48,453 bases of DNA from an uncultured Candidatus Saccharibacteria bacterium. Lineage in GTDB: Bacteria > Patescibacteriota > Minisyncoccia > UBA6257 > 2-01-FULL-56-20. Shown here one piece after another: positions 1-48,453 of the stretch (within the stretch, counting starts at the first letter, position 1; each line of letters starts with the position of its first letter). The stretch covers positions 18,601 through 67,053 of the forward strand of contig CAZYEL010000005.1 in the NCBI GenBank assembly GCA_964646415.1. The letters are read 5' to 3'. The position numbers were made by a program, and so were the translations under genes. The notes beneath the pieces are model-generated. The model made no database searches. It saw only the letters and a program-made list of their open reading frames with translations, and was not told where the DNA came from.

Positions 1-97
1 TTCCCAGACGTATGTTCCGCCTTCGTACGGCACGACCAACACTTCCCAGACGTATGTTCCGCCTTCGTACGGCACGACCAACACTTCCCAGACGTAT
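1..97 (+). repeat. 42-bp coding tandem repeat, about 2.3 visible copies
   Basis: TTCCCAGACGTATGTTCCGCCTTCGTACGGCACGACCAACAC at 1-42 and 43-84, partial at 85-97; no spacers between units. Confidence 0.95.
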
Positions 98-298
98 TTG
101 TGCGGAGGAACGGTTTACGGGACGTGTCTCGTGGAAGGACAGGTTTGCCAATACAGTTCTGTGAGGAACAGTTACTCGTGCGTGAGTGGTACTCCGAACT
201 CTAACTCTACGTATAACAGCAGTCAGGCTTCCCAGCTTGGGTCTGTCCTTGAGTCAATGCGTTCGCTTCTCCAACTGTTCCAAGTTCCTGGTCAATAG
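2..298 (+). CDS. 3' part of a Ser/Thr/Tyr-rich repeat protein, probably secreted (5' end outside window)
   Basis: Frame is open from position 2 to TAG at 296-298. It encodes (SQTYVPPSYGTTNT)x2, a 4-Cys segment, then an amphipathic tail QLGSVLESMRSLLQLF. Confidence 0.7.
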   Translation, partial: SQTYVPPSYGTTNTSQTYVPPSYGTTNTSQTYLCGGTVYGTCLVEGQVCQYSSVRNSYSCVSGTPNSNSTYNSSQASQLGSVLESMRSLLQLFQVPGQ

Positions 299-382
299 GC
301 GTGCGGAGTTGGCCCGGTTCCGTACAGGCGCATGGGGAGGTACGCACCTTCCTTTTCGGCACGCGCCGGACGGAGGGTGTTT

Positions 383-482
383 ATCCCGTTAGAAATAATA
401 TCCCGCCGCTTGCAGCGCGGCTTGCCGCCCACGTCAAATCCCCGCAGGGATACGAATGCCCCGCGGGAATTTCTAACGGGAT
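383..482. repeat. 100-bp element bounded by 14-bp inverted repeats
   Basis: ATCCCGTTAGAAAT (383-396) and ATTTCTAACGGGAT (469-482) are exact reverse complements; the element abuts the stop codon at 483. Confidence 0.75.
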
Positions 483-1874
483 TTATATTGAGGAAGCAGC
501 CTCGGTGTTTTTCCCCGGGAAGAGGAGCCTCCCTCCGATATACAGGGATGCAAAAAGATATGAGGCGGTGAGCGGAGAAAGCGGGGTGGGAATCACCATA
601 AGGAACACCGAGAGGAGTATGATGGTGAAACTTGGCAAGAAGAGCGTGAGGAGGGGCAATATCCATAGGAAGTACCACGGCAGCACCCACGGTGTTCCAA
701 AGATGAGAATCGCGAGGAGCGGGAAGGTATAGGCGAGAAGCGGTTTGCTGCGGAAGAGAAACCACGCCATCACGAAAATCCCTATCATAAGACCCATGGT
801 ACGGACGGCGGGCAATTCAAGACCCAGCGTGGTCGCGATTGCCATGGTGGGAAAGAGCGAGGCATCCGTGGTGCCGGGCAGGATGGCGTCGCCTGCGGCG
901 GCGATGCTTGCGGCGATGCCGCCGAACGGGGCGTAGAGAAGCGCGGCAAGCCCGCCTGCGCCAAGCAGTACTCCTCCAAACTGCGCGCATTTCCTGAGCC
1001 ACGGCATATTACTGCGGAAGAGGAGGTAAAAAAGAGGTATGGGAAGAAGGAAAAAGGGCACGTACTTTACGAATCCTCCGAGGAGGAGGATGAGCGCGCT
1101 TGCCGCGTACTTTTCCCGCTTGAAGAAGAGGTAGCTGAAGAGGATGGAAGGAACGACCAAAAAATCGTTGTGCGCGTCCATGAGGAGCAGTTGGAGCATG
1201 GCGGGGTTCCATGCGAGGAGAAGCATAACGGTGTTTCTCTCCCCATCGTTCATGCGGTGGAGCGCCATGATGCGCCAGAGCGCGTATCCCGAGAGGAGGA
1301 GGGAAGCGAGGGCGGCGAGTTTTACCAGGAAGACCGAGGCGGCAAAGGATTGTCCCACATATACCGCTCCCGTGATGAGATAGGTCCACAGGGGTCCGTA
1401 CATCATAGGGAGGTGCGTCCAAGTGAGGTAGGGTGCGAACCACGGGTCGCCCCGGAGCATGTCGGGAGTGGTGAAGTAAGGATTCAAGTGGTGCACCACC
1501 GAACCTTTCGCGAGCAGCATATTCCAGTAGACGTCCTGCGATTTCGTGGGATGCGTCACGACTGCAATCGCGGCGAACACAAAAAAGAAAGCGATGACGA
1601 GCTTGAGGAAAAGCCGGTGAGGAATTTGCCCGGTTCTTTTAAGCAGAATTCCATACCAGAGCAAAAACGACGCGAAGATTGAGGGAAAAAGAAAGTGTGC
1701 GAGGTACCCTGCCCACTCGATTTTTTCCGGCGAGAGTGCGCCGCCGGCTTCCTGAAAATCCATGGGATTCAGGAGGAATCTTTGTGCAAGGAGCGCAGCC
1801 GCGAGCGCAACGCCGGTTCCCACAAGCAGGAACAGTTGCCGCCGCGTTTTGCTTCCCTCGCTTGCCTCGTGCAT
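483..1874 (-). CDS. GT-C membrane glycosyltransferase, MptA/MptB-like polyprenol-phosphomannose-dependent mannosyltransferase
   Basis: Multi-pass hydrophobic protein with SQDVYW...NPY...DPW...MYGPLW and AHND motifs typical of the MptB group; adjacent to a PPM synthase. Confidence 0.7.
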   Translation of the reverse strand: MHEASEGSKTRRQLFLLVGTGVALAAALLAQRFLLNPMDFQEAGGALSPEKIEWAGYLAHFLFPSIFASFLLWYGILLKRTGQIPHRLFLKLVIAFFFVFAAIAVVTHPTKSQDVYWNMLLAKGSVVHHLNPYFTTPDMLRGDPWFAPYLTWTHLPMMYGPLWTYLITGAVYVGQSFAASVFLVKLAALASLLLSGYALWRIMALHRMNDGERNTVMLLLAWNPAMLQLLLMDAHNDFLVVPSILFSYLFFKREKYAASALILLLGGFVKYVPFFLLPIPLFYLLFRSNMPWLRKCAQFGGVLLGAGGLAALLYAPFGGIAASIAAAGDAILPGTTDASLFPTMAIATTLGLELPAVRTMGLMIGIFVMAWFLFRSKPLLAYTFPLLAILIFGTPWVLPWYFLWILPLLTLFLPSFTIILLSVFLMVIPTPLSPLTASYLFASLYIGGRLLFPGKNTEAASSI

Positions 1875-1894
1875 TGGACTATTGTAGCACCACG

Positions 1895-2605
1895 TTACTT
1901 GAGGAATCGCATGCGCCAGGGGGTCAGCAATCCTTCGAGAATCATCATGCCGCCGAACTTCGAAACCCCTCCTTGCCTTTCACTGAAAATAATAGGGACT
2001 TCTGCTGCGGCAGCGCCATACTTGCACGCAAGGAATTTCATCTCGATTTGAAACGCATATCCATTGCTCATTATTCCTTTTTCCACAATCCGTTCCAAAA
2101 TCTCCCGGTGATATGCCACGAACCCGGAAGTCAAATCGGCGATGGGGATTCCGGTGGCCATGCGTGCGTAGATATTGGCACATTTACTCAATAACCGCCT
2201 CCGCATGCTCCAGTTTTCCGTTTTTCCGCCTTTTACATACCGGGATCCCACGACAAGGTCATTTCCTTGCTCCATTACTGCGGAGAGTCGTGCGAGGTCG
2301 TCCGGATTGTGCGAAAAATCGGCATCCATGGTGATAATGCGTGTGATGTGCGGGTCGTTCAGGATTGCCTTGAAGGCGGTAATGTACGCCGAAGCCATGC
2401 CGAGTTTCCCCGGCCGGGAGATGAGAGTGATTCCCTCGTAAGCGTGCGCGAGAGTTTCCACTATTTCCGCAGTGCCGTCGGGTGAATTGTCGTCAACCAC
2501 CGTAATGCGGGTTTTTGGGTGTGATTTTTTTATCGCCCTGATAAGCCGTTCTATGCTTCCTTTTTCGTTGTACGTCGGTATTGCGATGACGCTTTCTTCT
2601 TTCAT
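1895..2605 (-). CDS. Polyprenol monophosphomannose synthase (GT2, Ppm1/DPM1-like)
   Basis: IPTYNE, VVDDNSPDGT, TMDADFSH, GSRY, DLTSGF and GYAFQIE motifs; start placed at ATG 2605 (MKEESVIAIP). Confidence 0.85.
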   Translation of the reverse strand: MKEESVIAIPTYNEKGSIERLIRAIKKSHPKTRITVVDDNSPDGTAEIVETLAHAYEGITLISRPGKLGMASAYITAFKAILNDPHITRIITMDADFSHNPDDLARLSAVMEQGNDLVVGSRYVKGGKTENWSMRRRLLSKCANIYARMATGIPIADLTSGFVAYHREILERIVEKGIMSNGYAFQIEMKFLACKYGAAAAEVPIIFSERQGGVSKFGGMMILEGLLTPWRMRFLK

Positions 2606-2711
2606 GTTCAGGCAAGTGCATAGTATACGCACAGTATAACCAATATGTGAGGAATGCCCATGTGTTGAGCCTTTTTCATGTTCGCGGTATGCTTTTGCCA
2701 TACATACGCCG

Positions 2712-3938
2712 ATGTTGCAGTCCAAACTTTTCACCAAGACCAGCCGCAACGCGCCCAAGGACGAGGAAGCGTTGAACGCACAGCTTCTCGTGCGCGGCGG
2801 GTTTGTGCAGAAACTTATGGCGGGGGTGTACTCATTCCTTCCGCTTGGACTTCGGGTAATTCGGAGGATTGAGACAATTGTGCGTGAAGAAATGGTGGCG
2901 ATTGGTGGAGAAGAACTTGCGTTGCCGGTGTTGCACCCGAAGGCAAATTGGTTCGAGACCGGCCGATGGGAAACGTACGACACGCTGTTCCGCTTCACAA
3001 GCCGTTATTCGAAGAATGAGTATGTGCTTGGCCCCACGCATGAGGAGGTGATCGCGCCGCTTGCAAAACAATTTATTTTTTCCTATCAGGACCTGCCGAA
3101 GTACGTGTTTCAGATTCAGACAAAGCTCCGTGATGAGAAACGGGCGAAGTCGGGCCTTCTCCGCGGGCGCGAATTTTTGATGAAGGACCTTTACTCGTTT
3201 CACCGCGACGACGCCGGCCTTGATGGGTATTACGAGAAAGCAAAAGGAGCGTATGCGCGGGTGTTCGAGCGCGTGGGGCTTGGCGCGGACACCGTGCTTA
3301 CGTTCGCCTCGGGCGGCAGTTTCTCGAAGTATTCGCACGAGTTTCAGACGCTCATCCCCGCGGGAGAAGACACCATTTATCTTTGCGAGAAATGCCGCGT
3401 GGCGGTAAATAAGGAAATTATTGCCGAGCAGCCGACATGTCCTTCGTGCCGTGCGAAGGACCTGCAGGAGTGCACCGGCGCCGAAGTGGGAAATATTTTT
3501 AAACTTAAAACGAAGTATTCCACGCCATTCGGGCTTCAATATAAAGACGAGAAAGGGGCGATGCATGATGTGCTCATGGGTTGTTATGGTATTGGTATTT
3601 CGCGGCTCATGGGGGTGGTGGTGGAGCGGTTCCATGACGAGAAAGGAATCATCTGGCCGGAGTCTATCGCTCCCTTCGCGGCGCATCTTATCGAGTTGAA
3701 TGGCGCGTCCGCGTCGGGAGTCTACGATGCTTTACAGAAGAGAGGCGTAGACATACTCTATGACGAGACTGCGCGCTCGGCGGGCGAGAAGCTCACGGAC
3801 GCCGATTTGCTGGGAATCCCTCTGCGTGCGGTGGTGAGCCCCAAGACGAAGGGAAAAGTAGAGCTCAAAGCGCGCAATGCGGACACCGTGGAGTTGGTTG
3901 ATGAGAAAGAGTTTGTCGCGCGCATGAGTGCGTTATAG
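2712..3938 (+). CDS. proS: Prolyl-tRNA synthetase, short form without INS editing domain
   Basis: LGPTHEE, QTKLRDEKRAKSGLLRGREFLMKDLYSFH, EVGNIFKL, MGCYGIG motifs and an anticodon-binding domain (DADLLGIP). Confidence 0.95.
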   Translation: MLQSKLFTKTSRNAPKDEEALNAQLLVRGGFVQKLMAGVYSFLPLGLRVIRRIETIVREEMVAIGGEELALPVLHPKANWFETGRWETYDTLFRFTSRYSKNEYVLGPTHEEVIAPLAKQFIFSYQDLPKYVFQIQTKLRDEKRAKSGLLRGREFLMKDLYSFHRDDAGLDGYYEKAKGAYARVFERVGLGADTVLTFASGGSFSKYSHEFQTLIPAGEDTIYLCEKCRVAVNKEIIAEQPTCPSCRAKDLQECTGAEVGNIFKLKTKYSTPFGLQYKDEKGAMHDVLMGCYGIGISRLMGVVVERFHDEKGIIWPESIAPFAAHLIELNGASASGVYDALQKRGVDILYDETARSAGEKLTDADLLGIPLRAVVSPKTKGKVELKARNADTVELVDEKEFVARMSAL

Positions 3939-3965
3939 GTTATAAGTCATTTGCTATTCGCCATG
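3933..3965 (+). repeat. Degenerate heptamer array spanning the proS stop and mreB start
   Basis: ttATagG ttATaaG tcATttG ctATtcG ccATG, period 7. Confidence 0.55.
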
Positions 3966-5006
3966 AAAATGTTCGACTATATGTTCAGCGACGCGGGAAT
4001 CGATTTGGGAACTTCCAGTACTCTGGTGTATTTGGGGCGCAAGGGTCTTATGGTGAACGAGCCGTCCGTCGTCTCGGTGAATACAAAGACGAACCAAATT
4101 CTCGCGGTGGGGGAGGAGGCGAAGAAGATGATGGGGAGGACCCCCGCGCACATCAGCGTTATCCGACCGCTTGTGGGCGGCGTGGTTTCGGATTTTGAGA
4201 TGACGCAGGAGATGCTGCGGCAGTTTTTGCGGCGGGCGAGCAGGGCGCCTCTCCTCGGGTTTCGTCATGGTGTAATCGCTATTCCCAATGGCGTGACCGA
4301 GGTGGAGCGGAAATCGGTGGAAGACGCGGCAACGAACGCCGGGTGCAGCAAGGTGTACCTTGTTGAAGCGCCTGTGGCTGCGGCCTTGGGCGCGCGGCTT
4401 CCGATTCTCTCGCCTACCGCGAGTCTTATCGTGGATATTGGCGGGGGAACCACCGATGTCGCAGTTATTTCCATGGGGGGGATTGTGGTGGCGAAGACGC
4501 TCCGGGTAGCGGGTGATAAATTGAATGAGGACATTATCCGTTTTGTGCGCGATGAATTCCGGCTTGCCATCGGTGAGCAGACCGCCGAATACCTGAAAAT
4601 TGCGGCAGGGTCCGCGCTCCCCGTTGAGGGGCGCATTGAGGTGGCAATCCGGGGACGGGATTACACGACCGGACTCCCGCGCGAGGTGAGCGTAAAGAAC
4701 GCTAATGTCCGGCAGGCAACCCAAAAGTCGCTTCGTACGATTGTGGATGCCATTCGAGAAGTGATTGAACTTACGCCGCCGGAGCTTGTGGGTGACATGC
4801 TCGCGCAAGGGATATATCTCTGCGGGGGAGGGGCATTGCTCCGCGGTTTGAACGAGCTTGTGGAGCGGGAAACGGCGGTGAAAACCGCGGTTGCGGAAGA
4901 ACCTCTTACCTGCGTGGTGAGGGGGCTGGGGCAAATCGTGGACGATTTTGAGGGATTCCGGACCTTGCTCGATAATCCCCTGAAGCCGCTGGAAATTAAA
5001 TTGTAG
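3963..5006 (+). CDS. mreB: Rod shape-determining protein MreB
   Basis: GIDLGTS, NEPSVV, IRPLVGGVVSDF, VDIGGGTTD, LCGGGALL; first gene of the mreBCD-pbp2 block. Confidence 0.95.
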   Translation: MKMFDYMFSDAGIDLGTSSTLVYLGRKGLMVNEPSVVSVNTKTNQILAVGEEAKKMMGRTPAHISVIRPLVGGVVSDFEMTQEMLRQFLRRASRAPLLGFRHGVIAIPNGVTEVERKSVEDAATNAGCSKVYLVEAPVAAALGARLPILSPTASLIVDIGGGTTDVAVISMGGIVVAKTLRVAGDKLNEDIIRFVRDEFRLAIGEQTAEYLKIAAGSALPVEGRIEVAIRGRDYTTGLPREVSVKNANVRQATQKSLRTIVDAIREVIELTPPELVGDMLAQGIYLCGGGALLRGLNELVERETAVKTAVAEEPLTCVVRGLGQIVDDFEGFRTLLDNPLKPLEIKL

Positions 5007-5069
5007 GAACATGGAACAAGGAACACGGAACAAGAAAATTGCTTTGTCCCTTGTCGCTTGTCCCTTGTC
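5007..5069 (+). repeat. Paired heptamer arrays (GAACAAG-type x4, then near-complementary CTTGTC-type x4)
   Basis: gaacatg gaacaag gaacacg gaacaag (5007-5034); ctttgtc ccttgtc gcttgtc ccttgtc (5042-5069). Confidence 0.85.
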
Positions 5070-5078
5070 GCTATTGTG

Positions 5079-5756
5079 ATGTCCGAAAAGTATCTCATCG
5101 GTTTCCTGGTGGTAATTGCAGTATTGCTTGCGGCGCTGCAGCCCGGTTTCGGTTTCTGGGCACGTGAGGGAATACAAGGAGGAACCGCCGTCCCTGCGGA
5201 TGAGCTGCGTTCGGAAAACGCCGCGCTCAAGGCGCAGCTCGCACGTCATGAGATTGCGCAGTATCAACTTCCCGATTTTCTCGGGAAGACGACCCTTGTG
5301 GAAGTGCACTCCCGGTATCCGTTCGGCTTGAAAAACGAGCTTCTTGTGAATGCCGGGGAGAAGGACGGAGTGCGTGTGGGACAGCCCGCGCTTTTTCATG
5401 GAATGTTTGTGGGAGTTGTCATGAAAGTATTCGACCATGCGGCGATCATTGAAACGATTTTCGATGTGCGCGCAAAGTATGCGGTGCGCGTGGGGAAAAA
5501 AAGTTTCGATGCATTGCTTGAGGGAGGGAGTGAGCCTCGTCTCACGCTTATCGCGAATAGCGCCGAGATTGAGTCGGGAGCGACAATTTACAGTGCCGCC
5601 CCGTCGGTGCCTTACGGGCTTGCGGTTGGCACGGTGAAAGAAGGACGTGCGGGACGGAGCGGGTTGTTCCAGGAGTCGACCATTGCCATACCGTATAGCA
5701 TTGGGGAAATCAGGGTTCTGGAAATAATGACGGAGCACGTTCCTCCGTCTCTTTGA
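5079..5756 (+). CDS. mreC: Rod shape-determining protein MreC
   Basis: N-terminal TM, coiled coil (LRSENAALKAQL), beta domain with NAGEKDGV and PYGLAVGTV; follows mreB. Confidence 0.85.
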   Translation: MSEKYLIGFLVVIAVLLAALQPGFGFWAREGIQGGTAVPADELRSENAALKAQLARHEIAQYQLPDFLGKTTLVEVHSRYPFGLKNELLVNAGEKDGVRVGQPALFHGMFVGVVMKVFDHAAIIETIFDVRAKYAVRVGKKSFDALLEGGSEPRLTLIANSAEIESGATIYSAAPSVPYGLAVGTVKEGRAGRSGLFQESTIAIPYSIGEIRVLEIMTEHVPPSL

Positions 5757-5763
5757 CGCATAC

Positions 5764-5930
5764 TAGAGCATGTTTCGAAACCCCATATCCTGCATCCTCG
5801 CCGATAGTTTCGGCTGCAAACCGTTTTTCCCTCCTCGTAATAGCCCATGCTATTCCTTGTCGCGAGAAAACGGTTTTCGCTCGGACCTCTCGACAAGGTG
5901 CGACGAAAGAGGGTTTCGAAACATGCTCTA
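5764..5930. mobile_element. 167-bp MITE-like element with perfect 20-bp terminal inverted repeats
   Basis: TAGAGCATGTTTCGAAACCC (5764-5783) and GGGTTTCGAAACATGCTCTA (5911-5930); TA at both extremities, internal hairpins, no transposase. Confidence 0.75.
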
Positions 5931-5933
5931 ACC

Positions 5934-6380
5934 ATGAACCGCACAATGTTTGCCGCAGTGCTTCTTTGCGTGATTGCGTTCCTGCTGCAAATACAGTTTG
6001 GGGGGAACGGGTTCGGTTTTGAAAACGCAGTCCTCGTCACTCTTATTGCGCTCGCGTGCGTGCGTGATGTGCTGCAGATCGTGTTTCTCGGCATCATTGC
6101 CGCATGGTTTTTAAACTGGCAACCGGGTGTGAGTGCGGAAGTCGTGCTTCTTGTGGCGATTCCCGTTGCGGTGAGTTTACTGAAGGGCATATTCCCCGGT
6201 TTGTTCCTGGTGAGTTATTGGGCAGCTGTCGTTCTTGGCGTAGGGTTGTGGTATGTGGCGGCGGATTTTCGCTTGATAGTGGAGACTCCTTCCGCGTTGA
6301 TGAATGAAATTGCGTTGGGTTGTATATGGGCTGCCGCATGTATCGTGCCAATACGTATTCTTGCCCGCGATTCACGCTAG
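5934..6380 (+). CDS. mreD: Probable MreD (multi-pass membrane protein)
   Basis: 148-aa hydrophobic protein between mreC and pbp2; assigned mainly by synteny. Confidence 0.6.
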   Translation: MNRTMFAAVLLCVIAFLLQIQFGGNGFGFENAVLVTLIALACVRDVLQIVFLGIIAAWFLNWQPGVSAEVVLLVAIPVAVSLLKGIFPGLFLVSYWAAVVLGVGLWYVAADFRLIVETPSALMNEIALGCIWAAACIVPIRILARDSR

Positions 6381-6480
6381 TTCATGCAAGCATTGTTGAG
6401 AGCAATTCTCCGCAGCATGTCCCGCGGCAGAATTTCAAGACGTTTGGTGAACTTTGCTTGAAATTTCACTGCGGGGCATA

Positions 6481-8379
6481 ATGGGTTGTATGAGATGGTT
6501 TCCAAGAAAGGATGGCAACGAGGGCGCCCCTGCTTTTGAGGAGGCAGTTGCGGAAGATTGGGCTGAAGGAGCCGAAACGGTGGAAGTACCGCTTGGCAGT
6601 CATCCCCTGATTTATGTGTGGTTTCTTGTATTACTACTGGCCATCGGTTTCGCGGGGCGGGTAGTTTTCTTGAGCATCGGAAAAGGGACGGTGTATGCTG
6701 CGCGCGCCAGGGCGAACCTGGAACAGGTAAAAAAGACCATTCCCCTCCGCGGGATTATCACGGACCGATTTGGCACGGTGCTCGCGGAAAACAAGATTGT
6801 GCCCTATGTGTTTCTGGAAACAGGGAAGTTTTTGAAGCACGAGGAACTGCAGGAACCGACACTCCAGGCGTTGCGCCAGGTTGCGGACATTGCGCCCGAT
6901 GAAGTATGGGGTTGGATTCGCGATGCGGACCCCGACCGTCTCGGCGAGAGAATTCCTATTCCCATAGAGGTGAGCGACAGGATACTGGTGATGCTGAAAG
7001 GATTGAATCTTTCCACGGTCGTTGTCGAGGACGGCGTTGAGCGGGTGTATAAAAAAGGGAAAGCGTTTTCGCAGGTGCTGGGGTATGTGGGGTTTCCCGG
7101 TGCGGCGGATTTGCAGGCGAATCCGTTGATAAGCGCGGATGAGATGGTCGGGAAAGACGGCGTTGAGCGTTCCTATAACAGTTTGCTGCGGGGGGATGCG
7201 GGAATCACCGTGGTGCGGCGGGACGCGCTGGGGAATGTGCTCGATACATCCGAACGGCAAGCGCCCTCCCGCGGCGAGACTTTGCGTCTTACGATTGATG
7301 CGGACCTCCAGACTTATTTTTACGAGCGTCTTGGGGCGGGATTGCGTTCGCTGGGGCGTAAAGTGGGAGTGGGTATTGCGATGAACCCGAAGACCGGAGA
7401 GGTGCTTGCGCTTGTGCAGGAGCCTTCCTATGACAACGGCATTCTCTCGAAGACCGGGCATACGAGCGAGAAAAAGGCAATTTTGACTTCACCCGAGAAG
7501 CCCCTTTTCAACAGGGCGATTTCCGGGGCATATAGTCCCGGTTCCACGATAAAACCGCTTGTGGGAATCGCGGCGCTGAAGGAGGGGGTGATTGACCCCG
7601 AGCGTAAGATTTTTTCCCCGGGGTATCTGGATATTCCAAACCCCTTTGACCCCTCGAAACCCACTCGCTACAAAGACTGGCGGGCTCATGGAAATGTGGA
7701 TTTGGCGGCGGCAATCGCCGTTTCGAGCGACGTCTATTTCTACGAGGTCGGCGGCGGAGCACCGGGTGGTCCGAAAGGATTGGGGATCGAGCGCTTGCGG
7801 GGATGGTGGGAGAAATTCAATCTCGGCACGCTCACCGGCATTGATCTTCCCGGCGAAGTTGAGGGGTTTCTCCCTTCAGTCGAATGGAAAGAGAAGCGCG
7901 AGAAGCGGCCGTGGCTTTTGGGAGACACCTACAACGTTTCGATCGGGCAGGGCGACTTGCTCATAACGCCGATGCAGCTTCTTTTATATCTGAACGCCGT
8001 CGCTACGGGGGGAAAGCTCTTGCGTCCTGTGATTGCGGAGGAAGCGCCGCATCCGGTGGTAGTGAAGGATTTTTCCGACCTTGCACCCGAAATTGCGGAA
8101 GTGGTGAAAGGCATGCGTCAGGCGGTCACCGCACCGAACGCGACGATTTATGCTTTGCATGATTTGCCGTTCACGCTTGCAGCGAAAACCGGAAGCGCCC
8201 AGGTATACAACAACCGCAAGGTAAACGCCTTCTTTGTGGGCTATGCGCCCGTCGAGGACCCGCAGCTTATTGTGCTTGTTCTTGTGGAAGATGCCAAAGA
8301 GGGGGCTTTGAACGCCATCCCCGTGGGCGGGGATGTGCTCAAGTGGTACTATGAGCGTAGGATAGTAGGTAGTAAGTAG
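6481..8379 (+). CDS. mrdA: Penicillin-binding protein 2 (class B transpeptidase)
   Basis: RGIITDRFG dimerisation domain; catalytic STIK (SxxK), SSD (SxD) and KTG motifs. Start may be 6481 or 6490. Confidence 0.92.
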   Translation: MGCMRWFPRKDGNEGAPAFEEAVAEDWAEGAETVEVPLGSHPLIYVWFLVLLLAIGFAGRVVFLSIGKGTVYAARARANLEQVKKTIPLRGIITDRFGTVLAENKIVPYVFLETGKFLKHEELQEPTLQALRQVADIAPDEVWGWIRDADPDRLGERIPIPIEVSDRILVMLKGLNLSTVVVEDGVERVYKKGKAFSQVLGYVGFPGAADLQANPLISADEMVGKDGVERSYNSLLRGDAGITVVRRDALGNVLDTSERQAPSRGETLRLTIDADLQTYFYERLGAGLRSLGRKVGVGIAMNPKTGEVLALVQEPSYDNGILSKTGHTSEKKAILTSPEKPLFNRAISGAYSPGSTIKPLVGIAALKEGVIDPERKIFSPGYLDIPNPFDPSKPTRYKDWRAHGNVDLAAAIAVSSDVYFYEVGGGAPGGPKGLGIERLRGWWEKFNLGTLTGIDLPGEVEGFLPSVEWKEKREKRPWLLGDTYNVSIGQGDLLITPMQLLLYLNAVATGGKLLRPVIAEEAPHPVVVKDFSDLAPEIAEVVKGMRQAVTAPNATIYALHDLPFTLAAKTGSAQVYNNRKVNAFFVGYAPVEDPQLIVLVLVEDAKEGALNAIPVGGDVLKWYYERRIVGSK

Positions 8380-8398
8380 TATGTGGTAGGTAGTAGGG
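8364..8398 (+). repeat. AGTAGGT-type heptamer array containing the pbp2 stop codon
   Basis: agtaggt agtaagt agtatgt ggtaggt agtaggg. Confidence 0.85.
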
Positions 8399-8411
8399 GT
8401 GCGAATGCTTA

Positions 8412-8448
8412 AAGGTTAAACCTTAAGAATTCCCCAAGGTTCAACCTT
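8412..8448. promoter_or_regulatory. Double palindrome AAGGTTNAACCTT (copy A), upstream of paralog 1
   Basis: AAGGTTAAACCTT 8412-8424 and AAGGTTCAACCTT 8436-8448; ATG at 8459. Function inferred only. Confidence 0.6.
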
Positions 8449-8458
8449 GAAGAATCCA

Positions 8459-10237
8459 ATGAATTCCGAAACCAAGGTTTGTCAAAACTGCAACAATAAT
8501 TTCACAATCGAATCGGCTGATCGTGAGTTTTACAAGAAAGTGCAGGTGCCTCCGCCCACGTTTTGCCCGGAGTGCAGGTTCACGCGCCGCTTGATTTTAA
8601 GAAATGAGCGCGGCCTTTATAAGAGAAAATGCGATCTTTGCGGGGAGGAGAAGATAGTATCGTTTCCATTCCAAAGCCCGTTTAAAGTTTATTGCAAAGA
8701 ATGTTGGTGGAGCGACAAGTGGGATGCGGGAATATATGGCCGCGAGTATGATTTTTCTAAACCGTTTTTCGAACAGTTTTTTGATTTGGTTAAAGCGGTT
8801 CCTCGTCCGGGGATCGTTCATCAAGGGATGATTGTAGATAGCCCATATACCAACCGAGCGAGCAATCTCAAGAATTGCTATTTGCTTTATGCGAGTAACT
8901 TTGACGAGAATTGTTCTTACGGCGCGTGGTTCAACGATTCGAAAGATTCGATGGACGGTCTGGCGGTTCAAAAATCGGAGCAATGCTATGAGTGCATAGA
9001 TTGCGTTGAGTGCAGCCGGTTATTATATTCGCAGGAATGTATCGCGTGCAGTAACTCGTATTTTTTGCTGAATTGCCGCAATTGCGAGAGCTGTTTCGGA
9101 TGCGTCAATCTGCGGAATAAAAGCTACTGCATATACAACAAGCAGTATTCGAAAGAGGATTACAAACGGGTGCTCGCGCAGTTTAATCTAGGCAGTCGGA
9201 TGATGCGGGACGCCCTCGCCTTACAATTCGGAGCGCAAAAAGGAAAATATATTTTTCCGTCTTTGATTTCGCGGCACAGTCAGAACGTTTCCGGTAATTG
9301 GATCGAAGAATCCAAAAATGTATTCAGGGGGTTTTCCTGCCGGAAGGTGGAAGATGCGAGATATTCTTCCATGCTTGTCGAATCGAAAGACGTGATGGAT
9401 TACTCGTTCTGGGGCCGCGCGACCGAGCTTATTTATGAATCTGTGAATATAGGGTATCAATCTTCGAATATCCGTTTCAGCACAGAAATTTGGGATAATG
9501 CCGCAGACATAACTTATTCTTTTAATTGCCACAGTTCCCATGATCTTTTTGGGTGTGTCGGATTAAGGAAAAAGGATTATTGCATTTTAAACAAGCAGTA
9601 TTCAAAAGAAGACTTTGAGGCAATCTCCAAAAAAATAATCGAACAGATGAAGACGATGCCGTATATCGATGGCAAGGGCAGGAAATATTCGTACGGAGAG
9701 TTTTTCCCCGCGGACTTGCATCTTTTTGCGTACAATGAGACGACCGCGCATGAATATTTTCCGCTGACAAAAGAAGATGCTCTGCGGCAGGGATATGCAT
9801 GGAAGGATGGAGAGGGCCGCAATTATAAAATAACGCTTCCGGCGGATCAAATTCCTGACGGTATAAAAGAGGTGTCCGGTGACATTCTGAAAGAGATTGT
9901 GGGGTGTGCGCACGCCGGAAATTGCAATCACCAGTGCACTACCGCGTTTCGCGTCACTTCGGAGGAGCTTCAATTTTATAAGACTTTCGGAATACCTATC
10001 CCGCAGTTTTGTCCGAATTGTCGGTATTATGAACGCGTGAGCAAAAGGAACCCCTTGAAATTATGGGCAAGAAAATGCGAGTGCGGCGGGGATCGCGCTA
10101 TGCGGGGCGCTTATAAAAATAACTCCGCGCATTCCCACGGAACAGATCCTTGTGCTGTGGTGTTTGAGACAAGCTACGCCCCCGACCGACCGGAAATCGT
10201 GTATTGCGAGAACTGCTACAATGCCGAGGTCGCATAA
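8459..10237 (+). CDS. Cys-rich multi-zinc-ribbon protein, paralog 1
   Basis: N-terminal CxxC...PPxxCxxCR, W-x-D-x-WD, two CxxCxxC...FGC-x-x-LR-x-K-x-YCI-x-NKQYSKE modules, YGEFFP...AYNET, C-terminal YCxxCY; about 35 Cys by my count. Confidence 0.9.
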   Translation: MNSETKVCQNCNNNFTIESADREFYKKVQVPPPTFCPECRFTRRLILRNERGLYKRKCDLCGEEKIVSFPFQSPFKVYCKECWWSDKWDAGIYGREYDFSKPFFEQFFDLVKAVPRPGIVHQGMIVDSPYTNRASNLKNCYLLYASNFDENCSYGAWFNDSKDSMDGLAVQKSEQCYECIDCVECSRLLYSQECIACSNSYFLLNCRNCESCFGCVNLRNKSYCIYNKQYSKEDYKRVLAQFNLGSRMMRDALALQFGAQKGKYIFPSLISRHSQNVSGNWIEESKNVFRGFSCRKVEDARYSSMLVESKDVMDYSFWGRATELIYESVNIGYQSSNIRFSTEIWDNAADITYSFNCHSSHDLFGCVGLRKKDYCILNKQYSKEDFEAISKKIIEQMKTMPYIDGKGRKYSYGEFFPADLHLFAYNETTAHEYFPLTKEDALRQGYAWKDGEGRNYKITLPADQIPDGIKEVSGDILKEIVGCAHAGNCNHQCTTAFRVTSEELQFYKTFGIPIPQFCPNCRYYERVSKRNPLKLWARKCECGGDRAMRGAYKNNSAHSHGTDPCAVVFETSYAPDRPEIVYCENCYNAEVA

Positions 10238-10244
10238 ACCCACC

Positions 10245-10281
10245 AAGGTTAAACCTTGGGAACCCCTAAAGGTTTAACCTT
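10245..10281. promoter_or_regulatory. Double palindrome AAGGTTNAACCTT (copy B), upstream of paralog 2
   Basis: AAGGTTAAACCTT 10245-10257 and AAGGTTTAACCTT 10269-10281; ATG at 10291. Confidence 0.6.
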
Positions 10282-10290
10282 AACGAATCC

Positions 10291-11985
10291 ATGAATTCCG
10301 AAACAAGAAAATGTAAAAGTTGCAGCTCAGAATTTGTTATCGAACCAGATGACTTCGCGTTCTACGAAGCCGTCCACGTCCCGCCGCCGACGTGGTGCCC
10401 GCAATGCCGACTTGTGCGGCGACTTTCGTGGCAGGGGTACCGGATGCTTTATAAACGGAAGTGTGACTTTACGGGGGAAATGATGCTCACTACGCATCAC
10501 CCTGATGCCCCACACAAAATGTATCGGCAGGATGTGTGGTGGTCGGATAAATGGGACCCCAAGAGCTACGGACGCGATTATGATTTTTCGAAGTCGTTCT
10601 TTGAACAATTCCGGGAGCTTTTCAAAGTAGTGCCGCTCCCGAACTTATATACGGTATATTCAGCGATGACGAACAGCGACTACTGCAATGCTGCCTCCGG
10701 TCTCAAAAATTGCTACTTGTGTTTTCGCATCACTAGTGGTGAAGACAGCGCTTATTTGAACAAGGTCGTGGACGCAAAAAACTCACTCGATTCTTCTTTT
10801 ATAAATCAAGTGGAACTTTGTTATGGCTCGGTTCGCCTCAATAAATGTTATGGGGTTTTCTTCTCGCAGGATTGTGACAATTGCCACAACGTCTGGTTCT
10901 CGAAGGACCTCACGGGATGCTCGGATTGCATCGGATGTATCAATCTCCGAAGCAAGCAGTACTGCATTTTCAATGAACAACATACGAAAGAAGAGTATGA
11001 AAAGTTTCGAGGCGAGCTTGATATTGGTTCGCCGGAGCATCTTGCGGAGTTCAGAGCGAAGGCGGAAGTGTTCTTTGCAAAGCATCCGCGGAGGAATTTC
11101 CATGGGCTGAAAAACACCGATGTTTCCGGCGATTACATTTTTAATTCCAAAAATGTCAAAGACTCATATATGCTCGGGAATGGAGAAAATCTTCGATATT
11201 GTTATCTCTTGAAAAATGGGCCTGCGCGGAATTCCTACGATTGGTCTATTTTCGGTGATAATGGCGAATGGATTTACGATTCCGTATGGGTGGGGCTTAC
11301 CGCATCACACAATAAATTTTCTGCTTGGAACTACGGTTCCCGCGATATTGAGTACTGCTTTGGGTGTATGAATTCGGGAAATCTCTTCGGGTGCGTGGGT
11401 TTGCGAGGCGGAACGGAGTATTGCGTGTTGAACAAGCAACACACGAAGAGCGAGTATGCGGAGCTTGTGACGCGCATCAAAAAGCAGATGCTTGAGGTTC
11501 CATATCGCGACCGGCTCGGGCGCGAATATCGTTATGGAGAAATGTTGCCGGCGGAGATGAGCCCTTGGCTTTATAACGAGTCCACGGCCCATGAATGGTT
11601 CCCGAAAAAGAAAGAAGAGGCGCTCGCCGAGGGTTTCTTGTGGCGCGACCCGGATGTGCGGGAATACCGCGAGGCGACCGTGCAGCTTCCCGAACATATA
11701 AAGGACATTCCCGACAGTATTACGAAGGAAATCCTGAAATGCGGCGCATGCGGAAAAAACTACCAGATTATTCCGATGGAGCTCCAGTTTCTCCGCCGTT
11801 TCGGCTTGCCTGTGCCGCGCGAGTGCCCGCTTTGCCGTGACCGGGCGCGGATACAACAGCTTAATCCGATGGATATCTATAACCGTACTTGCGCAAAGTG
11901 TGGCAAGGCTATCCAAACTTCGTATGCCCCTAACCGACTCGAAATTATATACTGTGAACAATGCTATCAGAAAGAAGTTATATAA
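10291..11985 (+). CDS. Cys-rich multi-zinc-ribbon protein, paralog 2
   Basis: Same motif order as paralog 1; ends in a compact CxxC...CxxC ribbon (CAKCGKAIQTSYAPNRLEIIYCEQC). Confidence 0.9.
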   Translation: MNSETRKCKSCSSEFVIEPDDFAFYEAVHVPPPTWCPQCRLVRRLSWQGYRMLYKRKCDFTGEMMLTTHHPDAPHKMYRQDVWWSDKWDPKSYGRDYDFSKSFFEQFRELFKVVPLPNLYTVYSAMTNSDYCNAASGLKNCYLCFRITSGEDSAYLNKVVDAKNSLDSSFINQVELCYGSVRLNKCYGVFFSQDCDNCHNVWFSKDLTGCSDCIGCINLRSKQYCIFNEQHTKEEYEKFRGELDIGSPEHLAEFRAKAEVFFAKHPRRNFHGLKNTDVSGDYIFNSKNVKDSYMLGNGENLRYCYLLKNGPARNSYDWSIFGDNGEWIYDSVWVGLTASHNKFSAWNYGSRDIEYCFGCMNSGNLFGCVGLRGGTEYCVLNKQHTKSEYAELVTRIKKQMLEVPYRDRLGREYRYGEMLPAEMSPWLYNESTAHEWFPKKKEEALAEGFLWRDPDVREYREATVQLPEHIKDIPDSITKEILKCGACGKNYQIIPMELQFLRRFGLPVPRECPLCRDRARIQQLNPMDIYNRTCAKCGKAIQTSYAPNRLEIIYCEQCYQKEVI

Positions 11986-11991
11986 CGACCG

Positions 11992-13746
11992 ATGTTGATT
12001 GAAACAAGAAGTTGCCAGAATTGTAAAAACCAGTTTGTCATCGAGCCGGAAGATTTTGATTTTTACAAAAAGATGTGTGTGCCGCCGCCGACATTCTGTC
12101 CCGACTGCCGGGCTCAACGGCGGATGCTGTGGCGCAACGAACGTACCTACTACAAGAGGCCTTGTAACGCACCCGGGCACAGTGAGGGCGTCATCAGTAT
12201 CATTGCACCCGAATCGCCCTTCGTCATTTTCGATCAACAATATTGGTGGAGTGATAGTTGGGATCCGCTTGATGCTGGTCGCGACCTCGATTTTTCAAAA
12301 CCGTTTTTTAAACAGTATCGCGAGCTTTTGGAACGAGTGCCAATCATAGCGCTTTCGAACACAAACTCGGTGAATAGCGATTACTGCAGTTCTGCAGCAT
12401 GGAACAAAGATTGCTATCTAATTAGCGGCGGAGGGTGGGATGAGCGAGTATCTTATGCAAATCGCGCCGTCAAGGTGAAGGATTCGCTTGATGTCTACAT
12501 CGTCGATAACAGCGAACTTTGTTACGACTGCTCATACTGCACAAAGTGTTACCGACTTCTCATGAGCCGTAACTGTGAGGCATGCAGCGAATCCGCTTTC
12601 CTTTACAATTGCCGAAATTGTTCAAGCTGTTTTGGCTGTGCGAATTTGCGAAGTAAGCAGTATTGCTTCTTCAATGAACAACTGACGAAAGAAGAGTACG
12701 AAAGGCGCGTACGCAGTGCCGACATTGGTAGTTTCCGTGCTTTGCAGGGCGTTGCACGACGGTTTCACAATTGCGTGTATTTGAAAGCTATCCACAAGTA
12801 CGCGGATATTATGAATTGTACCAACGCGACTGGCGACCATATTCGTAACGCGCGGAACTGTCGCGACTGTTTTGATATTGGCGGTGACGACACTGAACAC
12901 TGCCGTTTTGTGAACTGGAGCGGTTTCAAGACGAAGGACCTCTACGATACTGGCCCGGGTGCCGGATGGAACTCCGAAATGCTTTACGAGGGGCTTGACC
13001 TAAACGACTCATCCCGGCTTGTTGGTTGTGTGACGAACTATAACTGTCAGGATATGTGGTACTGCGTTAATTGCCACAATTCGAGCGACTGCTTTGGTTG
13101 TTACGGGCTTCGCAGTAAACAGCACTGTATTCTGAATAAGCAGTATTCGGAGGAGGAGTATAAGGCGCTACTCTCGAGTGCCAAAGAGCATATGGAAAAG
13201 ATGCCTTACATTGATGCACAAGGGAGGAGGTATGGTCTCGGCGAGTTTTTCCCACCGGAGATACAGCCATTCGCGTACAACGAAACAATAGCGCAAGAGT
13301 ACTTTCCACTGACAAAAGAAGTGGCAACAAGGCAGGGGCATCGGTGGCGCGAGCAAGACGCCCGTCACTATACGGTTACGCTGCATGCAAGAGACGTTCC
13401 AGACCATATCAAAGACGTTTCCGATGATATTCTAAGAGAAATCATAGAGTGTGAACATGCCGGGGCATGTTTGGAACAATGCACGACAGCGTTCAAAATC
13501 ATCCCTGGAGAATTGCAGCTCTATCGGCGACTAGGCATTCCATTACCCCATCTTTGTCCAAACTGTCGGCACTACCAACGCCTTGCACAGCGCAACTCTT
13601 TGAAACTTTGGCACCGTCAATGCATGTGTAATAAAAGCCATCGAGAACACTCCGGGCAGTGCCTAAACGAGTTTGAGACGAGTTATGCACCGGAGCGTCC
13701 GGAAATCGTTTATTGCGAGCAGTGTTACCAACAGGAAATTTCATAA
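11992..13746 (+). CDS. Cys-rich multi-zinc-ribbon protein, paralog 3
   Basis: Same architecture; 6-bp gap from paralog 2. Confidence 0.9.
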   Translation: MLIETRSCQNCKNQFVIEPEDFDFYKKMCVPPPTFCPDCRAQRRMLWRNERTYYKRPCNAPGHSEGVISIIAPESPFVIFDQQYWWSDSWDPLDAGRDLDFSKPFFKQYRELLERVPIIALSNTNSVNSDYCSSAAWNKDCYLISGGGWDERVSYANRAVKVKDSLDVYIVDNSELCYDCSYCTKCYRLLMSRNCEACSESAFLYNCRNCSSCFGCANLRSKQYCFFNEQLTKEEYERRVRSADIGSFRALQGVARRFHNCVYLKAIHKYADIMNCTNATGDHIRNARNCRDCFDIGGDDTEHCRFVNWSGFKTKDLYDTGPGAGWNSEMLYEGLDLNDSSRLVGCVTNYNCQDMWYCVNCHNSSDCFGCYGLRSKQHCILNKQYSEEEYKALLSSAKEHMEKMPYIDAQGRRYGLGEFFPPEIQPFAYNETIAQEYFPLTKEVATRQGHRWREQDARHYTVTLHARDVPDHIKDVSDDILREIIECEHAGACLEQCTTAFKIIPGELQLYRRLGIPLPHLCPNCRHYQRLAQRNSLKLWHRQCMCNKSHREHSGQCLNEFETSYAPERPEIVYCEQCYQQEIS

Positions 13747-13772
13747 CCGATGCCAATATACCAATGGATACT

Positions 13773-13792
13773 CCTGCCTACCGGCAGGCAGG
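13773..13792. repeat. 20-bp REP-like imperfect palindrome CCTGCCTACCGGCAGGCAGG
   Basis: Its exact reverse complement occurs at 33331-33350. Confidence 0.9.
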
Positions 13793-13836
13793 AATTATGC
13801 GAATAAGGAAAACATTAGTATTATTAGCATGAATTC

Positions 13837-13864
13837 TCCGCCAGGCGGATCCGCCTTCGGAGGA
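13837..13864. repeat. REP-like double hairpin TCCGCCAGGCGGATCCGCCTTCGGAGGA
   Basis: Two tccgcc/ggcgga-type stems; a related sequence lies inside aspS (30677-30698). Confidence 0.75.
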
Positions 13865-13888
13865 GTATATTAGCATCGCGTACTACTC

Positions 13889-14899
13889 ATGAGTGAATTA
13901 AGACAAGACCTTGTTTCCGGTGACTGGATTATCACAGCGCCCGGGCGCGCCCGGCGTTTGCACGATATGTTGCCCCCGAAGCGTCGGCGTTTGCCGACCT
14001 CAAAATCGAAGTGCCCTTTTGAAGATTTGCGGGCGTCGGGGAATTGGCCGCCGCGATTCCAATATCCGGCGAAAGGCCCGTGGAAAATAGCGGTGATACG
14101 GAACAAATACCCCGCGCTCCGCCGCGATGAGCGTTGCGCGATGGAAATGCGTCAAGGCCCTTATGCCTATATGGAAGGAATTGGGCATCACGATGTGGTT
14201 ATTACCAAAGACCACGCGAAGGACTTTGCGTCTCTTTCTTCTGCGGAGGCAGTCACGCTGCTTCGCATGGTTCAGCAGATGCATCGCCGATTCAGGGACG
14301 ACGGATGTTCCCGTTACGTTTCCACATTCGCGAATTGGGGACCCTCGGCAGGTGCGTCGTTGTATCACCCCCACTATCAACTGCTCGCGTTGCCTATTGT
14401 TCCCCCCGACGTAGCGCATTCTCTCGAAGGATCAAGAGTCCATTTCGCGAAGCACCGCTCATGTGTTCACTGCGATATGTTGAGATTCGAGCGGGAAGCG
14501 GGCACCCGCATTATTGAAGCGACGCCGCAGGCAATCGCGGCGGCGCCGTTCGTTTCCCGCCAGCCTTTTGAGGTGAGAATATATCCGAAGCGGCATGCAT
14601 CCCGTTTTGAAGATGCGCCCTTGCGTGACATCCGGGAAGTTGCGGGATTGCTGCAGTTGGCCCTCCGCCGCATCAAGAAATTCCTGAATGACCCCGATTA
14701 CAATTTCTTTATCCACACGGCGCCGCTTCATAAGGGGCGTGAATTTGAGCACTATCACTGGCACGTCGAGGTATTTCCGAAGATTTCCATCCTCGCCGGT
14801 TTTGAACTGGGTACGGGCGTGGATATCAACGTGGTGGCCCCCGAGGAAGCAGCAGCGGTACTCAAAGGGAAAGGCAAAGTTGCAGGCACCGATGTATAG
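13889..14899 (+). CDS. galT: Galactose-1-phosphate uridylyltransferase (HIT-like GalT class I)
   Basis: MSELRQDLVSGDWII, CPF, NKYPAL, GASLYHPHYQ (HxHxQ), GFELGTG. Confidence 0.9.
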   Translation: MSELRQDLVSGDWIITAPGRARRLHDMLPPKRRRLPTSKSKCPFEDLRASGNWPPRFQYPAKGPWKIAVIRNKYPALRRDERCAMEMRQGPYAYMEGIGHHDVVITKDHAKDFASLSSAEAVTLLRMVQQMHRRFRDDGCSRYVSTFANWGPSAGASLYHPHYQLLALPIVPPDVAHSLEGSRVHFAKHRSCVHCDMLRFEREAGTRIIEATPQAIAAAPFVSRQPFEVRIYPKRHASRFEDAPLRDIREVAGLLQLALRRIKKFLNDPDYNFFIHTAPLHKGREFEHYHWHVEVFPKISILAGFELGTGVDINVVAPEEAAAVLKGKGKVAGTDV

Positions 14900-15233
14900 A
14901 CTGTTGCTACAGCATAAAGTTCCCGTTGCGCTGCTCGGTGCGTCCGTCGTTCTTCCGATAGCGGGGATGGTGTGGGCATATTTTGCGCTGCGCGGTATCA
15001 ACCAGCCGCTTATCGTCCACTTTACGGAACACACTGGTATTACCGAAGTTGGCACCCTTTCTTACGTTCTCTTTCTCGGAGCATTTTGGGCATTTGCGTC
15101 CTTCGTAAATATTGCGATAGGGATTCCGTTACTTAAAAGAGATGCTTTTTTAGGGTATTTCCTTACCGGAGCGAGTTTTTGCTTGAGCATCTTGATTTTT
15201 ATATGGTTTGCGGCTATCATACATGTCAACTAA
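14892..15233 (+). CDS. Small membrane protein (about 3 TM) of unknown function
   Basis: 113-aa hydrophobic ORF overlapping the galT stop; contains LIVHF...GI. Confidence 0.7.
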   Translation: MYRLLLQHKVPVALLGASVVLPIAGMVWAYFALRGINQPLIVHFTEHTGITEVGTLSYVLFLGAFWAFASFVNIAIGIPLLKRDAFLGYFLTGASFCLSILIFIWFAAIIHVN

Positions 15234-15241
15234 ACAATAGT

Positions 15242-15297
15242 GCTAAGTGAGAAGTGATAAGTGAAAAGCCACTTACCACTTACCACTTACCACTTAC
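15242..15297 (+). repeat. Heptamer arrays: GNNAAGT x3 followed by CACTTAC x4 (near-complementary)
   Basis: Four perfect CACTTAC units at 15270-15297, just before the rplU ATG. Confidence 0.9.
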
Positions 15298-15302
15298 TCA
15301 CT

Positions 15303-15614
15303 ATGTCTAAATTCGCAATTATCGAAACCGGAGGCAAGCAATACAAAGTTGCCGCCGGGGACAAAGTAAAGGTAGAGAAGCTTGACGCGGAAGCGGGGAG
15401 CGCTTTTTCCTTTGATAAGGTGCTTCTCACCGCAGAGGGAGAAAAAGTGACGCTCGGCGCGCCGTATATCTCCGGCGTGAAGGTGGAGGGAAAGGTGCTC
15501 CGCCAGGCGCGCGACCGCAAGAAAATCATCTTTAAGTATCACGCGAAGACGCGGCAGAAAAAGAAGAAGGGCCATCGGCAGCCGTTTACGGAAGTCGAAA
15601 TAGTGAAAGTCTAG
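15303..15614 (+). CDS. rplU: 50S ribosomal protein L21
   Basis: FAIIETGGKQYKV...GHRQPFTEVEI; rpmA does not follow it. Confidence 0.97.
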   Translation: MSKFAIIETGGKQYKVAAGDKVKVEKLDAEAGSAFSFDKVLLTAEGEKVTLGAPYISGVKVEGKVLRQARDRKKIIFKYHAKTRQKKKKGHRQPFTEVEIVKV

Positions 15615-15618
15615 CCAC

Positions 15619-15655
15619 AAAAGAAACCGGCGGCCTCGCTTGTGCGAAGTCGCCG
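15619..15655 (-). terminator. Probable intrinsic terminator after the orphan ORF (between convergent genes)
   Basis: Minus strand: CGGCGACTTCGC-ACAA-GCGAGGCCGCCG imperfect stem followed by GTTTCTTTT. Confidence 0.5.
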
Positions 15656-15679
15656 TGATGTTGCGCCTCCGGGCGGATG

Positions 15680-16105
15680 TTACAGCGCCGTAAAGACTTT
15701 CTTGAATCCCTGACGCTTCAATCTTGGTATGATGTCATCGTTGAGATCCTTGAGTGCAGAGCTGATCGCTTTCCCGTAGTTTTCTGAATCAGGATCGTTT
15801 CCCGCCTCAAAGACCTCCTCTCCGTCAATCTCGCGCGTACAGTAAATGTGCGGAGTGCAGATGCCTTTCTTCAGGTCGAAGGCAATCAAGGTGACTTCGC
15901 AATCGTCAACGTTCCCATCCTCGCTTTTATCCGCGAAGACCGGAAGGCAAATTACATGCCCAACCATCGGGAGGGTGGGAATAGAGATATTAGTTTTGAA
16001 GAACCCCGTGACGCTTCTGGAGCATGACGGACTATCGGCGGAAGGGAATCTCGCCTCGTATGTAAGGGACAGTATAGCTTTCATAATAACTTTCCTTTCT
16101 TTCAT
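15680..16105 (-). CDS. Hypothetical protein under a SAM-I riboswitch
   Basis: 141-aa ORF with GAAAGG shortly upstream of ATG; no motif recognised. Confidence 0.7.
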   Translation of the reverse strand: MKERKVIMKAILSLTYEARFPSADSPSCSRSVTGFFKTNISIPTLPMVGHVICLPVFADKSEDGNVDDCEVTLIAFDLKKGICTPHIYCTREIDGEEVFEAGNDPDSENYGKAISSALKDLNDDIIPRLKRQGFKKVFTAL

Positions 16106-16119
16106 TTTGAATACCTTTC

Positions 16120-16161
16120 AAAGAACAAAAACAACCGCCACACGCGGTTGATTTGTTCTTT
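16120..16161 (-). terminator. Intrinsic terminator, expression platform of the SAM riboswitch
   Basis: CAACCGC-GTGTG-GCGGTTG followed by TTTTTGTTCTTT; the stem can extend with AAAGAACAAA/TTTGTTCTTT. Confidence 0.75.
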
Positions 16162-16163
16162 AG

Positions 16164-16262
16164 ACATCTCTCCCCGTGAAGGGCAGGTTCGCACGTTACC
16201 TACAAGGCACGTTGCGGGCGGAGCATTGGGCCAGTCCCTTAGCATCTCCGCGCTCTTGATGT
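16164..16262 (-). promoter_or_regulatory. SAM-I (S-box) riboswitch aptamer
   Basis: Minus strand: ACATC-AAGAG-C-GCGGAG...GGG-ACTGG-CCC...CTCCGC-C-CGCAACG...CGTGCG-AA-CCTG-CCC-TTCAC-GGG-GAGA-GATGT. P1 is ACATC/GATGT; P3 core CGCAACG/CGTGCG is a covariant of the canonical GGCAACC/GGTGCC. Confidence 0.85.
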
Positions 16263-16280
16263 GTATTCGGTTGTACGGAA

Positions 16281-16309
16281 ATAATAACAAACCCTAAAAC
16301 GAGTGTCAA
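16281..16309 (-). promoter_or_regulatory. sigma70-type promoter for the riboswitch leader
   Basis: TTGACA (16309-16304), 17 bp, TATTAT (16286-16281), with TGn extension. Confidence 0.75.
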
Positions 16310-16310
16310 C

Positions 16311-16928
16311 TTATTTTCTCTTTACTTCCCACACGCGGCCAAAGCGAGTCCATCTTTTCAAAATTTCTGCTTTCGGAAGCCGCATGAAGTAGCGGTTCCC
16401 TTCAAAAAGCTTTGTGTACTCAATGCCCGCTGCTTTATGTGTATCGCAAATATAAAAATTATCAGTATCGTATCCGTAGACGAACATTATATGGTCAAGC
16501 AGTCCGCCGAAGCCCAGCGCAATATCGATTCCGACGGTATCCCCCGAGTCCACAATTTTCTCGACGTTGTCTATTGCTGCTGCGCCATTCTTCCCGTTGG
16601 GCGTGAGAATCGCCCGCGCAAATTGATTGAAGCTGTTAATTTCCCTTCCATTAATTGAAAGTGTGAGATTTTTTGAGGCGAGTAATTTTGGAATATGAAT
16701 AAATTGGGCTTGTGTCCACGCGAGCCAGGATGGGACAGATAAGCCAAAAATTCCTTTCCGTTCGATTTCTTGGGGATTATTCTTTTGCGGGCTGAATTCC
16801 GATGGATAAAAGTAATGTAGCGCATAGTATAAGAAATCCCGGCCGCAGCGGTTCTTTATATATTCACCGTTCTTTTCCTCTCGTTCGACAAAGCCGAATT
16901 CTTCGATGTTTACAGGGAGAGTTTTCAT
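16311..16928 (-). CDS. Papain-fold / peptidase C39-like protein
   Basis: NRCGRDFLYYAL (Cys), DHIMFVYGYD (His), FYICD (Asp) in C39-like order. Confidence 0.55.
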   Translation of the reverse strand: MKTLPVNIEEFGFVEREEKNGEYIKNRCGRDFLYYALHYFYPSEFSPQKNNPQEIERKGIFGLSVPSWLAWTQAQFIHIPKLLASKNLTLSINGREINSFNQFARAILTPNGKNGAAAIDNVEKIVDSGDTVGIDIALGFGGLLDHIMFVYGYDTDNFYICDTHKAAGIEYTKLFEGNRYFMRLPKAEILKRWTRFGRVWEVKRK

Positions 16929-16967
16929 ACGGGTTAAAATAGCATAATCAGTGGCATGCTTTTTGCT

Positions 16968-19334
16968 TCAGTATCCCTTGTTTGCAATGAGAAGCTCCAA
17001 AACTTCCCTTGGGAAGAGTGGTGGGCGTTCCGCAAGCGCCTGGTGGTAAAAGACTGTTGAGGGGGTGATGCCTGGGAGGGTGTTTACTTCGATGATAAAG
17101 AGGTTGCCGGTGGAGAGATGTGCGAACGCATCGAGACGGGAATATCCCCGGATGCCCAGATGTGCTGCGACCGTTTCAATCCGTTCTTTGACGCGCCGAA
17201 GGACGCGCGGCGCCATGAGTATCTCCGGCGGCGGGGTGATATTCACGCCCGTCCCCCCCTGGAATTTTTCTTCGACGGAGAGAACTTCTCCTTCCGCGAC
17301 GGTGATGCTGGGATTGAGCGCGTGTAGTTCTCCGGCTTTTTCGACTACCCCGACCGTTATCTCGAGCCATCCTGTTTTTCTGTGGTGCTTGAGCGTGTGA
17401 TGCACCACTTTCAGCGTATCGGTTTCAACGAAACGTTCAAAGAGAAGCTCTGCGGGCGTTTCCGGTGGCATCTCGATTATTTCCGGTTGATGCGCGAAAG
17501 TGTTTTTTGATGCGCGCGGCGCATGCGCCGCGAGGAGGCGGATATATTTTCCGAGGTCATTTAAAGAGTAAAGATGCACGACGCCGGTGGAGCATCCGTC
17601 GGCGCGGGGTTTTATGACAATAGTGCGCGTCCCCAGTTCTTTCCTGGTCTTTTTCCAGAACTTTTGGACACCGGTGACATCCATGCGCAAAAGAAATTCG
17701 GTTTTTACGGTGGTGCCGGGAATTGCACGGACGCCTTTGATGCCCATTGTGTCGACGGCGATGGACGTTGCGCGTTTATCCATGCACAACCGCGATGCTT
17801 TCCCATCCGGTCCATTGTAGCGTACGCCGCATTTCTCAAAAAGCGCTTGGAGCGTGCCGTCTTCTCCCACGCCCCCGTGGAGCGCATTAAAAACGAATGA
17901 AGCACCTTTGAGAAATTCCCGAAGCGTCATTTTCTCGGGTACGAAGAACTCCTCTTGGTTTTTTTCTTCCTGGAGTCCCAGGCGGAGCCGTGCGCGCGCT
18001 TCAAATGCATCAAGGCGCTCTTTTGCCCTGGGGTATTGGGTGCAGTTCGCCGTGATTTCTTCGACGGTGTGATTCAGCGCGAGGTGGTACGGCAGCCGCC
18101 ACACGCCGCCTTTCGTATCAAGAAGGTAGGGGATGGGTCTATAGCGCGAGGAGCCGCGGAGTTTGAGCCACACGTTCGTGCCGCTCATGAGCGATACTTG
18201 GCGTTCCGACGTGTTTCCGCCGAAGAGCACGCGCACTTCTTTGCGTTTCGCGGGTGCCTCTGTCTTTTTCCCGGGGAAGGCAATGCGGTTGCGCGCGCAT
18301 GCATTCCGGAGAATATGCTGGAGTACGTCCGCATGTGTCATACCGATGCGCGCGGCTTGCTGAAAAAGAAAACTGTTTTGTTCCATGCCGCTTACCGTGT
18401 TGAAATCCGAAAACCATATGTTTCCGTCGGGGAGGACCCACCCGTCGAACCGCCCGAAGTCCCGTACATTGAAGAGTGCGAAGAGTTGCTCGGCTTGGGC
18501 TTGTATTCTCTCAATTACGTGATTATCGAATCGCGGGGGACAGTGCCAGATGACCTGCCGCGTGGGGAGATATTTCCTCCGGAAATCGAAGATTTGGTGC
18601 TGGGTATAGTCGGTTTCGATCTCGGTGGGAGGAAGCGCCACGGGCGTGCCGAAGCGGTTTTGGAGGATGATAGTAGTGAACTCCGTGCCCTCCGCGAAGG
18701 GTTCGATGACTACCCGGGTTGCCATCCGTTTCGAGAAGATGAGGCGCACCTTCTCGAGTGCTTCCTTGGGTGTCGCGACCGAGAACACGCCGATGCTTGA
18801 ACCTCCGCGCGCGGGCTTCACCACCGCACGCCGTACGCGGTGTGCCTCAAAAAATTGCTTGATGATTGCGCGGTGGTCGCGGTGATAAATTTTGAGCACT
18901 GCGGAAGGCAATGCGAAAAAACCGTGCGCGCGTATGAACTCATTCGCGTCGAACTTGTCGAATGCGCGTTCGCATGTGCGGGAGTCGGACCCGACAAAAG
19001 GGATGCGGTGATGCTCAAGAAAGCGTTGTATGCCTCCGTCTTCCCCGAAGTGGCCGTGCATTACGGGGAAGACGATATCGGCGCGCTTGAGGAAGCGTGC
19101 GAGCGATGCGGGCGAGAGCGGTGTCCCGGCTTGCCGGAGTTTGAAATCAAAGTCGGATGGAGTGTTGCTGTAAAGTTGCGCTTTTGAGATAGCATAGGCA
19201 TTTTTTTGCGAATCCAGATACACGGGGATCACTTCAATCTCGCGCGAGGAGAGGTGATCAAGCACCGACCGCGCGGAGTTTAAAGAAATGCCCCGCTCAA
19301 GAGATGGCCCTCCGCAGATAATGGCGACTTTCAT
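16968..19334 (-). CDS. ddl: D-alanine--D-alanine ligase with two fused Ddl domains
   Basis: Two ATP-grasp units: GGPSLERGISLNS...HGHFGEDG...KPARGGSSIG...RRKY and GGNTSERQVSLMS...HGGVGEDG...KPRADGCSTG...EEKF...EVNTLPG. Confidence 0.88.
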   Translation of the reverse strand: MKVAIICGGPSLERGISLNSARSVLDHLSSREIEVIPVYLDSQKNAYAISKAQLYSNTPSDFDFKLRQAGTPLSPASLARFLKRADIVFPVMHGHFGEDGGIQRFLEHHRIPFVGSDSRTCERAFDKFDANEFIRAHGFFALPSAVLKIYHRDHRAIIKQFFEAHRVRRAVVKPARGGSSIGVFSVATPKEALEKVRLIFSKRMATRVVIEPFAEGTEFTTIILQNRFGTPVALPPTEIETDYTQHQIFDFRRKYLPTRQVIWHCPPRFDNHVIERIQAQAEQLFALFNVRDFGRFDGWVLPDGNIWFSDFNTVSGMEQNSFLFQQAARIGMTHADVLQHILRNACARNRIAFPGKKTEAPAKRKEVRVLFGGNTSERQVSLMSGTNVWLKLRGSSRYRPIPYLLDTKGGVWRLPYHLALNHTVEEITANCTQYPRAKERLDAFEARARLRLGLQEEKNQEEFFVPEKMTLREFLKGASFVFNALHGGVGEDGTLQALFEKCGVRYNGPDGKASRLCMDKRATSIAVDTMGIKGVRAIPGTTVKTEFLLRMDVTGVQKFWKKTRKELGTRTIVIKPRADGCSTGVVHLYSLNDLGKYIRLLAAHAPRASKNTFAHQPEIIEMPPETPAELLFERFVETDTLKVVHHTLKHHRKTGWLEITVGVVEKAGELHALNPSITVAEGEVLSVEEKFQGGTGVNITPPPEILMAPRVLRRVKERIETVAAHLGIRGYSRLDAFAHLSTGNLFIIEVNTLPGITPSTVFYHQALAERPPLFPREVLELLIANKGY

Positions 19335-19376
19335 TTGCGAAAATATAATATGATTATTATACTTGAAATACAAAGG

Positions 19377-19407
19377 AAAAAAAGCCACCAATCGCCCTGA
19401 CTGGTGG
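19377..19407 (-). terminator. Intrinsic terminator after the GT39 gene
   Basis: Minus strand: CCACCAGTC-AGGGC-GATTGGTGG then C and a T7 tract. Confidence 0.65.
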
Positions 19408-19438
19408 ATATATTAAAAATCTTGCAATTTTTCCCAAT

Positions 19439-20911
19439 CTAGCGGATATAGAAAATACGGGCGTTTTCCGGGATATTGTGACTTTCGGATGGCAGAATAT
19501 ACCGAATATTCTTCAGTTTTTGCGTTTCGGGCAGGAACGAATCCGTAATAAACATGACGGTTTGCGCGGGCATCGGTATTCCACGCACGTCCACTCCACT
19601 CGCTTCGACAATGACGTATTTGGGAGCTTCTTTCGGCAGTTCGTTGATGGCGCGCCCGATGGCGACGTAGTCGGCGGCGAAAGCTCCTTGAACGTTAGGG
19701 CTATTCGCCCAACGGGTGAAATAGGTGCTATACGCTTCAACCATGACAATGACTATGACGATGACTGCAGCGGCGTGAAGGAAGAATTGAGGCGTCTTTT
19801 TCTTAACCATGTTATAGAGTGCAACGCCGCCCACGGCGGCAAGGATAATGACCGGCGGAATCATGAGAATCGCGCGCAAAGCATGCGGGAGTCCTTCGTT
19901 TGAGATTACCACCGGGAGCGCGGCGAGAAGGAGCCAAGAGAAAAGGATGAAAAATGAGAATGACGATGAGGGTTTCCTGAGAATAGTACGAATGCCGAGT
20001 ACAAGTCCTGCGAGAAAGAAAATTCCCACCGGCCAGAAGAGTTCCGGGCGCCCGGCGAAGTTATGCCGCCAATTCCCGTCTCCTTCAAAGTTGAACATTC
20101 CCGCGGTTTTCAAAATATTCGAGCCGAGGTCGTGGAGAGGAGTCGGCGAGGAGAACACGGAAACTTGGGCGGTGCGGCCGAGGAAGTCCGCGGGGTGGTT
20201 GAGATAATAAAGTCCGAGGGGAAGGGCGACGATGAAAGAAGCAAGAATAAAGAAGCAGGAGGCACGCAAAATTTGCTTGCGGCTTTCGGGAGCAGACTGC
20301 CAGCACCAGAGAATGATGATAAGAATGAGGACGGGGGAGACGCGGTAAGCGATGTAGGTATGGAAACCGGCACCGAATAGTACTCCGGCGAATATGGAAT
20401 ATGCCTGCCCGCCGATTTGTAGGCGGGGAATATGGAATTTGGAGCCGGCTCGGAATGCGCGGAGAAGAAAATAAATTGCCCAGACAAGGAAAAACGGCGC
20501 CATGATTGCGCGGAAGCCGATGCGGGAAAAGATAATGTGCCACACGCTTGTGGCAAGGAGTAACGAAGACAGGAGTCCGATTTGAGTTGAAAAAAGTTCC
20601 CGTGCGAGAAAAAAGACTCCCAGCACCGTAAGCAGTCCGAACAGCGCACTTGGAAGCCGGAGCACCCATGGCTCGGTCGCGCCAAAGGAATCAAGGAATG
20701 CGGCTTGGATATTTATGAAAAATCCTTCGCGTCCGTTATTTTCGGGGTAATACGTTTTAAACTCTCCGGTCCGGAGCGCCTCAAGCGCGTTATTGCCATT
20801 CATCGCTTCGTCGGGATAAAGGCCGGGCGGAGTAGAGGCGAGATGATAGAAGCGCAGGAAACCGGCAAGGAGAAGGATGAGGATAAGGACAAGCTTCGCG
20901 TTGCGGGACAT
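19439..20911 (-). CDS. GT-C glycosyltransferase, ArnT/PMT (GT39-like) family
   Basis: LRFY.L...PPGLYPDE, LRLPSALFGLLTV, WHIIFSRIGFRA; multi-TM with a soluble C-terminal domain. Confidence 0.8.
   Translation of the reverse strand: MSRNAKLVLILILLLAGFLRFYHLASTPPGLYPDEAMNGNNALEALRTGEFKTYYPENNGREGFFINIQAAFLDSFGATEPWVLRLPSALFGLLTVLGVFFLARELFSTQIGLLSSLLLATSVWHIIFSRIGFRAIMAPFFLVWAIYFLLRAFRAGSKFHIPRLQIGGQAYSIFAGVLFGAGFHTYIAYRVSPVLILIIILWCWQSAPESRKQILRASCFFILASFIVALPLGLYYLNHPADFLGRTAQVSVFSSPTPLHDLGSNILKTAGMFNFEGDGNWRHNFAGRPELFWPVGIFFLAGLVLGIRTILRKPSSSFSFFILFSWLLLAALPVVISNEGLPHALRAILMIPPVIILAAVGGVALYNMVKKKTPQFFLHAAAVIVIVIVMVEAYSTYFTRWANSPNVQGAFAADYVAIGRAINELPKEAPKYVIVEASGVDVRGIPMPAQTVMFITDSFLPETQKLKNIRYILPSESHNIPENARIFYIR
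20390..20441. repeat. GAATATG heptamer array interrupted by a 24-bp REP-like palindrome, inside the GT39 CDS
   Basis: gaatatg gaatatg [CCTGCCCGCCGATTTGTAGGCGGG] gaatatg gaatttg. Confidence 0.8.
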
Positions 20912-20948
20912 GGATTTATTCTACATCCTGTTCCACTGGAATCCTACT

Positions 20949-20974
20949 AGGAACAATTCTATAGAATTGTTCCT
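20949..20974. repeat. Perfect 26-bp palindrome in a divergent promoter region
   Basis: AGGAACAATTCTA|TAGAATTGTTCCT, no spacer. Confidence 0.9.
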
Positions 20975-21043
20975 CCCGCACAGGCAATATTTACTTGGAT
21001 TTCGGACTTGAGAATTTATGGCTCGGAGAGTAAAATCCAGATA

Positions 21044-21346
21044 ATGATTGTGCGCCAAAAACTCGTAGAGCCGCTTCAAGATTCTTTTGTAAAAGTGGTG
21101 GTGGACATTGAGCGGGAGATTCTTTCGGCAACGTGCGAATACCATGTGGACTGCGCGGAGGAGCTTTCAGAGGACGGTTCGAAAGCCGAAAGCCTCTGGG
21201 GCGCGAATGTGAATTTCGGCGATAAGAGTATTGCGTTCGTGTCCCTCATTAACATTAAACCGGCGCTCGGGAATAGAGCCATGGAAATCAAACTTCCCGA
21301 TATTCGCAAAAAAGTAGAGGAGGTGGTTAGAAAGTTTTTATTCTAA
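21044..21346 (+). CDS. DUF5674-like protein
   Basis: KVVVDIERE...H.D...L...GS...LWGAN...SLINIKP..GNR; recognised from memory of the family. Start may be 21008. Confidence 0.6.
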   Translation: MIVRQKLVEPLQDSFVKVVVDIEREILSATCEYHVDCAEELSEDGSKAESLWGANVNFGDKSIAFVSLINIKPALGNRAMEIKLPDIRKKVEEVVRKFLF

Positions 21347-21621
21347 TGGCTACACGGGAACGCTGGGCGCGATTTGATAAGCATATGCAGCTTCTCAACA
21401 TTATTGCGGAGCTTGAACGCGCGCGCGTGTGGCAGGAGCAGGGCAATGCCGCATTATATTCTTCTGCATTGGAGCGCGCGCTGGAACTCGTTGATTTTTC
21501 GCTTGATGAGCCGAAGTGGGGAAGGAATAAATTACAGCTCCTCATCCTTCGAGAAGAAGTGGCGAAGTTCTATTGCGGAGAAAGGAAGGAAAGCGTCGCG
21601 GAGCTGTGCCGAATTTTGTAA
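21346..21621 (+). CDS. Small helical protein translationally coupled to DUF5674
   Basis: TAATG overlap at 21344-21348; RW...QL.NI.AELERA...ERALELVD...DEPKW pattern. Confidence 0.75.
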   Translation: MATRERWARFDKHMQLLNIIAELERARVWQEQGNAALYSSALERALELVDFSLDEPKWGRNKLQLLILREEVAKFYCGERKESVAELCRIL

Positions 21622-21658
21622 AGGTTGAACCTTAAAGAGTCCCTAAAGGTTCAACCTT
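21621..21658. promoter_or_regulatory. Double palindrome AAGGTTNAACCTT (copy C), upstream of paralog 4
   Basis: AAGGTTGAACCTT 21621-21633 and AAGGTTCAACCTT 21646-21658; ATG at 21669. Confidence 0.6.
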
Positions 21659-21668
21659 GAGCGAGTGT

Positions 21669-23471
21669 ATGAATTCCGAAACCAAAACCTGCCAGAGTTG
21701 TAAAGCGCAATTTACGGTTGCGCCGGATGACTTCGCGTTCTATGAAAAACTGAAAGTCCCGCCGCCCACATGGTGTCCGGAATGCCGGATGGTGCGGCGG
21801 TTAGTGTGGAGAAATGAGCGTTGTCTATACAAACGGAAGTGCGACCTATGTAGCGTCGCCGTTTTTTCCGCATTCGCACCCCGAGCCCCTTATACGGTTT
21901 ATTGTGTGGAGTGTTATGCATCGGACAAATGGGATGCCGCGCAGCATGCCCGACCCTACGATTGGAATAAAAGTTTCTTCGAGCAATGGCACGCTCTTTT
22001 TGCCGATGTTCCCCAGCGGAACTTGTACGTTACCAACTCTACCAATTCTCCCTATGGCGGAAACATGTTGCGCGATTCTACTCGTATCTATCTTTCCTAT
22101 TCTCTCTTAAGCTCGGAAGACGTGTTTTACTCGAAAGATATTGATAAATCCCGCTCGGTTTTTGACAGCTTTGATTTGGTGGAGTCAGAGAATGTGTTCC
22201 AAGGGGTGCTTGGGTATAAGAACTATAACTGCGATTTTATCTATTTTTCTCGCAGCTGCATGGATTCTCGGTATCTCTATGATTGCGTGAATTGCCGCAA
22301 TTGTTTTATGTGCACGAATCTTCGTAATAAGGAGTTTTGTATTAGAAATAAGCCATACGCGAAAGAGGAATATCAGAAAGAAATCAGCGGAATTGATTTT
22401 GGAAGTTACACAACCTCCTCTGCTCTCTACGGGGAGTTCTTAGAATTAACAAAGAATGCGCTTCATAAGTATGCGACCATTCTCAATTGCTCGCACTGCA
22501 CGGGAAATGACCTTATCAACTCGAAAAATGCGCGCGCATGTTTCAGCAGTCATGACATTGAGAATGTGAAATTCGCATTCCGCATTTTGACGACGCGGGA
22601 CTCTATGGACCTTACCTATCTCGGTTTGAATGCCGAACTTCTGTATGAGTGCCAGGGAACCGGGAGCGCGCACAGCTCATTTGTTCGATTCAACGTTCAT
22701 GGATTCGACGGGCACAACCATGATTTGCAGTACACCGCGAATTGCGGTTTCTCATCACATCTTTTCGGATGTGTCGGAATTCGGAATAAGCAATATTGCA
22801 TTTTAAACAGGCAATATTCAAAGGAAGAATATGAGGTGCTTGTGCCGAAGATTATCGCGCATATGGACGAGATGCCGTATGAATCGCGTGGAGTGAATAG
22901 CGAAGTGCGTATCGTGTATCGGTACGGGGAGTTTTTTCCCGTTGAGTTTTCGCCGTTTGCGTATAATGAAACGCTTGCGCAGGAGTGCTTTTCGCTTACG
23001 AAGGAAGAAGCGGATACACGAGGATACCAATGGAGGGAACCAGAAACGAAACACTACCGTATCACGAAACCCCCCGATGACATTCCCGGTCACATCAAAG
23101 ATGCCGACGATTCAATATGCAGTGAAGTGATAGGATGTGCGCATGGGGGGTTGTGCAAACATCAGTGCGCGACTGCGTTTAAGGTTCTACGCGAGGAACT
23201 TCAGTATTACAAGAAGAGAAATATTCCCTTGCCGCGGCTGTGCCCAAACTGCAGGCATTATGAGCGGCTGGCACAGCGAAATCCGTTGAAGCTGTGGCAT
23301 CGGCGTTGCATGTGCAGCGGGATGAATAGCGTAGAGCGTAGAGCGTATAGCAACACCGTCGCGCACTCCCACGGGAACAGTCCGTGCCCTAACGAATTCG
23401 AAACGCCGTACGCGCCGGAGCGGAAGGAAATCATATATTGTGAGTCGTGTTACAACTCGGAAATCGTGTAG
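21669..23471 (+). CDS. Cys-rich multi-zinc-ribbon protein, paralog 4
   Basis: Starts MNSETKTC like paralogs 1 and 2; same motif order. Confidence 0.9.
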   Translation: MNSETKTCQSCKAQFTVAPDDFAFYEKLKVPPPTWCPECRMVRRLVWRNERCLYKRKCDLCSVAVFSAFAPRAPYTVYCVECYASDKWDAAQHARPYDWNKSFFEQWHALFADVPQRNLYVTNSTNSPYGGNMLRDSTRIYLSYSLLSSEDVFYSKDIDKSRSVFDSFDLVESENVFQGVLGYKNYNCDFIYFSRSCMDSRYLYDCVNCRNCFMCTNLRNKEFCIRNKPYAKEEYQKEISGIDFGSYTTSSALYGEFLELTKNALHKYATILNCSHCTGNDLINSKNARACFSSHDIENVKFAFRILTTRDSMDLTYLGLNAELLYECQGTGSAHSSFVRFNVHGFDGHNHDLQYTANCGFSSHLFGCVGIRNKQYCILNRQYSKEEYEVLVPKIIAHMDEMPYESRGVNSEVRIVYRYGEFFPVEFSPFAYNETLAQECFSLTKEEADTRGYQWREPETKHYRITKPPDDIPGHIKDADDSICSEVIGCAHGGLCKHQCATAFKVLREELQYYKKRNIPLPRLCPNCRHYERLAQRNPLKLWHRRCMCSGMNSVERRAYSNTVAHSHGNSPCPNEFETPYAPERKEIIYCESCYNSEIV

Positions 23472-23505
23472 TTAGAAAATAGCAAGTAGAAATATAGAAA
23501 ATAGA

Positions 23506-25248
23506 ATGAAACCAGAAGTAAGAAAATGCAAAGAATGCGCCGCTCAATTCCCGATTGAAGCGGACGATATTGAGCTTTACGAGAAGTTCAAGGTGCCCGC
23601 GCCGGTGCGGTGCCCGGACTGCCGTCAGCGCCGGAGGTATTCTTGGCGGAACGAGCGTGTGCTCTACCGCCGGAATTGCGACCTCTGCAGGAAAAGCACG
23701 GTAACGATTTATTCGCCGAACAAGCCCTTCAAGGTGTATTGCCCGCCTTGTTTTTGGTCGGATAAATGGACTGGGCTTGATTACGGGCGCGAGTTTGATT
23801 TCAATAAGCCCTTCTTCCCGCAATGGCGGGAGCTGCAGCTTGAAGTACCGCGCATTGCGCTTCTCACCAAGAACAGCGTGAATTCGGAGTATACGAACCA
23901 CTCAAGCAATAACCGGAATTGCTATTTGAGTTTCAGTACATTCGAGTCCGAAAACATTATGCATTCGGCGAATGTGTGGAAGCAATCAAGGGATTGCGTT
24001 GATTGTTACCTCGCAAGCGTGGAGGGTGGCGCGGAATTGTGCTATGAGTGCGTGAATTCCGCGCGGATGTTTAACTGCCAATTCGGCGTGTTGCTTAAGG
24101 ATTGCACGGATTGCTTTTATTCTTACGACCTTCGCAGCTGTTCAAACTGCTGTCTTTCGTGGAATCTCCGGAACAAGCAGTATCACATCTTGAATGTCGG
24201 GCACTCGAAGGAGGAGTATGAGAAGAGATTTGCCGAATTGAATCTTGGGTCTTTTGTGGGGCGCGAGGCTTTGTATGCTCAATTTAAAGAGCTGCTGGAG
24301 AAGCGGGCCCTCCACAAATTCGCGGTGATTGAAAAATGCGTGAACGTGTCGGGGAATATGCTTTTCAACTCGAAAAATACGCGCCATTCGTTCGACGTGG
24401 ATAAAACGGAAGACACCAAATACGGGATTATCACGCCCGATGTGAAGAATTCTATGGATTCATATCATTATGGATTTGCCTGCGAGCTGATTTACGAGTC
24501 GCACGCGCTGATCCACGACTACGATGTGAAGTTTACGCACTTAAGTTACGACAACTCCCATTTGGAATACTGCGATTCGTGCCATAACTCCGAGAATCTT
24601 TTCGGTTGCGTGGGCATAAAGCAAGGGAAGTATGCAATTTTCAACAAACGGTACGAGGAGAGTGAATACGCGGCGCTCAAGAACCGCATTATCGCGCACA
24701 TGAAAGAGACGGGGGAATACGGTGAATTTTTTCCGCCGGAGCTGTCGCCCTTCGGATACAACGAAACCCAGGGGCAGGTATATATGCCCCTCAAAAAGGA
24801 AGAAGCGGCGGCGAAGGGTTATAAATGGGAAGACCTTACGCCGGGCACGTTCGGCAAGGAAACATTGAAACCCGGAAGCATCCCCGACGACATCAAGGAT
24901 ATCCCTGATACTATTTTGAAAGAAGCGCTTGCATGCGTCTCGTGCACGCGAAATTATAACGTGGTACAAGCCGAACTCGATTTCTACCGGCGCGTGCAGG
25001 TCCCCATTCCCAGGGCTTGCCCCGAATGCCGCTATCGCCGGCGGCTTGAGCGGCGTTTGCCGCGGAAGCTTTGGCATAGGCGTTGCAACTGCAACGCGGC
25101 AAATAGCAAAGAGCAAATAGCCCATAGAAACACGGCTCCGCATTTCCACGGCGATGCACCGTGCCCCAATGAATTTGAGACGCCGTATGCGCCGGAGCGG
25201 AAGGAGGTCGTGTACTGCGAGCAGTGTTATCAGGCGGAAGTGGCATAG
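23506..25248 (+). CDS. Cys-rich multi-zinc-ribbon protein, paralog 5
   Basis: Same architecture; preceded by a TAG-initiated heptamer array (23473-23508). Confidence 0.9.
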   Translation: MKPEVRKCKECAAQFPIEADDIELYEKFKVPAPVRCPDCRQRRRYSWRNERVLYRRNCDLCRKSTVTIYSPNKPFKVYCPPCFWSDKWTGLDYGREFDFNKPFFPQWRELQLEVPRIALLTKNSVNSEYTNHSSNNRNCYLSFSTFESENIMHSANVWKQSRDCVDCYLASVEGGAELCYECVNSARMFNCQFGVLLKDCTDCFYSYDLRSCSNCCLSWNLRNKQYHILNVGHSKEEYEKRFAELNLGSFVGREALYAQFKELLEKRALHKFAVIEKCVNVSGNMLFNSKNTRHSFDVDKTEDTKYGIITPDVKNSMDSYHYGFACELIYESHALIHDYDVKFTHLSYDNSHLEYCDSCHNSENLFGCVGIKQGKYAIFNKRYEESEYAALKNRIIAHMKETGEYGEFFPPELSPFGYNETQGQVYMPLKKEEAAAKGYKWEDLTPGTFGKETLKPGSIPDDIKDIPDTILKEALACVSCTRNYNVVQAELDFYRRVQVPIPRACPECRYRRRLERRLPRKLWHRRCNCNAANSKEQIAHRNTAPHFHGDAPCPNEFETPYAPERKEVVYCEQCYQAEVA

Positions 25249-25271
25249 ACACGACTGATGATTCATAGCCA

Positions 25272-27029
25272 ATGACGGAAGTGAGAACGTGCCAAAACTG
25301 CAAACAGGAATTTACGATAGCTCCCGAGGACTTTGATTTTTATAAAAAAGTAAAGGTTCCGCCCCCGACGTTTTGTTGGAAGTGTAGATTTCAGAGGAGA
25401 TTGACCTATAGGAACGAGCGGAATCCGTTTTGGGCGACGAGCGGTAAATCCGGGAAGCGGATACTCTCGATTTTTCCTCCCGAGGCGGGCGTTACGGTCT
25501 ATGATGAAAAGGAGTGGCGGTCGGATGATTGGGACGGGATGGACTACGGCAGGGATTATGATTTCTCGAGGCCGTTTTTCGAGCAAATACATGAATTAGC
25601 AAAAACGGTGCCGCGTTTCGGGCCGCACACGGAGGACAACGTGAATTGCGAGTACCTCGTCAATACCGGCTGGAGCAAAAACTGTTATCTCGTGTGCAAC
25701 ACTTCGTATGCGGAGGATTGCGCGTATGGTAACGCCATGGACTATTGCAAGTCCTCGTTCGATTGTTCGCATGTGACGAAATGCGAACGGTGTTATGGAT
25801 GTTTTTGGACCAGAGAGTCATATCAAACTCATTTTTCCACGCGCTCGATAAGCAATGCCTCAAGTTGGTGTCTCTTTGGTTGCAAAGGCATGACTGACTG
25901 TTTCGGGTGCGTGAATATGATGAACAAGAGCCACTATATCTTTAACCAGCCTTACTCCAGGGAAGAATACGAAGCGAAGATCGGGGCAATGAAGCTTAAT
26001 ACCTGGTCGGGACTCCAAAAAGCAAAGGCGGAGGCGTTTGCCTTCGCGGCAAAGTTTCCCGTGGCATATCTGAACGGAGTTCTGAATGACAACGTGACCG
26101 GGGAATATGTCAGTGAATCAAAGAATGTGCAGTATGGGTATCTGGTGAACGGCGGGAGAGATTTAAAATACGTGCAATACCTCCAAATTCCTGGCGCGGA
26201 GGATTCGCAGGACCTCACCATTTGGGGAGAAAAACACATATTGGGATATGAAAACGCGACCTCCGGCCTTGGAGTCTCAAATTGCCAGTTTTTGGAAGGA
26301 TGCTGGGCGGAGGTTTTTGATTCTCAATATTGTATTGCATGCCGCAACATTTCAAACTGTTTCGGGTGCGTGGGGTTGAAGAAAAAACAATGCTGTATTT
26401 TCAATAAGCAATATTCGAAAGGCGAGTATGAGAAGCTGAAAGCAAAAATAATCGCGCACATGAACGCGATGCCGTTCGTGGATAAAGCGGGAAGAGTATA
26501 TAAATATGGAGAATTTTTCCCTGCGGAGCATGCCCTTTGCGGGTACAACATCTCTCTGGCGAATGAACACTTTCCCTTGACCAAAGAGGAGGCATTGGCA
26601 CAGGGGTATCTGTGGACAGATATGAAATACGGGGATCACAAAGTGACGGTCATGCCGGACAAAATCCCCGATGCCATTGAAGATGTGCCCGACACGTTCA
26701 CGAAGGAAATTTTGGAATGCATGCAATGCAAAAAGGCATTCCGGGTAGTTCCCATGGAACTCGAATTCCTCAAAGCCGTAAAAATTCCGGTTCCGCGCAC
26801 GTGTGGCGACTGCCGACACAGTGAAAGGATTTCCCGGCGAGCGAAGGCGTTTCTCTACCATCAAACATGTGAATGTGCGGGGGCAAAATCCTCAAACGGG
26901 GTCTACGCGAATTTCACGAAGCATATTCATGGTGATGTGCCTTGTCCGGAAGAGTTTGAAACAAGCCATGATAAAAGTCGCCCTGAAATTGTTTATTGCC
27001 TCAAGTGTTTTTGGGCGGAAGTGGGGTAA
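25272..27029 (+). CDS. Cys-rich multi-zinc-ribbon protein, paralog 6 (most divergent)
   Basis: Same architecture, but the second CxxC/CxxC site is replaced (SGKS...YDEKE). Confidence 0.9.
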   Translation: MTEVRTCQNCKQEFTIAPEDFDFYKKVKVPPPTFCWKCRFQRRLTYRNERNPFWATSGKSGKRILSIFPPEAGVTVYDEKEWRSDDWDGMDYGRDYDFSRPFFEQIHELAKTVPRFGPHTEDNVNCEYLVNTGWSKNCYLVCNTSYAEDCAYGNAMDYCKSSFDCSHVTKCERCYGCFWTRESYQTHFSTRSISNASSWCLFGCKGMTDCFGCVNMMNKSHYIFNQPYSREEYEAKIGAMKLNTWSGLQKAKAEAFAFAAKFPVAYLNGVLNDNVTGEYVSESKNVQYGYLVNGGRDLKYVQYLQIPGAEDSQDLTIWGEKHILGYENATSGLGVSNCQFLEGCWAEVFDSQYCIACRNISNCFGCVGLKKKQCCIFNKQYSKGEYEKLKAKIIAHMNAMPFVDKAGRVYKYGEFFPAEHALCGYNISLANEHFPLTKEEALAQGYLWTDMKYGDHKVTVMPDKIPDAIEDVPDTFTKEILECMQCKKAFRVVPMELEFLKAVKIPVPRTCGDCRHSERISRRAKAFLYHQTCECAGAKSSNGVYANFTKHIHGDVPCPEEFETSHDKSRPEIVYCLKCFWAEVG

Positions 27030-27040
27030 AATAAGAAAGT

Positions 27041-28810
27041 ATGAACTTGGAAACTCGAACTTGCCAAAACTGCAAACAATCTTTCACAATCGAGCCAGAG
27101 GATTCCCAATTCTACGAGCGCGTGAACGTCCCGCCGCCGACATTTTGCCCTGATTGCCGACTCCAACGGCGGATGACGTTTCGGAACGAGCGCTCGCTCT
27201 ACAAGCGCACATGCGACCTTTGTAAAAAGCCGTTTGTCTCGATGTATTCACCTGACAAGCCCTTCACGGTGTATTGCAAAGAGTGCTGGTATTCCGATAA
27301 CTGGGACCCGCTTCAGTACGGGCAGGAATACGACTGGAAGAAACCTTTTTTCACGCAATTCCGGGAGTTGATGCATAAAGTGCCGCGCATTGGGATTATG
27401 CATATTCATACGAATATGAATGCCGACTTTGCAAATTATGTTGCAGACAGTAAAAACGTCTATCTCTCGCAATCGGTGATCGCGAAATCCGAAAACGTGT
27501 ATTATTCCCGAAATATTGATACGGGAAAAGATGTATTCGATTGCATGTATGTAAAAGAATCAGAGCGTTGTTATGAAGATTTGGATTGTTTGCACATGTA
27601 CCAAACGCAGTGGTGCGTTCGTTCGCGAGAGTGTCTTGGCTCCGCTTTTCTCTTTGATTGCGTAAGTTGTCAGGATTGTTTTATGAGCGCCAATCTTCGC
27701 AATAAGCGCTATGTGGTGCGCAATCAACAGCTTACGAAGGAAGAATATTCCGTGTTTATAGGGAAGTATAAAAAAGAGGGGTATGAAAGCAGTAAGAAAT
27801 ATCGCGGCGAGTTCCGGGAACTGATGCAACGTGCATTGCATAAATATGGAAATTTGCTCAAGTGCGTGGACTCAACTGGAGATAACCTGGACAATGTCAA
27901 AACAGTGAGAAATTCTTTCGATCTTTATGACGGAGAAAATCTTCGCTTTTGCCTTCGTAATGTAAAAAGCAAGGATTCGTATGATGTGGCTTTTGCAGTG
28001 AGTACTGAGTTGGCGTACGAAGGTATGGCGGCGGGATTTGGAAACTCCAGAGCTTTTTCCGTGGCTCATTGTGATGCGAACGAGAGAGTCTCATATTGTG
28101 ATTGGTGTCAGAGCTCCGCCGACCTTTTTGGATGCGCGGGTCTTCGTAAGAAACAGCATTTTATTTTGAACAAGCAGTATTCGAAAGAGGAATATGAAAA
28201 ATTGAAGGCGCGGATAATTGAGCATATGAACACGCTGCCATATGTCGATAAGACGGGAGGGGTGTATGCGTACGGCGAATTTTTCCCAGCCGAGCTTTCT
28301 CCGTTTGCTTATAATGAAACGCTTGCCGGAGAGTATTTTCCTTTATCGAAAGGTGAAACAGTGGCGCGGGGATATGTATGGCGCGAGTTGGATCCTTCGC
28401 CGCACAAACCCACCATTGTTGCAGGGGAACTTCCGGATGCAATTGCCGATGTTTCAGACGAAATACTCAAGGAAATTATCGAATGTACGGTGTGCAAACG
28501 CGTGTATCGAATACTCGCGCCCGAACTTGCGTTCTTGCGCCGCGAGGGGATTGTTTTGCCGCGCGAGTGCCAGGAATGTCGGCATAAAGACCGATTCGAT
28601 TTGCGGAATCCCTTAAAGCTTTGGCATCGGCGTTGTTGTTGCAGTGGCTTGAAAGGTAAAAATGAAAATGAAAGTGAGAATGAGTATAAGAATACTGCGA
28701 TGCATTTCCACGGGGCGGAGAAGTGTCTAAGTGAGTTCGAGACGAGCTACGCGCCCGAGCGGCCGGAGATGGTGTATTGTGAAAGTTGCTACCAATCAGA
28801 AGTTGTGTGA
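27041..28810 (+). CDS. Cys-rich multi-zinc-ribbon protein, paralog 7
   Basis: Same architecture; NENESENE hexamer expansion near the C-terminus. Confidence 0.9.
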   Translation: MNLETRTCQNCKQSFTIEPEDSQFYERVNVPPPTFCPDCRLQRRMTFRNERSLYKRTCDLCKKPFVSMYSPDKPFTVYCKECWYSDNWDPLQYGQEYDWKKPFFTQFRELMHKVPRIGIMHIHTNMNADFANYVADSKNVYLSQSVIAKSENVYYSRNIDTGKDVFDCMYVKESERCYEDLDCLHMYQTQWCVRSRECLGSAFLFDCVSCQDCFMSANLRNKRYVVRNQQLTKEEYSVFIGKYKKEGYESSKKYRGEFRELMQRALHKYGNLLKCVDSTGDNLDNVKTVRNSFDLYDGENLRFCLRNVKSKDSYDVAFAVSTELAYEGMAAGFGNSRAFSVAHCDANERVSYCDWCQSSADLFGCAGLRKKQHFILNKQYSKEEYEKLKARIIEHMNTLPYVDKTGGVYAYGEFFPAELSPFAYNETLAGEYFPLSKGETVARGYVWRELDPSPHKPTIVAGELPDAIADVSDEILKEIIECTVCKRVYRILAPELAFLRREGIVLPRECQECRHKDRFDLRNPLKLWHRRCCCSGLKGKNENESENEYKNTAMHFHGAEKCLSEFETSYAPERPEMVYCESCYQSEVV

Positions 28811-28840
28811 GAGTAACTTTCATCCCGAGTATGCCCGAGG

Positions 28841-28873
28841 GGCGAGCAGTGTTATCAGGCGGAAGTGGCATGA
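28841..28873 (+). pseudogene. Orphaned 3' end of a paralog-5-type gene (GEQCYQAEVA*)
   Basis: 28842-28871 is identical to 25217-25246 (30 bp); ends in TGA; no in-frame start. Confidence 0.8.
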
Positions 28874-28876
28874 GCC

Positions 28877-28911
28877 GACCCATAACTAATGACCAATAAC
28901 CTATAACGCAT
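28877..28911 (+). repeat. Heptamer array ending in the rnhA start codon
   Basis: gacccat aactaat gaccaat aacctat aacgcAT(G). Confidence 0.7.
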
Positions 28912-29548
28912 GATGGCAAAAAAGATACAAAATCTTTTCGGCGATAAGAAAAAAAAATCGACAAAGTATTACGCATGGAGCATTCCCGGCGGCGGGGAGG
29001 GTGTCGCCGAGGAGTGGGGTGAGGCGGAGAAGCGAGTTTCCGGGAAGCAGGGTGCGCGATTCAAGGGGTTTAAGACGAGAGAGGAAGCCGAGAAATGGCT
29101 TGCGCTCGGCGCGGACTATGGCGTAAAGCATGTGCAAAAGATCGAGCCGGGAATTTACTTTGACGCAGGCACGGGGCGGGGCGAAGGGGTTGAAATCAGC
29201 GTAACCAACGAGAAGGGGAAGAACCTTTTACATAAGGCGATCTCGAAGGTGGAGCTTACGCGGGGGAAGCATTTGCTTGGGAAGGAGGTTACAAACAATT
29301 ACGGCGAGCTTCTTGCATGCAAATACGCTATCGAGATTGCTATGGCTGAAAATATTAAAAAAGTATTCGGGGATAGCAAGCTCGTGATTGAATTTTGGAC
29401 CAGGTGGAGAATAAAAAAAGATGTGCCGGAAGAGACGTTCAAGTTAGCGCGAGAGGCGGCGGGATTACGAAAAGAATTTGAGGAGCAAGGAGGCGAGGTG
29501 ATTCGCATATCAGGCGATGATAATCCCGCGGATTTAGGGTTTCATTAA
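28910..29548 (+). CDS. rnhA: Ribonuclease HI with N-terminal hybrid-binding (caulimovirus viroplasmin-like) domain
   Basis: KYYAW...W.E....V.G..GARFKGF.TREEA domain; catalytic D (YFDAG), E (TNNYGE), D (GDSKLV) and ADLG. Confidence 0.85.
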   Translation: MMAKKIQNLFGDKKKKSTKYYAWSIPGGGEGVAEEWGEAEKRVSGKQGARFKGFKTREEAEKWLALGADYGVKHVQKIEPGIYFDAGTGRGEGVEISVTNEKGKNLLHKAISKVELTRGKHLLGKEVTNNYGELLACKYAIEIAMAENIKKVFGDSKLVIEFWTRWRIKKDVPEETFKLAREAAGLRKEFEEQGGEVIRISGDDNPADLGFH

Positions 29549-29572
29549 ATAAGGGGGTGATGGGTTCCAACG

Positions 29573-29600
29573 AAAAAGGACGGCCTTGCGGTCGTCCCTT
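29573..29600 (-). terminator. Terminator of rnpB
   Basis: Minus strand: GGACGACC-GCAA-GGCCGTCC then TTTTT. Confidence 0.7.
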
Positions 29601-29606
29601 TCCTTC

Positions 29607-29976
29607 GGCAGTTCGTAAGCCGGATTCTGTCTGCTCCGGTTTTCGCCGGAGGAGTGGTAATTTGTCTGGGCCTTTGATTGCTCGCAGGCTCTGGCGACTC
29701 AAACCAATGCTTGCGCATTGGAGTACGGTCTTGCATCCGGTAAGGATTTTGCCGTTTCACTTCCGCCTTGTTATCCCTATAGCGGAATTAAACCAATCTA
29801 GCTTGGGATGGGGTTTCCCCTCGGGTTTCCCCTCGGGACGTCACTGCTCGCACCTCTATGCTTTCGCACGGCGGTCGTTAGCCGCTACCTTTTTAACTGT
29901 TCGCCTTTCGGCGAACGTGTGAATGTCCGGACTTTCCTCTCCGACTGATAACATCGGAGCTACCACATGAACTGCC
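29607..29976 (-). ncRNA. rnpB: RNase P RNA
   Basis: Minus strand has GAGGAAAGTCCGGAC near the 5' end and ACAGAATCCGGCTTAC near the 3' end; P1 is GGCAGTTC/GAACTGCC. Confidence 0.95.
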
Positions 29977-29982
29977 AATTTA

Positions 29983-30011
29983 TTTCTACGCTAACTTTTG
30001 CTAAAAGTCAA
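29983..30011 (-). promoter_or_regulatory. Probable rnpB promoter
   Basis: TTGACT (30011-30006), 17 bp, TAGAAA (29988-29983), 6 nt before the P1 helix. Confidence 0.5.
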
Positions 30012-30012
30012 T

Positions 30013-30504
30013 TTATCGAAACTCCTCCGATGTGGATGCATTCTTTGGCTTCACGAGTTCATAGATACCCAACTTCCGGAAAATAAAAAGCATTCCTGCG
30101 CTCACCACCGTTGCTACCGCGGCGAACTCCGTGAGTCCCAACGCGGCAAGCATCCCTATTGCCGCCATTACCCACACTACCGCCGCAGTGGTGAGCCCGT
30201 GCACATGCTCGGTGGTTTTTATGATGATGCCGCCGCCGATGAAGCCGATGCCCACGACGATGTTTGCAATCACGCCGAATACGCCAGCATTGTTGGTGAT
30301 AATCTCTTGGGCGGTTTCGGAATTGGTTGCGAGGAGATACGGGAGCGCAAGGCCTGCGATGGTGAAGAGCGCCGCTCCTCCCGAAACGAGCATTCCCGTC
30401 CGCACCCCCGCTTCCTTGCCCGCTGACTCCCGCTCAATTCCCATGACCGCGCCCAATACGAGCGCAACCGCGAATCGTGCAAGCATTTGAGAAAAATCGA
30501 GCAT
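30013..30504 (-). CDS. MgtC/SapB family membrane protein
   Basis: ALVLGAVMGIERE...AGVRT, ANIVVGIGFIGGGII, VHGLTTAA. Confidence 0.9.
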   Translation of the reverse strand: MLDFSQMLARFAVALVLGAVMGIERESAGKEAGVRTGMLVSGGAALFTIAGLALPYLLATNSETAQEIITNNAGVFGVIANIVVGIGFIGGGIIIKTTEHVHGLTTAAVVWVMAAIGMLAALGLTEFAAVATVVSAGMLFIFRKLGIYELVKPKNASTSEEFR

Positions 30505-30527
30505 TCGAATATACTCTATTATAACAA

Positions 30528-31970
30528 ATGCGTACTTTTTCGGGAGAAATTGCACAGCACGAAGGCAAGGAAATAACGCTCCTTGGCTGGGTGCATGCGC
30601 GTCGCGACCATGGGAAACTGGTGTTTATTGACCTCCGCGACCGGAGCGGCATTTCGCAGGTGGTGTTTCCTGCCGGAGGCGGGTCCGCCTCTGGCGGAGG
30701 TCCGTCCTTGGCGAATGCGAACGATCTGCGGCTTGAATATGTGGTGAAAATCACGGGCGAAGTGAAGAAGCGTCCGCCCGCGATGGTGAACGAAAAGACC
30801 CCGACGGGGCAGTATGAGGTGAGCGCAAAGACGCTCGAAATTTTGAGCGTTTCGGAAGCTCTTCCTATTCCGGTGGATTCCGACGGGTATGATGTGGACG
30901 AGGAGATTCGGATGAAATACCGCTATCTCGATTTGCGGCGGGAACGTATGCGGCGGAATCTTCGCGTGCGGCACGAGGTGGCGCGTTTTATCCGTACCTA
31001 TCTGATTGAAAAAGGTTTCTGGGAAGTTGACACGCCGATTTTGACGAAGTCCACGCCGGAAGGCGCGCGCGACTTTTTGGTGCCGTCACGCCTCCAAAAG
31101 GGGAAGTTTTATGCCCTGCCGCAGTCTCCCCAGCAGTACAAGCAGATGCTTATGATTGCCGGCGTGGAGAAATATTTCCAGATTGCGCGATGTTTCCGCG
31201 ACGAAGACCCGCGCGCGGACCGGGCGTACGGCGAGTTTACGCAGCTTGACATGGAAATGTCTTTCGTGACGCAGGAGGACATTTTGCAGATTGCCGAGGA
31301 TTTGTTTACGAAGCTTTGCGCCGCGGTATTCCCGGAGAAAAAAATTATGCAGACGCCGTGGCCGCGCCTTACCCACAAAGAAGCCAAGGCAAAGTACGGC
31401 AACGACAAGCCTGACTTGCGGAAGGATAAAAATAACCCCGATGAACTCGCGTTCTGCTGGGTGATTGATTTCCCGCTCTTTACGGAGCAGACCAAGGAGG
31501 ACTTTTTCCACGGCTCCGGCGCGGCGAAGTTTGCGCCGTCACACCATATGTTTACGGCGCCGCACCCCGATGATGTGCCGTTTTTGGATACTGATCCCAT
31601 GAAGGTGCGGGGTTTACAGCATGACATGGTCCTGAACGGCTTTGAGGTGGGCGGCGGGAGCGTTCGTATCCACCAGGCGAAGATTCAGGAGAAAATATTT
31701 GACCTCATCGGCTTCAGTAAAGAGCAGAAGGAGCAGTTCGCCTATTTCCTCGACGCCTTTGCGTACGGCGCGCCGCCGCATGGGGGCATCGCGCCGGGGT
31801 TCGACCGATTCATTTACGCGACGCTCGGGGAGAAGAGCGTCCGCGAAGTGATACCCTTTCCCGCGAGCGCGGGCGGGGCTACTTCGGTCATGACCGCACC
31901 CTCGGAGGTTGAAAAGAAACAGTTGGATGAGCTTGGAATCGAGGTGAAAAAGCCAACGAGCAAAAAGTAG
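30528..31970 (+). CDS. aspS: Aspartyl-tRNA synthetase, short form without GAD domain
   Basis: RRDHG..FIDLRD, RMKYRYLDLRR, YALPQSPQ, ARCFRDED.RADR, EFTQLDMEM, GAPPHGGIAPG. Confidence 0.95.
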   Translation: MRTFSGEIAQHEGKEITLLGWVHARRDHGKLVFIDLRDRSGISQVVFPAGGGSASGGGPSLANANDLRLEYVVKITGEVKKRPPAMVNEKTPTGQYEVSAKTLEILSVSEALPIPVDSDGYDVDEEIRMKYRYLDLRRERMRRNLRVRHEVARFIRTYLIEKGFWEVDTPILTKSTPEGARDFLVPSRLQKGKFYALPQSPQQYKQMLMIAGVEKYFQIARCFRDEDPRADRAYGEFTQLDMEMSFVTQEDILQIAEDLFTKLCAAVFPEKKIMQTPWPRLTHKEAKAKYGNDKPDLRKDKNNPDELAFCWVIDFPLFTEQTKEDFFHGSGAAKFAPSHHMFTAPHPDDVPFLDTDPMKVRGLQHDMVLNGFEVGGGSVRIHQAKIQEKIFDLIGFSKEQKEQFAYFLDAFAYGAPPHGGIAPGFDRFIYATLGEKSVREVIPFPASAGGATSVMTAPSEVEKKQLDELGIEVKKPTSKK

Positions 31971-31971
31971 C

Positions 31972-33045
31972 ATGAAGAATATTCACTTTCCGTTGTTCAA
32001 AACGAAAATCGAAAAGCTTCGGCATCGGTTCGATTTGAGCGACCCGAAGGAGCGGAAAAAGTATTTCCACGCAAAGGCGGGGAAAGAAATTGTAAAGCTG
32101 CGGAAGTACCTCAAGAAGAACACGTTTGTGGGGTATCTCCTCGGCAAAAAGAATTCGGGGAAGGGGACGTATTCGAAGCTTTTTATGGAGGCAATCGGCG
32201 AGGAGCATGTCCAGCATATTTCCGTGGGGGACGTGGTGCGGGATATGTTTGCGGCGCTTTCGTCGAAGAAGCGGAAAAAAGAGCTTGTGGATTTCCTCGA
32301 TCGCAATTACCGCGGGTTCCATTCCATTGAGGAGACGGTGAAGCTCATTGCGAACAAAAATCAGTCGACGCTTATTCCCTCGGAGCTAATCCTCGCGCTT
32401 ATCAAATTCGAAATCAGCAAGCGCCCGAAGAAAGCGCTTTTTATCGACGGATTCCCGCGCGCGCTCGACCAGATTACGCACTCGCTCTTTTTGAAAGAGA
32501 TTATCGGTTACCGCGAGGACCCGGACTTTTTCATTTTCATTGAAGTGCCGGAGGCGGTTATTGATGAGCGTATGAAGTCGCGCGTGGTGTGTCCCATTTG
32601 CAAGACGCCGCGCGGACTGAAGCTTCTCACGACGAAGCGCGTGGGGTACGACGAAGACATGAAGCAGTTTTACCTTATCTGCGACACGCCGTCTTGTGCG
32701 GGCGAGCGGATGGTGGCGAAAGAGGGGGACGAGCTCGGTATCGAACCCATCCGGCAGCGACTCGAACTCGACGACCAGATTTTTCGCCGGCTCATGGCAC
32801 TCCGCGGGATTCCCAGGATTTCTCTGCGCAATTCGATTCCGGTAACGCAGGCAAAAAAGTATGTGGATGACTACGAAATCACGCCTGCCTACGATTACCG
32901 GCGCGACCAGCACACCGGCAAGGTGATTACGAGCCAGAAGCCCTGGACGGTCAAGGACGATGACGGGGTGCGTTCTTACAGCTTGCTCCCGGCGGCAATC
33001 GTGGTTGCGCTTATCAAGCAGATTGTGGAGGTGCTGGGGTTGTAG
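31972..33045 (+). CDS. Adenylate-kinase-like nucleoside monophosphate kinase
   Basis: P-loop GKKNSGKGT, HISVGDVVR, IDGFPRALDQ, LID-like RVVCPIC...CDTPSC. Confidence 0.75.
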   Translation: MKNIHFPLFKTKIEKLRHRFDLSDPKERKKYFHAKAGKEIVKLRKYLKKNTFVGYLLGKKNSGKGTYSKLFMEAIGEEHVQHISVGDVVRDMFAALSSKKRKKELVDFLDRNYRGFHSIEETVKLIANKNQSTLIPSELILALIKFEISKRPKKALFIDGFPRALDQITHSLFLKEIIGYREDPDFFIFIEVPEAVIDERMKSRVVCPICKTPRGLKLLTTKRVGYDEDMKQFYLICDTPSCAGERMVAKEGDELGIEPIRQRLELDDQIFRRLMALRGIPRISLRNSIPVTQAKKYVDDYEITPAYDYRRDQHTGKVITSQKPWTVKDDDGVRSYSLLPAAIVVALIKQIVEVLGL

Positions 33046-33080
33046 AGGCGTAGTGGCGCAATAGAAGGGAGAATCTCCCT

Positions 33081-33308
33081 CTACTCTTCGAGATACCCTC
33101 CCGTTTGGTTTTTGTTCGGATATGTGCGGATTGATTCCTCAATCGTATCCATCGCATCCTCAAGCTTCCGGGCGACATTTTCGATGACGCGTCCGCGGTC
33201 AAGCGATCCCGTTTGGAAGTTGCCGAGAAGATTCCATGCCTCGTGGCCGATTTCAAATGAAATTGTGCTAAGGTACTTCGGCATTTCTTCGGGTGAAATG
33301 ATTGCCAT
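33081..33308 (-). CDS. Hypothetical 75-aa protein under a fluoride riboswitch
   Basis: Most plausible ORF between the riboswitch and the convergent kinase; no motif recognised. Confidence 0.55.
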   Translation of the reverse strand: MAIISPEEMPKYLSTISFEIGHEAWNLLGNFQTGSLDRGRVIENVARKLEDAMDTIEESIRTYPNKNQTGGYLEE

Positions 33309-33330
33309 AGGAATAGGTTAAAGGTTTTAG

Positions 33331-33350
33331 CCTGCCTGCCGGTAGGCAGG
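33331..33350. repeat. 20-bp REP-like palindrome CCTGCCTGCCGGTAGGCAGG
   Basis: Reverse complement of 13773-13792; flanked on the minus strand by ctacaac ccacaac ... ctaaaac ctttaac heptamers. Confidence 0.9.
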
Positions 33351-33390
33351 GTTGTGGGTTGTAGATGCAAACACAAACCGACCTTTCAAT

Positions 33391-33420
33391 AAAAATCCTC
33401 TACCCTAAAAGTGGTAGAGG
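33391..33420 (-). terminator. Terminator overlapping the fluoride aptamer 3' strand
   Basis: CCTCTACC-ACTTTTAG-GGTAGAGG then ATTTTTATT. Confidence 0.8.
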
Positions 33421-33467
33421 TCATCAGTCCCGCATGAGCCGGGACGGTTATTGCGAACCTCATCGCC
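33414..33467 (-). promoter_or_regulatory. Fluoride (crcB) riboswitch aptamer
   Basis: Minus strand: GGCGATGAGGTTCGC-AATAACC-GTCCCG-GCTCATG-CGGGAC-TGATGACCTCTAC. P1 GCGA/TCGC, pseudoknot GAGGT/ACCTC, conserved GATG and CTGATG. Confidence 0.9.
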
Positions 33468-33891
33468 TGTCCTTATTATACAATTTCAAATACATTTCCA
33501 CCGGTTCGCGGGTGGTTTGGGTGAGCGGTTCGGGGAGCTTGTCGATTGGAAACCAGCCGAATTCCTTGGTTTTGTCCGGTTCACAGTTTCGAGGTTTGCC
33601 TTTTGTGATGCGCGCGAGGTAGTGGAACGCCACCCAATGTTCTTTTTCTGCGGGGAGAATTTGGTTGGTAAATCCGAGGGATTCAAGGAGTTCGATTTCC
33701 ACTCCGAATTCTTCTTTTACTTCGCGCCGCACGGCGTCCTCCACCGTTTCGCCGTACTCCACGGCGCCGCCGGGTTTGCACCACATGCCAATCTCGTTCC
33801 TGTTTTTGCGCTTGAGGAGAAGGGTCTCGCCGCAGTCGTTCACGATGAGCGCGCCGCACCCCACGCCGATGTAGTCTTTTCCAGGTTCCAT
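33460..33891 (-). CDS. NUDIX hydrolase
   Basis: Nudix box GGAVEYGETVEDAVRREVKEEFG; start at ATG 33891 (alternative GTG 33918). Confidence 0.92.
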   Translation of the reverse strand: MEPGKDYIGVGCGALIVNDCGETLLLKRKNRNEIGMWCKPGGAVEYGETVEDAVRREVKEEFGVEIELLESLGFTNQILPAEKEHWVAFHYLARITKGKPRNCEPDKTKEFGWFPIDKLPEPLTQTTREPVEMYLKLYNKDRR

Positions 33892-33939
33892 GTTGTGTAA
33901 ATCCTCCGCCTGTGGCACCTCCTTTAGGAAAGGAGGAAT

Positions 33940-34671
33940 TTATTCCTTCGACTTCTCAATTTTTTTGAGCAACGCATCAAGGTCACCATCCAAAACCTTC
34001 TCAATATTATGTACTTTAGCACCAAACCTATGATCAGTTATTCTGTCGTCGGGGAAGTTATACGTGCGGATTTTCTCCGAGCGGTCGGCGGAGCCCACCT
34101 GCTCGCGCCGCATGTCGGTGACGGAACCGGTCGCTCTCTTTTGTTCCATATCGTAAAGCTTTGCGCGGAGCACCTCAAGCGCTTTCTCGCGGTTCGCATG
34201 CTGCGAGCGTTCCTCGCGGCAGGAGACGACGATGCCGGTGGGCTTGTGGAGAATCCGCACGGCGGTTTCCACCTTGTTCACGTTCTGCCCACCGGGGCCT
34301 CCCGCGCGGGAAAAGCTTACCTCAAGGTCGCCGAGGTTCACCGACACATCTTTTGCTTCCACAATCGGAAGAACCGCTACCGACGCGGTTGATGTATGCA
34401 CGCGTCCCGCTTTTTCCGTCTTTGGGATGCGCTGGACGCGGTGGACGCCCGATTCTTGCTTCAACGTTTCATATACTCCTTCGCCTTTGATTTCCGCGAC
34501 GAGCGATTTGAAACCGCTCAAGGATGTCTCGTTCTTGTCAAGAATGGCGAATCCCCAGCCCCGTTGGGCGGCATAGCGCTGATACATCCGCCCCAAATCT
34601 CCCGCGAAAATAGCGGCTTCATCGCCTCCCGCTCCCGCCCGTATTTCCATGATTATTTTTTGAGTGTCCAT
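33940..34671 (-). CDS. prfA: Peptide chain release factor 1 lacking domain 1
   Basis: [27 protein letters not shown] (PxT), [20 protein letters not shown]; 243 aa. Confidence 0.88.
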
Positions 34672-34786
34672 GTAATTATTGAAAGAGTTATTGATATTCC
34701 TCGCAGGGTTTTGCGACGCTATGCGGACCCGGTGCATTTCCGCCCTACTAAGATAATATCTCTACCATATATGATATACTGAATCA

Positions 34787-35176
34787 ATGACGCAAGCATT
34801 GCTTCTTCTTGTGGTGGACGATGAGCCGTACTTCCGGGAAATATTTTCGAAGAAGCTTGTTTCTGCCGGTTTTCGCGTGGAAACCGCGGACAGCGGAGAA
34901 GCGGGAGTGAAGAAGGCAAAAGAGCTTCGCCCCAATTTGGTGCTTATGGACGTGAAAATGCTTGGCGTGGATGGTATTCACGCCATGATGAAAATAAAAG
35001 AAGATCCGCTTATGAAAGACACGAAAGTGGCGTTTCTTACGAATGCGGGAGAACGCACCGAGGAGAGCGGGTATGAAGGAGATCGCCAAGCCGCAAAGGG
35101 GATAGGCGCGGCGGGATATATCCAAAAAACGAACAATCTGGACGAAATCGTGAAGCAGATAAAGTCGCTTTTATAG
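34787..35176 (+). CDS. Stand-alone response regulator receiver 1
   Basis: VVDDE, LVLMDVKM (phospho-Asp), FLTN, YIQK. Confidence 0.92.
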   Translation: MTQALLLLVVDDEPYFREIFSKKLVSAGFRVETADSGEAGVKKAKELRPNLVLMDVKMLGVDGIHAMMKIKEDPLMKDTKVAFLTNAGERTEESGYEGDRQAAKGIGAAGYIQKTNNLDEIVKQIKSLL

Positions 35177-35192
35177 GCAACTGGCCCTCCTC

Positions 35193-35609
35193 ATGCCTTC
35201 TGCAAGAAAGAAGCCCGTGGTACTTGTGGTTGACGACGAAGCGCATTTTCTGGAGATTATGCGGTTAAAGCTCGCCGCCTCCGGTTTCAAGCCTGCGGTG
35301 TTTCAATGCGATACTGCGGCGCCCGCCGCCGAGCAATGTATGAAGCTTATGCCCGACCTTGTGCTTCTTGATATTTATCTTGCGGGAAAGCCGACTGGTC
35401 TTGATGCGGCGTACGCAATCAAGAAAAACCCCAAGACACAAGGAGTGAGGATCCTCTTTTGGAGTTCCTTTAACCGCGCGGCACTCGAGGGCTTTGGCAA
35501 ATCTTACCGGGCGGATATTGCATTTGAAGAAGGCGATTTTCTCGACAAGACCGCGGATCTCCAGATGGTAACCACAAGAATCCGAGAAGCACTCACGCAT
35601 GAGGTGTGA
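35193..35609 (+). CDS. Stand-alone response regulator receiver 2
   Basis: VVDDE, LVLLDIYL, FWSS, FLDK. Confidence 0.88.
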   Translation: MPSARKKPVVLVVDDEAHFLEIMRLKLAASGFKPAVFQCDTAAPAAEQCMKLMPDLVLLDIYLAGKPTGLDAAYAIKKNPKTQGVRILFWSSFNRAALEGFGKSYRADIAFEEGDFLDKTADLQMVTTRIREALTHEV

Positions 35610-35619
35610 AGAATGCCTA

Positions 35620-36645
35620 ATGGCGGATCATCCTATGCAAAAGAATTATCTTGCGTGGGACATCGTATACGAAGATTTTTGGCGAAAATCGGCGGGGCGC
35701 GAACGGTTGCAATTTCTTCTGAACTTCGCGGTGCTTGCGCCGTCAAGCCATAACAGCCAGCCGTGGCGGTTTCGGGTCGGCGACGCGCATATTGAGATAC
35801 TGCCCGACCTTCGGCGGGCGCTCCCGGTGAGCGACCCCGATAACCGGCATCTTTTTATCGGGTTGGGATGCGCGCTCGAAAATATTCTCGTCGCTGCGGA
35901 TTATTACGGTCTGGAAACGACGGTCGAATATATGCCGGAAAACGGAGTGGAAATTGCGGTTCGCGTACTTTTTGCCGGCGGGGGAGCAAAGAATACCGAC
36001 GCGAGGCATCTTATTTTTTCGATTCCGCAGCGCCGGATGAACCGGAACCGATACCGCGAGCACCCTTCGCTCACGGCGTTTTTCGCATGGGCGAGCAGTT
36101 TTGCTTCCGAGGAGGTGTGCGTGGAAACGGTTGCTGACCAGGCGAAGAAAGAGCGCATCGCCGATATTCTTATGGAATCGCGAGTGCGTGCATTTTCGCA
36201 TAAGCCTTTTCGCCATGAAATGGCGGGGTACAAAAGAAATAACCTCACGCATTCCGGGGTGGGCATTACGGGAAACACGATGGGATTCAGCACTCCATTC
36301 TCGCTCATTGCGCCGTTTCTAATCCGGCACATGAACGTGATGAAGGTGATTCGGAAAAGCGAAGAGCGATTACTCAAAAACGATACGCCGGTTTTTGTGA
36401 TTGTGGGAACGCATGAGAATAATCCTCGCGCATGGATTCTTGCAGGCCGGGCGCTTGAACGACTCCTGCTTGAAACGGAGCGCCGGGGGCTGGCGGCGGC
36501 GATAAGCGCGGTTCCGCCGGACGTCGCACCCCTCCAAAAGGCGCTTGGAACAAAATGCCGCCCCCAAATGTTTCTTCGTTTGGGATACGCGGAAAAACTG
36601 CCGCCGCATTCGCCGCGGCTTCGGGCGGAGGAAGTAGTCGAATAA
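35620..36645 (+). CDS. Acg-type twin nitroreductase-fold FMN protein
   Basis: AVLAPSSHNSQPWRF, GLGCALEN, RRMNR..Y, AGRALERLLL, LRLGYA. Confidence 0.85.
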   Translation: MADHPMQKNYLAWDIVYEDFWRKSAGRERLQFLLNFAVLAPSSHNSQPWRFRVGDAHIEILPDLRRALPVSDPDNRHLFIGLGCALENILVAADYYGLETTVEYMPENGVEIAVRVLFAGGGAKNTDARHLIFSIPQRRMNRNRYREHPSLTAFFAWASSFASEEVCVETVADQAKKERIADILMESRVRAFSHKPFRHEMAGYKRNNLTHSGVGITGNTMGFSTPFSLIAPFLIRHMNVMKVIRKSEERLLKNDTPVFVIVGTHENNPRAWILAGRALERLLLETERRGLAAAISAVPPDVAPLQKALGTKCRPQMFLRLGYAEKLPPHSPRLRAEEVVE

Positions 36646-36649
36646 TCCC

Positions 36650-37693
36650 ATGTCTATAAAGAGAATCAAAACTAAAAAATTTCCGGAATACGACCGGCAC
36701 GAGAGTGTGACGCGGATAGAGAATCGGGAGCTTGGGGTGGTGGGATTCATTGCCGTGCACCGGAGGAAAGGGGAAAATCCTTCACTTGGAGCTACCCGCC
36801 TCTGGAGCTATGGGGAGGAGTCCGAAGCGTTACGGGATGCGTTGCGGCTTTCGTGGCTTATGTCGTACAAATCGGCGTTCGCCGAGCTTCCGTACGGCGG
36901 GGCGAAAGCGGCGCTGGTTCTTCGGGGAGAGATGCCCGACCGGGAAGAGCTTTTCGCTTGGTACGCCGAAGCGGTAAACAGTCTTAAAGGGAAATTCGTC
37001 ACGGGGTCGGACGTGGGGGTGAGTCCGCAGGACGTGGAGCGGATGCGCGCCGGAAGCCGGTTCATCATCGGGAACGGCGTTCCCGCGGAGCACTATACGG
37101 CCGTGGGGGTGGTAAAGAGCATCGAGGCGGCGCTTGAAGCGGTGTATGGTTCTCCCGCGATTCAGGGAAGAACATTTGCGGTGCAGGGGCTTGGGAAGAC
37201 GGGTCTTGGACTTGTGCGGCTTTTGTATCCTCATGCGAAGAAGATAACCGTTTCAGATGTGAGCCCGGAGAAATTGCAGGATGCCCGGAAAGAGTTCCCG
37301 CAGCTCGTGTTTGAAGAGCCGTCCCGCATTCATCAGGCGGAGGCGGATGTGTTTTCCCCATGTGCATTGCATCACAGTGTGAACGCCCGCACGGTAAAGG
37401 AATTGCATTGCCGGGCGGTTGTGGGAAGCGCAAACAACCAGCTTGAAAGCGCACAGGTGGGCGAGGAACTCCATGCACGCGGGATTCTCTACGCTCCGGA
37501 CTATGTGGCGAACAATGGGGGGCTTATCAGCGTTGCCGACCAATATGCGGGCGGCACTCACGATGACGCGCGAATTATGCGGCAGATAGAACATTCACAG
37601 GAAAAGCTCAAAGGGATACTTGTCGAGAGTAAAGCTACGGGAACTCCTCCGGTCACGCTCGCCGACCGGCACGCCGCTTCCATGCTTGCATGA
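36650..37693 (+). CDS. Leu/Phe/Val (ELFV family) amino acid dehydrogenase
   Basis: GATR, MSYK, YGGAKA, GSDVG, QGLGKTG, SPCAL, GSANNQL, APDYVANNGG. Confidence 0.9.
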   Translation: MSIKRIKTKKFPEYDRHESVTRIENRELGVVGFIAVHRRKGENPSLGATRLWSYGEESEALRDALRLSWLMSYKSAFAELPYGGAKAALVLRGEMPDREELFAWYAEAVNSLKGKFVTGSDVGVSPQDVERMRAGSRFIIGNGVPAEHYTAVGVVKSIEAALEAVYGSPAIQGRTFAVQGLGKTGLGLVRLLYPHAKKITVSDVSPEKLQDARKEFPQLVFEEPSRIHQAEADVFSPCALHHSVNARTVKELHCRAVVGSANNQLESAQVGEELHARGILYAPDYVANNGGLISVADQYAGGTHDDARIMRQIEHSQEKLKGILVESKATGTPPVTLADRHAASMLA

Positions 37694-39243
37694 GTACTGT
37701 GGAGAAATCCGGTTCCCGTTTCCCCGATGCGCCGCTTGGGCTTGGCGCGACGGAGACGCTCACGCTTTTGCGCCATATGGATGAGTATGGATGGATGCGG
37801 CGCGGCGAGAGGCGTACGCTCAAGTTCTTTCACGAGGCGGCGCAGCGGGTTCCCGCATACAAGGATTTTTTGGAGAAAAACGGAGTCAAACCCGAGCTTG
37901 TGAAAACGATCGGGGATTTCAAAAAGATCCCGCTTACCACCAAAGAAAACTATTTGCTGCAGTATCCTCTCGCGGAGCTTTCATGGGATGGGAACTTCAC
38001 GCGCGGGAAGTGGATAATCTCGTCCACGTCGGGGTCTACGGGAGAACCTTTCTATTTCCCGAGAACCCGCTATCAGGACGAGCAGTTCACGCTTACCGCC
38101 GAGCTTTGTTTCCGGGAATTCTTCGGCATTGAAAGAAAATCCACGCTTTTTATAGATTGTTTTGCTTTGGGGGTTTGGATCGGGGGAATGTTCATGTATC
38201 AGGTGGTGCGCACGCTCATTGATTCCGGGCGGTATCGGCTTTCTCTCATCACTCCGGGCGCGGACAAAACCGAAGCGATTAAGGCGTTCAAAAACCTTGC
38301 GCCGCATTTCGACCAGGTAATCATCGGAGGATACGCTCCGCTCGTGAAGGATTTAATCGACGACGGAGTGCGGGCGGGCATCGAATGGCGCAAATACGAT
38401 GTGAAATATTTTTTCGCCGCGGAGGGGTTCACCGAAGGATTTCGGGATTACATTGTAGCGCATGGGGGAGTAAAGCATCCTCTTGCGGGTACGCTCAATC
38501 ACTATGGCACGGCGGATTTGGGCACTATGGCGCACGAAACTCCATTGAGCATTCTGGTGCGGCGTCTTGCGGTGAACGACGAGGCGCTTTTTGGGAAGAT
38601 TTTCCCCGAAGCATACCGGGAGCCCACGCTCACGCAGTTTATTCCCGAGCTTTTTTATTTTGAGGAAGTGGAGGGTGTTCTTGCGTGCTCCGCGCTCGGA
38701 GGGTTGCCCTTGCTTCGGTATAATTTGAAAGACAGGGGCGGGGTGGCAACGCTTGAGGCGGTTGCGGCGCATTGCGCGGCGCGGGGAATGGATTTATTTG
38801 AGGAGGCGAGGCAGCGGGGAGTCGGGAACATGCTCTGGCAGCTGCCGTTCGTTTATCTTTACGAGCGGGATGACCTTGTGGCAAGTATCTACAGCGTGAA
38901 TATCTATCCGCAAAGTATCCAGCGGGCGCTCCAGCGTCAGGAGTTTGAAGAGATGCTCACCGGGAAATTCACGTTATGGGTTGATTACGACGGCGCGCAG
39001 AATCAGGTTTTGAAGATTTATATCGAATTGAAAACGGGAGCACGCGTGGGCGAGGCGTTTGAGGGAAAGGTTCTTGCGGCAGTGCTCGAAGTGTTGCATA
39101 AGGAAAATTCGGAATGGCGTGACTTCTACGCCCAGGAGCATATTCGCGACAAGGTGACGCCACGGCTTGAGTTTTTGAATTATCAGGACCCGGCGCATTT
39201 TGCTCCCGGCCGAAAACAGAAATGGGTAAAAAAGAAAGCATGA
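37690..39243 (+). CDS. Phenylacetate-CoA ligase (PaaK)-like ANL adenylating enzyme
   Basis: VPAYKDFL, KKIPLTTK, STSGSTGEP, YGTADLG, PLLRYNLKD; ATGA overlap with the dehydrogenase. Confidence 0.85.
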   Translation: MSTVEKSGSRFPDAPLGLGATETLTLLRHMDEYGWMRRGERRTLKFFHEAAQRVPAYKDFLEKNGVKPELVKTIGDFKKIPLTTKENYLLQYPLAELSWDGNFTRGKWIISSTSGSTGEPFYFPRTRYQDEQFTLTAELCFREFFGIERKSTLFIDCFALGVWIGGMFMYQVVRTLIDSGRYRLSLITPGADKTEAIKAFKNLAPHFDQVIIGGYAPLVKDLIDDGVRAGIEWRKYDVKYFFAAEGFTEGFRDYIVAHGGVKHPLAGTLNHYGTADLGTMAHETPLSILVRRLAVNDEALFGKIFPEAYREPTLTQFIPELFYFEEVEGVLACSALGGLPLLRYNLKDRGGVATLEAVAAHCAARGMDLFEEARQRGVGNMLWQLPFVYLYERDDLVASIYSVNIYPQSIQRALQRQEFEEMLTGKFTLWVDYDGAQNQVLKIYIELKTGARVGEAFEGKVLAAVLEVLHKENSEWRDFYAQEHIRDKVTPRLEFLNYQDPAHFAPGRKQKWVKKKA

Positions 39244-40343
39244 AAAATAGCATGGAAGAAAAACCGGTGATTCTCCGCCAGGGAGTGAACTCCCTCGAAG
39301 ATTTGGTGCGCCTTCGGGCGGAAAAAAGGGTATGGCGCGAGAAGGACATTTACAAAAATCAATGCGAAGAGCTTTTTGAGATTACTTATCCGGAGCGCAT
39401 CGGCACCCCCGATTTCAAAGAAGCCCGGGCGGCGTTCGTGGAGACTCGCCTCGCGGAATGTAAAGTGCGCCTCGCGGGGAACTGGGTTTATTTCCCGTGG
39501 AGCGGGGTTTTGCTTCACACGGTTAAGGAGGAGGAATACGCGCGTTTGCGCACGAATCGGAACCGGAATCTCATCACCGAAGAGGAACAGCGGAAACTGG
39601 CGGATTCTTGCGTGGGACTTGTCGGACTTTCCGTCGGCAGCAATGTTGCCGCGGCGCTTGTGTACGGCGGCATCGCGAAGCGGCTTAAGCTCGCGGAGTT
39701 CGATGTGCTTGAGACGACGAACTTGAACCGCGTACGCGGGCGCCTGGAGCATATCGGCATGAAAAAATCGCAGATGGTCGCACAGCAGCTTTATGAGGTG
39801 GATCCATACCTCCAGCTTGTGCATTACGAAGAGAAAATGAGCGCCGGGAACCTACGGGAGTTTTTCCGTGATGAACCGCGGCCGCAGGTCGTGTTTGAAA
39901 TCATGGACAGCTTCGAGGTGAAGCTCCAGCTTCGGGCGTTCGCGCGGGACTACGGCGTTCCGGTGATTATGGTGACCAATCTGGGAGACCGGGTGCTCAT
40001 GGATATCGAGCGGTATGACATCGACAAAAATATCGAATACTTCAACGGCAGGGCGGGGAGTGTTCCCCGCGACATTTTGGAACGCCCCGACGTAAACGAT
40101 GCGTTGAAGCACCAATATGCGGTTGCTCTCGCGGGCGTAGAGCATATCCCGCAGCGGGCGCTCGACTCTGTGGCGGAAATCGGAAAAACGCTTGTGGGGC
40201 GGCCGCAACTCGCGAGTACCGTGGCGCTTGCGGCGGGATTTGGGGCATATTGCACCCGGAAAATCATTCTTGGAGAACCGCTGCCCAGCCGTTCATGGCT
40301 TGTGGATCTTGAGAAGATATTCAGCGAGCCCAATGCGCTATGA
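39240..40343 (+). CDS. ThiF-family adenylyltransferase, Rv1355c-like ThiF module
   Basis: VYFPW, RTNRNRNLIT.EEQ, VGLVGLSVGS, EFDVLETTNLNRV, RPQLAS; ATGA overlap with the ligase. Confidence 0.85.
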   Translation: MKNSMEEKPVILRQGVNSLEDLVRLRAEKRVWREKDIYKNQCEELFEITYPERIGTPDFKEARAAFVETRLAECKVRLAGNWVYFPWSGVLLHTVKEEEYARLRTNRNRNLITEEEQRKLADSCVGLVGLSVGSNVAAALVYGGIAKRLKLAEFDVLETTNLNRVRGRLEHIGMKKSQMVAQQLYEVDPYLQLVHYEEKMSAGNLREFFRDEPRPQVVFEIMDSFEVKLQLRAFARDYGVPVIMVTNLGDRVLMDIERYDIDKNIEYFNGRAGSVPRDILERPDVNDALKHQYAVALAGVEHIPQRALDSVAEIGKTLVGRPQLASTVALAAGFGAYCTRKIILGEPLPSRSWLVDLEKIFSEPNAL

Positions 40344-41209
40344 ATGAAATTACGGAAAAGAATCTCGCGAACGCGGTGGGAGTGCTTGTTACAATCAGGA
40401 GCATTGCGGTTGATGGGTACGAGATTAATTACGCAGTTGCGGGGTCGGGTCCCGCACTTCTTCTCCTGCACGGCGGGAACTTCGGGTGGGGGATGTGGTA
40501 TCCAAACATCGCGGAGTTCGCAAAACGTTTTACCGTATATGCGATGGACTTGCCGGGCGCGGGGCGTTCTTCCCCGGTAGATTACAGGCATCTCAATCCC
40601 GAGAAAGATTTTACTCAGACTGCGCTGCACTTCATCCGTGCATTGGGACTTTCTTCGGTTTCGGTTATCGGGCACTCGATAGGCGCATGGGCAGCGCTCC
40701 GTCTTGCTTCTGGAGGCGGATCGGAAGTGAGGAAGCTTGTGCTGGCTGACCCCGTGGGATTTTCCACGCACGCGGGATTTCCGGAAAAGGTTTTGGGAAT
40801 GTACCCCTTCGCGCTCTTTCTTGGAAACACGGTGCTCCGTCCGCGGCGGGGCAATAAGAACCTTGAACGGTTTCTTCGGAGCGCATTTTATAACGCCGCG
40901 CTTCCTTTAACTCCCGAGTTTGTTGATTATTTCTACGAAACGATGAAGCGGTCGCATGGAATACGGCTTATAAGCCGTCTGATCGCGTTGCGGAGGGATT
41001 TTTTCCTTCCGGACGCGCTTGCATATGTGCGGGAACGTGCCTTAATAATCTGGGGGGAGAACGATGCCACCCTTCCCTTTAAGAACACAGTATTGTTTCG
41101 CAATCCCGTTCCCGGCATCCGGGTGGAAGTTTTCCCGATGACCGGGCATGTTCCCTCGCTTGAGCAGAAAGAGCGTTTCAATACGATAGCGATGCAATTC
41201 CTTTCATGA
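40340..41209 (+). CDS. Alpha/beta hydrolase
   Basis: LHGGN, GHSIG (GxSxG), WGEND, GHVPS triad; ATGA overlap with ThiF. Confidence 0.92.
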   Translation: MNEITEKNLANAVGVLVTIRSIAVDGYEINYAVAGSGPALLLLHGGNFGWGMWYPNIAEFAKRFTVYAMDLPGAGRSSPVDYRHLNPEKDFTQTALHFIRALGLSSVSVIGHSIGAWAALRLASGGGSEVRKLVLADPVGFSTHAGFPEKVLGMYPFALFLGNTVLRPRRGNKNLERFLRSAFYNAALPLTPEFVDYFYETMKRSHGIRLISRLIALRRDFFLPDALAYVRERALIIWGENDATLPFKNTVLFRNPVPGIRVEVFPMTGHVPSLEQKERFNTIAMQFLS

Positions 41210-41228
41210 TTTTTTCCAACTCTTTTCT

Positions 41229-42824
41229 ATGATTACCCTTCCGCTCCGCCTTACGATTCTCTTCATCGCCGTTACGGTGAACGTTTTTTTGCTCATCGCG
41301 GTGTACCGAAGCGATGCGAAGAGCGCGACCAACAGGAGCTACGCGGCGCTGAGTCTTGTGATGTCGATTTGGCTTCTCGCATCGTTTCTTTCCGTGAGTC
41401 CGGAGACGAATTTGCTCTGGGCGCGCCTCACGGTGTGCTTTGCGACGCTCATGAGCATGCTGTTCTTTGTGCTTGCCTACACGCTTCCGGCGCGAACTTT
41501 TACGCTTCGCCGAAGATGGAGCGTGCTTATGGGCGCAAGCACACTCGGCGTGATGGCGGTGACGCTCTCGCCGCTTGTGTTTGAGGGGATTCGCATGAAA
41601 GGCGGCAGTCCGGAGCTCATCGTCGGACCGGGCATCGCCTCGTTCGCGATTCTCACCTCGCTTTTTACTCTGGCGGCAATTGTGGCGCTGGTCGCAAAAG
41701 CCCGCCATGCGCAAGGCGTAGAGAGGAAACAGCTTCTCACGGTGCTGTGGGGGATTGTGAGCATGGTGGGCCTGCTTATTGGGACAGTCCTTGTTCCTGT
41801 CGCAGCGTTTCAGAACGATTTCTTTGTGGCATTCATTCCTCTGTACACGCTGTTTTTTCTGGGGATGACCGCATACGCTATTGTGCAATATCAGCTTTTT
41901 AACTTGAAGGTCATCGCCACCGAGGCGGTGACGACGGTGCTATGGGTGGTGCTTTTCTCCCGGATTGTGACTTCGGAGTCGACGGGAGAAATGGTGGCGG
42001 ATGTGCTTGTCTTCGTTCTCGCGGTGGTCTTCGGGTTATTTCTCATTCAAAGCGTGCGGCAGGAGGTGCGGCAGCGCGAGGAACTTGAGCGGCTCGCGCA
42101 CGAGCTTGAAGCCGCAAATGCAAAGCTCTCCGACCTCAACCGTTTCAAGACGCAGCTCCTTTCGCTTGCGTCGCATCAGATTAAGTCGCCGCTCGCGGCA
42201 ATCAAGGGCTTCATTTCGCTGCTCCTTGAGGGGCTTTATGGTCCCGTGAGCGAAACGGTGAAGGAAACACTTGGGAAGATAAAGATTTCCACCGATAATC
42301 TTGTGGAGCTTATTAACTCATTGCTTGACTTGCGGAAAGTGGAAGAAGGGAAGATGGATTACCGGTTTGTGCGCACGGACTTTGGCGTATTGGTAAAGAA
42401 CGTTTTTGAAGGACTTGCGCCGCTTACGAAAGTGAAAAAATTACAATTTGAATATGCAGGCCCCGCGCAGCCGCTTTTCGTAAATGCCGACGCGCAGAAG
42501 CTCTCGCAGGTGGTGCAGAACCTTATCGATAACGCAATCAAGTACACCCCATCCGGGTTTGTGAGGGTGATAGTCAAGAGCGAGGGCGATATGGCGGTAT
42601 GCGAAGTTTCCGATTCGGGACTGGGGATGAAGCCCGAATTTATTCCGCGGATGTTCGATGAATTTGTCCGTGACGAGCGAGTGAAGAAAGAAATCAAAGG
42701 CACGGGGCTCGGGCTTTATATCGCACGGAAGATTGTAGAGGCGCACGGAGGAACTATCGGGGCCTCATCGCAGGGTGAAGGGAATGGGAGCCGGTTTTTT
42801 GTAAGACTGAAGCTGGCACAATAG
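41229..42824 (+). CDS. Membrane sensor histidine kinase with N-terminal multi-TM (about 7) input region
   Basis: About 260 hydrophobic residues, coiled coil, H-box SHQIKSP, N-box NLIDNAIKY, DSGLG, GTGLGL. Confidence 0.93.
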   Translation: MITLPLRLTILFIAVTVNVFLLIAVYRSDAKSATNRSYAALSLVMSIWLLASFLSVSPETNLLWARLTVCFATLMSMLFFVLAYTLPARTFTLRRRWSVLMGASTLGVMAVTLSPLVFEGIRMKGGSPELIVGPGIASFAILTSLFTLAAIVALVAKARHAQGVERKQLLTVLWGIVSMVGLLIGTVLVPVAAFQNDFFVAFIPLYTLFFLGMTAYAIVQYQLFNLKVIATEAVTTVLWVVLFSRIVTSESTGEMVADVLVFVLAVVFGLFLIQSVRQEVRQREELERLAHELEAANAKLSDLNRFKTQLLSLASHQIKSPLAAIKGFISLLLEGLYGPVSETVKETLGKIKISTDNLVELINSLLDLRKVEEGKMDYRFVRTDFGVLVKNVFEGLAPLTKVKKLQFEYAGPAQPLFVNADAQKLSQVVQNLIDNAIKYTPSGFVRVIVKSEGDMAVCEVSDSGLGMKPEFIPRMFDEFVRDERVKKEIKGTGLGLYIARKIVEAHGGTIGASSQGEGNGSRFFVRLKLAQ

Positions 42825-42861
42825 AAAACCCGCCGGGTCCACAGGACAGGCGGGGGTGCAA

Positions 42862-43110
42862 CTACACCGTCCCCTTTTTCGTACGTACTTTCTTTGCTTT
42901 GGGAGCTACCACTTTAGATCGCCGTGTCTTGAATTTTTCCACGCGTCCGGCGGTGTCGAGCAGTTTTTCCTCTCCGGTGAAGAACGGGTGGCACTTCGCG
43001 CAGACTTCCACCTGGATTTCCGGTTTGGTTGAGCCGAATACAAACGTGGCGCCGCAGGCGCAACGGGCTTTCGCTTCCTTATGGTACGCAGGGTGGATGT
43101 CGTTTTTCAT
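42862..43110 (-). CDS. rpmE: 50S ribosomal protein L31 (Cys-containing, Zn-binding type)
   Basis: [29 protein letters not shown]. Confidence 0.97.
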
Positions 43111-43170
43111 GGAGTAGAGTATAGCGTATAGGGATAATGCTGGCAAATGCGTGCGCAGCGGGAGTTTGAC

Positions 43171-43225
43171 CCCTCACATAACGAGGAGTTATGAATCCAG
43201 CCTGCTACTCCTCGTTATGTTAGGG
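43171..43225. repeat. Long hairpin between divergent rpmE and NTP-transferase genes
   Basis: ACATAACGAGGAGT (43176-43189) / ACTCCTCGTTATGT (43207-43220), extended by CCCT/AGGG. Confidence 0.8.
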
Positions 43226-43226
43226 A

Positions 43227-43254
43227 TTGACGCGTGAGCGGGGCATCGTAGAAT
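43227..43254 (+). promoter_or_regulatory. Probable sigma70 promoter
   Basis: TTGACG (43227-43232), 16 bp, TAGAAT (43249-43254). Confidence 0.5.
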
Positions 43255-43274
43255 GTGGTGAACACGCTATCTTT

Positions 43275-44021
43275 ATGAAAACAAGAATTGTAATCCTTGC
43301 TGCTGGAAACAGCACGCGCATGAACGGTATCCCCAAGGTGCTTTTAGATATCGGCGGCACCCCGATGCTTGTGCGTGTGGTAGATGCGGCGGTTGCGTCC
43401 GGCGTGGACCGCCATCCGGTCATCGTCGTGGGAGTCCACGGCGGCGCGATGCGGCAGGCTCTCGACAACCGGTGCGACTATGTGGTGCAAGAGCGTCAGC
43501 TCGGTACAGGGCACGCGGTTCAGTGTGCCGAGTCGGCGCTCCGCGGGTTTGCGGAAACGGTCATTGTGCTCTATGGCGATAATCCGCTTATTCAGCCCCG
43601 CACAATCCGGTTGCTCGCCGAGGTGCACGAGAGGAGCATGGCGGCAATTACGATGCTTACGACGACCGTACCGGACTTTGAGGATTGGCGGAGGCCCTTC
43701 TATGACTTTGGGCGGCTTGTACGGGATGCAGGCGGGAATGTGGTGAAGAGCGTTGAGAAAAAAGATGCGAGCCCTCAAGAGCTTGGGATCAAGGAACTCA
43801 ATCCCTCGTGTTACTGCTTCACTGCGGCGTGGCTTTGGGAGCACCTTCCGAAGATTAAAAGTCATAATGCGCAAGGGGAGTATTATCTCACGGACCTCGT
43901 GCAGATTGCGATTGAGGAAGGGGCCAAGGTGGAAGCGATTCCCGTTGATGCGCACGAGGTGATTGGCGTGAACACTCCGGAGCAGCTCGAAATCGTGAGG
44001 AAGCTTTCGGAGATGCAGTAA
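43275..44021 (+). CDS. GlmU-like uridyltransferase domain only (no acetyltransferase domain)
   Basis: ILAAGNSTRM...PKVL, QERQLGTGHAV, LYGDNPL, FGRLVRD, EKKDAS, NAQGEYYLTD, GVNTPEQL; stops after 248 aa. Confidence 0.85.
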   Translation: MKTRIVILAAGNSTRMNGIPKVLLDIGGTPMLVRVVDAAVASGVDRHPVIVVGVHGGAMRQALDNRCDYVVQERQLGTGHAVQCAESALRGFAETVIVLYGDNPLIQPRTIRLLAEVHERSMAAITMLTTTVPDFEDWRRPFYDFGRLVRDAGGNVVKSVEKKDASPQELGIKELNPSCYCFTAAWLWEHLPKIKSHNAQGEYYLTDLVQIAIEEGAKVEAIPVDAHEVIGVNTPEQLEIVRKLSEMQ

Positions 44022-44032
44022 ATTCAACTGCA

Positions 44033-44803
44033 TCACTCAAGGGAATTCCAGAGCGCGTCGAAGATGAGGAACTGGGTTTTGTATATCCCCGGGTCTTCGA
44101 TGATGAGGCCGTGCGGCGCGCCGTTCTGGTTCACCGAAATCATCGCGACTTTCCCCGCGTAGAGGAGCGTGTAGGTCGGCGCGCCCTCTTCCTTCGTGAG
44201 CCATTTGCGCTCGTCCTTGCCGTGGATGTCGCCGCCAGGACCGATACCGATGGCGCGCATCGCGATTTTCCGTTTGATGCGTTCTTCGGTGAACGCGGGA
44301 AATGCGTCTTTGTGATAGAGATACGGGCGGATAGTGGAAGATGAGTATGCAGCATATTCACGCGCGGGAAGCGCTTCGGTCGCGTCGAGCACGTCCTCGA
44401 GAATGGTGCGGAGTCCCGCGTAGCCCCTGTAATACTTTACCGTGGGGCTGCTTCCCGCGGCGCGGGAGAGCGAGGAGAGTTCGGGAATAATTTCTTTGAT
44501 GGCGGCTTCGGTTGTTGCGATATCTTGTTTTCTCCGGAGGAGAAGGTTCACGAGCGCCTTTGGTTCTTCGGCGACGAAGTGTTGGCGTTTCTCTTTATGG
44601 TAGTAGGAGACCAGTCCGCGGCTCTGGAGCGCCTTGAGCGCATCATGCGTGGTACCTCTGTTGATGCCCGCGTGCTCCGCGATTTTCCTGATTGCGGTGG
44701 GTCCGAGCGAGAGAAGCGAGAGATAGACTGCCGCTTCCTTAGGGTTTAACCCAAGCCCCAGAAGGGCGGATTGCATGGCTTCTGTGATATTGGATTTTGT
44801 CAT
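44033..44803 (-). CDS. TrmB-family transcriptional regulator
   Basis: LGLNPKEAAVYLSLL...IAEHAGINRGTTHDALKAL..RGLV HTH plus a C-terminal effector domain. Confidence 0.88.
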   Translation of the reverse strand: MTKSNITEAMQSALLGLGLNPKEAAVYLSLLSLGPTAIRKIAEHAGINRGTTHDALKALQSRGLVSYYHKEKRQHFVAEEPKALVNLLLRRKQDIATTEAAIKEIIPELSSLSRAAGSSPTVKYYRGYAGLRTILEDVLDATEALPAREYAAYSSSTIRPYLYHKDAFPAFTEERIKRKIAMRAIGIGPGGDIHGKDERKWLTKEEGAPTYTLLYAGKVAMISVNQNGAPHGLIIEDPGIYKTQFLIFDALWNSLE

Positions 44804-44820
44804 CGGTTCCTTATTTAATA

Positions 44821-44921
44821 TGTCAAATTGCCTTTTTTGTCAAATTAATGCTGACAATAAAAGCTTTTATGAAGTATTATAATGTTTTGTGTCATATATA
44901 TTGTCAAAAAAATCGTTGACA
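44821..44921. promoter_or_regulatory. AT-rich divergent promoter region with TGTCA-N9/10-TGACA inverted motifs
   Basis: TGTCA-N9-TGACA 44838-44856, TGTCA-N10-TGACA 44902-44921, half-sites at 44821 and 44890; TATAAT 44878-44883. Confidence 0.55.
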
Positions 44922-45029
44922 TAAATGGCGTTGGGAATATCCTCTTTGATAAGGTAGAAGGAATTATTGGTTTTTGTTCTGTCTGCCTCCAGTCAACTTA
45001 ACAATTAAAAACCGGAAAGGAGACTTCCT

Positions 45030-45989
45030 ATGAAATGGGAAGGACTTTTGGATAGTGACAGAGTTGTTATCCCCGCACATAACGAGGAAGCCTCCATCGG
45101 CCTCGTCGTGGGTTACCTCATGGAGCACGGGCTTCGTGGGGAACAATTGCTTATCGTGGACAGCAATTGCACTGATGGGACCGTGCAAGCCGCACTTAGT
45201 GCTGCACGGGCTTACCAATCTGATGGCGCGCTCCGGGTTGTCCAGCAGAGTGAAATGCTGAAACTTTACACGCACAAGTTTGTTGTACCGTGCGGGACAG
45301 TCGAACGTGAGGCTACGCTCAGGAATGCGGGAAAGGGAGCAGCGATGTACGCGGCAGTGCTTGCGCTCAAGCGCGAGGGTCACTCGCCAGAAAGTCGCGT
45401 TTTCTTCCTTGATGGGGATATTACAAACCCGGGCAAGGTTGATATGATTGGTTGTTTGCTCAGGGCATGGGAGCGGAAGCCGAACGCTCGCATTGCGAAG
45501 CTTGCGTCCGCAGGCCGTGATAACAATGGGATGCTTTCCTTCATCAACACGCTGCCACGTCCGTACAACCAGTTGAGTAACCTTGCGTGGCCGCTTTGTG
45601 GTCAGCAGTCACTTCGGTTGGGAGACTTGCAACGTATCCCGTTTCCCACGCAGTACAGCGTGGAGGTTGCGCTCCTCGCGGTGCTCGCCGAGCTGTACGG
45701 CGGTGAATGTTTCTCACAAGAACCAATTCCTGCGCCCCTTGTAGAAGAAGCACATCCGGATGACTTGCAGCGATATGTCCGGATGTTCACCAGCATTATG
45801 TTGTTCTTAAAGGCTGTGGTTACCTACGGTCCTTTGGACAACATGGGGCGATCTGAGATTGATGCGTGGAATCGCGGATCGTGGCGTACAGTCACAGACA
45901 TTGGTGTGCCCCACGTTGCTTCGAATGGGAATGTTCGCGAAACGCTCGTAGTCGATGAACTATTGCCGCCAGTCAACAGTCTAGTCTGA
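45030..45989 (+). CDS. Glucosyl-3-phosphoglycerate synthase (GpgS)-like GT-A glycosyltransferase
   Basis: VIPAHNEE, VDSNCTDGT, GKGAAM, FLDGDI, WPLCGQ, QYSVEVALL, parallel to GpgS motifs. Confidence 0.65.
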   Translation: MKWEGLLDSDRVVIPAHNEEASIGLVVGYLMEHGLRGEQLLIVDSNCTDGTVQAALSAARAYQSDGALRVVQQSEMLKLYTHKFVVPCGTVEREATLRNAGKGAAMYAAVLALKREGHSPESRVFFLDGDITNPGKVDMIGCLLRAWERKPNARIAKLASAGRDNNGMLSFINTLPRPYNQLSNLAWPLCGQQSLRLGDLQRIPFPTQYSVEVALLAVLAELYGGECFSQEPIPAPLVEEAHPDDLQRYVRMFTSIMLFLKAVVTYGPLDNMGRSEIDAWNRGSWRTVTDIGVPHVASNGNVRETLVVDELLPPVNSLV

Positions 45990-46061
45990 ACAAGTGAGGG
46001 TGGGAATGTATGCTTTACAAGCTGCTTCCCACCCAAACCCTTATCTAGTAAACTATATTTT

Positions 46062-47150
46062 ATGAATAAGATAACCATTGGCATCATTGGCGCGGGGTAT
46101 ATCGGCAAAGAACATGCCCGTACCATCCGGCTCGTGCAGAATTTTTTCGGCAATTCGGTATCGCTCGTCGGCATTGCGGATAAAAATAAAAAGGCGGCGG
46201 AGGACGCCGCGCGCCATTTTCAGATTTCCTATGCGACGGATGATATAGATGCGGTCATAAACGACGCCCGTATCAATACTATTTTTGTGTGCCTCCCTAC
46301 AGCGTTCCATATTGACGTTGTGCGTAAGGTTGCCGCAGCGGGGAAGAATATTTTTTGCGAGAAACCCTTCGCGGTTTCTCTGGAGAAAGCAAAGGAGGTG
46401 CATCAGCTGCTGGTGAAGAATAAGATTCGGCACCAGGTTGGTTTTGTGCTCCGGTACACTCCCGCATACCATGCTTTAAAGAAAATCATCGAGCAGCGCG
46501 CGGAAGAGTCTGACCTCCGCACAATTTTACTGCGCGACGACCAAGTATTTCCCATTAAAGGACTTTCCCATTTTACGGATTGGCGCAGCAACGTGGAGCT
46601 TGCCGGTGCGGGAGTGCTTGCGGAGCATGGCATTCACGACATTGATATTCTGGAATGGTTTTTTGGGAAGATGAAAAGAGTTTCGGCACGCATCAAAAAT
46701 TATGCAGGGCACAAGGGGATTGAGGACTATATGGAGGTGCGTTTCGAAACAGAGAAGGGTGTAGCGGGCAACATGGTGCATCTCTGGCACGAAATTCAGG
46801 CACACCAATCCATACGTCATTTCGAGATATTTTTTCAAAAAGCGCTTATCGAAGCCGATACGTACGATATGCACCACATCAGCGTGCGCGATAGTGCCGC
46901 ACTGCACATTTATGAGCGTCCTGACCTCTACGCAATGATAAAGAATGACCCTCTTTTTAAGGATATTTCACACCGGGAGGACGTGGTGTTTCTTGCAGAC
47001 TACTATGCGTGCCAAGTGTATTGGTTCTTGAGGAATTTATTGGAAGGTGCCCCTCTTACGCCCACTATTGATGATGGACTGCGTGCATTCGTAATAGCCG
47101 ATGCCTGTTACCGTAGCGCCGCGAAGGACAGTGAGTGGATTATGGTGTAA
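46062..47150 (+). CDS. Gfo/Idh/MocA family oxidoreductase
   Basis: IGIIGAGYIG, CLPTAFH, CEKP, GFVLRY, GVLAEHGIHDID. Confidence 0.92.
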   Translation: MNKITIGIIGAGYIGKEHARTIRLVQNFFGNSVSLVGIADKNKKAAEDAARHFQISYATDDIDAVINDARINTIFVCLPTAFHIDVVRKVAAAGKNIFCEKPFAVSLEKAKEVHQLLVKNKIRHQVGFVLRYTPAYHALKKIIEQRAEESDLRTILLRDDQVFPIKGLSHFTDWRSNVELAGAGVLAEHGIHDIDILEWFFGKMKRVSARIKNYAGHKGIEDYMEVRFETEKGVAGNMVHLWHEIQAHQSIRHFEIFFQKALIEADTYDMHHISVRDSAALHIYERPDLYAMIKNDPLFKDISHREDVVFLADYYACQVYWFLRNLLEGAPLTPTIDDGLRAFVIADACYRSAAKDSEWIMV

Positions 47151-48176
47151 CTAACGCGCCGCAATTATCTCCCGCACTTCCTTCTCCTTGCGGAGGATGT
47201 CTTGCGTGAGAGCGACAAGGCTCTTGGCACGGGCTTTATTGTGCTCTTTGCGGGAAGGATATTTCTTCGGATTCCATCCGAAGTAGCTGTCGAGGTGCAC
47301 ATCCTTCGCAAACCGTGAGGCGAGCCCGAGCGTGACCATGGCAAACGCCTGCACAAGGTACTCTTTCATCTCCGGCGAGAGGGGCTGCACGCTGCGGTAG
47401 CCCTCAATACTGTATTTGAACCGCGGGAGGGACATCGTATTGGGAAATGCTTCCTCCGAAATGGCGCACCAGCGAAGCGCATCGCCCATGTCTACGAGCG
47501 GCGTGTGTTGCATACAGGTATCGAGGTCTATCATGCAAACACCCTTGCCGTTCCTGAATACGACATTCGAGATTTTTGGGTCGGCGTGGATGACGGTTTG
47601 CGGGAGGTCGGTGGGAAGCATGAGCGAGGGGAATTTCTCATGGATGTAGCGGTAGCTCTCGCGCTGTTCTTTATTTGGCTCATCACGCAGAAGATTTTCG
47701 TACGCCGCGCAAAACGATTTGTAGATTTCCTGTGCGTTATGAAGGAACGGTTTGCTGGCGAGGAGCTTTGCGTCAAAATCTTTCATGGCGGCATGGAACG
47801 TCGCGAGCACTTTGCCTGCCTCGGCGGCGTATTCATCATGGGGCAAGTTTTCATAGATGTCGCCTTCGATGAATGTGGTGAGGCGCCACACTTTTCCCGG
47901 AGCTTCCTTGTGGAATAGGGCCCCGTCATTGGTGTGAATAATACGGGGAGCAATCACGCCCTTGTGCGCAAGGTGTGCTGTTACTCGCTCCATATCCCGA
48001 ACCGTCGCTTCATCAAAAACTTTTCCCAACAATTGGAGGATATATTTCCCGCTTTCGGCCTTAACGCGGTAGGTGGTATTGATGTGCCCGGAAAGGATGG
48101 GGGATATGTTTTCTATTTGCCCGATGGAGTAATGGGCAAGCACTTCGCGAACACTCTTTTCGTCTATGCCGTTCAT
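47151..48176 (-). CDS. N-acetylhexosamine 1-kinase (NahK)-like APH-fold kinase
   Basis: GHINTTY, YILQ, WRL, HADPKISN, IDLDT, DMGDALR, RF..D...SYF, EHN.AR; motif order matches NahK as I recall it. Confidence 0.7.
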   Translation of the reverse strand: MNGIDEKSVREVLAHYSIGQIENISPILSGHINTTYRVKAESGKYILQLLGKVFDEATVRDMERVTAHLAHKGVIAPRIIHTNDGALFHKEAPGKVWRLTTFIEGDIYENLPHDEYAAEAGKVLATFHAAMKDFDAKLLASKPFLHNAQEIYKSFCAAYENLLRDEPNKEQRESYRYIHEKFPSLMLPTDLPQTVIHADPKISNVVFRNGKGVCMIDLDTCMQHTPLVDMGDALRWCAISEEAFPNTMSLPRFKYSIEGYRSVQPLSPEMKEYLVQAFAMVTLGLASRFAKDVHLDSYFGWNPKKYPSRKEHNKARAKSLVALTQDILRKEKEVREIIAAR

Positions 48177-48192
48177 GGCAATATTCGCAGGA

Positions 48193-48221
48193 ATTATACA
48201 CAATTCCCATACCATTGACAG
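48193..48221 (-). promoter_or_regulatory. Probable sigma70 promoter of the kinase
   Basis: CTGTCA (48221-48216), 17 bp, TATAAT (48198-48193). Confidence 0.55.
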
Positions 48222-48453
48222 CTTTGCTGTTATCCTTATACTTTCCTTTGCGACAGGTTCGATGGGGTGCTCACGTTGTGCTTGGTTAATTAATGGTAGT
48301 GAGCTTTTCGAACTATGATACACGACCGACTTTTGAAAAGTACCTTGCCGTTTCGCGTTGCGGAGCCGCAAGGGATATATCGGAATCAAACCAATAAAAG
48401 TTTTTTAGTTGTTCCAATTACGTTTTAGCAATTTCGTAAAAATTGCAGTGCGA

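Follow-up and report, generated by a model that had tools for sequence, protein, structure and literature searches.

Several described systems resemble parts of the locus analysed here. Among protein domains these are zf_Tbcl (PF13451) and zf_Tbcl_2 (PF23477; NCBIfam TIGR04272, CxxC-x17-CxxC), both without known function, and the phage proteins labelled "putative zinc-ribbon domain." The Tenebrio molitor antifreeze protein is a secreted, disulfide-bonded, narrow 12-residue Cys-rich beta-solenoid with laddered Cys in place of a hydrophobic core, and left-handed beta-helix proteins (GlmU, LpxA/LpxD, gamma-carbonic anhydrase) represent the generic beta-solenoid class. Among secretion systems, the Xanthomonas XVIPs and the Bartonella Beps, both VirD4-dependent T4SS substrates, join a conserved common part to a variable part. 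VirD4-type T4CPs are also found in Patescibacteria: the searched passages of PMC12102498 count 5,713 of them in 2,918 genomes and describe most as lying far from virB4 and possibly exapted.

The window (the whole 48,453-nucleotide stretch of DNA that was analysed) holds seven intact, co-oriented genes of one zinc-finger/solenoid family, in two arrays of three and four genes that together take up 12.3 kb. The initial annotation had described seven tandem + strand genes with spacers of 6–53 bp, and all open reading frames were recovered where it had placed them, with spacers within the arrays of 53, 6, 34, 23, and 11 bp:

8459..10237, + strand, paralog 1 (p1): 592 aa; subfamily F3; nearest relative 70% identical, in another genome (locus L001)
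10291..11985, + strand, paralog 2 (p2): 564 aa; subfamily F18; ortholog 80% identical in the syntenic locus L031; second N-terminal finger degenerate, and no Cys/His-rich insert before the last finger
11992..13746, + strand, paralog 3 (p3): 584 aa; subfamily F5; second N-terminal finger degenerate
21669..23471, + strand, paralog 4 (p4): 600 aa; subfamily F7
23506..25248, + strand, paralog 5 (p5): 580 aa; subfamily F17; ortholog 65% identical in L031
25272..27029, + strand, paralog 6 (p6): 585 aa; subfamily F15; second N-terminal finger degenerate; ortholog 72% identical in locus L004
27041..28810, + strand, paralog 7 (p7): 589 aa; subfamily F57, a singleton among the 302 copies sampled

The gene calls of public assemblies (P0001, P0002) agree with the starts of the 592- and 600-aa proteins. 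The seven proteins are 35%–47% identical pairwise and contain 5.1%–7.0% Cys, amounting to 29–41 Cys and 10–19 His each. Neither a transmembrane (TM) segment nor a signal peptide was found in p1–p7, as the annotation had stated; the Kyte-Doolittle 19-residue mean peaks at ≤1.11, and the first CxxC stands right at the N terminus. The two arrays come after mreBCD–PBP2 and a DUF5674 gene, and scans for promoters and terminators gave chance-level results only. Groundwater metagenome DNA runs contain the window sequence, and the sequencing runs that matched it were DNA runs, with no RNA run found among them.

All seven proteins have the same layout: a zinc-finger pair, solenoid 1, solenoid 2, a conserved acidic region, and another zinc-finger pair. 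The parts of p1 are as follows:

8459..8716, + strand, N-terminal zinc-finger pair (residues 1–86), homologous to the C-terminal pair; the first finger, a treble clef, has the invariant residues C8, C11, C36, and C39 and then a basic helix with R40, R43, R44, and R48, and the second is of the CxxC-x17-CxxC type, frequently degenerate across the family
8819..9148, + strand, beta-solenoid module 1 (residues 121–230), about nine 12-residue coils with ladders of Cys and Ser and a CxxC every 12 residues; closed by C206-x2-C209-x2-C212-FG-C215...NLRNK and then a YSKEEY cap helix
9293..9586, + strand, beta-solenoid module 2 (residues 279–376), homologous to module 1, with C357...FGC366...YC375ILNK and a cap helix as its closure
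9656..9898, + strand, acidic region (residues 400–480), loop-rich and highly conserved, net charge −4 to −8; motif MPY.D..GR.Y.YGEFFP.E.SPF.YNET...FPL.KEEA...GY.W.D
9899..10234, + strand, C-terminal zinc-finger pair (residues 481–592), with C483/C493/C518/C521 followed by a basic helix, and C540/C542/C565/C583/C586

Across 124 sequences, the finger Cys C8/C11/C36/C39, C483/C493/C518/C521, and C540/C565/C583/C586 are 98%–100% conserved, whereas those of the second N-terminal finger are 43%–75% occupied and have been lost in p2, p3, p6, and over half of all members (occupancy 0.43). The N-terminal CxxC..CxxC ribbon that the annotation had attributed to all seven proteins is thus invariant in its first finger but not in its second. 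The two repeat modules it had recognized in each protein are indeed homologous (hhalign 99.7%, E 2e-25), with a period of 12 residues (autocorrelation 0.58 at lag 12) and Cys at coil positions 6, 9, and 12. An AlphaFold model built from the 124-sequence alignment (pLDDT 91.1, pTM 0.86) superseded a poor one from seven sequences (pLDDT 62) and agrees with the beta-solenoid that had been expected, as does a Foldseek search of the PDB and BFVD, which at fold level returned generic beta-helix proteins only (TM-score ≤0.1). The terminal units are, in the predicted model, of the treble-clef/zinc-ribbon fold, and their fingers would bind zinc. The anatomy and the fold class can be regarded as established, and the predicted fold is an unusual one, with two narrow 12-residue cysteine-ladder solenoids between two zinc-finger pairs.

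Scans of p1–p7 against Pfam, NCBIfam, PADLOC, and PHROGs and a sequence-profile search of the PDB gave no family-level match, and in the literature we found no description of the zinc-finger/solenoid family, of a role for its finger domains, or of PF26449 (a partner introduced below); the annotation, too, had known of no described function. The four terminal units share the CxxC...CxxC pattern of the zf_Tbcl domains, with weak-to-threshold matches mostly under the gathering score: 15.7–18.7 bits for PF13451 (cut-off 24), 27.1 bits for PF23477 in p2 only (cut-off 27), and 22.8 bits for TIGR04272 (cut-off 36). These domains cover ~30% of the protein, and the solenoids and acidic region have no model. 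The fingers of the predicted structure superpose on the phage zinc-ribbon proteins in BFVD with a probability of 0.99–1.0 (rmsd 0.5–0.8 Å over 40–43 residues). The 12-residue coil and laddered Cys are common to the solenoids and the antifreeze type, but the Cys are 6 apart there and 3 apart here, the Thr-x-Thr ice-binding ladder (checked in the consensus) and the signal peptide are both absent from our family, and no antifreeze-type protein appeared among the top 50 Foldseek matches. Paceibacteria genomes are ~1 Mb or less, and the window alone spends its 12.3 kb on one family that lies outside all curated libraries.

The copy-number search suggested in the annotation revealed a large family, which forms no fewer than 6,595 clusters at 90% identity and 2,325 at 50% identity (E ≤ 1e-30). 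It is present in at least 586 stretches of GTDB species genomes, nearly all titled as Patescibacteria/Parcubacteria-type MAGs, and we read it as specific to Paceibacteria. Tandem arrays, with a maximum of nine copies, occur in 51 of 80 family-centred loci. We distinguished at least 66 subfamilies, and the seven window copies belong to seven different ones; 71 of 79 arrays had no repeated subfamily, and subfamily order is not fixed. These counts support a non-redundant repertoire in each genome, in line with the maintained paralog family of terminal zinc ribbons and beta-solenoids first annotated.

Each window copy has its closest relative in another genome (52%–80% identity, vs. at most 47% to any sister), and there was neither a recent duplication nor a recent conversion, as the longest DNA word that paralogs have in common measures 23 nt. 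Ancient paralogy with functionally distinct members is the best explanation. Comparisons between paralogs bore out the annotated pattern of diverged repeat modules (bodies 29% identical) and conserved flanks (48%–54%), as well as the synonymous changes in the p4/p5 tails, where, of 45 residues, 29 are identical, 13 of them with different synonymous codons. Between orthologs, solenoids and fingers are mostly alike. Of four ortholog pairs, the three closest (70%–80% overall) have solenoid bodies that are 73%–82% identical and zinc fingers at 61%–85%; the most diverged pair, that of p5 (65% overall), has solenoids at 51% and 62% and zinc fingers at 67%–80%. In every region pN (0.09–0.41) was far below pS (0.64–1.2), a pattern indicative of purifying selection; the proposed dN/dS check yields this inequality and, for most regions, no ratio because synonymous sites are saturated. 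In the syntenic relative L031, the p2 ortholog is 80% identical, against 73% for PBP2 and 72%–75% for the span of PBP2, L21, and GalT/HIT. Judged from these alignments, the family is not hypervariable, and a slow-evolving multi-copy family of this kind is probably central to the life of uncultivated host-dependent bacteria.

A VirD4/TraG-like ATPase was the only enriched neighbour in family-centred loci, present in 23 of 80 and adjacent or interleaved in 20. An independent, ATPase-centred search found the zinc-finger/solenoid family in 60 of 80 loci, within 500 bp in 40; when loci of at least 12 kb are considered, 39 of 42 (93%) hold the family within 10 kb, all co-oriented. Many of these loci come from related lineages, and the counts are therefore not phylogenetically independent. 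The coupling of the gene clusters recurs in at least three different outer contexts. It lies outside the window, to which the initial annotation was confined, and so could not have been noticed there. In coupled loci, a PF26449 membrane protein and a small TM protein come before the family genes. A second, long ATPase paralog carries a zf_Tbcl_2 (CxxC-x17-CxxC) finger (1e-14) in 24 of 32 copies. The ATPase is soluble, with domain matches to TrwB_AAD_bind, TraG-D_C, and the VirD4-like CD1115 family (58 bits, cut-off 250); by sequence its one PDB match was TrwB (E 0.007), and in PADLOC it gave generic HerA/mad8 P-loop matches only. By these domain matches it appears to be of the same class as the orphan T4CPs of PMC12102498, whose searched passages mention neither a zinc-finger/solenoid neighbour family nor a PF26449 partner. 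The coupling offers a testable candidate answer to the question, raised by that paper, of what role the ~2 T4CP genes per Patescibacteria genome have when they do not stand beside a T4SS.

We propose, with a probability of roughly 45%, that the zinc-finger/solenoid proteins are a client or adaptor set of the VirD4-like ATPase. They would be either substrates that it translocates or substrate-specific adaptors; physical interaction with the ATPase, and any translocation, are what we infer. The zinc-finger "handles" at both ends would dock on common machinery, with the PF26449 membrane protein, the small TM protein, the soluble ATPase, and its finger-bearing paralog as partners, and the solenoids would supply specificity. 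Every member has the handles and the acidic middle region. The solenoid faces are subfamily-specific and mostly conserved among the orthologs of a subfamily, which suggests that each paralog probably has its own stable binding target. If one of these two roles, cargo or adaptor, is correct, the proteins would be the first candidates for substrates of any translocation ATPase in Patescibacteria.

The logic of a common part and a variable part is that of the XVIPs and Beps, and in both cases genes are clustered with a VirD4-type ATPase, which for our family applies to related loci and not to the window. The XVIPCD or BID domain, the toxin domain, and the adjacent immunity genes are all absent here. 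A Pfam scan recognized no XVIPCD or BID, and in place of a disordered charged C-terminal tail the proteins have a confidently folded zinc finger in the predicted model, with the chain ending 4–6 residues past the last Cys. The ATPase also differs from the VirD4 of these systems, being soluble, divergent, and, if it behaves as the T4CPs in the searched parts of PMC12102498, usually far from virB4. Some observations count against a client role. The 48-kb window has no ATPase homologue (tblastn E > 1), and the ATPase accompanies only ~30% of family-centred loci, so most arrays are dispersed; gene neighbourhood is not equal to interaction; and exported effectors seldom show the housekeeping-like conservation seen in this family.

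The same conservation would suit autonomous cytoplasmic nucleic-acid-binding or regulatory proteins (RNA/DNA chaperones, translation or transcription factors), in which finger pairs and basic helices would grip nucleic acid, the solenoid would be a spacer or scaffold, and adjacency to the ATPase would reflect shared regulation or DNA handling. Consistent with such a function, an Arg-rich helix follows each of the four treble-clef/zinc-ribbon units, the window arrays lie among housekeeping operons and one related array adjoins ComEC, and the ATPase weakly resembles DNA translocases (TraD; CedD, 9e-7 to 3e-5). We nevertheless consider it unlikely: the proteins are near neutral overall (pI 6.2–7.6) with an acidic middle region, a need for seven or more divergent versions of a general binder is hard to explain in a small genome, and a 93% positional coupling in several contexts points beyond chance. 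Still less probable are rapidly diversifying, variable-specificity binders in host or phage conflict, a view that builds on the variable-specificity binders and host/phage interaction factors named in the initial annotation. Arrays assembled in no fixed order from at least 66 subfamilies would fit them, as would the change of array 1 from three copies in the window to one in the syntenic relative and the solenoids, in which paralogs diverge most and which fall below the zinc fingers in the p5 pair. An actively diversifying surface is not supported, however: orthologs are 65%–80% identical, with solenoids as conserved as flanks in the three closest pairs, the p2 ortholog is better conserved than PBP2 and L21, and pN is far below pS throughout. 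The lack of any family relative on viral contigs, of any PADLOC defence-family match to p1–p7 at E ≤ 1, and of recent duplication or conversion also counts against this reading.

The Cys content would fit metal handling or redox chemistry, also named in the initial annotation, in which chains of Zn, Fe-S, or another metal, bound by the ladders inside the narrow solenoids, would serve in storage, buffering, or electron transfer. A CxxC recurs on successive coils, and a CutA1 (divalent-ion tolerance) gene lies between ATPase and arrays in 24 loci. Across the family, however, ladder Cys are just 35%–85% occupied and therefore look structural, as small core residues, more than obligatory ligands; Fe-S and metallothionein models in Pfam and NCBIfam gave no match to p1–p7, and subfamily-specific conserved surfaces would be left unexplained; we consider this reading about as improbable as the diversifying one. 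Left-handed beta-helix enzymes of the acyl/acetyltransferase or gamma-carbonic-anhydrase type, with zinc-finger appendages, were suggested by the best PDB matches in Foldseek (GlmU, LpxD, LpxA, gamma-CA; E 1e-4 to 1e-2). We rejected them as largely refuted and scarcely credible: these matches reflect the beta-helix class in general (TM-score ≤0.1, rmsd 11–21 Å), the repeat period is 12 and not 6/18, no Hexapep Pfam match appeared even at E ≤ 1, and the solenoids lack the conserved catalytic His/Asp pattern.

Returning to the client or adaptor reading, a bolder version would make the PF26449 protein, the small TM protein, the two ATPase paralogs, and the arrays an unrecognised Paceibacteria-wide translocation system that exports the solenoid proteins to or into the host cell. 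We regard this version as doubtful; if true, it would explain why thousands of Patescibacteria T4CP genes are kept away from virB4. Other neighbours recur in these loci, namely SecDF, a sigma-r4/HARE-HTH protein, DnaK/DnaJ, and an M17-like aminopeptidase; we judged their presence to be housekeeping synteny and do not count them as parts of the system.

The seven Cys-rich open reading frames that the initial annotation placed in two plus-strand arrays are all present and intact, and its 592- and 600-aa starts agree with gene calls in public assemblies:

8459–10237, + strand: paralog p1, array 1, intact
10291–11985, + strand: p2, array 1, intact
11992–13746, + strand: p3, array 1, intact
21669–23471, + strand: p4, array 2, intact
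23506–25248, + strand: p5, array 2, intact
25272–27029, + strand: p6, array 2, intact
27041–28810, + strand: p7, array 2, intact

Spacers within the arrays measure 53, 6, 34, 23, and 11 bp. The paralogs are 35%–47% identical to one another, with a pI of 6.2–7.6 and 5.1%–7.0% Cys. As had been proposed, p1–p7 lack a leader and any hydrophobic segment (maximum 19-residue Kyte–Doolittle mean ≤1.11). The G+C content of the arrays (window 8001–14000 and 22001–28000) is 0.46–0.50 versus 0.52–0.56 in the housekeeping flanks, which may reflect an Asn/Lys/Ser/Tyr-rich composition rather than foreign origin. Public sequencing runs containing the window sequence were groundwater metagenomes only, and the best synteny was with a Candidatus Liptonbacteria MAG.

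Profile comparisons point to a protein defined by two internal duplications. The N-terminal zinc-finger pair (residues 1–86, numbered as in the 592-aa p1) is homologous to the C-terminal pair (483–592; hhalign 99.2%, E 1e-19), and the two repeat modules are likewise homologous to each other (99.7%, E 2e-25). An AlphaFold model built from a 124-sequence alignment (pLDDT 91.1, pTM 0.86) predicts the following parts:

Residues 1–95: fingers with basic helices
Residues 121–230: beta-solenoid 1, closed by a cap helix
Residues 247–261: linker helix
Residues 279–376: beta-solenoid 2, then a helix
Residues 400–480: acidic stretch, loop-rich and highly conserved
Residues 481–592: second finger pair

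The solenoids have a 12-residue period (autocorrelation of conservation, 0.58 at lag 12), and Cys/Ser ladders occupy fixed repeat positions: CxxC returns with each period, at C182/185, C194/197, and C206/209, then C212/215. Ladder positions are 35%–95% occupied across the family, and the cysteines of the terminal fingers are 98%–100% conserved except in the second N-terminal finger. The N-terminal ribbon attributed to all paralogs thus holds for the first finger, but p2, p3, p6, and the majority of the family have lost the second.

The expected beta-solenoids are predicted by the model, yet they lie outside any solved family. In Foldseek searches, the only matches were to generic enzymes with a left-handed beta-helix (TM ≤0.1) and to small phage zinc-ribbon proteins that resemble the fingers locally, so we consider the solenoid real but a member of no solved family. 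Searches of Pfam, NCBIfam, PADLOC, PHROGs, and PDB profiles gave no match above the cut-off, in keeping with the earlier statement that no function had been described. Weak signals came only from treble-clef fingers (PF13451, 16–19 bits against a cut-off of 24; PF23477, 27.1 against 27, in p2). What we take to be the nearest analogue of the 12-residue Cys-ladder solenoid, the insect antifreeze solenoid, is unrelated by every other criterion.

The family is large: a profile search gave 6,595 or more clusters at 90% identity, and an exhaustive search gave 2,325 at 50% identity (E ≤ 1e-30). Named 90% clusters are all "hypothetical protein" from Liptonbacteria, Jorgensenbacteria, Portnoybacteria, Sungbacteria, Staskawiczbacteria, or Minisyncoccia. 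GTDB species genomes held at least 586 stretches, nearly all titled Patescibacteria of the Parcubacteria/Paceibacteria type; a number are automatically labeled "Saccharibacteria," and single ones are Gammaproteobacteria or Burkholderiales by record label only. No copy was found in IMG/VR viral contigs. Family copies generally stand in co-oriented tandem arrays: two or more lay within ∼20 kb in 51 of 80 loci, and the biggest arrays had eight and nine.

Each window paralog has its nearest relative in another genome (52%–80% identity versus ≤47% to own-genome sisters). The 302 full-length copies formed 66 subfamilies at ∼48% identity, the seven window copies representing seven of them; no subfamily was repeated in 71 out of 79 arrays, and order was not fixed. 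Between paralogs, solenoid bodies are 29% identical versus 48%–54% for the flanks, consistent with the divergent modules and conserved flanks initially described. Among ortholog pairs, solenoids of p1, p2, and p6 (70%–80% identical overall) are 73%–82% identical, matching or exceeding the fingers (61%–85%), whereas p5, the most diverged of the four (65% overall), has solenoids at 51% and 62% versus fingers at 67%–80%. These pairs had a pN of 0.09–0.41, with pS saturated. Solenoids mostly conserved among orthologs and diverged between paralogs point to subfamily-specific surfaces, which suggests distinct, stable targets rather than an arms race; we infer that the repertoire is old, is under purifying selection, and is not hypervariable. 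A syntenic Liptonbacteria locus (L031) has a p2 ortholog with 80% identity, versus 73% for PBP2, 75% for L21, and 72% for GalT/HIT; array 1 has one copy there versus three in the window, so copy number turns over. The synonymous changes noted between p4 and p5 are borne out by different codons at 13 of 29 identical tail residues, and the longest identical stretch between any two paralogs is 23 bases.

Clustering of neighboring genes across 80 family-centered loci yielded a single enriched family, a soluble P-loop ATPase (matching TrwB_AAD_bind, TraG-D_C, and DUF87) found in 23 loci; in 20 it adjoins family members or lies among them. Its best NCBIfam match was "VirD4-like, CD1115 family" (E 6e-16, far under the cut-off), then TraD and CedD; a PDB sequence search returned TrwB only (E 0.007). 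The short ATPase (∼488 aa) is 65%–87% identical across lineages. A long paralog, 46% identical to it, has a long tail, and 24 of 32 copies carry at the C terminus a CxxC-x17-CxxC finger (PF23477, 1e-14) of the same type as the family's.

Reciprocally, we scanned an independent collection of metagenome contigs with the ATPase as query. Family members occurred in 60 of 80 ATPase-centered loci and in 39 of the 42 that were at least 12 kb long (raw counts, kinship ignored), against a chance of ∼10%–15% for a family copy within 10 kb of a random locus, our guess from array numbers. A copy lay within 500 bp in 40 loci, and all copies were co-oriented. The usual order was SecD-SecF-(sigma-r4/HARE-HTH)-[PF26449 membrane protein]-[∼173-aa TM protein]-ATPase-(CutA)-family array-(long ATPase); alternatives included DnaK-long ATPase-family-family-short ATPase-DnaJ. 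Adjacency is kept in at least three outer contexts, which argues for function rather than inherited synteny alone. The membrane protein, TM protein, and ATPase form a module directly upstream of family arrays or interleaved with them, and in 24 related loci a CutA1 gene (divalent-ion tolerance, PII-like) separates the ATPase from the first family member:

L004:6642–9992, L010:2012–7418, and L081–L160 around 10001: PF26449 membrane protein (∼470 aa), ∼173-aa TM protein, and ATPase
L071:9574–10002, also L108, L127, and L155: CutA1 gene

A 2025 survey reported 5,713 VirD4-type T4CP homologues in 2,918 Patescibacteria genomes, near virB4 in only 148; its searched passages describe no zinc-finger/solenoid neighbor family (PMC12102498). 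In structure, the family joins known finger types to a 12-residue Cys-ladder solenoid. The domain classes and the ATPase superfamily are known already; no earlier description of the family, of its architecture, or of the link to an orphan T4CP module seems to exist in the searchable literature.

Drawing on sequence, predicted structure, and gene neighborhood, we tentatively propose that the family is the client set of the ATPase module, as translocated substrates or substrate-specific adaptors (rough probability 0.45). Common docking on the module would fall to the acidic region and both homologous finger pairs, and specificity to the solenoids. The VirD4-recognized effectors XVIPs and Beps follow a similar logic, in which one part is shared, another is particular to each member, and the genes cluster with a coupling ATPase; unlike them, the family has no XVIPCD or BID domain, no toxin/immunity genes, and no T4SS channel nearby. 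Against a client role, the 48,453-nt window lacks the ATPase module, only ∼30% of family-centered loci hold the ATPase, and the proteins carry no known T4SS signal.

The proteins might instead bind nucleic acids autonomously, which we regard as unlikely. We give still less credence to the conflict-driven, diversifying binders of the initial annotation, a proposal weakened by purifying selection, solenoids mostly conserved among orthologs, low pN, and the lack of PADLOC matches and IMG/VR copies. A metal or redox function of the Cys ladders seems just as improbable: CutA adjacency is suggestive, but the ladder cysteines are conserved only in part. Hexapeptide-type enzymes, the least credible candidate, were rejected on the 12-residue period, HMMs, and TM-score.

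The window holds several other genes:

13889–14899, + strand, after array 1: GalT/HIT-superfamily (DUF4921-like) gene, with a 72% identical counterpart in the same position beside the p2 ortholog (L031:5517–6530)
16968–19391, − strand, between the arrays: 807-aa protein matching Dala_Dala_lig_N and _C twice each, a fused tandem Ddl in which both D-Ala-D-Ala ligase units are complete
21008–21346, + strand, upstream of array 2: DUF5674 gene
28910–29548, + strand, downstream of array 2: 212-aa protein with an RNase H1 N-terminal (Cauli_VI) dsRNA/hybrid-binding domain
31972–33045, + strand: unusually long (357 aa) adenylate kinase-like protein, with an ADK match only at residues 130–253
35599–42824, + strand: tightly packed operon with overlapping genes

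This operon encodes a nitroreductase-like protein (faint match), a dehydrogenase-like protein of the ELFV (Glu/Leu/Phe/Val) type, and a 517-aa protein that matched nothing in Pfam. A ThiF-family E1-like enzyme, an alpha/beta hydrolase, and a 7TM histidine kinase complete the operon, which may be a small-molecule or peptide-modification cluster.

Follow-up and report, generated by a model that had tools for sequence, protein, structure and literature searches.

Why would a riboswitch of the SAM-I class stand in front of a gene that has no relatives? SAM-I regulons consist almost entirely of Met/Cys/SAM genes, and in relatives of the bacterium considered here such leaders precede metK, whereas the leader in our window (the whole 48,453-nt stretch of DNA that was analyzed) precedes an ORFan. 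Few leads to new metabolism are better than unknown genes under riboswitch control; in this case the signal is known (low SAM), the response gene belongs to no recognized family, and the organism must get its methionine from a host. In a searchable literature library we found no report that connects SAM riboswitches with Patescibacteria, CPR, Parcubacteria, or Saccharibacteria. A preliminary description of the locus, made from the DNA letters, left two readings side by side: a new SAM- or sulfur-related protein, or an unrelated gene that has captured an intact regulatory cassette.

Cassette layout and fold of the leader

The cassette occupies the minus strand with all of its parts and comprises a promoter, an aptamer, a terminator, a ribosome binding site (RBS), an ORF, and a second terminator, in that order. 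The near-consensus sigma-70-type promoter (16309-16281) starts 2 nt past the stop codon of an upstream 205-aa gene. Its hexamers, TTGACA (16309-16304) and TATTAT (16286-16281), are separated by 17 nt and match the consensus at 11 of 12 positions, with a TG before the -10 box (extended -10). A short 5' leader upstream of P1, ACAACCGAA (16274-16266), is conserved with Patescibacteria metK leaders (ACAACUGAA), and the SAM-I-class aptamer, a four-way junction of P1 to P4, follows at 16265-16161 (105 nt). The intrinsic terminator (16162-16119) is built on a core stem, CAACCGC/GCGGUUG (16150-16132), and a U-run, with an A-tract/U-tract extension. Downstream lie an AAAGG RBS (16118-16114) and the orphan ORF (16105-15680), which encodes 141 aa from the ATG at 16105 to the stop codon at 15682-15680. 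A second terminator-like hairpin, GAGGCCGCCGGTTTC plus a U-run (15637-15613; hairpin, 15637-15623), closes this one-gene unit ahead of the convergent rplU and is kept in a related genome, L088. The consensus promoter, SAM-I-class leader, intrinsic terminator, and single unrecognized ORF of the preliminary description were all found, each in its expected place.

Searched with the Rfam SAM model (RF00162), as had been proposed, the aptamer matched over the full model (positions 1-108) with 41.8 bits (E = 5e-8 in an 801-nt search and 3.1e-6 over the whole 48-kb window). This is 2.6 bits under the gathering score of 44.4 bits, and a default Rfam scan of the window consequently leaves the aptamer unreported. 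The preliminary description would have counted a sub-threshold score against a SAM-I element. Formally the score is indeed sub-threshold, but this is uninformative here because bona fide metK leaders from the same lineage score 40.7 to 43.8 bits. This genome's RNase P RNA also falls short (91.7 bits against a gathering score of 100), and because both it and the metK leaders of other Patescibacteria are sub-threshold, the shortfall is, on these comparisons, a lineage effect.

The unconstrained minimum-free-energy fold is the four-way junction plus the terminator (-63.7 kcal/mol; z = -4.2; no shuffle among 200 did as well), and the covariance-model alignment agrees with the same junction of P1, P2 (a and b), P3, and P4. 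The core matches the upper-case consensus of RF00162 at J1/2 (AAGAG), P3 (GCAAC...GUGC), and P1 (AUC/GAU). These nucleotides are kept across the relatives described below, with single substitutions only in metK leaders (GCAGC in L018 and L039; GAGAG in L015). We take J1/2 AAGAG, P3 GCAAC...GUGC, and the junction-adjacent A-U/U-A pairs of P1 to be the contacts with SAM, as in the 2GIS structure, and the window aptamer would be expected to bind SAM. The other classes of clan CL00012, SAM-IV and SAM-I/IV, were rejected: SAM-I was the best match in the clan, and two lower-scoring clan matches were dropped. In addition, P4 lies inside the junction, unlike the SAM-IV-type placement. J3/4 is AA, 2 nt under the consensus, P4 has only 3 to 4 bp, and the consensus U that opens P4 is missing. 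The short J3/4, the short P4, and the second terminator are additions to the preliminary description.

The base of the extended terminator hairpin (-23.6 kcal/mol) overlaps the last 2 nt of P1. A candidate antiterminator (16182-16138) would pair P4-3'/J4-1/P1-3' (16182-16164) with the 5' arm and loop of the terminator (16156-16138) through a core of CACGGG and CC-GCGUG; its energy, -11.3 kcal/mol, is no better than that of shuffles (P = 0.15). The leader of L095, a metagenomic relative, shows the same topology, which is the classical one of S-box leaders, more clearly with a 16-bp helix, which is also not significant by shuffling (P = 0.19). Because the candidate antiterminator of the window is weak and no better than shuffled sequence, the default state of the switch may be mostly "off." The leader's 5' segment ACAACCG is also complementary to the 3' arm of the terminator, CGGUUGU (16137-16131); this complementarity recurs in all six leaders compared below and is marginal against shuffles (P about 0.06).

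Relatives, covariation, and the variant kink module

We compared six aptamers: those of the window and of L095 (Ga0163153_10155731) and the metK leaders of L013 (Nomurabacteria), L015 and L039 (both Kaiserbacteria), and L018. The metK leaders were detected by a custom covariance model; a regular expression for the SAM-I core missed them, as their P2b and loop differ, and over 1.1 Mb it matched only the window's own copies. A pattern scan of metagenomes returned six matches, five of them chance, and the same scan of viral contigs returned none. Against RF00162, the metK leaders score 43.8 (L013), 42.7 (L018), 42.2 (L039), and 40.7 (L015) bits, all below the gathering score, and with a model made from the aptamers of the window and L095 they reach only 28 to 39 bits. 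All five SAM-I examples encountered here in identifiable Patescibacteria DNA fall just under the Rfam cutoff, so that default pipelines miss them, and riboswitch regulation is probably under-counted in these reduced genomes.

The metK leaders share with the window their riboswitch class, score range, and phylum-level lineage, as well as a short CCC/GGG P4, the 5' leader ACAACYGAAUA, and a terminator-type platform. The segment upstream of P1 is homologous between the two groups (ACAACCGAAUA in the window versus ACAACUGAAUA in the metK leaders). They differ in the gene controlled and in having a compact K-turn (GUA, CGA, or UGA opposite GAC) without an insertion, a P2b of GAG/CUC or AAG/CUU, and the pseudoknot CCGG:CCGG. 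L095 is closer, with an aptamer 85% identical to that of the window and the same order of parts: its own promoter, a strong terminator, one small ORFan, and then a second terminator. It differs from the window in its standard-length J3/4 (AAUU), its perfect pseudoknot (CUGG:CCAG), the longer antiterminator, and a score of 45.3 bits, which is above the Rfam gathering score. Its M23 peptidase fragment is only 37 to 41% identical to Patescibacteria M23 proteins, too little to assign a host taxon.

Nine positions covary across the six aptamers, four of which are closely related: two each in P1, P2a, P2b, and P3 and one in the pseudoknot. The "covarying P3" of the preliminary description could not have been visible in one sequence; with relatives in hand, covariation is seen in that helix and in P1, P2a, P2b, and the pseudoknot as well. 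When the window is set against L095, pairing holds in 93% of cells and 4 pairs are changed on both sides, compared with 30 to 50% pairing for slid partners, although in this comparison of two sequences the observed values were reached by 35 of 500 shuffles.

The P2 internal loop had been described as ATGCTAA/AATG and as departing from the textbook kink-turn, and both statements hold. In the module (AUGCUAA/AAUG; 16245-16224), the nonbulged strand carries a 6-nt insertion, AUGCUA (16245-16240), between 2n and 1n and then A1n (16239); the other strand, AAUG (16227-16224), provides L1-L3 (the 3-nt bulge AAU) and G1b. The G1b.A1n pair is retained here, as in all six aptamers, and at 2b.2n a Watson-Crick C-G stands in for the A.G. 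L095 has the identical module, and there the flanking P2a helix carries compensatory changes. Published work found that changes at 2b.2n and 3b.3n are accommodated in the SAM-I context, whereas G1b.A1n is required (PMC3651934).

The pseudoknot would join the P2 loop, CUGG (16234-16231), to CCUG in J3/4 (16187-16184) by three Watson-Crick pairs and one U.U, which is the single mismatch reported earlier for CTGG/CCTG. The five relatives are paired at that position, by U-A in L095 and C-G in the metK leaders. This covariation supports the pairing and would mark the window copy as weakened; the Rfam consensus, too, has cuGG/CCug here. Because the window aptamer has the sole U.U pseudoknot, the shortest J3/4, and no P4-opening U, it is, by sequence comparison, the most degenerate of the six.

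Such features raise the alternative of a decaying relic, in which a once-functional SAM-I switch has become a constitutive attenuator that no longer binds SAM and the ORF behind it is barely expressed and being lost. The sub-threshold score would fit this explanation, as would the U.U mismatch and the 2-nt-shorter J3/4, both found in the window alone, and the weak, statistically insignificant antiterminator. However, the scores of metK leaders in the lineage are no better, compensatory changes maintain the helices relative to L095, and the promoter, four helices, consensus core, terminator, RBS, and 141-codon frame are all intact together. We consider decay unlikely, a judgment that also takes in the history of the locus described below.

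The orphan gene and the history of the locus

A second ATG, which lies at 16084 and has an AAGGA of its own, would give a protein of 134 aa and is the start chosen by gene callers. The predicted protein is acidic (pI 5.4), contains five Cys residues, and, by eye, has no hydrophobic segment of the signal-peptide or membrane-helix kind. Its codon log-likelihood ratio, +0.18 per codon, is reached by only 4% of off-frame windows; in-frame windows from the genes of the stretch give 0.24 +/- 0.10, and all other frames of the ORF are worse. Its GC3 of 0.60 is close to that of the genome (0.61). Because the ORF combines native codon usage with an RBS, its own terminator, and an in-frame remnant in L088 whose early differences are synonymous (see below), we regard it as a real, native-looking gene.

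We found no relative of this protein: a word-indexed search of 5.8 billion clusters and an exhaustive HMMER search of 1.84 billion representatives, which carried out the homolog search suggested earlier, each returned only the ORF itself. Sequence searches of Pfam, NCBIfam, PHROGs, and PDB found nothing, the PDB matches at E <= 10 being limited to enolase and M64R noise. A by-eye resemblance to pyruvoyl AdoMet decarboxylase (SpeD/SpeH) was rejected, with no Pfam match at E <= 1 and no SESH-type motif. The ORF region was also rejected as a metK remnant: tblastn with three Patescibacteria MetK proteins found nothing beyond noise (E > 1) in 15600-16170 and had no matches elsewhere in the window. 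The window contains no paralogue of the ORF and no SAM or methionine gene. The 102-aa ORF behind the L095 leader shows no similarity to it. AlphaFold models from single sequences could not be used (pLDDT, 42 for the window ORF and 58 for the L095 ORF), and Foldseek on the L095 model returned nothing better than an E value of 0.3.

These results bear on the first reading of the preliminary description. The protein might itself act in SAM, methionine, or sulfur metabolism or sensing, for example, by binding SAM or methionine, by inhibiting an enzyme that consumes SAM, or as a small enzyme that has diverged very far, so that the riboswitch link would be metabolic feedback rather than opportunistic capture. 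The usual content of SAM-I regulons and the control of metK by this class in the lineage speak for such a role, as do the tight insulation of the unit by its own promoter and two terminators and the single small cytoplasmic ORF controlled likewise by the L095 leader. Nevertheless, we judge it improbable. The protein has no similarity in any of the family or structure databases and no homolog in either large search, and the likeness to AdoMet decarboxylase found no backing in Pfam or PDB sequences. The two riboswitch-linked ORFs are mutually unrelated, SAM and methionine genes are absent nearby, and the gene is dispensable in L088. The suggestion of a new SAM- or sulfur-related protein found no support: the ORF has no family, PDB, or fold match, its region has no metK remnant, and the window has no SAM or methionine gene.

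L088, a closer relative, lacks 572 nt of the cassette (15728-16299), which take in the -10 box, the aptamer, the terminator behind it, and about the first 126 codons of the ORF. It still has the -35 box, the final 15 codons, and the second terminator. The reading frame is preserved in the 15-codon remnant, whose first four nucleotide differences are all silent. Because L088 retains both ends of the unit without the 572 nt between them, the gene appears, from this comparison, to be dispensable and older than the split from L088. A synteny search via the Ddl-Ddl fusion returned 80 loci, the best only 68% identical. The only syntenic one, Liptonbacteria locus L008, carries a hairpin-rich spacer of 260 bp where the window has the cassette, and this spacer gave no SAM-like match. 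Over up to 12 kb, all 13 contigs of this organism agree at 100% identity and consequently provided no pN/pS or structural polymorphism. Deletion of the entire cassette in L088, its absence from L008, and the lack of any homolog of the ORF would all accord with a relic, whereas the codon usage of the ORF is that of a native expressed gene.

A third explanation makes the RNA the product, either as a short terminated transcript (trans-acting or a sponge) or as a read-through transcript converging on rplU, with the ORF incidental. The same leader type precedes two unrelated ORFans, the strong terminator would make an RNA of roughly 150 nt the main product, and the unit is convergent with rplU. SAM riboswitches that also act in trans are known from Listeria (SreA and SreB), where, as in this rival reading, a terminated SAM-I leader is an abundant small RNA; trans action is known there, whereas for the window leader a trans target is hypothetical. 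We regard an RNA product as very improbable given that codon bias is native in one frame only, an RBS is present, the early substitutions of the remnant are synonymous, and a dedicated terminator (15637-15623) would halt read-through ahead of rplU.

A fluoride riboswitch in the same window also precedes a small ORF, of 75 aa, without a Pfam match.

Proposed mechanism and comparison with known systems

We conclude that the leader is probably a transcription-terminating SAM-I OFF switch, a diverged copy of a metK leader, that drives a nonessential, lineage-restricted gene induced by SAM starvation. At high SAM, the ligand would bind the four-way-junction aptamer and lock P1 and P4, leaving the downstream hairpin and U-run free to form and end transcription ahead of the ORF. 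When SAM is scarce, the freed 3' strands of P4 and P1 would pair with the 5' arm of the terminator, and with that arm occupied, RNA polymerase would read through and the 134- or 141-aa protein would be made, presumably to serve the low-SAM state. As to origin, a leader like those controlling metK (SAM synthetase) in other Patescibacteria would have been copied and diverged; in one sub-lineage, its P2 kink-turn would have been remodeled, with G1b.A1n kept, 6 nt inserted, and the second sheared pair converted to Watson-Crick, and the remodeled leader would then have been joined to a lineage-restricted gene. The capture of an intact regulatory cassette by an unrelated gene, the second reading of the preliminary description, fits this account: the leader is homologous to metK leaders, the ORF is without any relative, and the sister leader in L095 controls a different ORFan. 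The locus would then record a cassette life cycle, from descent of a metK-type leader through attachment of an ORFan to clean deletion in a sister lineage.

More tentatively, Patescibacteria may carry an unannotated branch of SAM-I riboswitches, within which a sub-branch with the AUGCUA kink module has been copied from metK onto fast-evolving or de novo small genes; we think this possible but rather doubtful. If true, these episymbionts would own a set of "SAM-starvation-induced" accessory proteins, possibly factors for drawing methionine or SAM out of the host cell. The 75-aa ORF behind the fluoride riboswitch hints that small novel genes under riboswitch control are a habit of the lineage.

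Classical SAM-I/S-box leaders (RF00162; Bacillus subtilis yitJ and Thermoanaerobacter tengcongensis metF) share with the window leader the P1-P4 four-way junction, the core motifs, a putative pseudoknot between the P2 loop and J3/4, a terminator directly 3' of P1, a candidate alternative pairing via the 3' strands of P1 and P4, and, we infer, OFF logic. The window leader differs from them in its 6-nt insertion in P2, C-G rather than A.G at 2b.2n, a J3/4 shorter by 2 nt, a P4 of 3 to 4 bp, a U.U in the pseudoknot, a score 2.6 bits under the family threshold, and control of an ORFan rather than a Met/Cys/SAM gene. It is a natural SAM-I variant with a conserved alternative module in place of the k-turn, which is regarded as a requirement for the pseudoknot, and it offers a test case for how much kink geometry a riboswitch fold can enforce. 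The nearest counterparts are the engineered SAM-I k-turn variants of Schroeder, Daldrop and Lilley (2011; PMC3651934), in which the tertiary fold of the riboswitch can maintain a kink despite non-G.A pairs at 2b.2n and 3b.3n if G1b.A1n is present, as it is here. Those variants are point substitutions, whereas the natural variant adds a 6-nt insertion in the nonbulged strand.

A SAM-I leader in the window and at metK

The cassette lies on the minus strand downstream of a 205-aa gene (16928..16311). Its promoter (TTGACA, 17 nt, TATTAT; 16309-16304 and 16286-16281) directly follows that gene's stop codon, matches the consensus at 11 of 12 positions, and carries a TG ahead of the −10 box. A short leader separates the promoter from a 105-nt SAM-I aptamer (16265..16161, a match to RF00162), followed by an intrinsic terminator (core stem at 16150-16132, then a U-run; extended hairpin at 16162-16119, −23.6 kcal/mol by folding), a ribosome-binding site, and a 141-aa ORF (16105..15680; 134 aa from a second ATG at 16084). 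A second terminator-like hairpin (15637-15623) faces the convergent rplU. Folded without constraints, the leader adopts the SAM-I four-way junction plus terminator (−63.7 kcal/mol; z = −4.2), and none of 200 shuffles did as well. Scans and folding recovered the promoter, SAM-I aptamer, terminator, and ORF of the preliminary description.

Across its full length (positions 1-108), the Rfam SAM-I model RF00162 scored the aptamer at 41.8 bits, with E = 5e-8 in a local search and 3.1e-6 when the entire window was compared with all 4227 families. The default Rfam scan of the window left it unreported because this score falls under the gathering score of 44.4 bits. All upper-case core consensus positions are kept (J1/2 AAGAG, P3 GCAAC...GUGC, and the junction-end AUC/GAU of P1).

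We built a covariance model from the aptamers of the window and of L095 (Ga0163153_10155731), a metagenomic contig with a sister leader, and ran it on 1.18 Mb of DNA, mostly from Patescibacteria. It found four further full-length elements: on L013 (10757-10858; 43.8 bits with the Rfam model), L015 (13380-13480; 40.7 bits), L018 (6020-6120; 42.7 bits), and L039 (11994-12094; 42.2 bits). The hosts are Nomurabacteria, Kaiserbacteria, and other Patescibacteria metagenome-assembled genomes (MAGs). Directly downstream of three of the elements are genes in which each of the three MetK Pfam domains is matched (E values of 1e-27 to 1e-54); downstream of the fourth, the contig ends in MFHLLQRYTTESVTSGHPDKVCD, a MetK N terminus. 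Terminators are also present in these leaders. Because all four precede MetK coding sequence, Patescibacteria carry predicted SAM-I riboswitches at the classical target metK, of which a literature search found no report.

A gathering-threshold Rfam scan covering L013, L015, and L039 reported no SAM-I, since their scores fall under the gathering score; all four metK elements score just below it and are therefore systematically missed by default annotation. The full model of bacterial class A RNase P RNA, an essential RNA, likewise reached only 91.7 bits in the window (29601-29978, minus strand; gathering score, 100). As both this RNA and the metK leaders score below threshold, the low aptamer score is a lineage trait; the element is of value in part for exposing lineage-wide under-annotation. 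Judged by covariance score, the putative window element matches the SAM-I family as well as the metK leaders do. Its fit to the family is incomplete in three respects: the sub-threshold score, a noncanonical kink-turn, and a gene context that is not the expected one.

The orphan gene and the history of the locus

Searches with the 141-aa product against Pfam, NCBIfam, PHROG, and the PDB gave no match. Neither 5.8 billion clusters nor, by exhaustive HMMER scanning, 1.84 billion representatives contained a relative of it, and the window contains no paralogue; its single-sequence AlphaFold model was unusable (pLDDT 42). The ORF nevertheless looks like a real, native gene by composition. Its codon log-likelihood is +0.18 per codon, versus 0.24 ± 0.10 for the window's long genes, and exceeds that of 96% of off-frame windows, with all other frames worse; its GC3 is 0.60, versus 0.61 for the genome, and it has its own ribosome-binding site and terminator. 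Comparison with MetK rejected a degraded metK, and the 48 kb contain no SAM or methionine genes. L095 also carries a riboswitch-linked ORFan (102 aa; 273-581, minus strand), unrelated to the window ORF, with no homolog in 5.8 billion clusters, no Pfam match, and a low-confidence alpha/beta AlphaFold model (pLDDT 58) lacking any significant PDB fold match.

The window holds a second cassette of the same design, a riboswitch with a small unannotated ORF. A fluoride riboswitch (33476..33408, minus strand; 40.1 bits, passing the gathering score of 34) begins within the 3′ end of a NUDIX gene and has its own TATAAT box and terminator. The 75-aa ORF after it (33308..33081, minus strand), followed by a hairpin, has no Pfam match and is neither crcB nor eriC.

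The organism, a Patescibacterium, lies close to "Candidatus Liptonbacteria," and the only syntenic species representative is the Liptonbacteria locus L008, which shares the order PMT2, Ddl-Ddl, rplU, 113-aa gene, DUF4921, zinc-finger protein. Its Ddl/rplU gap contains 260 bp of hairpins and no SAM-like element. This spacer (9368-9631) holds three long perfect palindromes and a duplicated rplU 3′-end fragment (…GHRQPFTELEIVRV), and the junction is apparently prone to rearrangement. The Ddl-Ddl gene (16968-19334, minus strand; 788 aa) joins two D-Ala-D-Ala ligase units in tandem. The fusion is conserved at 54 to 68% identity in no fewer than 80 species representatives; most of these are Patescibacteria, and some records carry the labels Gammaproteobacteria, TM6, or Parachlamydiales. 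Flanking the locus are plus-strand tandem arrays (8447-13746 and 21657-28810) of paralogous proteins, seven in all (∼564 to 604 aa, 29 to 41 cysteines each, 34 to 45% identical over their full length); one of the seven has a Pfam match, a C-terminal treble-clef zinc finger, and L008 also has several copies.

The upstream 205-aa gene (16311-16928) belongs to an uncharacterized family of at least 170 members, ∼50% identical, confined to Paceibacteria/Parcubacteria MAGs and with varying genomic neighbors. It matches no Pfam model beyond weak, sub-threshold hits to Peptidase_C39_2 (E = 0.15) and AllH (E = 0.0075). The homolog nearest to it, at 83% identity, is encoded on L088, a contig of a closer relative. 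The alignment of L088 with the window runs across the stop codon and GTTGACAC.CG, as far as 16300, and resumes at ∼15727. Missing from L088 are the −10 box, the aptamer, its terminator, and some 126 codons. The −35 hexamer, the shared terminator, and the final 15 codons remain; those codons are in frame (PRLKRQGFRKVSTAA versus PRLKRQGFKKVFTAL), and the first four nucleotide differences in them are synonymous. Since L088 retains a −35 box and the end of the coding sequence, a deletion on that contig is the best explanation; the cassette is therefore older than the split from L088, and dispensable.

Expression platform and proposed function

In the window and L095, a strong terminator lies within a few nucleotides of P1. 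In the best alternative fold obtained with its 3′ arm blocked, the 5′ arm of the terminator pairs with the P4 and P1 3′ strands, the topology of classical S-box antiterminators. The candidate antiterminator is a 16-bp helix in L095 and a weaker, interrupted one in the window (16182-16164 with 16156-16138; −11.3 kcal/mol); neither is better than shuffled sequence (P = 0.19 and 0.15, respectively). We infer OFF logic, in which bound SAM would lock P1 and P4 and allow the terminator to form.

Upstream of P1, the window leader (ACAACCGAAUA) and the metK leaders (ACAACUGAAUA) share a conserved sequence, which argues that the entire window leader, beyond the aptamer, has common ancestry with theirs. 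In all six leaders, the stretch immediately before P1 could base-pair with the 3′ arm of the terminator and the first U-tract residues (16268-16274 with 16131-16137 in the window). The complementary segments differ in sequence among the window, L095, and the metK group, and the complementarity is marginal against shuffles (P = 0.06, 0.39, and 0.015 to 0.09). Such pairing might lock the antiterminated state, a lead only.

We think it probable that the cassette is a SAM-repressed transcriptional OFF switch of metK-type leader origin with a remodeled kink module, driving a lineage-restricted, nonessential gene induced at low SAM. The preliminary interpretation holds in part: the leader is of the SAM-I class, and a regulatory cassette joined to an unrelated gene agrees with the evidence, whereas its suggestion of a new SAM/sulfur-related protein is unsupported and improbable. 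The cassette would place an uncharacterized protein under a known signal, in an organism relying on its host for methionine.

Comparison with canonical SAM-I aptamers

The window P2 keeps the 3-nt bulge AAU and the G1b·A1n pair of the canonical kink-turn; the next pair is C-G rather than sheared A·G, and the nonbulged strand has six nucleotides (AUGCUA, 16245-16240) beyond the SAM-I consensus. J3/4 is 2 nt shorter than consensus. P4 has only 3 to 4 bp, a lineage trait given that all six Patescibacteria-type aptamers have a short CCC/GGG P4. The pseudoknot CUGG:CCUG contains the single mismatch described previously, a U·U at a position that is U-A in L095 and C-G in the metK leaders. This covariation supports the predicted pseudoknot, of which the window copy is the weakest of the six.

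A metagenome scan with the variant P2 sequence returned six contigs, five of which were rejected as chance matches. L095, whose element scored 45.3 bits, over the Rfam threshold, has an identical AUGCUA...AAUG module within an aptamer 85% identical to the window's. Four base pairs changed on both sides with pairing kept, and 93% of cells were paired, versus 30 to 50% with slid partners; values as good were reached by 35 of 500 shuffles, making the two-sequence covariation suggestive, not decisive. Hand-curated structural comparison of all six aptamers gave nine covarying positions, eight divided equally among P1, P2a, P2b, and P3 and the ninth in the pseudoknot; every pair in P2a and P2b and every scored P3 pair was intact. 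The main alternative, that the window copy is a decaying relic, could draw on its weak pseudoknot, but we consider it improbable: the P2 module is conserved while the helix beside it has undergone compensatory changes, a pattern expected of a selected structure and not of decay.

The SAM-repressed switch with a remodeled kink module would then represent a natural kink-turn replacement. In the T. tengcongensis riboswitch, loss of G1b·A1n abolishes SAM binding, whereas substitutions at 2b·2n and 3b·3n are tolerated, the kink being held by the tertiary fold (PMC3651934). G1b·A1n, the essential pair in that work, is kept in the window aptamer.

Follow-up and report, generated by a model that had tools for sequence, protein, structure and literature searches.

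A conserved post-stop pseudo-tail module and an exact 30-bp gene-end repeat in a zinc-ribbon paralog array of a Candidatus Liptonbacteria genome

An exact 30-bp direct repeat of the 3' end of one paralog gene, P5, flanks two further members of the same family, P6 and P7, in a genome of Candidatus Liptonbacteria (CPR/Patescibacteria). The distal copy of the repeat, an orphan gene tail behind P7, is a pseudo-tail that belongs to a conserved module at the 3' end of P7, and not the displaced distal end of P5 as which a preliminary description of this DNA had interpreted it. For the identity of the two copies, the favoured explanation is gene conversion of a short tract between the tail of P5 and the pseudo-tail linked to P7, within arrays shuffled by recombination; it stands at about an even chance of being correct.

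The genome (G000, 1.03 Mb) encodes 31 arrayed zinc-ribbon paralogs of ~580 aa with 38-60% amino acid identity to one another; proteins of this type, on which a literature search found nothing, take about 5% of the 1-Mb genome. The paralogs are old, and the locus bears on how reduced genomes retain and reshuffle 31 such genes. Its features within the window, that is the whole stretch of 48,453 nucleotides analysed, are collected in Table 1.

Table 1. Features of the locus in their order along the window
Feature	Positions	Strand	Basis
P5, 580 aa, zinc-ribbon paralog family	23506..25248	+	ORF, translation
Repeat copy 1, 30 nt at the 3' end of the P5 coding sequence, for (C)EQCYQAEVA; the next letters AG give the TAG stop	25217..25246	+
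P5-P6 spacer ACACGACTGATGATTCATAGCCA	25249..25271	+
P6, 585-aa paralog	25272..27029	+
P7, 589-aa paralog	27041..28810	+
Linker of the 3' module GAGTAACTTTCATCCCGAGTATGCCCGAGGG	28811..28841	+
Orphan pseudo-tail, repeat copy 2 (28842-28871) plus GA, giving TGA	28842..28873	+
Spacer remnant GCCGACCCATAACTAATGACCAATAACCTATAACGC, up to the start codon of the rnhA-like gene	28874..28909	+
rnhA-like gene, 212 aa	28910..29548	+

The direct repeat and its assembly

The 30-mer GCGAGCAGTGTTATCAGGCGGAAGTGGCAT stands at both borders of the P6-P7 block, with 0 mismatches between its copies, which lie 3,625 bp apart; P5 itself is intact, and the orphan begins 31 nt past the P7 stop, between P7 and the rnhA-like ORF. 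The pair is unique, as exact copies of the 30-mer in the whole 1,026,712-bp genome are confined to the P5 end and the orphan, the window holds no further match at up to 3 mismatches, and a two-match outcome was obtained in 0 of 100 shuffled sequences. The nearest other paralog tail in the whole genome has 3 mismatches to the 30-mer, and tails encoding the same peptide have 4-5, at synonymous sites, which bears out the earlier argument that exact identity calls for a recent event. Similarity of the flanks upstream of the two copies is not significant in a shuffle comparison (p=0.41) and the spacers downstream are weakly similar (shuffle p about 0.0085); 30/30 identity with an abrupt drop in the flanks is the pattern of a conversion-type patch. 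The spacer between P5 and P6 is of a type, ...ATAACCA ATGACGGAG, that is also found before C3_12356, before C7_21202 and in the remnant after the orphan.

That the second copy is an artefact of assembly is unlikely, to the point of being almost negligible. It is true that the complete P7 is present in two MAG assemblies only and that Logan contigs end inside P7 and 20 nt before the orphan. However, contig ends of the assembly overlap by 55 nt, so that the final assembly k-mer exceeded the 30-nt repeat, a separate NCBI assembly (GCA_016190325.1) is 100% identical across 21.7 kb, and the same module architecture recurs in many independent genomes. Logan contigs of five runs span P5 to P6, one Logan contig reaches from 20 nt upstream of the orphan through into rnhA, and in every one of the contigs with the exact P5 protein (n=8) that extends far enough P6 follows P5. 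Exact-protein look-ups of P5, P7 and rnhA returned the occupied arrangement only, always 100% identical to the window, while JGI metagenome contigs gave 0 matches to the exact 30-mer.

A stop-linker-pseudo-tail module behind some paralogs

The module consists of a real gene tail with its stop codon, a linker of 30-31 nt and a pseudo-tail with its own stop. It trails many genes of the family in these ultra-small bacteria: a model of the module matched 34 times, in 19 of the 125 genomes with the family (13 of 48 genera), and the paralog lineages in front of the copies differ. Orphan tails, for which the preliminary description had proposed to check other arrays, are present there. Copies follow the stops of different orthogroups, two in the source genome, three in G003 (same genus), seven in G001, and others in G128 and elsewhere, which shows that a non-coding pseudo-tail module travels with some genes. 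In the source genome it is clear after 2 of the 31 paralogs (P7 and C3_10577) and decayed after one more (C7_21202); the other paralog junctions hold unrelated short spacers. The pseudo-tails correspond to the conserved end over 10-27 codons and carry nothing else, and on contig C1 of G001 three of them are stacked in a row, the distal one being the most decayed.

The window module is identical at 43 of 44 nt to a copy in G003 (C4:27536-27592), despite near saturation at synonymous sites between these genomes and a share of identical codons of 47-62% at conserved residues. By this sequence comparison the module is conserved far beyond neutral expectation, and the near-perfect linker across species shows that it is more than a decaying remnant, a point that stands against conversion as the explanation of the locus. 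The copy on contig C3 of the source genome has the same linker/pseudo-tail junction in decayed form (linker 22/31, pseudo-tail 18/30) between two intact paralogs, so that the junction is old and the 30/30 identity young. The recent deletion of a P5 duplicate that left 30 nt behind was considered and rejected, as this junction also exists, in a diverged state, within the C3 array and other genomes. Read in the frame of P7, the orphan gives (G)EQCYQAEVA* behind two in-frame stops (TGA, then TAA); as subtype-2 modules are moreover out of frame, read-through or frameshifting from P7 into the pseudo-tail was likewise discarded.

Array order in relatives and the origin of the exact repeat

Array order changes among species of one genus. 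The P5 lineage is conserved (82% amino acid identity in G003, 58-77% in other genera), and in G003 the P5 ortholog directly adjoins rnhA without P6 or P7, which is the arrangement of an intact P5 next to rnhA that the preliminary description had predicted. In the outgroup L022 P5 is followed by three small genes and then rnhA, and together these gene orders make a position of P5 near rnhA look ancestral. The rnhA-like protein matches in Pfam the RNase H1 N-terminal domain only; the upstream neighbours of its orthologs differ in five species, and it is the constant gene to the right of an array end that varies.

For P6, the four other species of the genus contain no ortholog (best match 47%), while members of its orthogroup occur with 64-76% identity in other lineages next to different neighbours. 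P7 has its reciprocal best hit in G003 (67-70%) and a best hit in G002 (61%) in a different array, between the C9_5813 ortholog and a small 'MNTVMRRIGY' gene that follows; at this position the source genome has no paralog. A search of 5.8 billion proteins found no closer donor of P6 or P7 (best non-self matches 76% and 67%), and no P5-P6 or P6-P7 adjacency was found in other genomes. With respect to base composition there is no signal of a foreign origin, as the GC content of P6 and P7 (0.46-0.48) is inside the range of the other paralogs, and P6 and P7 are the sole genes of their block, which includes no mobility genes. The earlier view of P6-P7 as an integrated cassette is sustained in part, by the best relative of P7 in another array and the absence of a P6 ortholog from the genus, and weakened by the native composition and the lack of a linked integrase.

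Under the favoured explanation, a recent patch of non-reciprocal homologous recombination would have equalised two tail-like sequences 3.6 kb apart, its left limit being set by the end of homology and its right limit by the indel at the stop codon. From the observed pattern we infer conversion as the source of the 30/30 identity; transfer from the P5 tail to the pseudo-tail or the reverse would fit. The P5 tail differs from that of its G003 ortholog at about 10 of 33 sites, and the pseudo-tail on contig C16 of G001 matches the window 30-mer at 29/30 positions, but subtype-1 pseudo-tails of G003 differ. Recombination at conserved gene ends would also reshuffle array content, which would account for the difference of the P6-P7 block from relatives. 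The repeat would then be a by-product of homogenisation and not an att-type scar, although, as a direct repeat of 30 bp, it could still allow P6-P7 to be lost or duplicated on rare occasions by a RecA-dependent route.

Several comparisons speak for homogenisation of gene ends over short tracts. Exact aligned runs of at least 20 nt among the paralogs of the source genome number 27 against 10.9 under a codon-resampled null, runs of at least 26 nt 4 against 0.6, and there is one run of at least 30 nt (31 nt, in adjacent genes) against 0 in 30 resamplings. The P5 tail shares 31 nt with the C37_1038 tail with 1 mismatch. The window and L020 pseudo-tails have 5 differences, all at synonymous third positions, as expected if coding tails repeatedly overwrite pseudo-tails. 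An independent recurrence of exact tail sharing in a related array is found on contig C8 of G133, where the ends of two intact neighbouring paralogs, members of different orthogroups, are identical over 36 nt and lie 2,033 bp apart. No orphan is involved there, which speaks against the initial reading. On the other hand, a 30-nt exact tract is at the extreme for real genes of this genome, with one comparable case, its length approaches the minimum for efficient homologous pairing, and the P5-rnhA adjacency in G003 together with the P7 relative located elsewhere in G003 and G002 fits an insertion at exactly this point, which makes a link between repeat and insertion attractive.

A tentative and rather less probable alternative is that the repeat is the scar of a homology-driven, RecA-type gain of a cassette without a dedicated integrase. 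A segment or circle consisting of spacer, P6, P7, linker and pseudo-tail would have recombined with the P5 tail via the tail/pseudo-tail homology, placing P6-P7 between P5 and rnhA with a tail copy on each side, the copies being either identical beforehand or homogenised in the heteroduplex. Besides the adjacency of P5 and rnhA in G003 and their near-adjacency in L022, the P7 relatives in a different array with no paralog there in the source genome, and the absence of P6 from congeners, this alternative is favoured by a second gene, C9_4118, whose location differs between the source genome and G003 and which bears the module in the latter. In addition, the order of the C3 junction (P7-like tail, linker, pseudo-tail, P5-P6-type spacer, P6-like gene) is that expected for the circle or tandem junction of such a unit, and at the C3 array end an orphan tail shared with G003 is immediately preceded, in the source genome, by an additional paralog. 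However, a reciprocal crossover in diverged tails would be expected to yield two different chimeras, so that exact identity is not predicted by such an event itself and needs an extra assumption. Neither a second P6-P7 copy nor a donor was found, and no contig examined has an empty-site or circle junction. Moreover, the 67% identity of P7 to its G003 counterpart is at the low end of the 66-86% range of orthologs, which makes differential loss of old duplicates an alternative to relocation.

Quite unlikely, though of wider consequence, is that the module serves as a portable, integrase-independent exchange site which provides a second tail-like homology behind a gene. Ends-in recombination with any family tail would then copy or move whole paralogs between arrays, which would explain the presence of the module on both genes that differ in position between the source genome and G003, the stacking of pseudo-tails and the nucleotide conservation of the linker in 13 genera. 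If true, CPR bacteria would have a device dedicated to shuffling the genes of a single protein family, and a module that promotes exchange would be a new kind of recombination aid.

Decidedly unlikely is a site-specific cassette system akin to integrons or integrative elements, with the module as an attC- or attP-like site, the 30-mer as the crossover core and a recombinase encoded elsewhere in the genome. The position of the module at gene 3' ends, conserved in nucleotide sequence across species where gene order differs, would suit such a system, as would the stacked pseudo-tails of G001, which resemble serial displacement. The module can also be drawn as an imperfect hairpin, with 15 predicted pairs in the consensus (91% of cells paired versus about 50% in slid controls) and one compensatory pair, C-G to U-A, between two subtypes; the covariation score is, however, not significant, being equalled in 87 of 500 column shuffles, and an Rfam scan of positions 28500-29100 identified no family. 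Only 2-3 of the 31 paralogs of the source genome have the module, P6 and P7 are in composition the same as their neighbours, and the pseudo-tail half, the would-be core, varies between copies. As already stated in the preliminary description for the window, no tyrosine or serine recombinase gene was found on the whole contig. Elsewhere in the genome there are a tyrosine recombinase (C13) and two serine recombinases (C12, C36), all of them away from the arrays, and a six-frame search of the whole genome gave a single PF00589 match (C13, 318-aa frame), with none on C5 or next to an array. As a practical caution, extra genes flanked by an exact direct repeat of a gene's end are not in themselves evidence for site-specific integration. 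If the role of the module is instead that of a terminator or an RNA element, it would be, for CPR operons, a new conserved 3' element.

It is very improbable that both 30-mers coincide by chance at the family-preferred codons for the peptide CEQCYQAEVA, as other tails of the same peptide in the source genome differ at 4-5 of about 10 synonymous sites and a perfect match to a partner within the same array is by a rough estimate expected well under 1% of the time, even if near-identical 30-mers (27-29/30) occur as tails or pseudo-tails of other genera, in G133, G128, G086 and on C16 of G001. Scarcely plausible, too, is selection on a function of the 30-mer in RNA or DNA at both places, for example as a factor site or as the 3' arm of a hairpin behind the stop. 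Within the pseudo-tail, the first 11-14 nt form part of the module's most conserved block and are paired with the linker in the predicted consensus fold, but the 3' two-thirds vary freely among copies, P5 has no linker to pair with, and the window copy folds no better than shuffles (z = 0.08).

Relation to known systems and the linker motif

Short-tract gene conversion is exemplified by tufA/tufB, the rRNA operons and the Neisseria opa and pil loci. As in such concerted evolution, a sharp patch of perfect identity joins diverged homologues within one genome, recurs at conserved gene ends without a dedicated recombinase and has further cases in the family (G133, the excess of long runs). In contrast, one partner here is non-coding, being the pseudo-tail of a post-stop module that is conserved, the tract of 30 nt is very short, and the paralogs (~40% amino acid identity) are far more diverged than the classical pairs.

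The orphan C-terminal modules of rhs and cdiA (Koskiniemi et al., 2014; PMC3967940) are likewise displaced 3' ends just downstream of an intact gene, with short shared homology supporting recombination and with stacking, as seen in the three pseudo-tails of G001; the remnants here are, however, of the conserved and not of the variable end, and carry no payload, toxin end or immunity gene, so that no diversity is stored. With integron attC cassettes and CALINs the locus has in common a conserved, predicted structured element at gene 3' ends and an array order that varies in relatives, but it differs in the absence of an IntI-type integrase, in the minority of genes with the element, in the non-significant covariation and in the origin of all 'cassettes' from one protein family. 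Integrative elements in the 3' ends of tRNA, tmRNA or protein genes are similar in that a 3'-end direct repeat flanks a block with the target left intact and a relative (G003) has the unoccupied arrangement; unlike these, the block is made up of two further paralogs of the resident family, native in composition, and has no integrase or mobility gene, and the distal repeat copy is part of a module at many other loci.

It is only a possibility that the 31-nt linker in front of the orphan derives from coding sequence ('NEFETSYAPER') that has decayed and lost 16 nt; the alignment lacks significance (p=0.41), and the linker core proved to be one variant of a ~19-nt motif, CCCTGAGCTTGTCGAAGGG, that is dispersed in the genome, where blastn-short located at least 12 further copies, several of them apparently inside long open reading frames. 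Small palindromic elements (REP, Rickettsia palindromic elements) are similarly dispersed, but the motif here stands between a real tail and a remnant in a unit conserved across genera.

Repeat copies and gene content at the locus

The exact 30-bp repeat of the preliminary description, GCGAGCAGTGTTATCAGGCGGAAGTGGCAT, is present at the 3' end of paralog P5 and again behind P7 (see table), the two copies being spaced by 3,625 bp, enclosing P6 and P7 and constituting the sole exact pair in the 41 contigs (1,026,712 bp) of the genome holding the window (G000, where it spans C5:18601-67053), which homolog names assign to Candidatus Liptonbacteria. The window holds no third site at ≤3 mismatches, with none expected by chance. 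The nearest other paralog tail of G000 differs at 3 positions, and those tails that also code for CEQCYQAEVA show 4-5 mismatches, all of them synonymous. The zinc-ribbon family (~580 aa), for which Pfam reports only a sub-threshold treble-clef match, has 31 full-length members and two fragments in G000, in arrays on nine contigs, with all paralog pairs being old (38-60% amino acid identity).

Gene order in relatives indicates that the P6-P7 block is a true difference in gene content and that P5 near rnhA is probably the ancestral state. In the congener G003 the order is Ddl, PMT2, DUF5674, orf91, the ortholog of paralog C9_4118, the P4 ortholog (81%), the P5 ortholog (82%), rnhA, MgtC, aaRS and ADK, so that P5 directly adjoins rnhA, while on an outgroup contig (L022) three small genes separate the two; each of the five species in the genus has a different gene upstream of rnhA. 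The reciprocal best match of P7 in G003 (67-70%) and its best match in another congener, G002 (61%), lie in another array, downstream of the C9_5813 ortholog and upstream of a small 'MNTVMRRIGY' gene, which in G000 follows C9_5813 directly with no paralog between. P6 has no ortholog in four congeners (best 47%), and members of its orthogroup outside the genus (64-76%) have different neighbours. Differential loss of old duplicates could still account for the P6-P7 difference, as the 67% for P7 falls near the bottom of the 66-86% ortholog range.

Two paralog lineages are found in swapped arrays in G000 and G003 (the G000 C9 array versus G003 C12 and C21; L009, L024, L025): P7 belongs to the P4-P5 array in G000 and to a C9-type array in G003 and G002, and C9_4118 to the C9 array in G000, but in G003 it is located upstream of P4, there with a module (see below) behind it. 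The Pfam match of the rnhA-like protein (E≤0.01) is limited to the RNase H1 N-terminal hybrid-binding domain; at this threshold Pfam reports no RNase H catalytic domain in the C-terminal ~140 residues.

Features of the window and of related loci
Feature	Location	Remark
30-mer, copy 1	window 25217-25246	end of P5 ORF; followed by AG, giving TAG
30-mer, copy 2	window 28842-28871	in the 99-nt gap between P7 and rnhA-like gene; followed by GA, giving TGA
P5 ORF	window 23506-25248	
P7	window 27041-28810	
rnhA-like ORF	window 28910-29548	
~19-nt motif, variant TCCCGAGTATGCCCGAGGG	window 28822-28841	linker core
~19-nt motif CCCTGAGCTTGTCGAAGGG	G000 C25:4681-4700, C18:16219-16238, C1:70892-70911, C3:74354-74372, C13:12196-12216, C14:19094-19113	others exist
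Orphan tail GVYCEACYNAEIA, then stop	G000 C3:18515-18556 (region 18411-18556)	non-module
Orphan tail	G003 L030 6019-6105	38 codons
Shared gene ends TATTGCGAGCAGTGCTATCAGGCGGAAGTGGCATAA	G133 C8 (L055) 11708-11737, 13741-13770	2,033 bp apart
Palindrome pair AAGGTTnAACCTT ... AAGGTTnAACCTT	window 8412-8458, 10245-10291, 21622-21668	directly upstream of P1, P2, P4
A-rich spacer AGAAAATAGAAAGTAGAAATATAGAAAATAGA	window 23474-23510	P4-P5 junction
A-rich spacer, other sites	G000 C9:5817-5853; C8 ~28726-28760	junctions of two other arrays
GC palindrome CCTGCCTGCCGGTAGGCAGG	within G001 C16:95461-95561 (L049)	20 nt
Palindrome CCTGCCTACCGGCAGGCAGG	window ~13770-13800	after P3
Half-paralog	G000 C22:12520-13458	312 aa, C-terminal
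Full paralog	G000 C26:4073-5935	
Paralog fragment	G000 C37:847-1089	80 aa, N-terminal

A stop-linker-pseudo-tail module

The stretch behind P7 is homologous to the junction of the intact paralogs C3_10577 and C3_12356, which lie in a different G000 array; the homology starts within the gene's final ~60 nt (2 mismatches in 40 nt) and continues past the stop through a 30-31-nt linker (22/31), a decayed pseudo-tail (18/30) and then a spacer of the P5-P6 type. Stretch 28800-28909 was compared by BLAST with 121 family genomes, and nine copies then served to build a covariance model; this recovered 34 copies of the module, spread over 19 of 125 genomes (13 of 48 genera). Its consensus consists of a real tail (TGTGAAArTTGCTAC...stop), a linker (GAGyAAyTTTCAyCCyGAG..TGyC(C)GArGGG) and a pseudo-tail (GCGAGCAGTGyTAyCA...stop). 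An Rfam scan of 28500-29100 matched no family. A hairpin of the linker and the pseudo-tail start is compatible with all copies and has one covarying pair between two linker subtypes, but its covariation does not reach significance.

The module, the most interesting product of the analysis, is apparently associated with genes that differ in location between G000 and G003. The preceding orthogroup varies between genomes: in G003, for example, the module stands behind the orthologs of C3_46683, C9_17447 and C9_4118, and in G001 behind those of C7_21202 and C9_5813, and the matching positions in G000 are often without it. On G001 C1 three pseudo-tails are stacked, the distal one being most decayed. 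A G003 copy (C4) matches the window at 43/44 nt, whereas conserved residues of P4, P5 and rnhA share identical codons in just 47-62% between the two genomes, which means that the linker is either constrained at the nucleotide level or recently spread.

Orphan tails outside the module are found as well. One lies 105 nt past the final paralog in the C3 array, behind a 46-nt palindromic repeat which is also found on C23, C21, C26 and C8, and the orphan at the corresponding array end of G003 encodes the same peptide; the full paralog directly upstream is extra in G000 relative to G003, where the intervening gene C3_16590 has no ortholog. Locus L020 has a 10-codon remnant, DEQCYQAEVA followed by a stop.

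Origin of the identity between the copies

As the junction of linker and pseudo-tail is shared by diverged copies, the pseudo-tail is old and its 30/30 match to P5 must be young. Of the earlier proposal that P6-P7 is a cassette integrated at the P5 3' end, the recent event, the empty arrangement in a relative and orphan tails in other arrays stand, but the orphan belongs to a recurrent module, and there is no support for reading it as the displaced end of P5 left by site-specific integration.

Upstream of the two copies the sequences (P5 coding sequence versus linker) are unrelated (p=0.41) and identity stops abruptly; downstream an indel at the stop is followed by ~65% similarity. In G133, of another genus, a pair of neighbouring intact paralogs from separate orthogroups has the same 36 terminal nt with no orphan involved, a third tail nearby differing at 2 sites. 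Long identical runs among G000 paralogs outnumber those of a codon-resampling null by a factor of two to six, with one run of 31 nt between neighbours. Pseudo-tails differ across genomes at synonymous positions only, a pattern that would fit repeated overwriting by coding tails. Of the three recombinases encoded by G000 (one tyrosine, two serine), none lies near an array. Short-tract gene conversion, which would have made the P5 tail and the P7-linked pseudo-tail identical, is therefore ranked first, with about even confidence, because of the old pseudo-tail, the abrupt ends of identity, the G133 tails, the excess of runs, the lack of an array-linked recombinase and the native composition of P6 and P7.

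A scar of homology-driven insertion ranks second and is rather unlikely: crossing-over in the tail, by a circle or ends-in repair, would yield reciprocal chimeras, and would not itself predict the identity. A site-specific cassette system, coincidence and selection on the 30-mer are each highly improbable, and so is an artefactual second copy, with contig ends overlapping by 55 nt, which implies an assembler k-mer longer than the repeat, a separate NCBI assembly (GCA_016190325.1) identical across 21.7 kb, Logan contigs of five runs spanning the P5-P6 junction and one Logan contig that begins 20 nt ahead of the orphan and reaches into rnhA.

Dispersed motifs, spacers and fragments

The linker core represents a variant of a ~19-nt motif dispersed over G000, where at least 12 further copies occur; several of these apparently fall inside long open reading frames. 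In reverse complement the motif also occurs in frame within some paralog heads (TTCGACAAGCTCAG, encoding TSTSSVQA). The A-rich spacer of the P4-P5 junction is nearly the same as those of two other arrays (37 nt, 1 mismatch), and junction modules of tail, spacer and head seem to have been homogenised across G000 separately from the gene bodies. The palindrome pairs upstream of P1, P2 and P4, present also between C9_17447 and C9_19308, may be operators or terminators marking the first genes of sub-operons. In G001 a GC palindrome interrupts a pseudo-tail, and a similar one follows P3. The C22 half-paralog has 94% DNA identity (536 nt) to the C26 paralog and represents a strain variant or else a partial duplication of recent date, and the C37 fragment lies directly upstream of the C37 paralog.

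Follow-up and report, generated by a model that had tools for sequence, protein, structure and literature searches.

A fluoride riboswitch overlapping a NUDIX stop codon and the conserved small-protein gene it probably controls in Candidatus Saccharibacteria

Fluoride riboswitches form a class with more than 2500 examples from 24 bacterial divisions (PMC5473149), and these regulatory RNAs pointed to Fluc and CLC-F as fluoride exporters (PMC7266159). Among CPR bacteria Fluc/CrcB is reported to be almost absent (one genome only), and the authors of that survey asked if these organisms dispose of such toxic ions by another system (Meheust et al., 2019; PMC6744442). The DNA stretch analyzed here, 48,453 nucleotides of a contig from an uncultured Candidatus Saccharibacteria bacterium (called the window in the following), raises this question in a concrete form: What does a fluoride riboswitch control when it is followed by a gene for a protein of just 75 amino acids? 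An earlier, sequence-only reading of the window had noticed this arrangement and had explained it in two ways, either by a new protein of the fluoride response or by a relic that a lost exporter has left behind. The features that are relevant for the following analysis are listed here with their coordinates in the window.

33891..33460, minus strand: NUDIX hydrolase gene (PF00293, E 2e-24; ORF table), upstream of the switch and not regulated by it
33475..33480, minus strand: TATAAT, candidate −10 box of a riboswitch-specific promoter (read from the sequence)
33408..33476, minus strand: fluoride riboswitch aptamer, crcB motif (RF01734, cmscan)
33387..33420, minus strand: intrinsic terminator forming the expression platform, stem 33420-33413/33404-33397 followed by AUUUUUAUU (terminator scan and MFE fold)
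33380..33386, minus strand: AAAGGTC leader motif (recurrence of AGGTC in family leaders)
33331..33350: REP-like 20-nt palindrome CCTGCCTACCGGCAGGCAGG (exact second copy at 13773..13792)
33081..33308, minus strand: 75-aa gene, acidic soluble protein (dN/dS, family homologues, AF2 model)
33066..33080: 6-bp hairpin AGGGAG-AUU-CUCCCU directly after the stop of the 75-aa gene (read from the sequence)

Aptamer, terminator and promoter

When the whole 48-kb window was searched with cmscan against Rfam 15, RF01734 (crcB motif) was the only match at gathering level. The match (33476..33408, minus strand) spanned the full model (1-64) and scored 40.1 bits at a gathering score of 34 (E 9.2e-8). P1 is formed by 33467-33464 and 33455-33452, P2 by 33445-33441 and 33431-33427, and the pseudoknot by GAGGU (33461-33457) and ACCUC (33421-33417). 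The conserved core nucleotides GCGAUG..GUUCGC, AACCG and CUGAUGAC..CUAC are all present in the cmscan alignment. The aptamer had been called near-textbook, and this Rfam comparison had been proposed as a check. The description holds apart from two small departures from the consensus: The base of P1 has a G.A mismatch (G33467/A33452), and one nucleotide is deleted from the strand joining P1 and P2. The RNA of the window is an ordinary member of RF01734, and each testable defining feature of this motif was found in it. The same reading had counted a second canonical riboswitch in the window, for which the only candidate is a SAM-I match (16161..16265, minus strand); with 41.8 bits, it remained below its gathering score of 44.4.

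Comparison of six aptamers from the loci described below argues for the proposed structure. Over 15 base pairs, 95.6% of the cells were paired, compared with 41-52% in controls with slid partners. Compensatory double changes were seen in four pairs, two of which belong to the pseudoknot, and the pseudoknot was 100% paired across the six aptamers with pairings as different as GAGGU:ACCUC and GAAGCU:AGCUUC. Between 33040 and 33960 the sequence does not differ among ten assemblies of this population, which thus do not contribute any within-population covariation. The sequencing runs containing the locus are DNA runs from groundwater metagenomes, and there were no RNA runs among them.

Behind the aptamer, the terminator scan reported CCTCTACC-ACTTTTAG-GGTAGAGG followed by ATTTTTATT (33420..33397, minus strand), and this was the only terminator-like site found after the NUDIX gene. 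The minimum free energy fold of 33468..33385 consists of P1, P2 and this terminator (−30.3 kcal/mol, z −2.95). The 5′ arm of the terminator and the 3′ strand of the pseudoknot have the nucleotides 33420-33417 (CCUC) in common, as the sequence-only reading had pointed out, and therefore the two folds exclude each other. The same design of terminator and pseudoknot can be read in four related loci (L001, L014, L020, L022); for a fifth one (L012), only a weak terminator stem is readable.

The 5′ end of the aptamer lies within the coding region of the preceding gene. The NUDIX reading frame ends with AGG CGA TGA and thus the 5′ strand of P1 (GGCG, 33467-33464) falls within its last two codons, which confirms an earlier observation on the first bases of the aptamer. 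The stop codon TGA (33462-33460) is located inside the aptamer, in the loop that forms the pseudoknot. This overlap is incidental, because the NUDIX gene is absent at the equivalent position of the closest related locus (L001). The candidate −10 box TATAAT is embedded in the NUDIX codons for Tyr-Asn and its last base is located 7 nt upstream of the start of P1. All five related aptamers (5/5) are preceded by an extended −10 element of the type TGnTAnnAT, which starts 16-26 nt upstream of P1. A −35 box was not found, and a consensus promoter scan was empty for this strand. Taken together, these sequence features suggest that the NUDIX gene may harbor a dedicated promoter of the riboswitch.

The 75-aa gene and its closest relative

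Downstream of the U-run follow, in this order, the AAAGGTC motif, the REP-like palindrome, the 75-aa ORF, the 6-bp hairpin and a convergent ADK-like gene (31972..33045), which is separated from the ORF by 35 nt. This order leaves the 75-aa ORF as the only possible cargo of the switch. The small soluble-looking ORF ahead of a convergent gene was thus described correctly before (33308..33081), and so was the REP block. For the palindrome CCTGCCTACCGGCAGGCAGG, no match (0) would be expected by chance, and its exact second copy at 13773..13792 indicates insertion of a REP-like element into the leader; the palindrome is absent from the leader of L001. As judged from its sequence, the hairpin at 33066..33080 is likely to serve as shared end-of-transcript structure for the 75-aa gene and the ADK-like gene. 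A canonical Shine-Dalgarno sequence was not found near the ATG of the 75-aa gene. The AGGTC core of the leader motif is located 25-76 nt upstream of the ATG of the family gene in 8/12 loci. An overlapping 120-aa frame (33376..33014) was rejected as alternative coding region, as it is not conserved (broken) in L001. No CrcB or CLC domain was detected in the ORFs of the window that were scanned. Enolase, pyrophosphatase, the dynamin-like GTPase, the two-TM protein and further partner proteins, which accompany related genes elsewhere (see below), gave no tblastn match anywhere in the 48-kb window.

A first protein search retrieved the 75-aa protein itself from 15 contigs and one other match (P0002), which shares 80% of its residues. 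The contig of P0002 (locus L001) belongs to an assembly labeled uncultured Candidatus Saccharibacteria. Its downstream gene order (ADK-like, AspRS, MgtC) is that of the window, and a divergent DUF5666 gene takes the upstream place of the NUDIX gene; switch and ORF are located in a true intergenic region with an extended −10 box of their own. RF01734 was recognized at 1754..1852 of this contig with a score of 35.4 bits; an insertion of 36 nt lies there between P1 and P2, and the terminator carries a compensatory change from A-U to G-C (CCTCTGCC/GGCAGAGG). When the two ORFs were compared, the differences were distributed over the three codon positions as 14/3/40 and the Nei-Gojobori dN/dS ratio was 0.056 with dS being saturated. 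There were zero indels in the ORF and several in the leader. This codon comparison indicates that the 75-aa ORF is under strong purifying selection, as measured against its one close homologue.

The small-protein family, its loci and its partners

When 1.84 billion representatives were searched exhaustively with an HMM, five further small relatives (67-78 aa) were found, and two profile searches of a 5.8-billion set raised the family to about 21 clusters (P0001-P0005, P0008, P0011, P0014-P0027). The E-values of the family profile among the members range from 1e-22 to 1e-34. The gene had previously been considered an orphan and this classification has to be abandoned. From 19 sequences with 34-80% identity to the window protein, we compiled an alignment (A7), in which L28, R40, E43, N44 and R47 are invariant in addition to the initiator Met; Y12, I56, E58 and S59 are near-invariant. 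The motif of the family, whose members are 67-78 aa long, reads M-x-I-[IV]-P..EL..YI....E......L...........R..EN..R...AM.TIEES, and the window protein, which served as query, conforms to it. Searches of the 75-aa protein and of all 19 family members against Pfam, NCBIfam and PADLOC did not return anything significant.

The window protein is hydrophilic (GRAVY −0.55, pI 4.65), and an acidic pI (4.3-5.0), hydrophilicity and a near absence of Cys are common to all members of the family. AF2 confidently models the window protein as a two-helix hairpin (helices 6-32 and 38-62) with a disordered acidic tail, and the pLDDT rose from 84.6 to 88.5 when 19 sequences were used in place of two. A hydrophilic protein that is predicted to form a soluble hairpin and has no Pfam or NCBIfam match does not qualify as Fluc/CrcB or CLC-F exporter. 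When the AF2 model was compared with the PDB by Foldseek, the best hits were generic helical hairpins such as the coiled coil of RNAP beta' and ribosomal L29; with a best E of 0.3, we rejected these similarities as uninformative. Searching the PDB sequences with the family profile retrieved designed helical repeats only. One member (P0019) is named 'PptA/4-OT' by JGI, and this assignment to the 4-oxalocrotonate tautomerases was also rejected: 0/19 members match a tautomerase Pfam model, the predicted fold is alpha-alpha and not beta-alpha-beta, and position 2 is occupied by Ala, Ser, Pro or Ile, where a tautomerase requires the catalytic Pro-1. The invariant residues R40, E43, N44 and R47 are spaced i, i+3, i+4, i+7. 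This spacing would place them on one face of helix 2 beside the hydrophobic seam, a pattern that is suggestive of a binding interface. A metal site composed of an ExxHE and the RxxENxxR stripe was not adopted, since one subfamily lacks conservation of helix 1.

The family resides on AT-rich contigs of the CPR type, and the record titles shown are all Candidatus Saccharibacteria. A scan of genome contigs gave three loci, each of them carrying this label, and two scans of metagenome contigs added zero loci. About a dozen independent family loci were readable, and for 10 distinct ones the upstream DNA could be evaluated. Each locus is given below with its RF01734 result and its gene order.

Window: RF01734 40.1 bits; small protein
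L001: RF01734 35.4 bits; small protein
L012: RF01734 40.5 bits; small protein, dynamin-like GTPase (576 aa), two-TM protein (74 aa), enolase
L014: RF01734 45 bits; inorganic pyrophosphatase, small protein, two-TM protein (73 aa)
L020: RF01734 47.4 bits; small protein, prenyltransferase-like protein, dynamin-like GTPase, two-TM protein (70 aa)
L022: RF01734 36.1 bits; small protein, dynamin-like GTPase (split), two-TM protein (70 aa)
L016: no aptamer detected; 128-aa protein, dynamin-like GTPase, small protein, MatE
L018/L019: no aptamer detected; small protein, then 157-aa membrane protein
L023: no aptamer detected; small protein, then 157-aa membrane protein
L024: no aptamer detected; YceI, then small protein
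L025: upstream DNA cut, left out of the score; dynamin-like GTPase, two-TM protein, small protein
L026: upstream DNA cut, left out of the score; MFS, two-TM protein, enolase, small protein

It can be seen that in 6/10 evaluable loci the operon of the family gene begins with an RF01734 match that exceeds the gathering score, and that in five of these six the small gene is the first one behind the switch. Most genomes carry a fluoride aptamer at most once. Four of the 10 evaluable loci (L016, L018/19, L023, L024) are without aptamer and the family is therefore not strictly bound to the riboswitch. Inspection of sister genomes for the gene behind the aptamer, as had been suggested, thus revealed the family gene in riboswitch-headed operons with enolase and pyrophosphatase, and neither fluc nor CLC-F was found at the cargo position in the relatives' loci examined. 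On the basis of these sequence comparisons, the small-protein family belongs recurrently to the fluoride regulon.

Two of the partners deserve closer description. The GTPase of L012, L016, L020 and L022 matches Dynamin_N (E 2e-30). In the PDB it matches BDLP (2J68, E 3e-22) and IniA (6J72, E 3e-12), and PADLOC reported LeoA-like matches. By these sequence matches, the GTPase of the relatives is a true bacterial dynamin-like protein of the IniA/BDLP type. The two-TM partner represents a second conserved family without annotation, which is characterized by the motif IG[GV][VT]FGF...L..YLI.YNE[YW].HHY.TK[KR]EPRK. Comparison of this family with Fluc and with the chains of the PDB did not detect any similarity.

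Proposed function and comparison with known systems

Taken together, our data suggest that the locus is a functional fluoride-ON transcriptional switch driving a single small gene, which encodes a new protein of the fluoride regulon; we assign this reading a probability of about 0.7. Its regulatory half is based on sequence, covariation and comparison, and what we propose for the biochemical role of the protein is conjecture. Transcription would probably start some 7 nt downstream of the TATAAT box in the last NUDIX codons. When fluoride is lacking, the 3′ tail of the aptamer would be free, and the hairpin 33420-33397 together with the U-run would terminate transcription. Fluoride, bound as Mg2+-F− cluster, would lock the pseudoknot GAGGU:ACCUC. 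The locked pseudoknot would sequester the CCUC that the terminator needs, and RNA polymerase could read through into the 75-aa gene. We derive this ON-type mechanism from two pairings in the sequence that exclude each other and from the way in which this riboswitch class is established to work. The same hairpin probably terminates the prfB-NUDIX transcript as well. One may speculate that a ribosome stopping at the UGA in the aptamer masks P1 on transcripts coming from upstream; if so, mainly the transcripts of the internal promoter would sense fluoride.

How the protein acts is a separate question. Our best guess, described further below, is a protein-binding accessory and neither an exporter nor an enzyme. 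As the main alternative, the protein could, with the same regulation, act directly on the chemistry of fluoride, either as buffer of the anion or of metal-fluoride complexes, or as protector or regulator of phosphoryl-transfer enzymes sensitive to fluoride (enolase, pyrophosphatase, GTPases). In the window and in L001 the protein has no companion behind the switch, it adjoins pyrophosphatase in L014 and enolase in L026, and it is highly acidic. Moreover, its invariant Arg/Glu/Asn/Arg stripe is accompanied in most members by an ExxHE stripe of the same i, i+3, i+4, i+7 spacing. However, the subfamily with the tightest link to the riboswitch (P0019, P0024, P0021, P0011) carries K/R/E/K in place of the E/H/E/N residues of helix 1, and there is no similarity to known ion-binding folds. 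We consider such a direct role, taken over its several variants, possible but not probable.

A protein-binding function is the role that we favor, although with low confidence. The 75-aa protein might be an accessory or adaptor of a fluoride-induced stress module of the membrane or envelope, consisting of the dynamin-like GTPase and the two-TM protein, and it would engage its partners via the invariant R40-E43-N44-R47 stripe of helix 2. The idea is weakened by the finding that the protein is alone in the window and in L001, with the partners missing from the 48 kb. More generally, Saccharibacteria and other CPR bacteria could conceivably employ a so far undescribed fluoride-tolerance system, which comprises the hairpin protein and, in the relatives, the two-TM protein and the dynamin-like GTPase; this suggestion is a tentative one. 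The two-TM mini-protein of the relatives would then be a candidate for a new fluoride conduit or a membrane sensor. If this is true, these genes would rescue a fluoride-sensitive strain lacking its exporter by a mechanism that is neither that of Fluc nor that of CLC-F.

Two other explanations question the regulation itself. The switch might mainly provide a conditional 3′ end for the prfB-NUDIX transcript or shield the ADK-like gene against read-through, and expression of the ORF would then be a by-product. This would fit the NUDIX stop codon within the aptamer, the riboswitch terminator as sole terminator-like site after this gene, and the short distance of 35 nt between the small ORF and the convergent gene. 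However, L001 has the switch and the ORF without NUDIX, in an intergenic region and with an extended −10 box of their own, and across the loci the constant partner of the aptamer is the small-protein family and not NUDIX, so that this explanation is very unlikely. Least credible is that the switch once served a lost exporter and is now useless, with the 75-aa ORF being a chance or decaying frame: The missing exporter behind the switch, the lack of a CrcB or CLC domain in the window ORFs scanned, the REP-like insertion in the leader and the missing Shine-Dalgarno sequence would fit such a relic, but the codon pattern, the dN/dS of 0.056, the indel-free ORF and the broken 120-aa frame rule out a chance ORF or a relic, homologues extend down to 34% identity, aptamer, terminator and ORF are conserved together in L001 and show compensatory changes there, the same family follows fluoride switches in four more distant loci, and no relative has fluc, CLC-F or another exporter at this position, so that the relic is largely refuted. 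Of the two explanations that the sequence-only reading had put forward, it is thus the new fluoride-response protein that gains support, with a conserved ORF, a unit preserved in L001 and a family placed behind fluoride switches.

Our preferred reading, a fluoride-ON switch for a new member of the regulon, has implications beyond the window. The riboswitch marks, on several contigs of the CPR type, a compact set of genes without known exporter that recur together, which consists of the hairpin protein, the two-TM mini-protein, the dynamin-like GTPase, enolase and pyrophosphatase. The set would add new members to the fluoride regulon and supply clonable candidates for the way in which ultra-small episymbiotic bacteria cope with fluoride. 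Should the protein turn out to be a dispensable accessory, the locus would still add a clear-cut case of a known switch whose aptamer overlaps a stop codon. In our literature search, no paper joined 'fluoride riboswitch' to either 'dynamin' or 'Patescibacteria', and the terms 'Saccharibacteria', 'fluoride' and 'riboswitch' did not occur together in any paper.

The known fluoride regulon includes Fluc/CrcB, CLC-F, Na+/H+ antiporters, enolase, pyrophosphatase, HAD phosphatases, formate hydrogen lyase and chorismate mutase (PMC11139923). The riboswitch-headed operons of the relatives likewise contain enolase and pyrophosphatase, both of them classic cargo of such switches, whereas the gene classes of that compilation do not include the 75-aa family, the two-TM mini-protein or the dynamin-like GTPase. 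As to the GTPase, the likeness to Nostoc BDLP (2J68), Mycobacterium IniA (6J72) and the LeoA type concerns the protein of the relatives and not the window. IniA is induced by chemical stress. In comparison with such stress-induced dynamin-like proteins, the inducer in the relatives would be fluoride acting via a riboswitch, and for the small hairpin protein and the two-TM protein no counterparts were found in those systems.

Among the crcB-motif switches with terminator platforms, those of Bacillus cereus crcB and of Thermotoga petrophila have been studied. The window shares with this type of riboswitch P1, P2, the pseudoknot, the core nucleotides and the mutually exclusive terminator of the ON type. 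In contrast to these switches, the 5′ end of its aptamer overlaps the preceding stop codon, the L001 copy has a 36-nt insertion between P1 and P2, and the payload is a small protein that belongs neither to the exporters nor to the enzymes known to be sensitive to fluoride.

Leader elements of the small gene and aptamer variants

The leader of the small gene, which encodes an acidic 75-aa protein with a predicted two-helix hairpin, contains a REP-like 20-nt palindrome, CCTGCCTACCGGCAGGCAGG, of which exact copies were found at two intergenic sites of the window. This palindrome is missing from the homologous leader of L001, the contig of the closest relative. A second leader motif, A(A)AGGTC, is conserved in 8 of the 12 loci (the window, L001 and the family loci L012, L016, L020, L022, L025 and L026), where it is located 25-76 nt 5' of the ATG of the small gene. 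It is present in loci with and without riboswitch, and none of the small genes carrying this leader has a canonical Shine-Dalgarno sequence close to its ATG.

Leader elements and aptamer variants
Window 33331..33350 and 13773..13792, palindrome CCTGCCTACCGGCAGGCAGG
Window 33380..33386 (-), A(A)AGGTC
L001 about 1957-1963, A(A)AGGTC
L001 1789..1824, 36 nt inserted between P1 and P2 in the fluoride aptamer
L020 1632..1685 (+), aptamer-like fragment

Apart from its insertion the L001 aptamer is intact, and gene callers placed a spurious 51-aa ORF over it. The L020 fragment is aptamer-like at its 5' start (GGCGATGAAGCTCGC) and divergent thereafter; its 3' end (AAGGTCGCC) shows complementarity to the GGCGA at its 5' start. 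The fragment, which received no Rfam score, may represent either a copy that has decayed or a variant element.

Other RNA elements and tandem genes of the window

The sequence-only reading had counted a second riboswitch over an orphan gene in this window. It probably referred to a SAM-I candidate, whose downstream 141-aa ORF has no match in Pfam; the riboswitch itself stays a candidate, with a score slightly below the gathering score (44.4). RNase P RNA of class A also scored slightly below gathering (100) in both the window and L001, and the two RNAs appear reduced or divergent.

Window 16161..16265 (-), SAM-I riboswitch candidate (RF00162), 41.8 bits, E 3e-6
Window 15680..16105 (-), 141-aa ORF
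Window 29601..29978 (-), bacterial RNase P RNA class A, 91.7 bits
L001 5414..5793 (-), bacterial RNase P RNA class A, 88 bits
Window 8447..13746 and 21657..28810, tandem genes

The tandem genes (~560-600 aa each) form two runs of three and four in a row. They are essentially without Pfam matches and may be paralogues within this genome that code for surface or secreted proteins.

2-TM protein and dynamin-like GTPase in the relatives

The fluoride operons of the relatives include a second unannotated family, a 2-TM protein of 70-74 aa that is not encoded in the window. Its loop YNE[YW]xHHYxTK[KR]EPRK is invariant, no relative was found in PDB or Pfam, and its gene start is often overlapped by the stop of a dynamin-like gene.

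2-TM protein: L012 5979..6203; L014 4233..4454; L020 6622..6834; L022 5763..5975; L025 1339..1551; L026 760..984
Bacterial dynamin-like GTPase: L012 4252..5982; L016 882..2642; L020 4895..6625; L022 4035..5766

CPR-type contigs carry a dynamin-like GTPase gene under predicted fluoride-riboswitch control, and our literature search retrieved no paper joining 'fluoride riboswitch' and 'dynamin'. The GTPase of L012, L016, L020 and L022 resembles BDLP/IniA/LeoA.

Follow-up and report, generated by a model that had tools for sequence, protein, structure and literature searches.

Do the eight closely spaced genes at positions 34787-42824 of the window (the whole stretch of DNA analysed here, 48,453 nucleotides) encode a small-molecule pathway together with its own sensor? 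Our main reading, to which we give a probability of about 0.55, is that one operon specifies a five-enzyme small-molecule pathway of oxazolone-type chemistry and a dedicated intramembrane-type sensor kinase, whose foremost ligand candidate is the product of the pathway or one of its intermediates.

Layout of the eight-gene operon

All eight co-directional + strand ORFs were recovered where the preliminary description had placed them, in the order RR1, RR2, FDO, ELFV dehydrogenase, PaaK-like ligase, ThiF, alpha/beta hydrolase and 7TM histidine kinase (Table 1). The three successive ATGA overlaps also claimed there were borne out by the ORF coordinates and by reading the junctions, which lie at 37690, 39240 and 40340. 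The intergenic gaps in the operon were 16, 10 or 25, 4 and 19 bp, the second being set by the choice of FDO start. The longest-ORF starts of FDO (35599) and ThiF (39222) overlapped the upstream gene, and the annotated or likely starts were 35620/35635 and 39240/39252, respectively. The earlier domain calls for all eight genes were upheld by profile searches and, for the ligase, by the predicted structure too. A TATACT sequence 8 nt upstream of the RR1 ATG was read by eye and is a candidate only, absent from the consensus-scan list. Beyond the kinase gene, the terminator scan gave terminator-like matches on the - strand at 42840-42826 and 42845-42829.

Table 1. Features of the operon and its borders in window coordinates.
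Feature	Position	Strand	Assignment	Basis
Promoter region	34738..34786	.	Candidate promoter region of the operon	AT-rich, 49 bp, between divergent prfB-like gene and RR1
RR1	34787..35176	+	Stand-alone receiver, 129 aa, without output domain	PF00072 (Response_reg), 2.6e-21
RR2	35193..35609	+	Second stand-alone receiver, 138 aa	PF00072 (Response_reg), 4.1e-10, 84/111 profile positions
FDO	35620..36645 (start uncertain: 35599, 35620 or 35635)	+	Acg-family FMN oxidoreductase	NF047509, 223 bits vs cutoff 199
ELFV dehydrogenase	36650..37693	+	Amino-acid dehydrogenase, Leu/Trp/Phe type	Pfam ELFV_dehydrog and its N-terminal domain
Ligase	37690..39243	+	PaaK-like ANL adenylate-forming ligase, 517 aa	Weak PaaK sequence match (5e-11); fold
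ThiF	39240..40343 (alternative starts 39222, 39252)	+	ThiF-like ATP-dependent adenylating enzyme/cyclase, Rv1355c (TrzS) N-terminal type	NF005901
Hydrolase	40340..41209	+	Predicted cytoplasmic alpha/beta-fold serine hydrolase or acyltransferase	Abhydrolase_6, Abhydrolase_1
Kinase	41229..42824	+	Membrane histidine kinase	HisKA_7TM (PF16927), HisKA (PF00512), HATPase_c (PF02518)
Terminator	42826..42855	.	Candidate bidirectional terminator	GC-rich inverted repeat CCCGCC...GGCGGG between kinase stop and convergent L31 gene

Recurrence of the enzymes and the kinase

A scan anchored on ThiF, with one genome per species, yielded 56 loci from Parcubacteria, Magasanikbacteria, Woesebacteria, Gottesmanbacteria, Saccharibacteria and others. 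FDO adjoined or was fused to ThiF in nearly all of them, and ligase, ThiF and FDO were adjacent in about 45 of the 56. The 7TM kinase lay directly downstream of the enzyme genes on the same strand, the median distance from the last enzyme gene being about 6 nt (34 loci). No further conserved family was found among these 56 loci. When the search was reversed and anchored on the 7TM domain of the kinase, the enzymes were present in 27 of 28 informative metagenome loci, for which the upstream sequence had to span 4 kb or more and the 7TM identity to reach at least about 31%. Six 7TM kinases of lower similarity, whose upstream sequence was just as long, were without these enzymes (0/6). Thus the cluster-conservation check set beforehand, on co-occurrence of the five enzymes and a multi-TM kinase elsewhere, showed it to be widespread in both search directions. 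Altogether, enzymes and 7TM kinase occurred together in 88 fetched loci, some of them duplicates of one another, and because the same gene set recurs in these loci the arrangement is far beyond chance. Numerous Patescibacteria lineages share the conserved module, and the named proteins most similar to those of the cluster came from Patescibacteria (CPR) genomes, in keeping with the earlier remark that the system belongs to a reduced genome.

Several of the enzymes were also found joined in one ORF: FDO-hydrolase (six cases), ThiF-hydrolase (two), ThiF-FDO (eight, among 136 loci), ELFV-FDO (one) and ELFV-ligase-ThiF (one), as well as ELFV-ligase. All five enzymes are thus tied together by fusions and constitute one pathway. 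In nine Saccharibacteria-labelled loci without an ELFV gene, a divergent class I/II aminotransferase adjoined the ligase.

The oxazolone-type core and the proposed pathway

The window ThiF scored 258 bits on the Rv1355c-family model NF005901 over profile positions 5-340, which cover its N-terminal extension, and Rv1355c was its top curated-family match. FDO, whose closest solved structure was Acg (2ymv), matched the C-terminal half of the Rv1355c model (5.5e-22). The kinship to oxazolone enzymes proposed for this pair was therefore sustained, the Rv1355c/TrzS type being the closest among curated families. In ThiF, which was alignable with E. coli ThiF and TcdA, D161, R170, K182 and D229 were conserved in 77 homologues and aligned with the ATP-site residues of E. 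coli ThiF; in FDO, the APSxxNxQPW motif and R145 were at least 93% conserved in 71 homologues. The split pair scored 258 bits (ThiF) plus 78 bits (FDO) against the Rv1355c equivalog cutoff of 476 bits, and fused relatives from actinomycete MAGs likewise reached just 323 bits. By these scores ThiF and FDO of the window are placed as a sister group of Rv1355c, not as orthologues.

Rv1355c has since been named TrzS, tryptazolone synthetase (PMC12856293), and cyclisation and desaturation of N-acyl amino acids have been shown experimentally for TrzS, TyzBC and OxzB (PMC12856293, PMC10404671, 10.1101/2020.06.11.147165). Sequence comparison marks the core as homologous to the characterised systems OxzAB, TyzACB and TrzAS. 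With TrzAS (Rv1356c/Rv1355c; M. tuberculosis and relatives; PMC12856293) the window shares two catalytic units, the ThiF-like cyclase plus the FDO; the adenylation Asp D217 of TrzS is conserved as D229 of the window ThiF under an assumed correspondence, and R540 of TrzS may correspond to R145 of the window FDO. However, in this N-acyl tryptazolone pathway ThiF and FDO are fused, a TrzA-type N-acyltransferase is present and the hosts are Actinomycetota, whereas the window, below the family cutoff, has ThiF and FDO as separate genes, a PaaK-like ligase, dehydrogenase, hydrolase and kinase, and a CPR host. The separation of ThiF and the nitroreductase-type oxidase, pointed out before, was seen as two ORFs, and in TyzACB (Rv2336-Rv2338c; PMC10404671) oxazolones are made by a pair, TyzB and TyzC, that is split as in the window. 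TyzACB and OxzAB (P. rubra; 10.1101/2020.06.11.147165) share the logic of an N-acyl amino acid, ATP-dependent cyclisation and flavin desaturation. In contrast to the window, they need an N-acyl amino acid synthase that uses acyl-CoA (TyzA, OxzA), and their clusters are without ligase, amino-acid dehydrogenase, alpha/beta hydrolase and sensor kinase, all four of which the window has.

It is extremely improbable that ThiF is instead the centre of a RiPP, TOMM or microcin C-like peptide modification, or of E1-type protein conjugation or defence. ThiF/E1-like proteins do pair with FMN dehydrogenases in TOMM clusters, but no YcaO domain was found in the cluster and a precursor-peptide ORF was absent, the gaps of 4-25 bp leaving no space for one. 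Weak matches of ThiF to CBASS E1-E2 models (best 43 bits) were far exceeded by the 258 bits on the Rv1355c model, and there was no ubiquitin-like or E2 partner and no further PADLOC match. Assignment as a CBASS-type E1-E2 (Cap2) was rejected as generic E1 Rossmann similarity only (at most 43 bits), without other defence match.

The Pfam search of the ligase gave no match, AMP-binding included. Its AlphaFold model (pLDDT 87) was most similar in Foldseek to PaaK1/2 and BT_0428 (E ~5e-22) and to 2-hydroxyisobutyryl-CoA ligase (E ~1e-21), with which it has the fold and ANL motifs in common; the SGSTG phosphate-binding loop and the C-terminal catalytic Lys K509 were conserved, and the family comprised 832 clusters at 50% identity (E<=1e-30). 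In contrast, it is about 80 residues longer than the PaaK family proteins, has 16-18% identity with them and scored 41.7 bits against the cutoff of 646 bits for phenylacetate-CoA ligase (TIGR02155), outside that orthology. No N-acyltransferase domain was found in the cluster genes, the flanking genes or the other large window ORFs scanned; its absence, remarked on in the preliminary description, was confirmed by these scans and across the 56 loci. A reasonable reading is that the ligase stands in for the N-acyltransferase of known systems. The usual product of characterised PaaK-family enzymes is a CoA thioester rather than an amide, which counts against an amide-forming ligase. In benzoxazole biosynthesis there are PaaK-like enzymes that join their adenylate to a nucleophile directly, and AjiA1 (6wuq), a weak match of the ligase search, may belong to them.

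The closest solved structures to the ELFV dehydrogenase were Trp dehydrogenase 5b37 (1.5e-59) and Leu dehydrogenases, with about equal scores, and its conserved K74, K86, D121 and GxGxxG aligned with both enzyme types. It scored 240 bits against the cutoff of 600 bits for the tryptophan dehydrogenase ScyB, outside that orthology.

The hydrolase was closest to the solved structures of HsaD/BphD (1.5e-22), and its conserved triad Ser113-Asp242-His270 aligned with S114, D241 and H269 of HsaD. The equivalents of HsaD Arg192 and Trp270 were not kept, being Phe and Val in the window hydrolase; this Arg and the Trp that follows the catalytic His are hallmarks of meta-cleavage-product C-C hydrolases. 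No signal peptide was found in the hydrolase. The role of eraser, quenching the signal, which had been proposed for it, was not supported, as the protein is cytoplasmic, is fused to FDO (six loci) or ThiF (two loci) and was not present in roughly half of the loci; these same features mark it as a probable pathway enzyme.

The gene content, its conservation, the fusions and the intact catalytic residues are observations; from homology we infer the following route, the product of which would probably be an oxazolone-type compound derived from an acylated amino acid. First, the ELFV dehydrogenase would interconvert a 2-oxo acid and the corresponding amino acid, hydrophobic or aromatic, in whichever direction, with an aminotransferase in its place in Saccharibacteria. 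Second, the PaaK-like ligase would turn a carboxylic acid into an acyl-adenylate and then form the N-acyl amino acid, a role that known systems give to an acyl-CoA-dependent N-acyl amino acid synthase. Third, ThiF would adenylate the carboxylate of the N-acyl amino acid to give the 5(4H)-oxazolone ring, like TrzS and TyzB, and fourth, FDO would desaturate the C-alpha/C-beta bond, like TyzC and the C-terminal domain of TrzS. Fifth, the hydrolase, where present, would act directly on the activated oxazolone ring, either opening it to an N-acyl dehydroamino acid or transferring the acyl group onto an acceptor. Known FDOs of the oxazolone pathway use O2, and many CPR of groundwater are presumed anaerobes, which counts against the route. 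Ring-open N-acyl dehydroamino acids like those predicted for the hydrolase reaction are made by clusters of NasY, ThiF and nitroreductase, namely the N-acyl dehydrotyrosines stieleriacines, thalassotalic acids and kyonggic acids (PMC12479983). However, those clusters have a NAS acyltransferase and no described dedicated hydrolase, and their hosts are Planctomycetota, Pseudomonadota and Actinomycetota.

The genes could also be read as serving the breakdown or salvage of an amino or aryl acid taken from a host, with a kinase that senses the substrate and ThiF/FDO chemistry unrelated to oxazolones. The combination of a dehydrogenase or aminotransferase and a PaaK-like ligase is reminiscent of how the catabolism of aromatic or branched-chain amino acids begins, and kinases beside catabolic operons commonly sense substrates. 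However, we consider this very unlikely: searches found no gene for later catabolic steps, such as a decarboxylase, oxidoreductase or thiolase, a DNA-binding regulator was absent, two ATP-consuming activating enzymes in series suggest biosynthesis, and ThiF matches the oxazolone-forming family over its N-terminal extension as well.

The kinase, its putative ligand and the receivers

In the kinase, a HisKA_7TM sensor region and two further helices were followed by the DHp and catalytic domains (HisKA 1.2e-13, HATPase_c 3.1e-27), and the H, N, G1 and G2 boxes were read in the sequence as SHQIKSPL, DNAIKYT, DSGLGM and GTGLGL. Its AlphaFold model had nine helices, the sole non-helical element of the membrane region being a short beta-hairpin (118-132), and contained no extracytoplasmic or periplasmic domain; Foldseek with this model matched kinase cores only. 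The kinase is coupled to the pathway by adjacency, from which sensing of the product does not follow. Since it has no extracytoplasmic domain, a membrane-soluble ligand appears most plausible. Co-transcribed with the enzymes, the kinase would respond to such a ligand, the best candidate being the product of the pathway or one of its intermediates, and in this window it would signal via RR1 and RR2.

The complete embedding of the kinase in the membrane, as modelled, resembles intramembrane-sensing kinases and also suits a pathway that makes a membrane or envelope component, such as a lipid derived from an N-acyl amino acid or an acyl group that the hydrolase passes to an acceptor in the envelope, with the kinase monitoring the state of the membrane and not a diffusible signal. 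The fusion of the hydrolase to ring-forming enzymes fits an oxazolone used as activated acyl donor. CPR are not known to synthesise fatty acids themselves and have to remodel what they scavenge. Tyrazolones have been described as a lipid class of M. tuberculosis (PMC10404671). However, we doubt this explanation, as the module is without lipid-handling or envelope genes conserved alongside it. Moreover, PaaK-like ligases typically act on small or aryl acids, not on long-chain fatty acids.

A synthase beside a kinase whose TM-helix sensor, without periplasmic domain, binds a lipophilic signal is known from CqsA-CqsS (Vibrio) and LqsA-LqsS (Legionella), and in both the CqsA-CqsS type and the window small-molecule synthase genes are adjacent to a TM-bundle kinase. 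The proteins are unrelated to those of the window: CqsA and LqsA are PLP-dependent acyltransferases, CqsS and LqsS have six TM helices, and their phosphorelays are known. A kinase in a synthase operon would permit positive feedback, as in CqsA/CqsS and LqsA/LqsS, and the conservation of the enzyme-kinase coupling in both search directions agrees with the self-contained, quorum-sensing-like circuit envisaged before, in which an oxazolone signal is sensed by the kinase, relayed by two receivers and degraded by the hydrolase. A signalling role has been suggested for oxazolones, which are labile in water (10.1101/2020.06.11.147165; PMC12856293). Even in the characterised systems oxazolones have no assigned physiological role, and tryptazolones there were mostly intracellular (PMC12856293); both points count against the main reading. 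Three results make such a circuit unlikely. The hydrolase has no signal peptide, is fused to FDO or ThiF in eight loci and is absent in about half, and its fusion to synthase enzymes makes a quencher role implausible; an exporter gene was absent from the cluster; and receivers were near the kinase in just 17 of the 88 loci.

Under the main reading, an oxazolone-type pathway with its own sensor, the cluster may be a small-molecule signalling module of ultra-small CPR/Patescibacteria. No published description of the enzyme-kinase cluster was found in the literature searched, and the coupling of a kinase to an oxazolone-type pathway is undescribed there. The novelty suggested earlier holds for this coupling but not for the split ThiF and oxidase, already characterised as TyzB/TyzC (PMC10404671).

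The receivers are not conserved with the module, which counts against a fixed relay. The constant relay implied by the preliminary description was not supported by the counts: a receiver lay within 6.5 kb of the kinase in the 17 of 88 loci given above, and both receivers were seen only in L009, the closest relative and the only locus outside the window with RR2 beside the cluster. The receiver ORFs called in the ThiF-anchored loci were all short (about 120-170 aa), consistent with stand-alone receivers without a DNA-binding domain. In the window, the DD, D54, T and K positions of RR1 were read as intact and RR2 had the acidic pocket and Asp60. Relatives of RR1 lay by the kinase in a minority of loci, with identities of 82% (L009), 48% (L073), 54% (L104) and 53% (L116).

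Gene content and conservation of the cluster

The eight plus-strand ORFs that fill the cluster were assigned to families, and these assignments agreed with all eight gene families named in the preliminary description. Its gene spacing was also confirmed, with ATGA overlaps at 37690, 39240, and 40340 and gaps of 16, 10-25, 4, and 19 bp. The flanking genes were housekeeping genes, a prfB-like gene being divergent upstream and an L31 gene convergent downstream, and a GC-rich hairpin was found between the cluster end and the L31 gene. Scans for promoters and terminators within the operon gave sites no more common than in shuffled sequence. The region reads as one operon, and the closest named homologues of its proteins carry Patescibacteria or Parcubacteria annotation.

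Features of the cluster and of the rest of the window
Feature	Position	Strand	Size or match
Seven paralogous genes, tandem arrays of 3 and 4	8447-13746 and 21657-28810	+	about 565-604 aa
ORF with two complete D-Ala-D-Ala ligase units	16968-19391	-	807 aa; N- and C-terminal Ddl domains matched twice each
Small ORF	33014-33376		no Pfam match
Fluoride riboswitch	33408-33476	-	RF01734, 40 bits
prfB-like release-factor gene	33940-34737	-	265 aa; PCRF match begins at profile position 92
Eight-gene cluster	34787-42824	+	
Two stand-alone receivers (RR1, RR2)	within 34787-42824	+	family assignment
Acg-family FMN oxidoreductase (FDO)		+	NF047509, 223 bits (cutoff 199)
ELFV dehydrogenase		+	family assignment
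Ligase		+	517 aa; no Pfam match; weak PaaK similarity
ThiF protein		+	Rv1355c family model, N-terminal half, 258 bits
Alpha/beta hydrolase		+	family assignment
Kinase		+	HisKA_7TM, HisKA, and HATPase_c

To analyze conservation of the cluster, one genome per species was scanned with aligned ThiF homologues as the anchor, which gave 56 loci. These came from MAGs labelled Parcubacteria, Magasanikbacteria, Lloydbacteria, Doudnabacteria, Woesebacteria, Woykebacteria, Gottesmanbacteria, Staskawiczbacteria, and Saccharibacteria, from a Margulisbacteria single-cell genome, and from several actinomycete MAGs. The ligase, ThiF, and FDO genes were side by side in about 45 of the 56 loci (tblastn and ORF-level blastp), while the ELFV gene was present in about 29 and the hydrolase gene in about 23. 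In the loci of Patescibacteria (CPR), a HisKA_7TM kinase gene was directly downstream of the enzymes wherever the contig continued, about 6 nt (median; range -17 to 51; 34 loci) beyond the last enzyme gene. A reverse scan of metagenome contigs was anchored on the 7TM region of the kinase, using a 10-sequence alignment, since no stretch was conserved enough in a 30-sequence alignment; a locus was taken as informative when it had 4 kb or more upstream and a 7TM identity of about 31% or higher. Enzymes were found upstream in 27 of the 28 informative loci; in four of these 27, only a single gene out of the five passed the detection threshold. Six 7TM kinases were more distant (30% identity or less) but had as much upstream sequence, and all six lacked the enzymes. 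On these results, the association between enzymes and kinase is specific in both directions. The preliminary description had made co-occurrence elsewhere decisive for its proposal, and the genes do recur with either anchor. The ligase family comprised 1377 clusters at 90% identity in a word-index search, and 832 clusters at 50% identity (E<=1e-30) in an exhaustive profile search.

Variant arrangements were also seen. In seven loci (L066, L068, L071, L076, L079, L085, and L090) the ligase gene was on the minus strand between ThiF and FDO, and the ThiF, FDO, and kinase genes remained on the plus strand. The CPR-type module was present in loci from MAGs labelled 'uncultured Gammaproteobacteria' (L008, L015, L017-L019, L024, L039, L045, and L055). 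The flanking genes of L008 were those of Magasanikbacteria loci (tRNA synthetases, bactofilin, and DAGK-like), so the labels look unreliable and were rejected for several of these MAG loci.

Enzymes and proposed pathway

The five enzymes form a single pathway, as all of them are connected by gene fusions. The hydrolase was fused to FDO in six loci and to ThiF in two, a ThiF-FDO fusion was present in one CPR-type locus and in seven actinomycete MAGs, and an ELFV-FDO fusion was found in locus L009. Locus L014 encoded a 1252-aa ELFV-ligase-ThiF fusion protein, and database proteins P0128, P0269, P0311, and P0335 were further ELFV-ligase and larger fusions. In nine loci labelled Saccharibacteria, the ELFV gene was missing and a divergently transcribed class I/II aminotransferase gene adjoined the ligase. 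This aminotransferase is a non-orthologous replacement of the ELFV dehydrogenase, and it fixes the step as conversion between an amino acid and its own 2-oxo acid.

Catalytic residues were conserved in each enzyme: D161, R170, K182, and D229 of ThiF, which align with ATP-site residues of E. coli ThiF; the APSxxNxQPW motif and R145 of FDO; S113, D242, and H270 of the hydrolase; K74, K86, and D121 of the dehydrogenase; and the SGSTG loop and K509 of the ligase. The ligase model (pLDDT 87) was identified by Foldseek as a PaaK-type ANL enzyme. No signal peptide or TM segment was found in any of the five enzymes. An RiPP/TOMM or E1-defence (CBASS) system was excluded, as YcaO, a precursor peptide, and partner proteins were absent and the E1 similarity reported by PADLOC was only generic.

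Compared through NCBIfam models used as a proxy for OxzB, TyzB, TyzC, and TrzS, the ThiF/FDO pair belongs by sequence to a group characterised experimentally as oxazolone-forming, namely OxzB (10.1101/2020.06.11.147165), TyzB and TyzC (PMC10404671), and TrzS, which is Rv1355c (PMC12856293). These enzymes adenylate and cyclise an N-acyl amino acid, and the C-alpha/C-beta bond is desaturated (10.1101/2020.06.11.147165; PMC10404671; PMC12856293), while the products of the related NasY-ThiF-nitroreductase clusters are ring-open N-acyl dehydrotyrosines (PMC12479983). TyzB and TyzC are encoded by separate genes (PMC10404671), as are ThiF and FDO in the window, and the earlier view that such separation is unusual is thereby superseded.

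All characterised oxazolone systems rely on an N-acyl amino acid synthase that requires acyl-CoA (10.1101/2020.06.11.147165; PMC10404671; PMC12856293). Neither the cluster and its flanks nor the other large ORFs scanned in the window contained a gene for such a synthase, which bears out the absence of an acyltransferase noted previously, and none was conserved across the ThiF-anchored loci. In contrast to the characterised systems, a PaaK-like ligase is invariably found in place of the synthase, and in some genomes this ligase is fused between the dehydrogenase and ThiF. CPR bacteria are reported to be without fatty-acid and CoA biosynthesis, and a CoA-independent entry step would suit them.

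The order of steps that we infer would begin with the dehydrogenase or aminotransferase. The ligase would then make an amide through an acyl-adenylate, ThiF would cyclise it, FDO would desaturate the product, and the hydrolase would act last. The dehydrogenase may supply either the amine partner or the 2-oxo acid activated by the ligase; the window enzyme was equally close to Trp dehydrogenase and Leu dehydrogenases. The electron acceptor may be O2. Much less probably, the enzymes form a catabolic route.

The hydrolase had been proposed to quench the signal. This role was not upheld, as the enzyme is cytoplasmic, repeatedly fused to a ring-forming or desaturating enzyme, and dispensable in many lineages. 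The economical interpretation is a tailoring step on an activated azlactone, which would be hydrolysed to an N-acyl dehydroamino acid or would transfer its acyl group to another nucleophile. The overall similarity of the hydrolase was to HsaD/BphD, and its identification as a meta-cleavage-product C-C hydrolase was rejected because the hallmark substrate Arg and the Trp following the catalytic His were absent.

Among the actinomycete MAG loci (L046-L058), ThiF-FDO fusions such as L046:8358-12010 scored 323 bits, under the Rv1355c cutoff. In nine of these loci the fusion was preceded by a conserved PaaK/DVU1553-like ligase of 470-524 aa, not by a TrzA-type acyltransferase, and no 7TM kinase was present. 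These ligases are distant relatives of the CPR ligase, so the variant that pairs a ligase with ThiF and FDO seems to extend more broadly and is undescribed, which suggests that it exists outside CPR too.

The kinase, the receivers, and a possible signalling role

The H, N, G1, and G2 boxes of the kinase were intact. Its AlphaFold model (pLDDT 75) had nine membrane helices and no extracytoplasmic domain, a short beta-hairpin being the sole non-helical element of the membrane region; the model rests on a shallow alignment because the 7TM region alone as query gave just 8 matches in a word-index homologue search. Foldseek with this model matched kinase cores only and was uninformative on the sensor. 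HisKA_7TM has no known ligand (PMC5847659). In the saccharibacterial and Gottesmanbacterial kinases, the 7TM region was separated from the DHp domain by an insert of about 200 aa. In three loci a pair of paralogous HisKA_7TM kinase genes accompanied the enzymes, both downstream in L012 and L021, and one on each side of the enzymes in L022.

The logic of this arrangement, a membrane-confined sensor that shares an operon with a pathway for a putatively lipophilic metabolite, resembles that of CqsA/CqsS and LqsA/LqsS. A less likely alternative is that the pathway makes a membrane component and the kinase watches membrane state. Another, also less likely, is the full circuit of the preliminary description, in which synthesis, sensor, relay, and eraser are combined. 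Of this circuit, the synthesis module and the dedicated kinase were supported, and the kinase may sense the product. The relay was not general: RR1 and RR2 are present in the window, look intact, and have no output domain, but only 17 of 88 loci had a receiver no more than 6.5 kb from the kinase, and the RR1-RR2 pair accompanied the cluster in L009, the closest relative, alone. The relay is a lineage-specific feature.

The literature searched contained neither a description of the cluster nor a paper that connects oxazolones with Patescibacteria, and histidine kinases and two-component systems went unmentioned in the main text of the CPR papers examined. The annotation tables of S. epibionticum, a cultivated saccharibacterium, contained no ThiF entry, and therefore no Tn-seq data bear on the module. 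The core enzymes represent a variant of a known pathway type; entry through a ligase is new, as are the enzyme for the amino-acid/oxo-acid step, a fused hydrolase, and the presence in CPR. Least expected is that the pathway is coupled to a dedicated 7TM kinase throughout the phylum, and this coupling opens a signalling role to testing.

We give a probability of about one in four to the reading that CPR have in this module their first dedicated system for small-molecule signalling. An oxazolone-type or N-acyl dehydroamino-acid autoinducer, made independently of CoA, would be sensed in the membrane by its cognate 7TM kinase, and output would pass through stand-alone receivers, not transcription factors, for density sensing or host-cell communication. 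If true, this would give the HisKA_7TM sensor family its first ligand and bacterial oxazolones a physiological role. Patescibacteria account for much of bacterial diversity, and their tiny genomes hold very few regulatory and biosynthetic genes. A secondary-metabolite-like pathway of six to eight genes with its own kinase, kept across many CPR lineages, likely matters to their lifestyle. The module is a testable candidate for CPR chemical communication and a way into two questions, the purpose of bacterial oxazolones and the ligands of HisKA_7TM sensor domains. Oxazolone and N-acyl amino acid biosynthesis would extend to a new phylum, and a ligase in place of an acyl-CoA N-acyltransferase would be a new entry step.

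Other features of the window

The small ORF downstream of the fluoride riboswitch was 120 aa as the longest ORF and 75 aa in the gene calls of the source contig; no CrcB or other fluoride exporter was evident in it. The N-terminal part of the short prfB-like gene is either absent or in another frame, as in a prfB-type programmed frameshift. In the 807-aa ORF the two ligase units were in tandem. The seven tandem paralogues had no Pfam domain except one weak C-terminal treble-clef zinc finger; they shared 34-45% mutual identity and carried CxxC...CPxC zinc-finger-like motifs at their N-termini.
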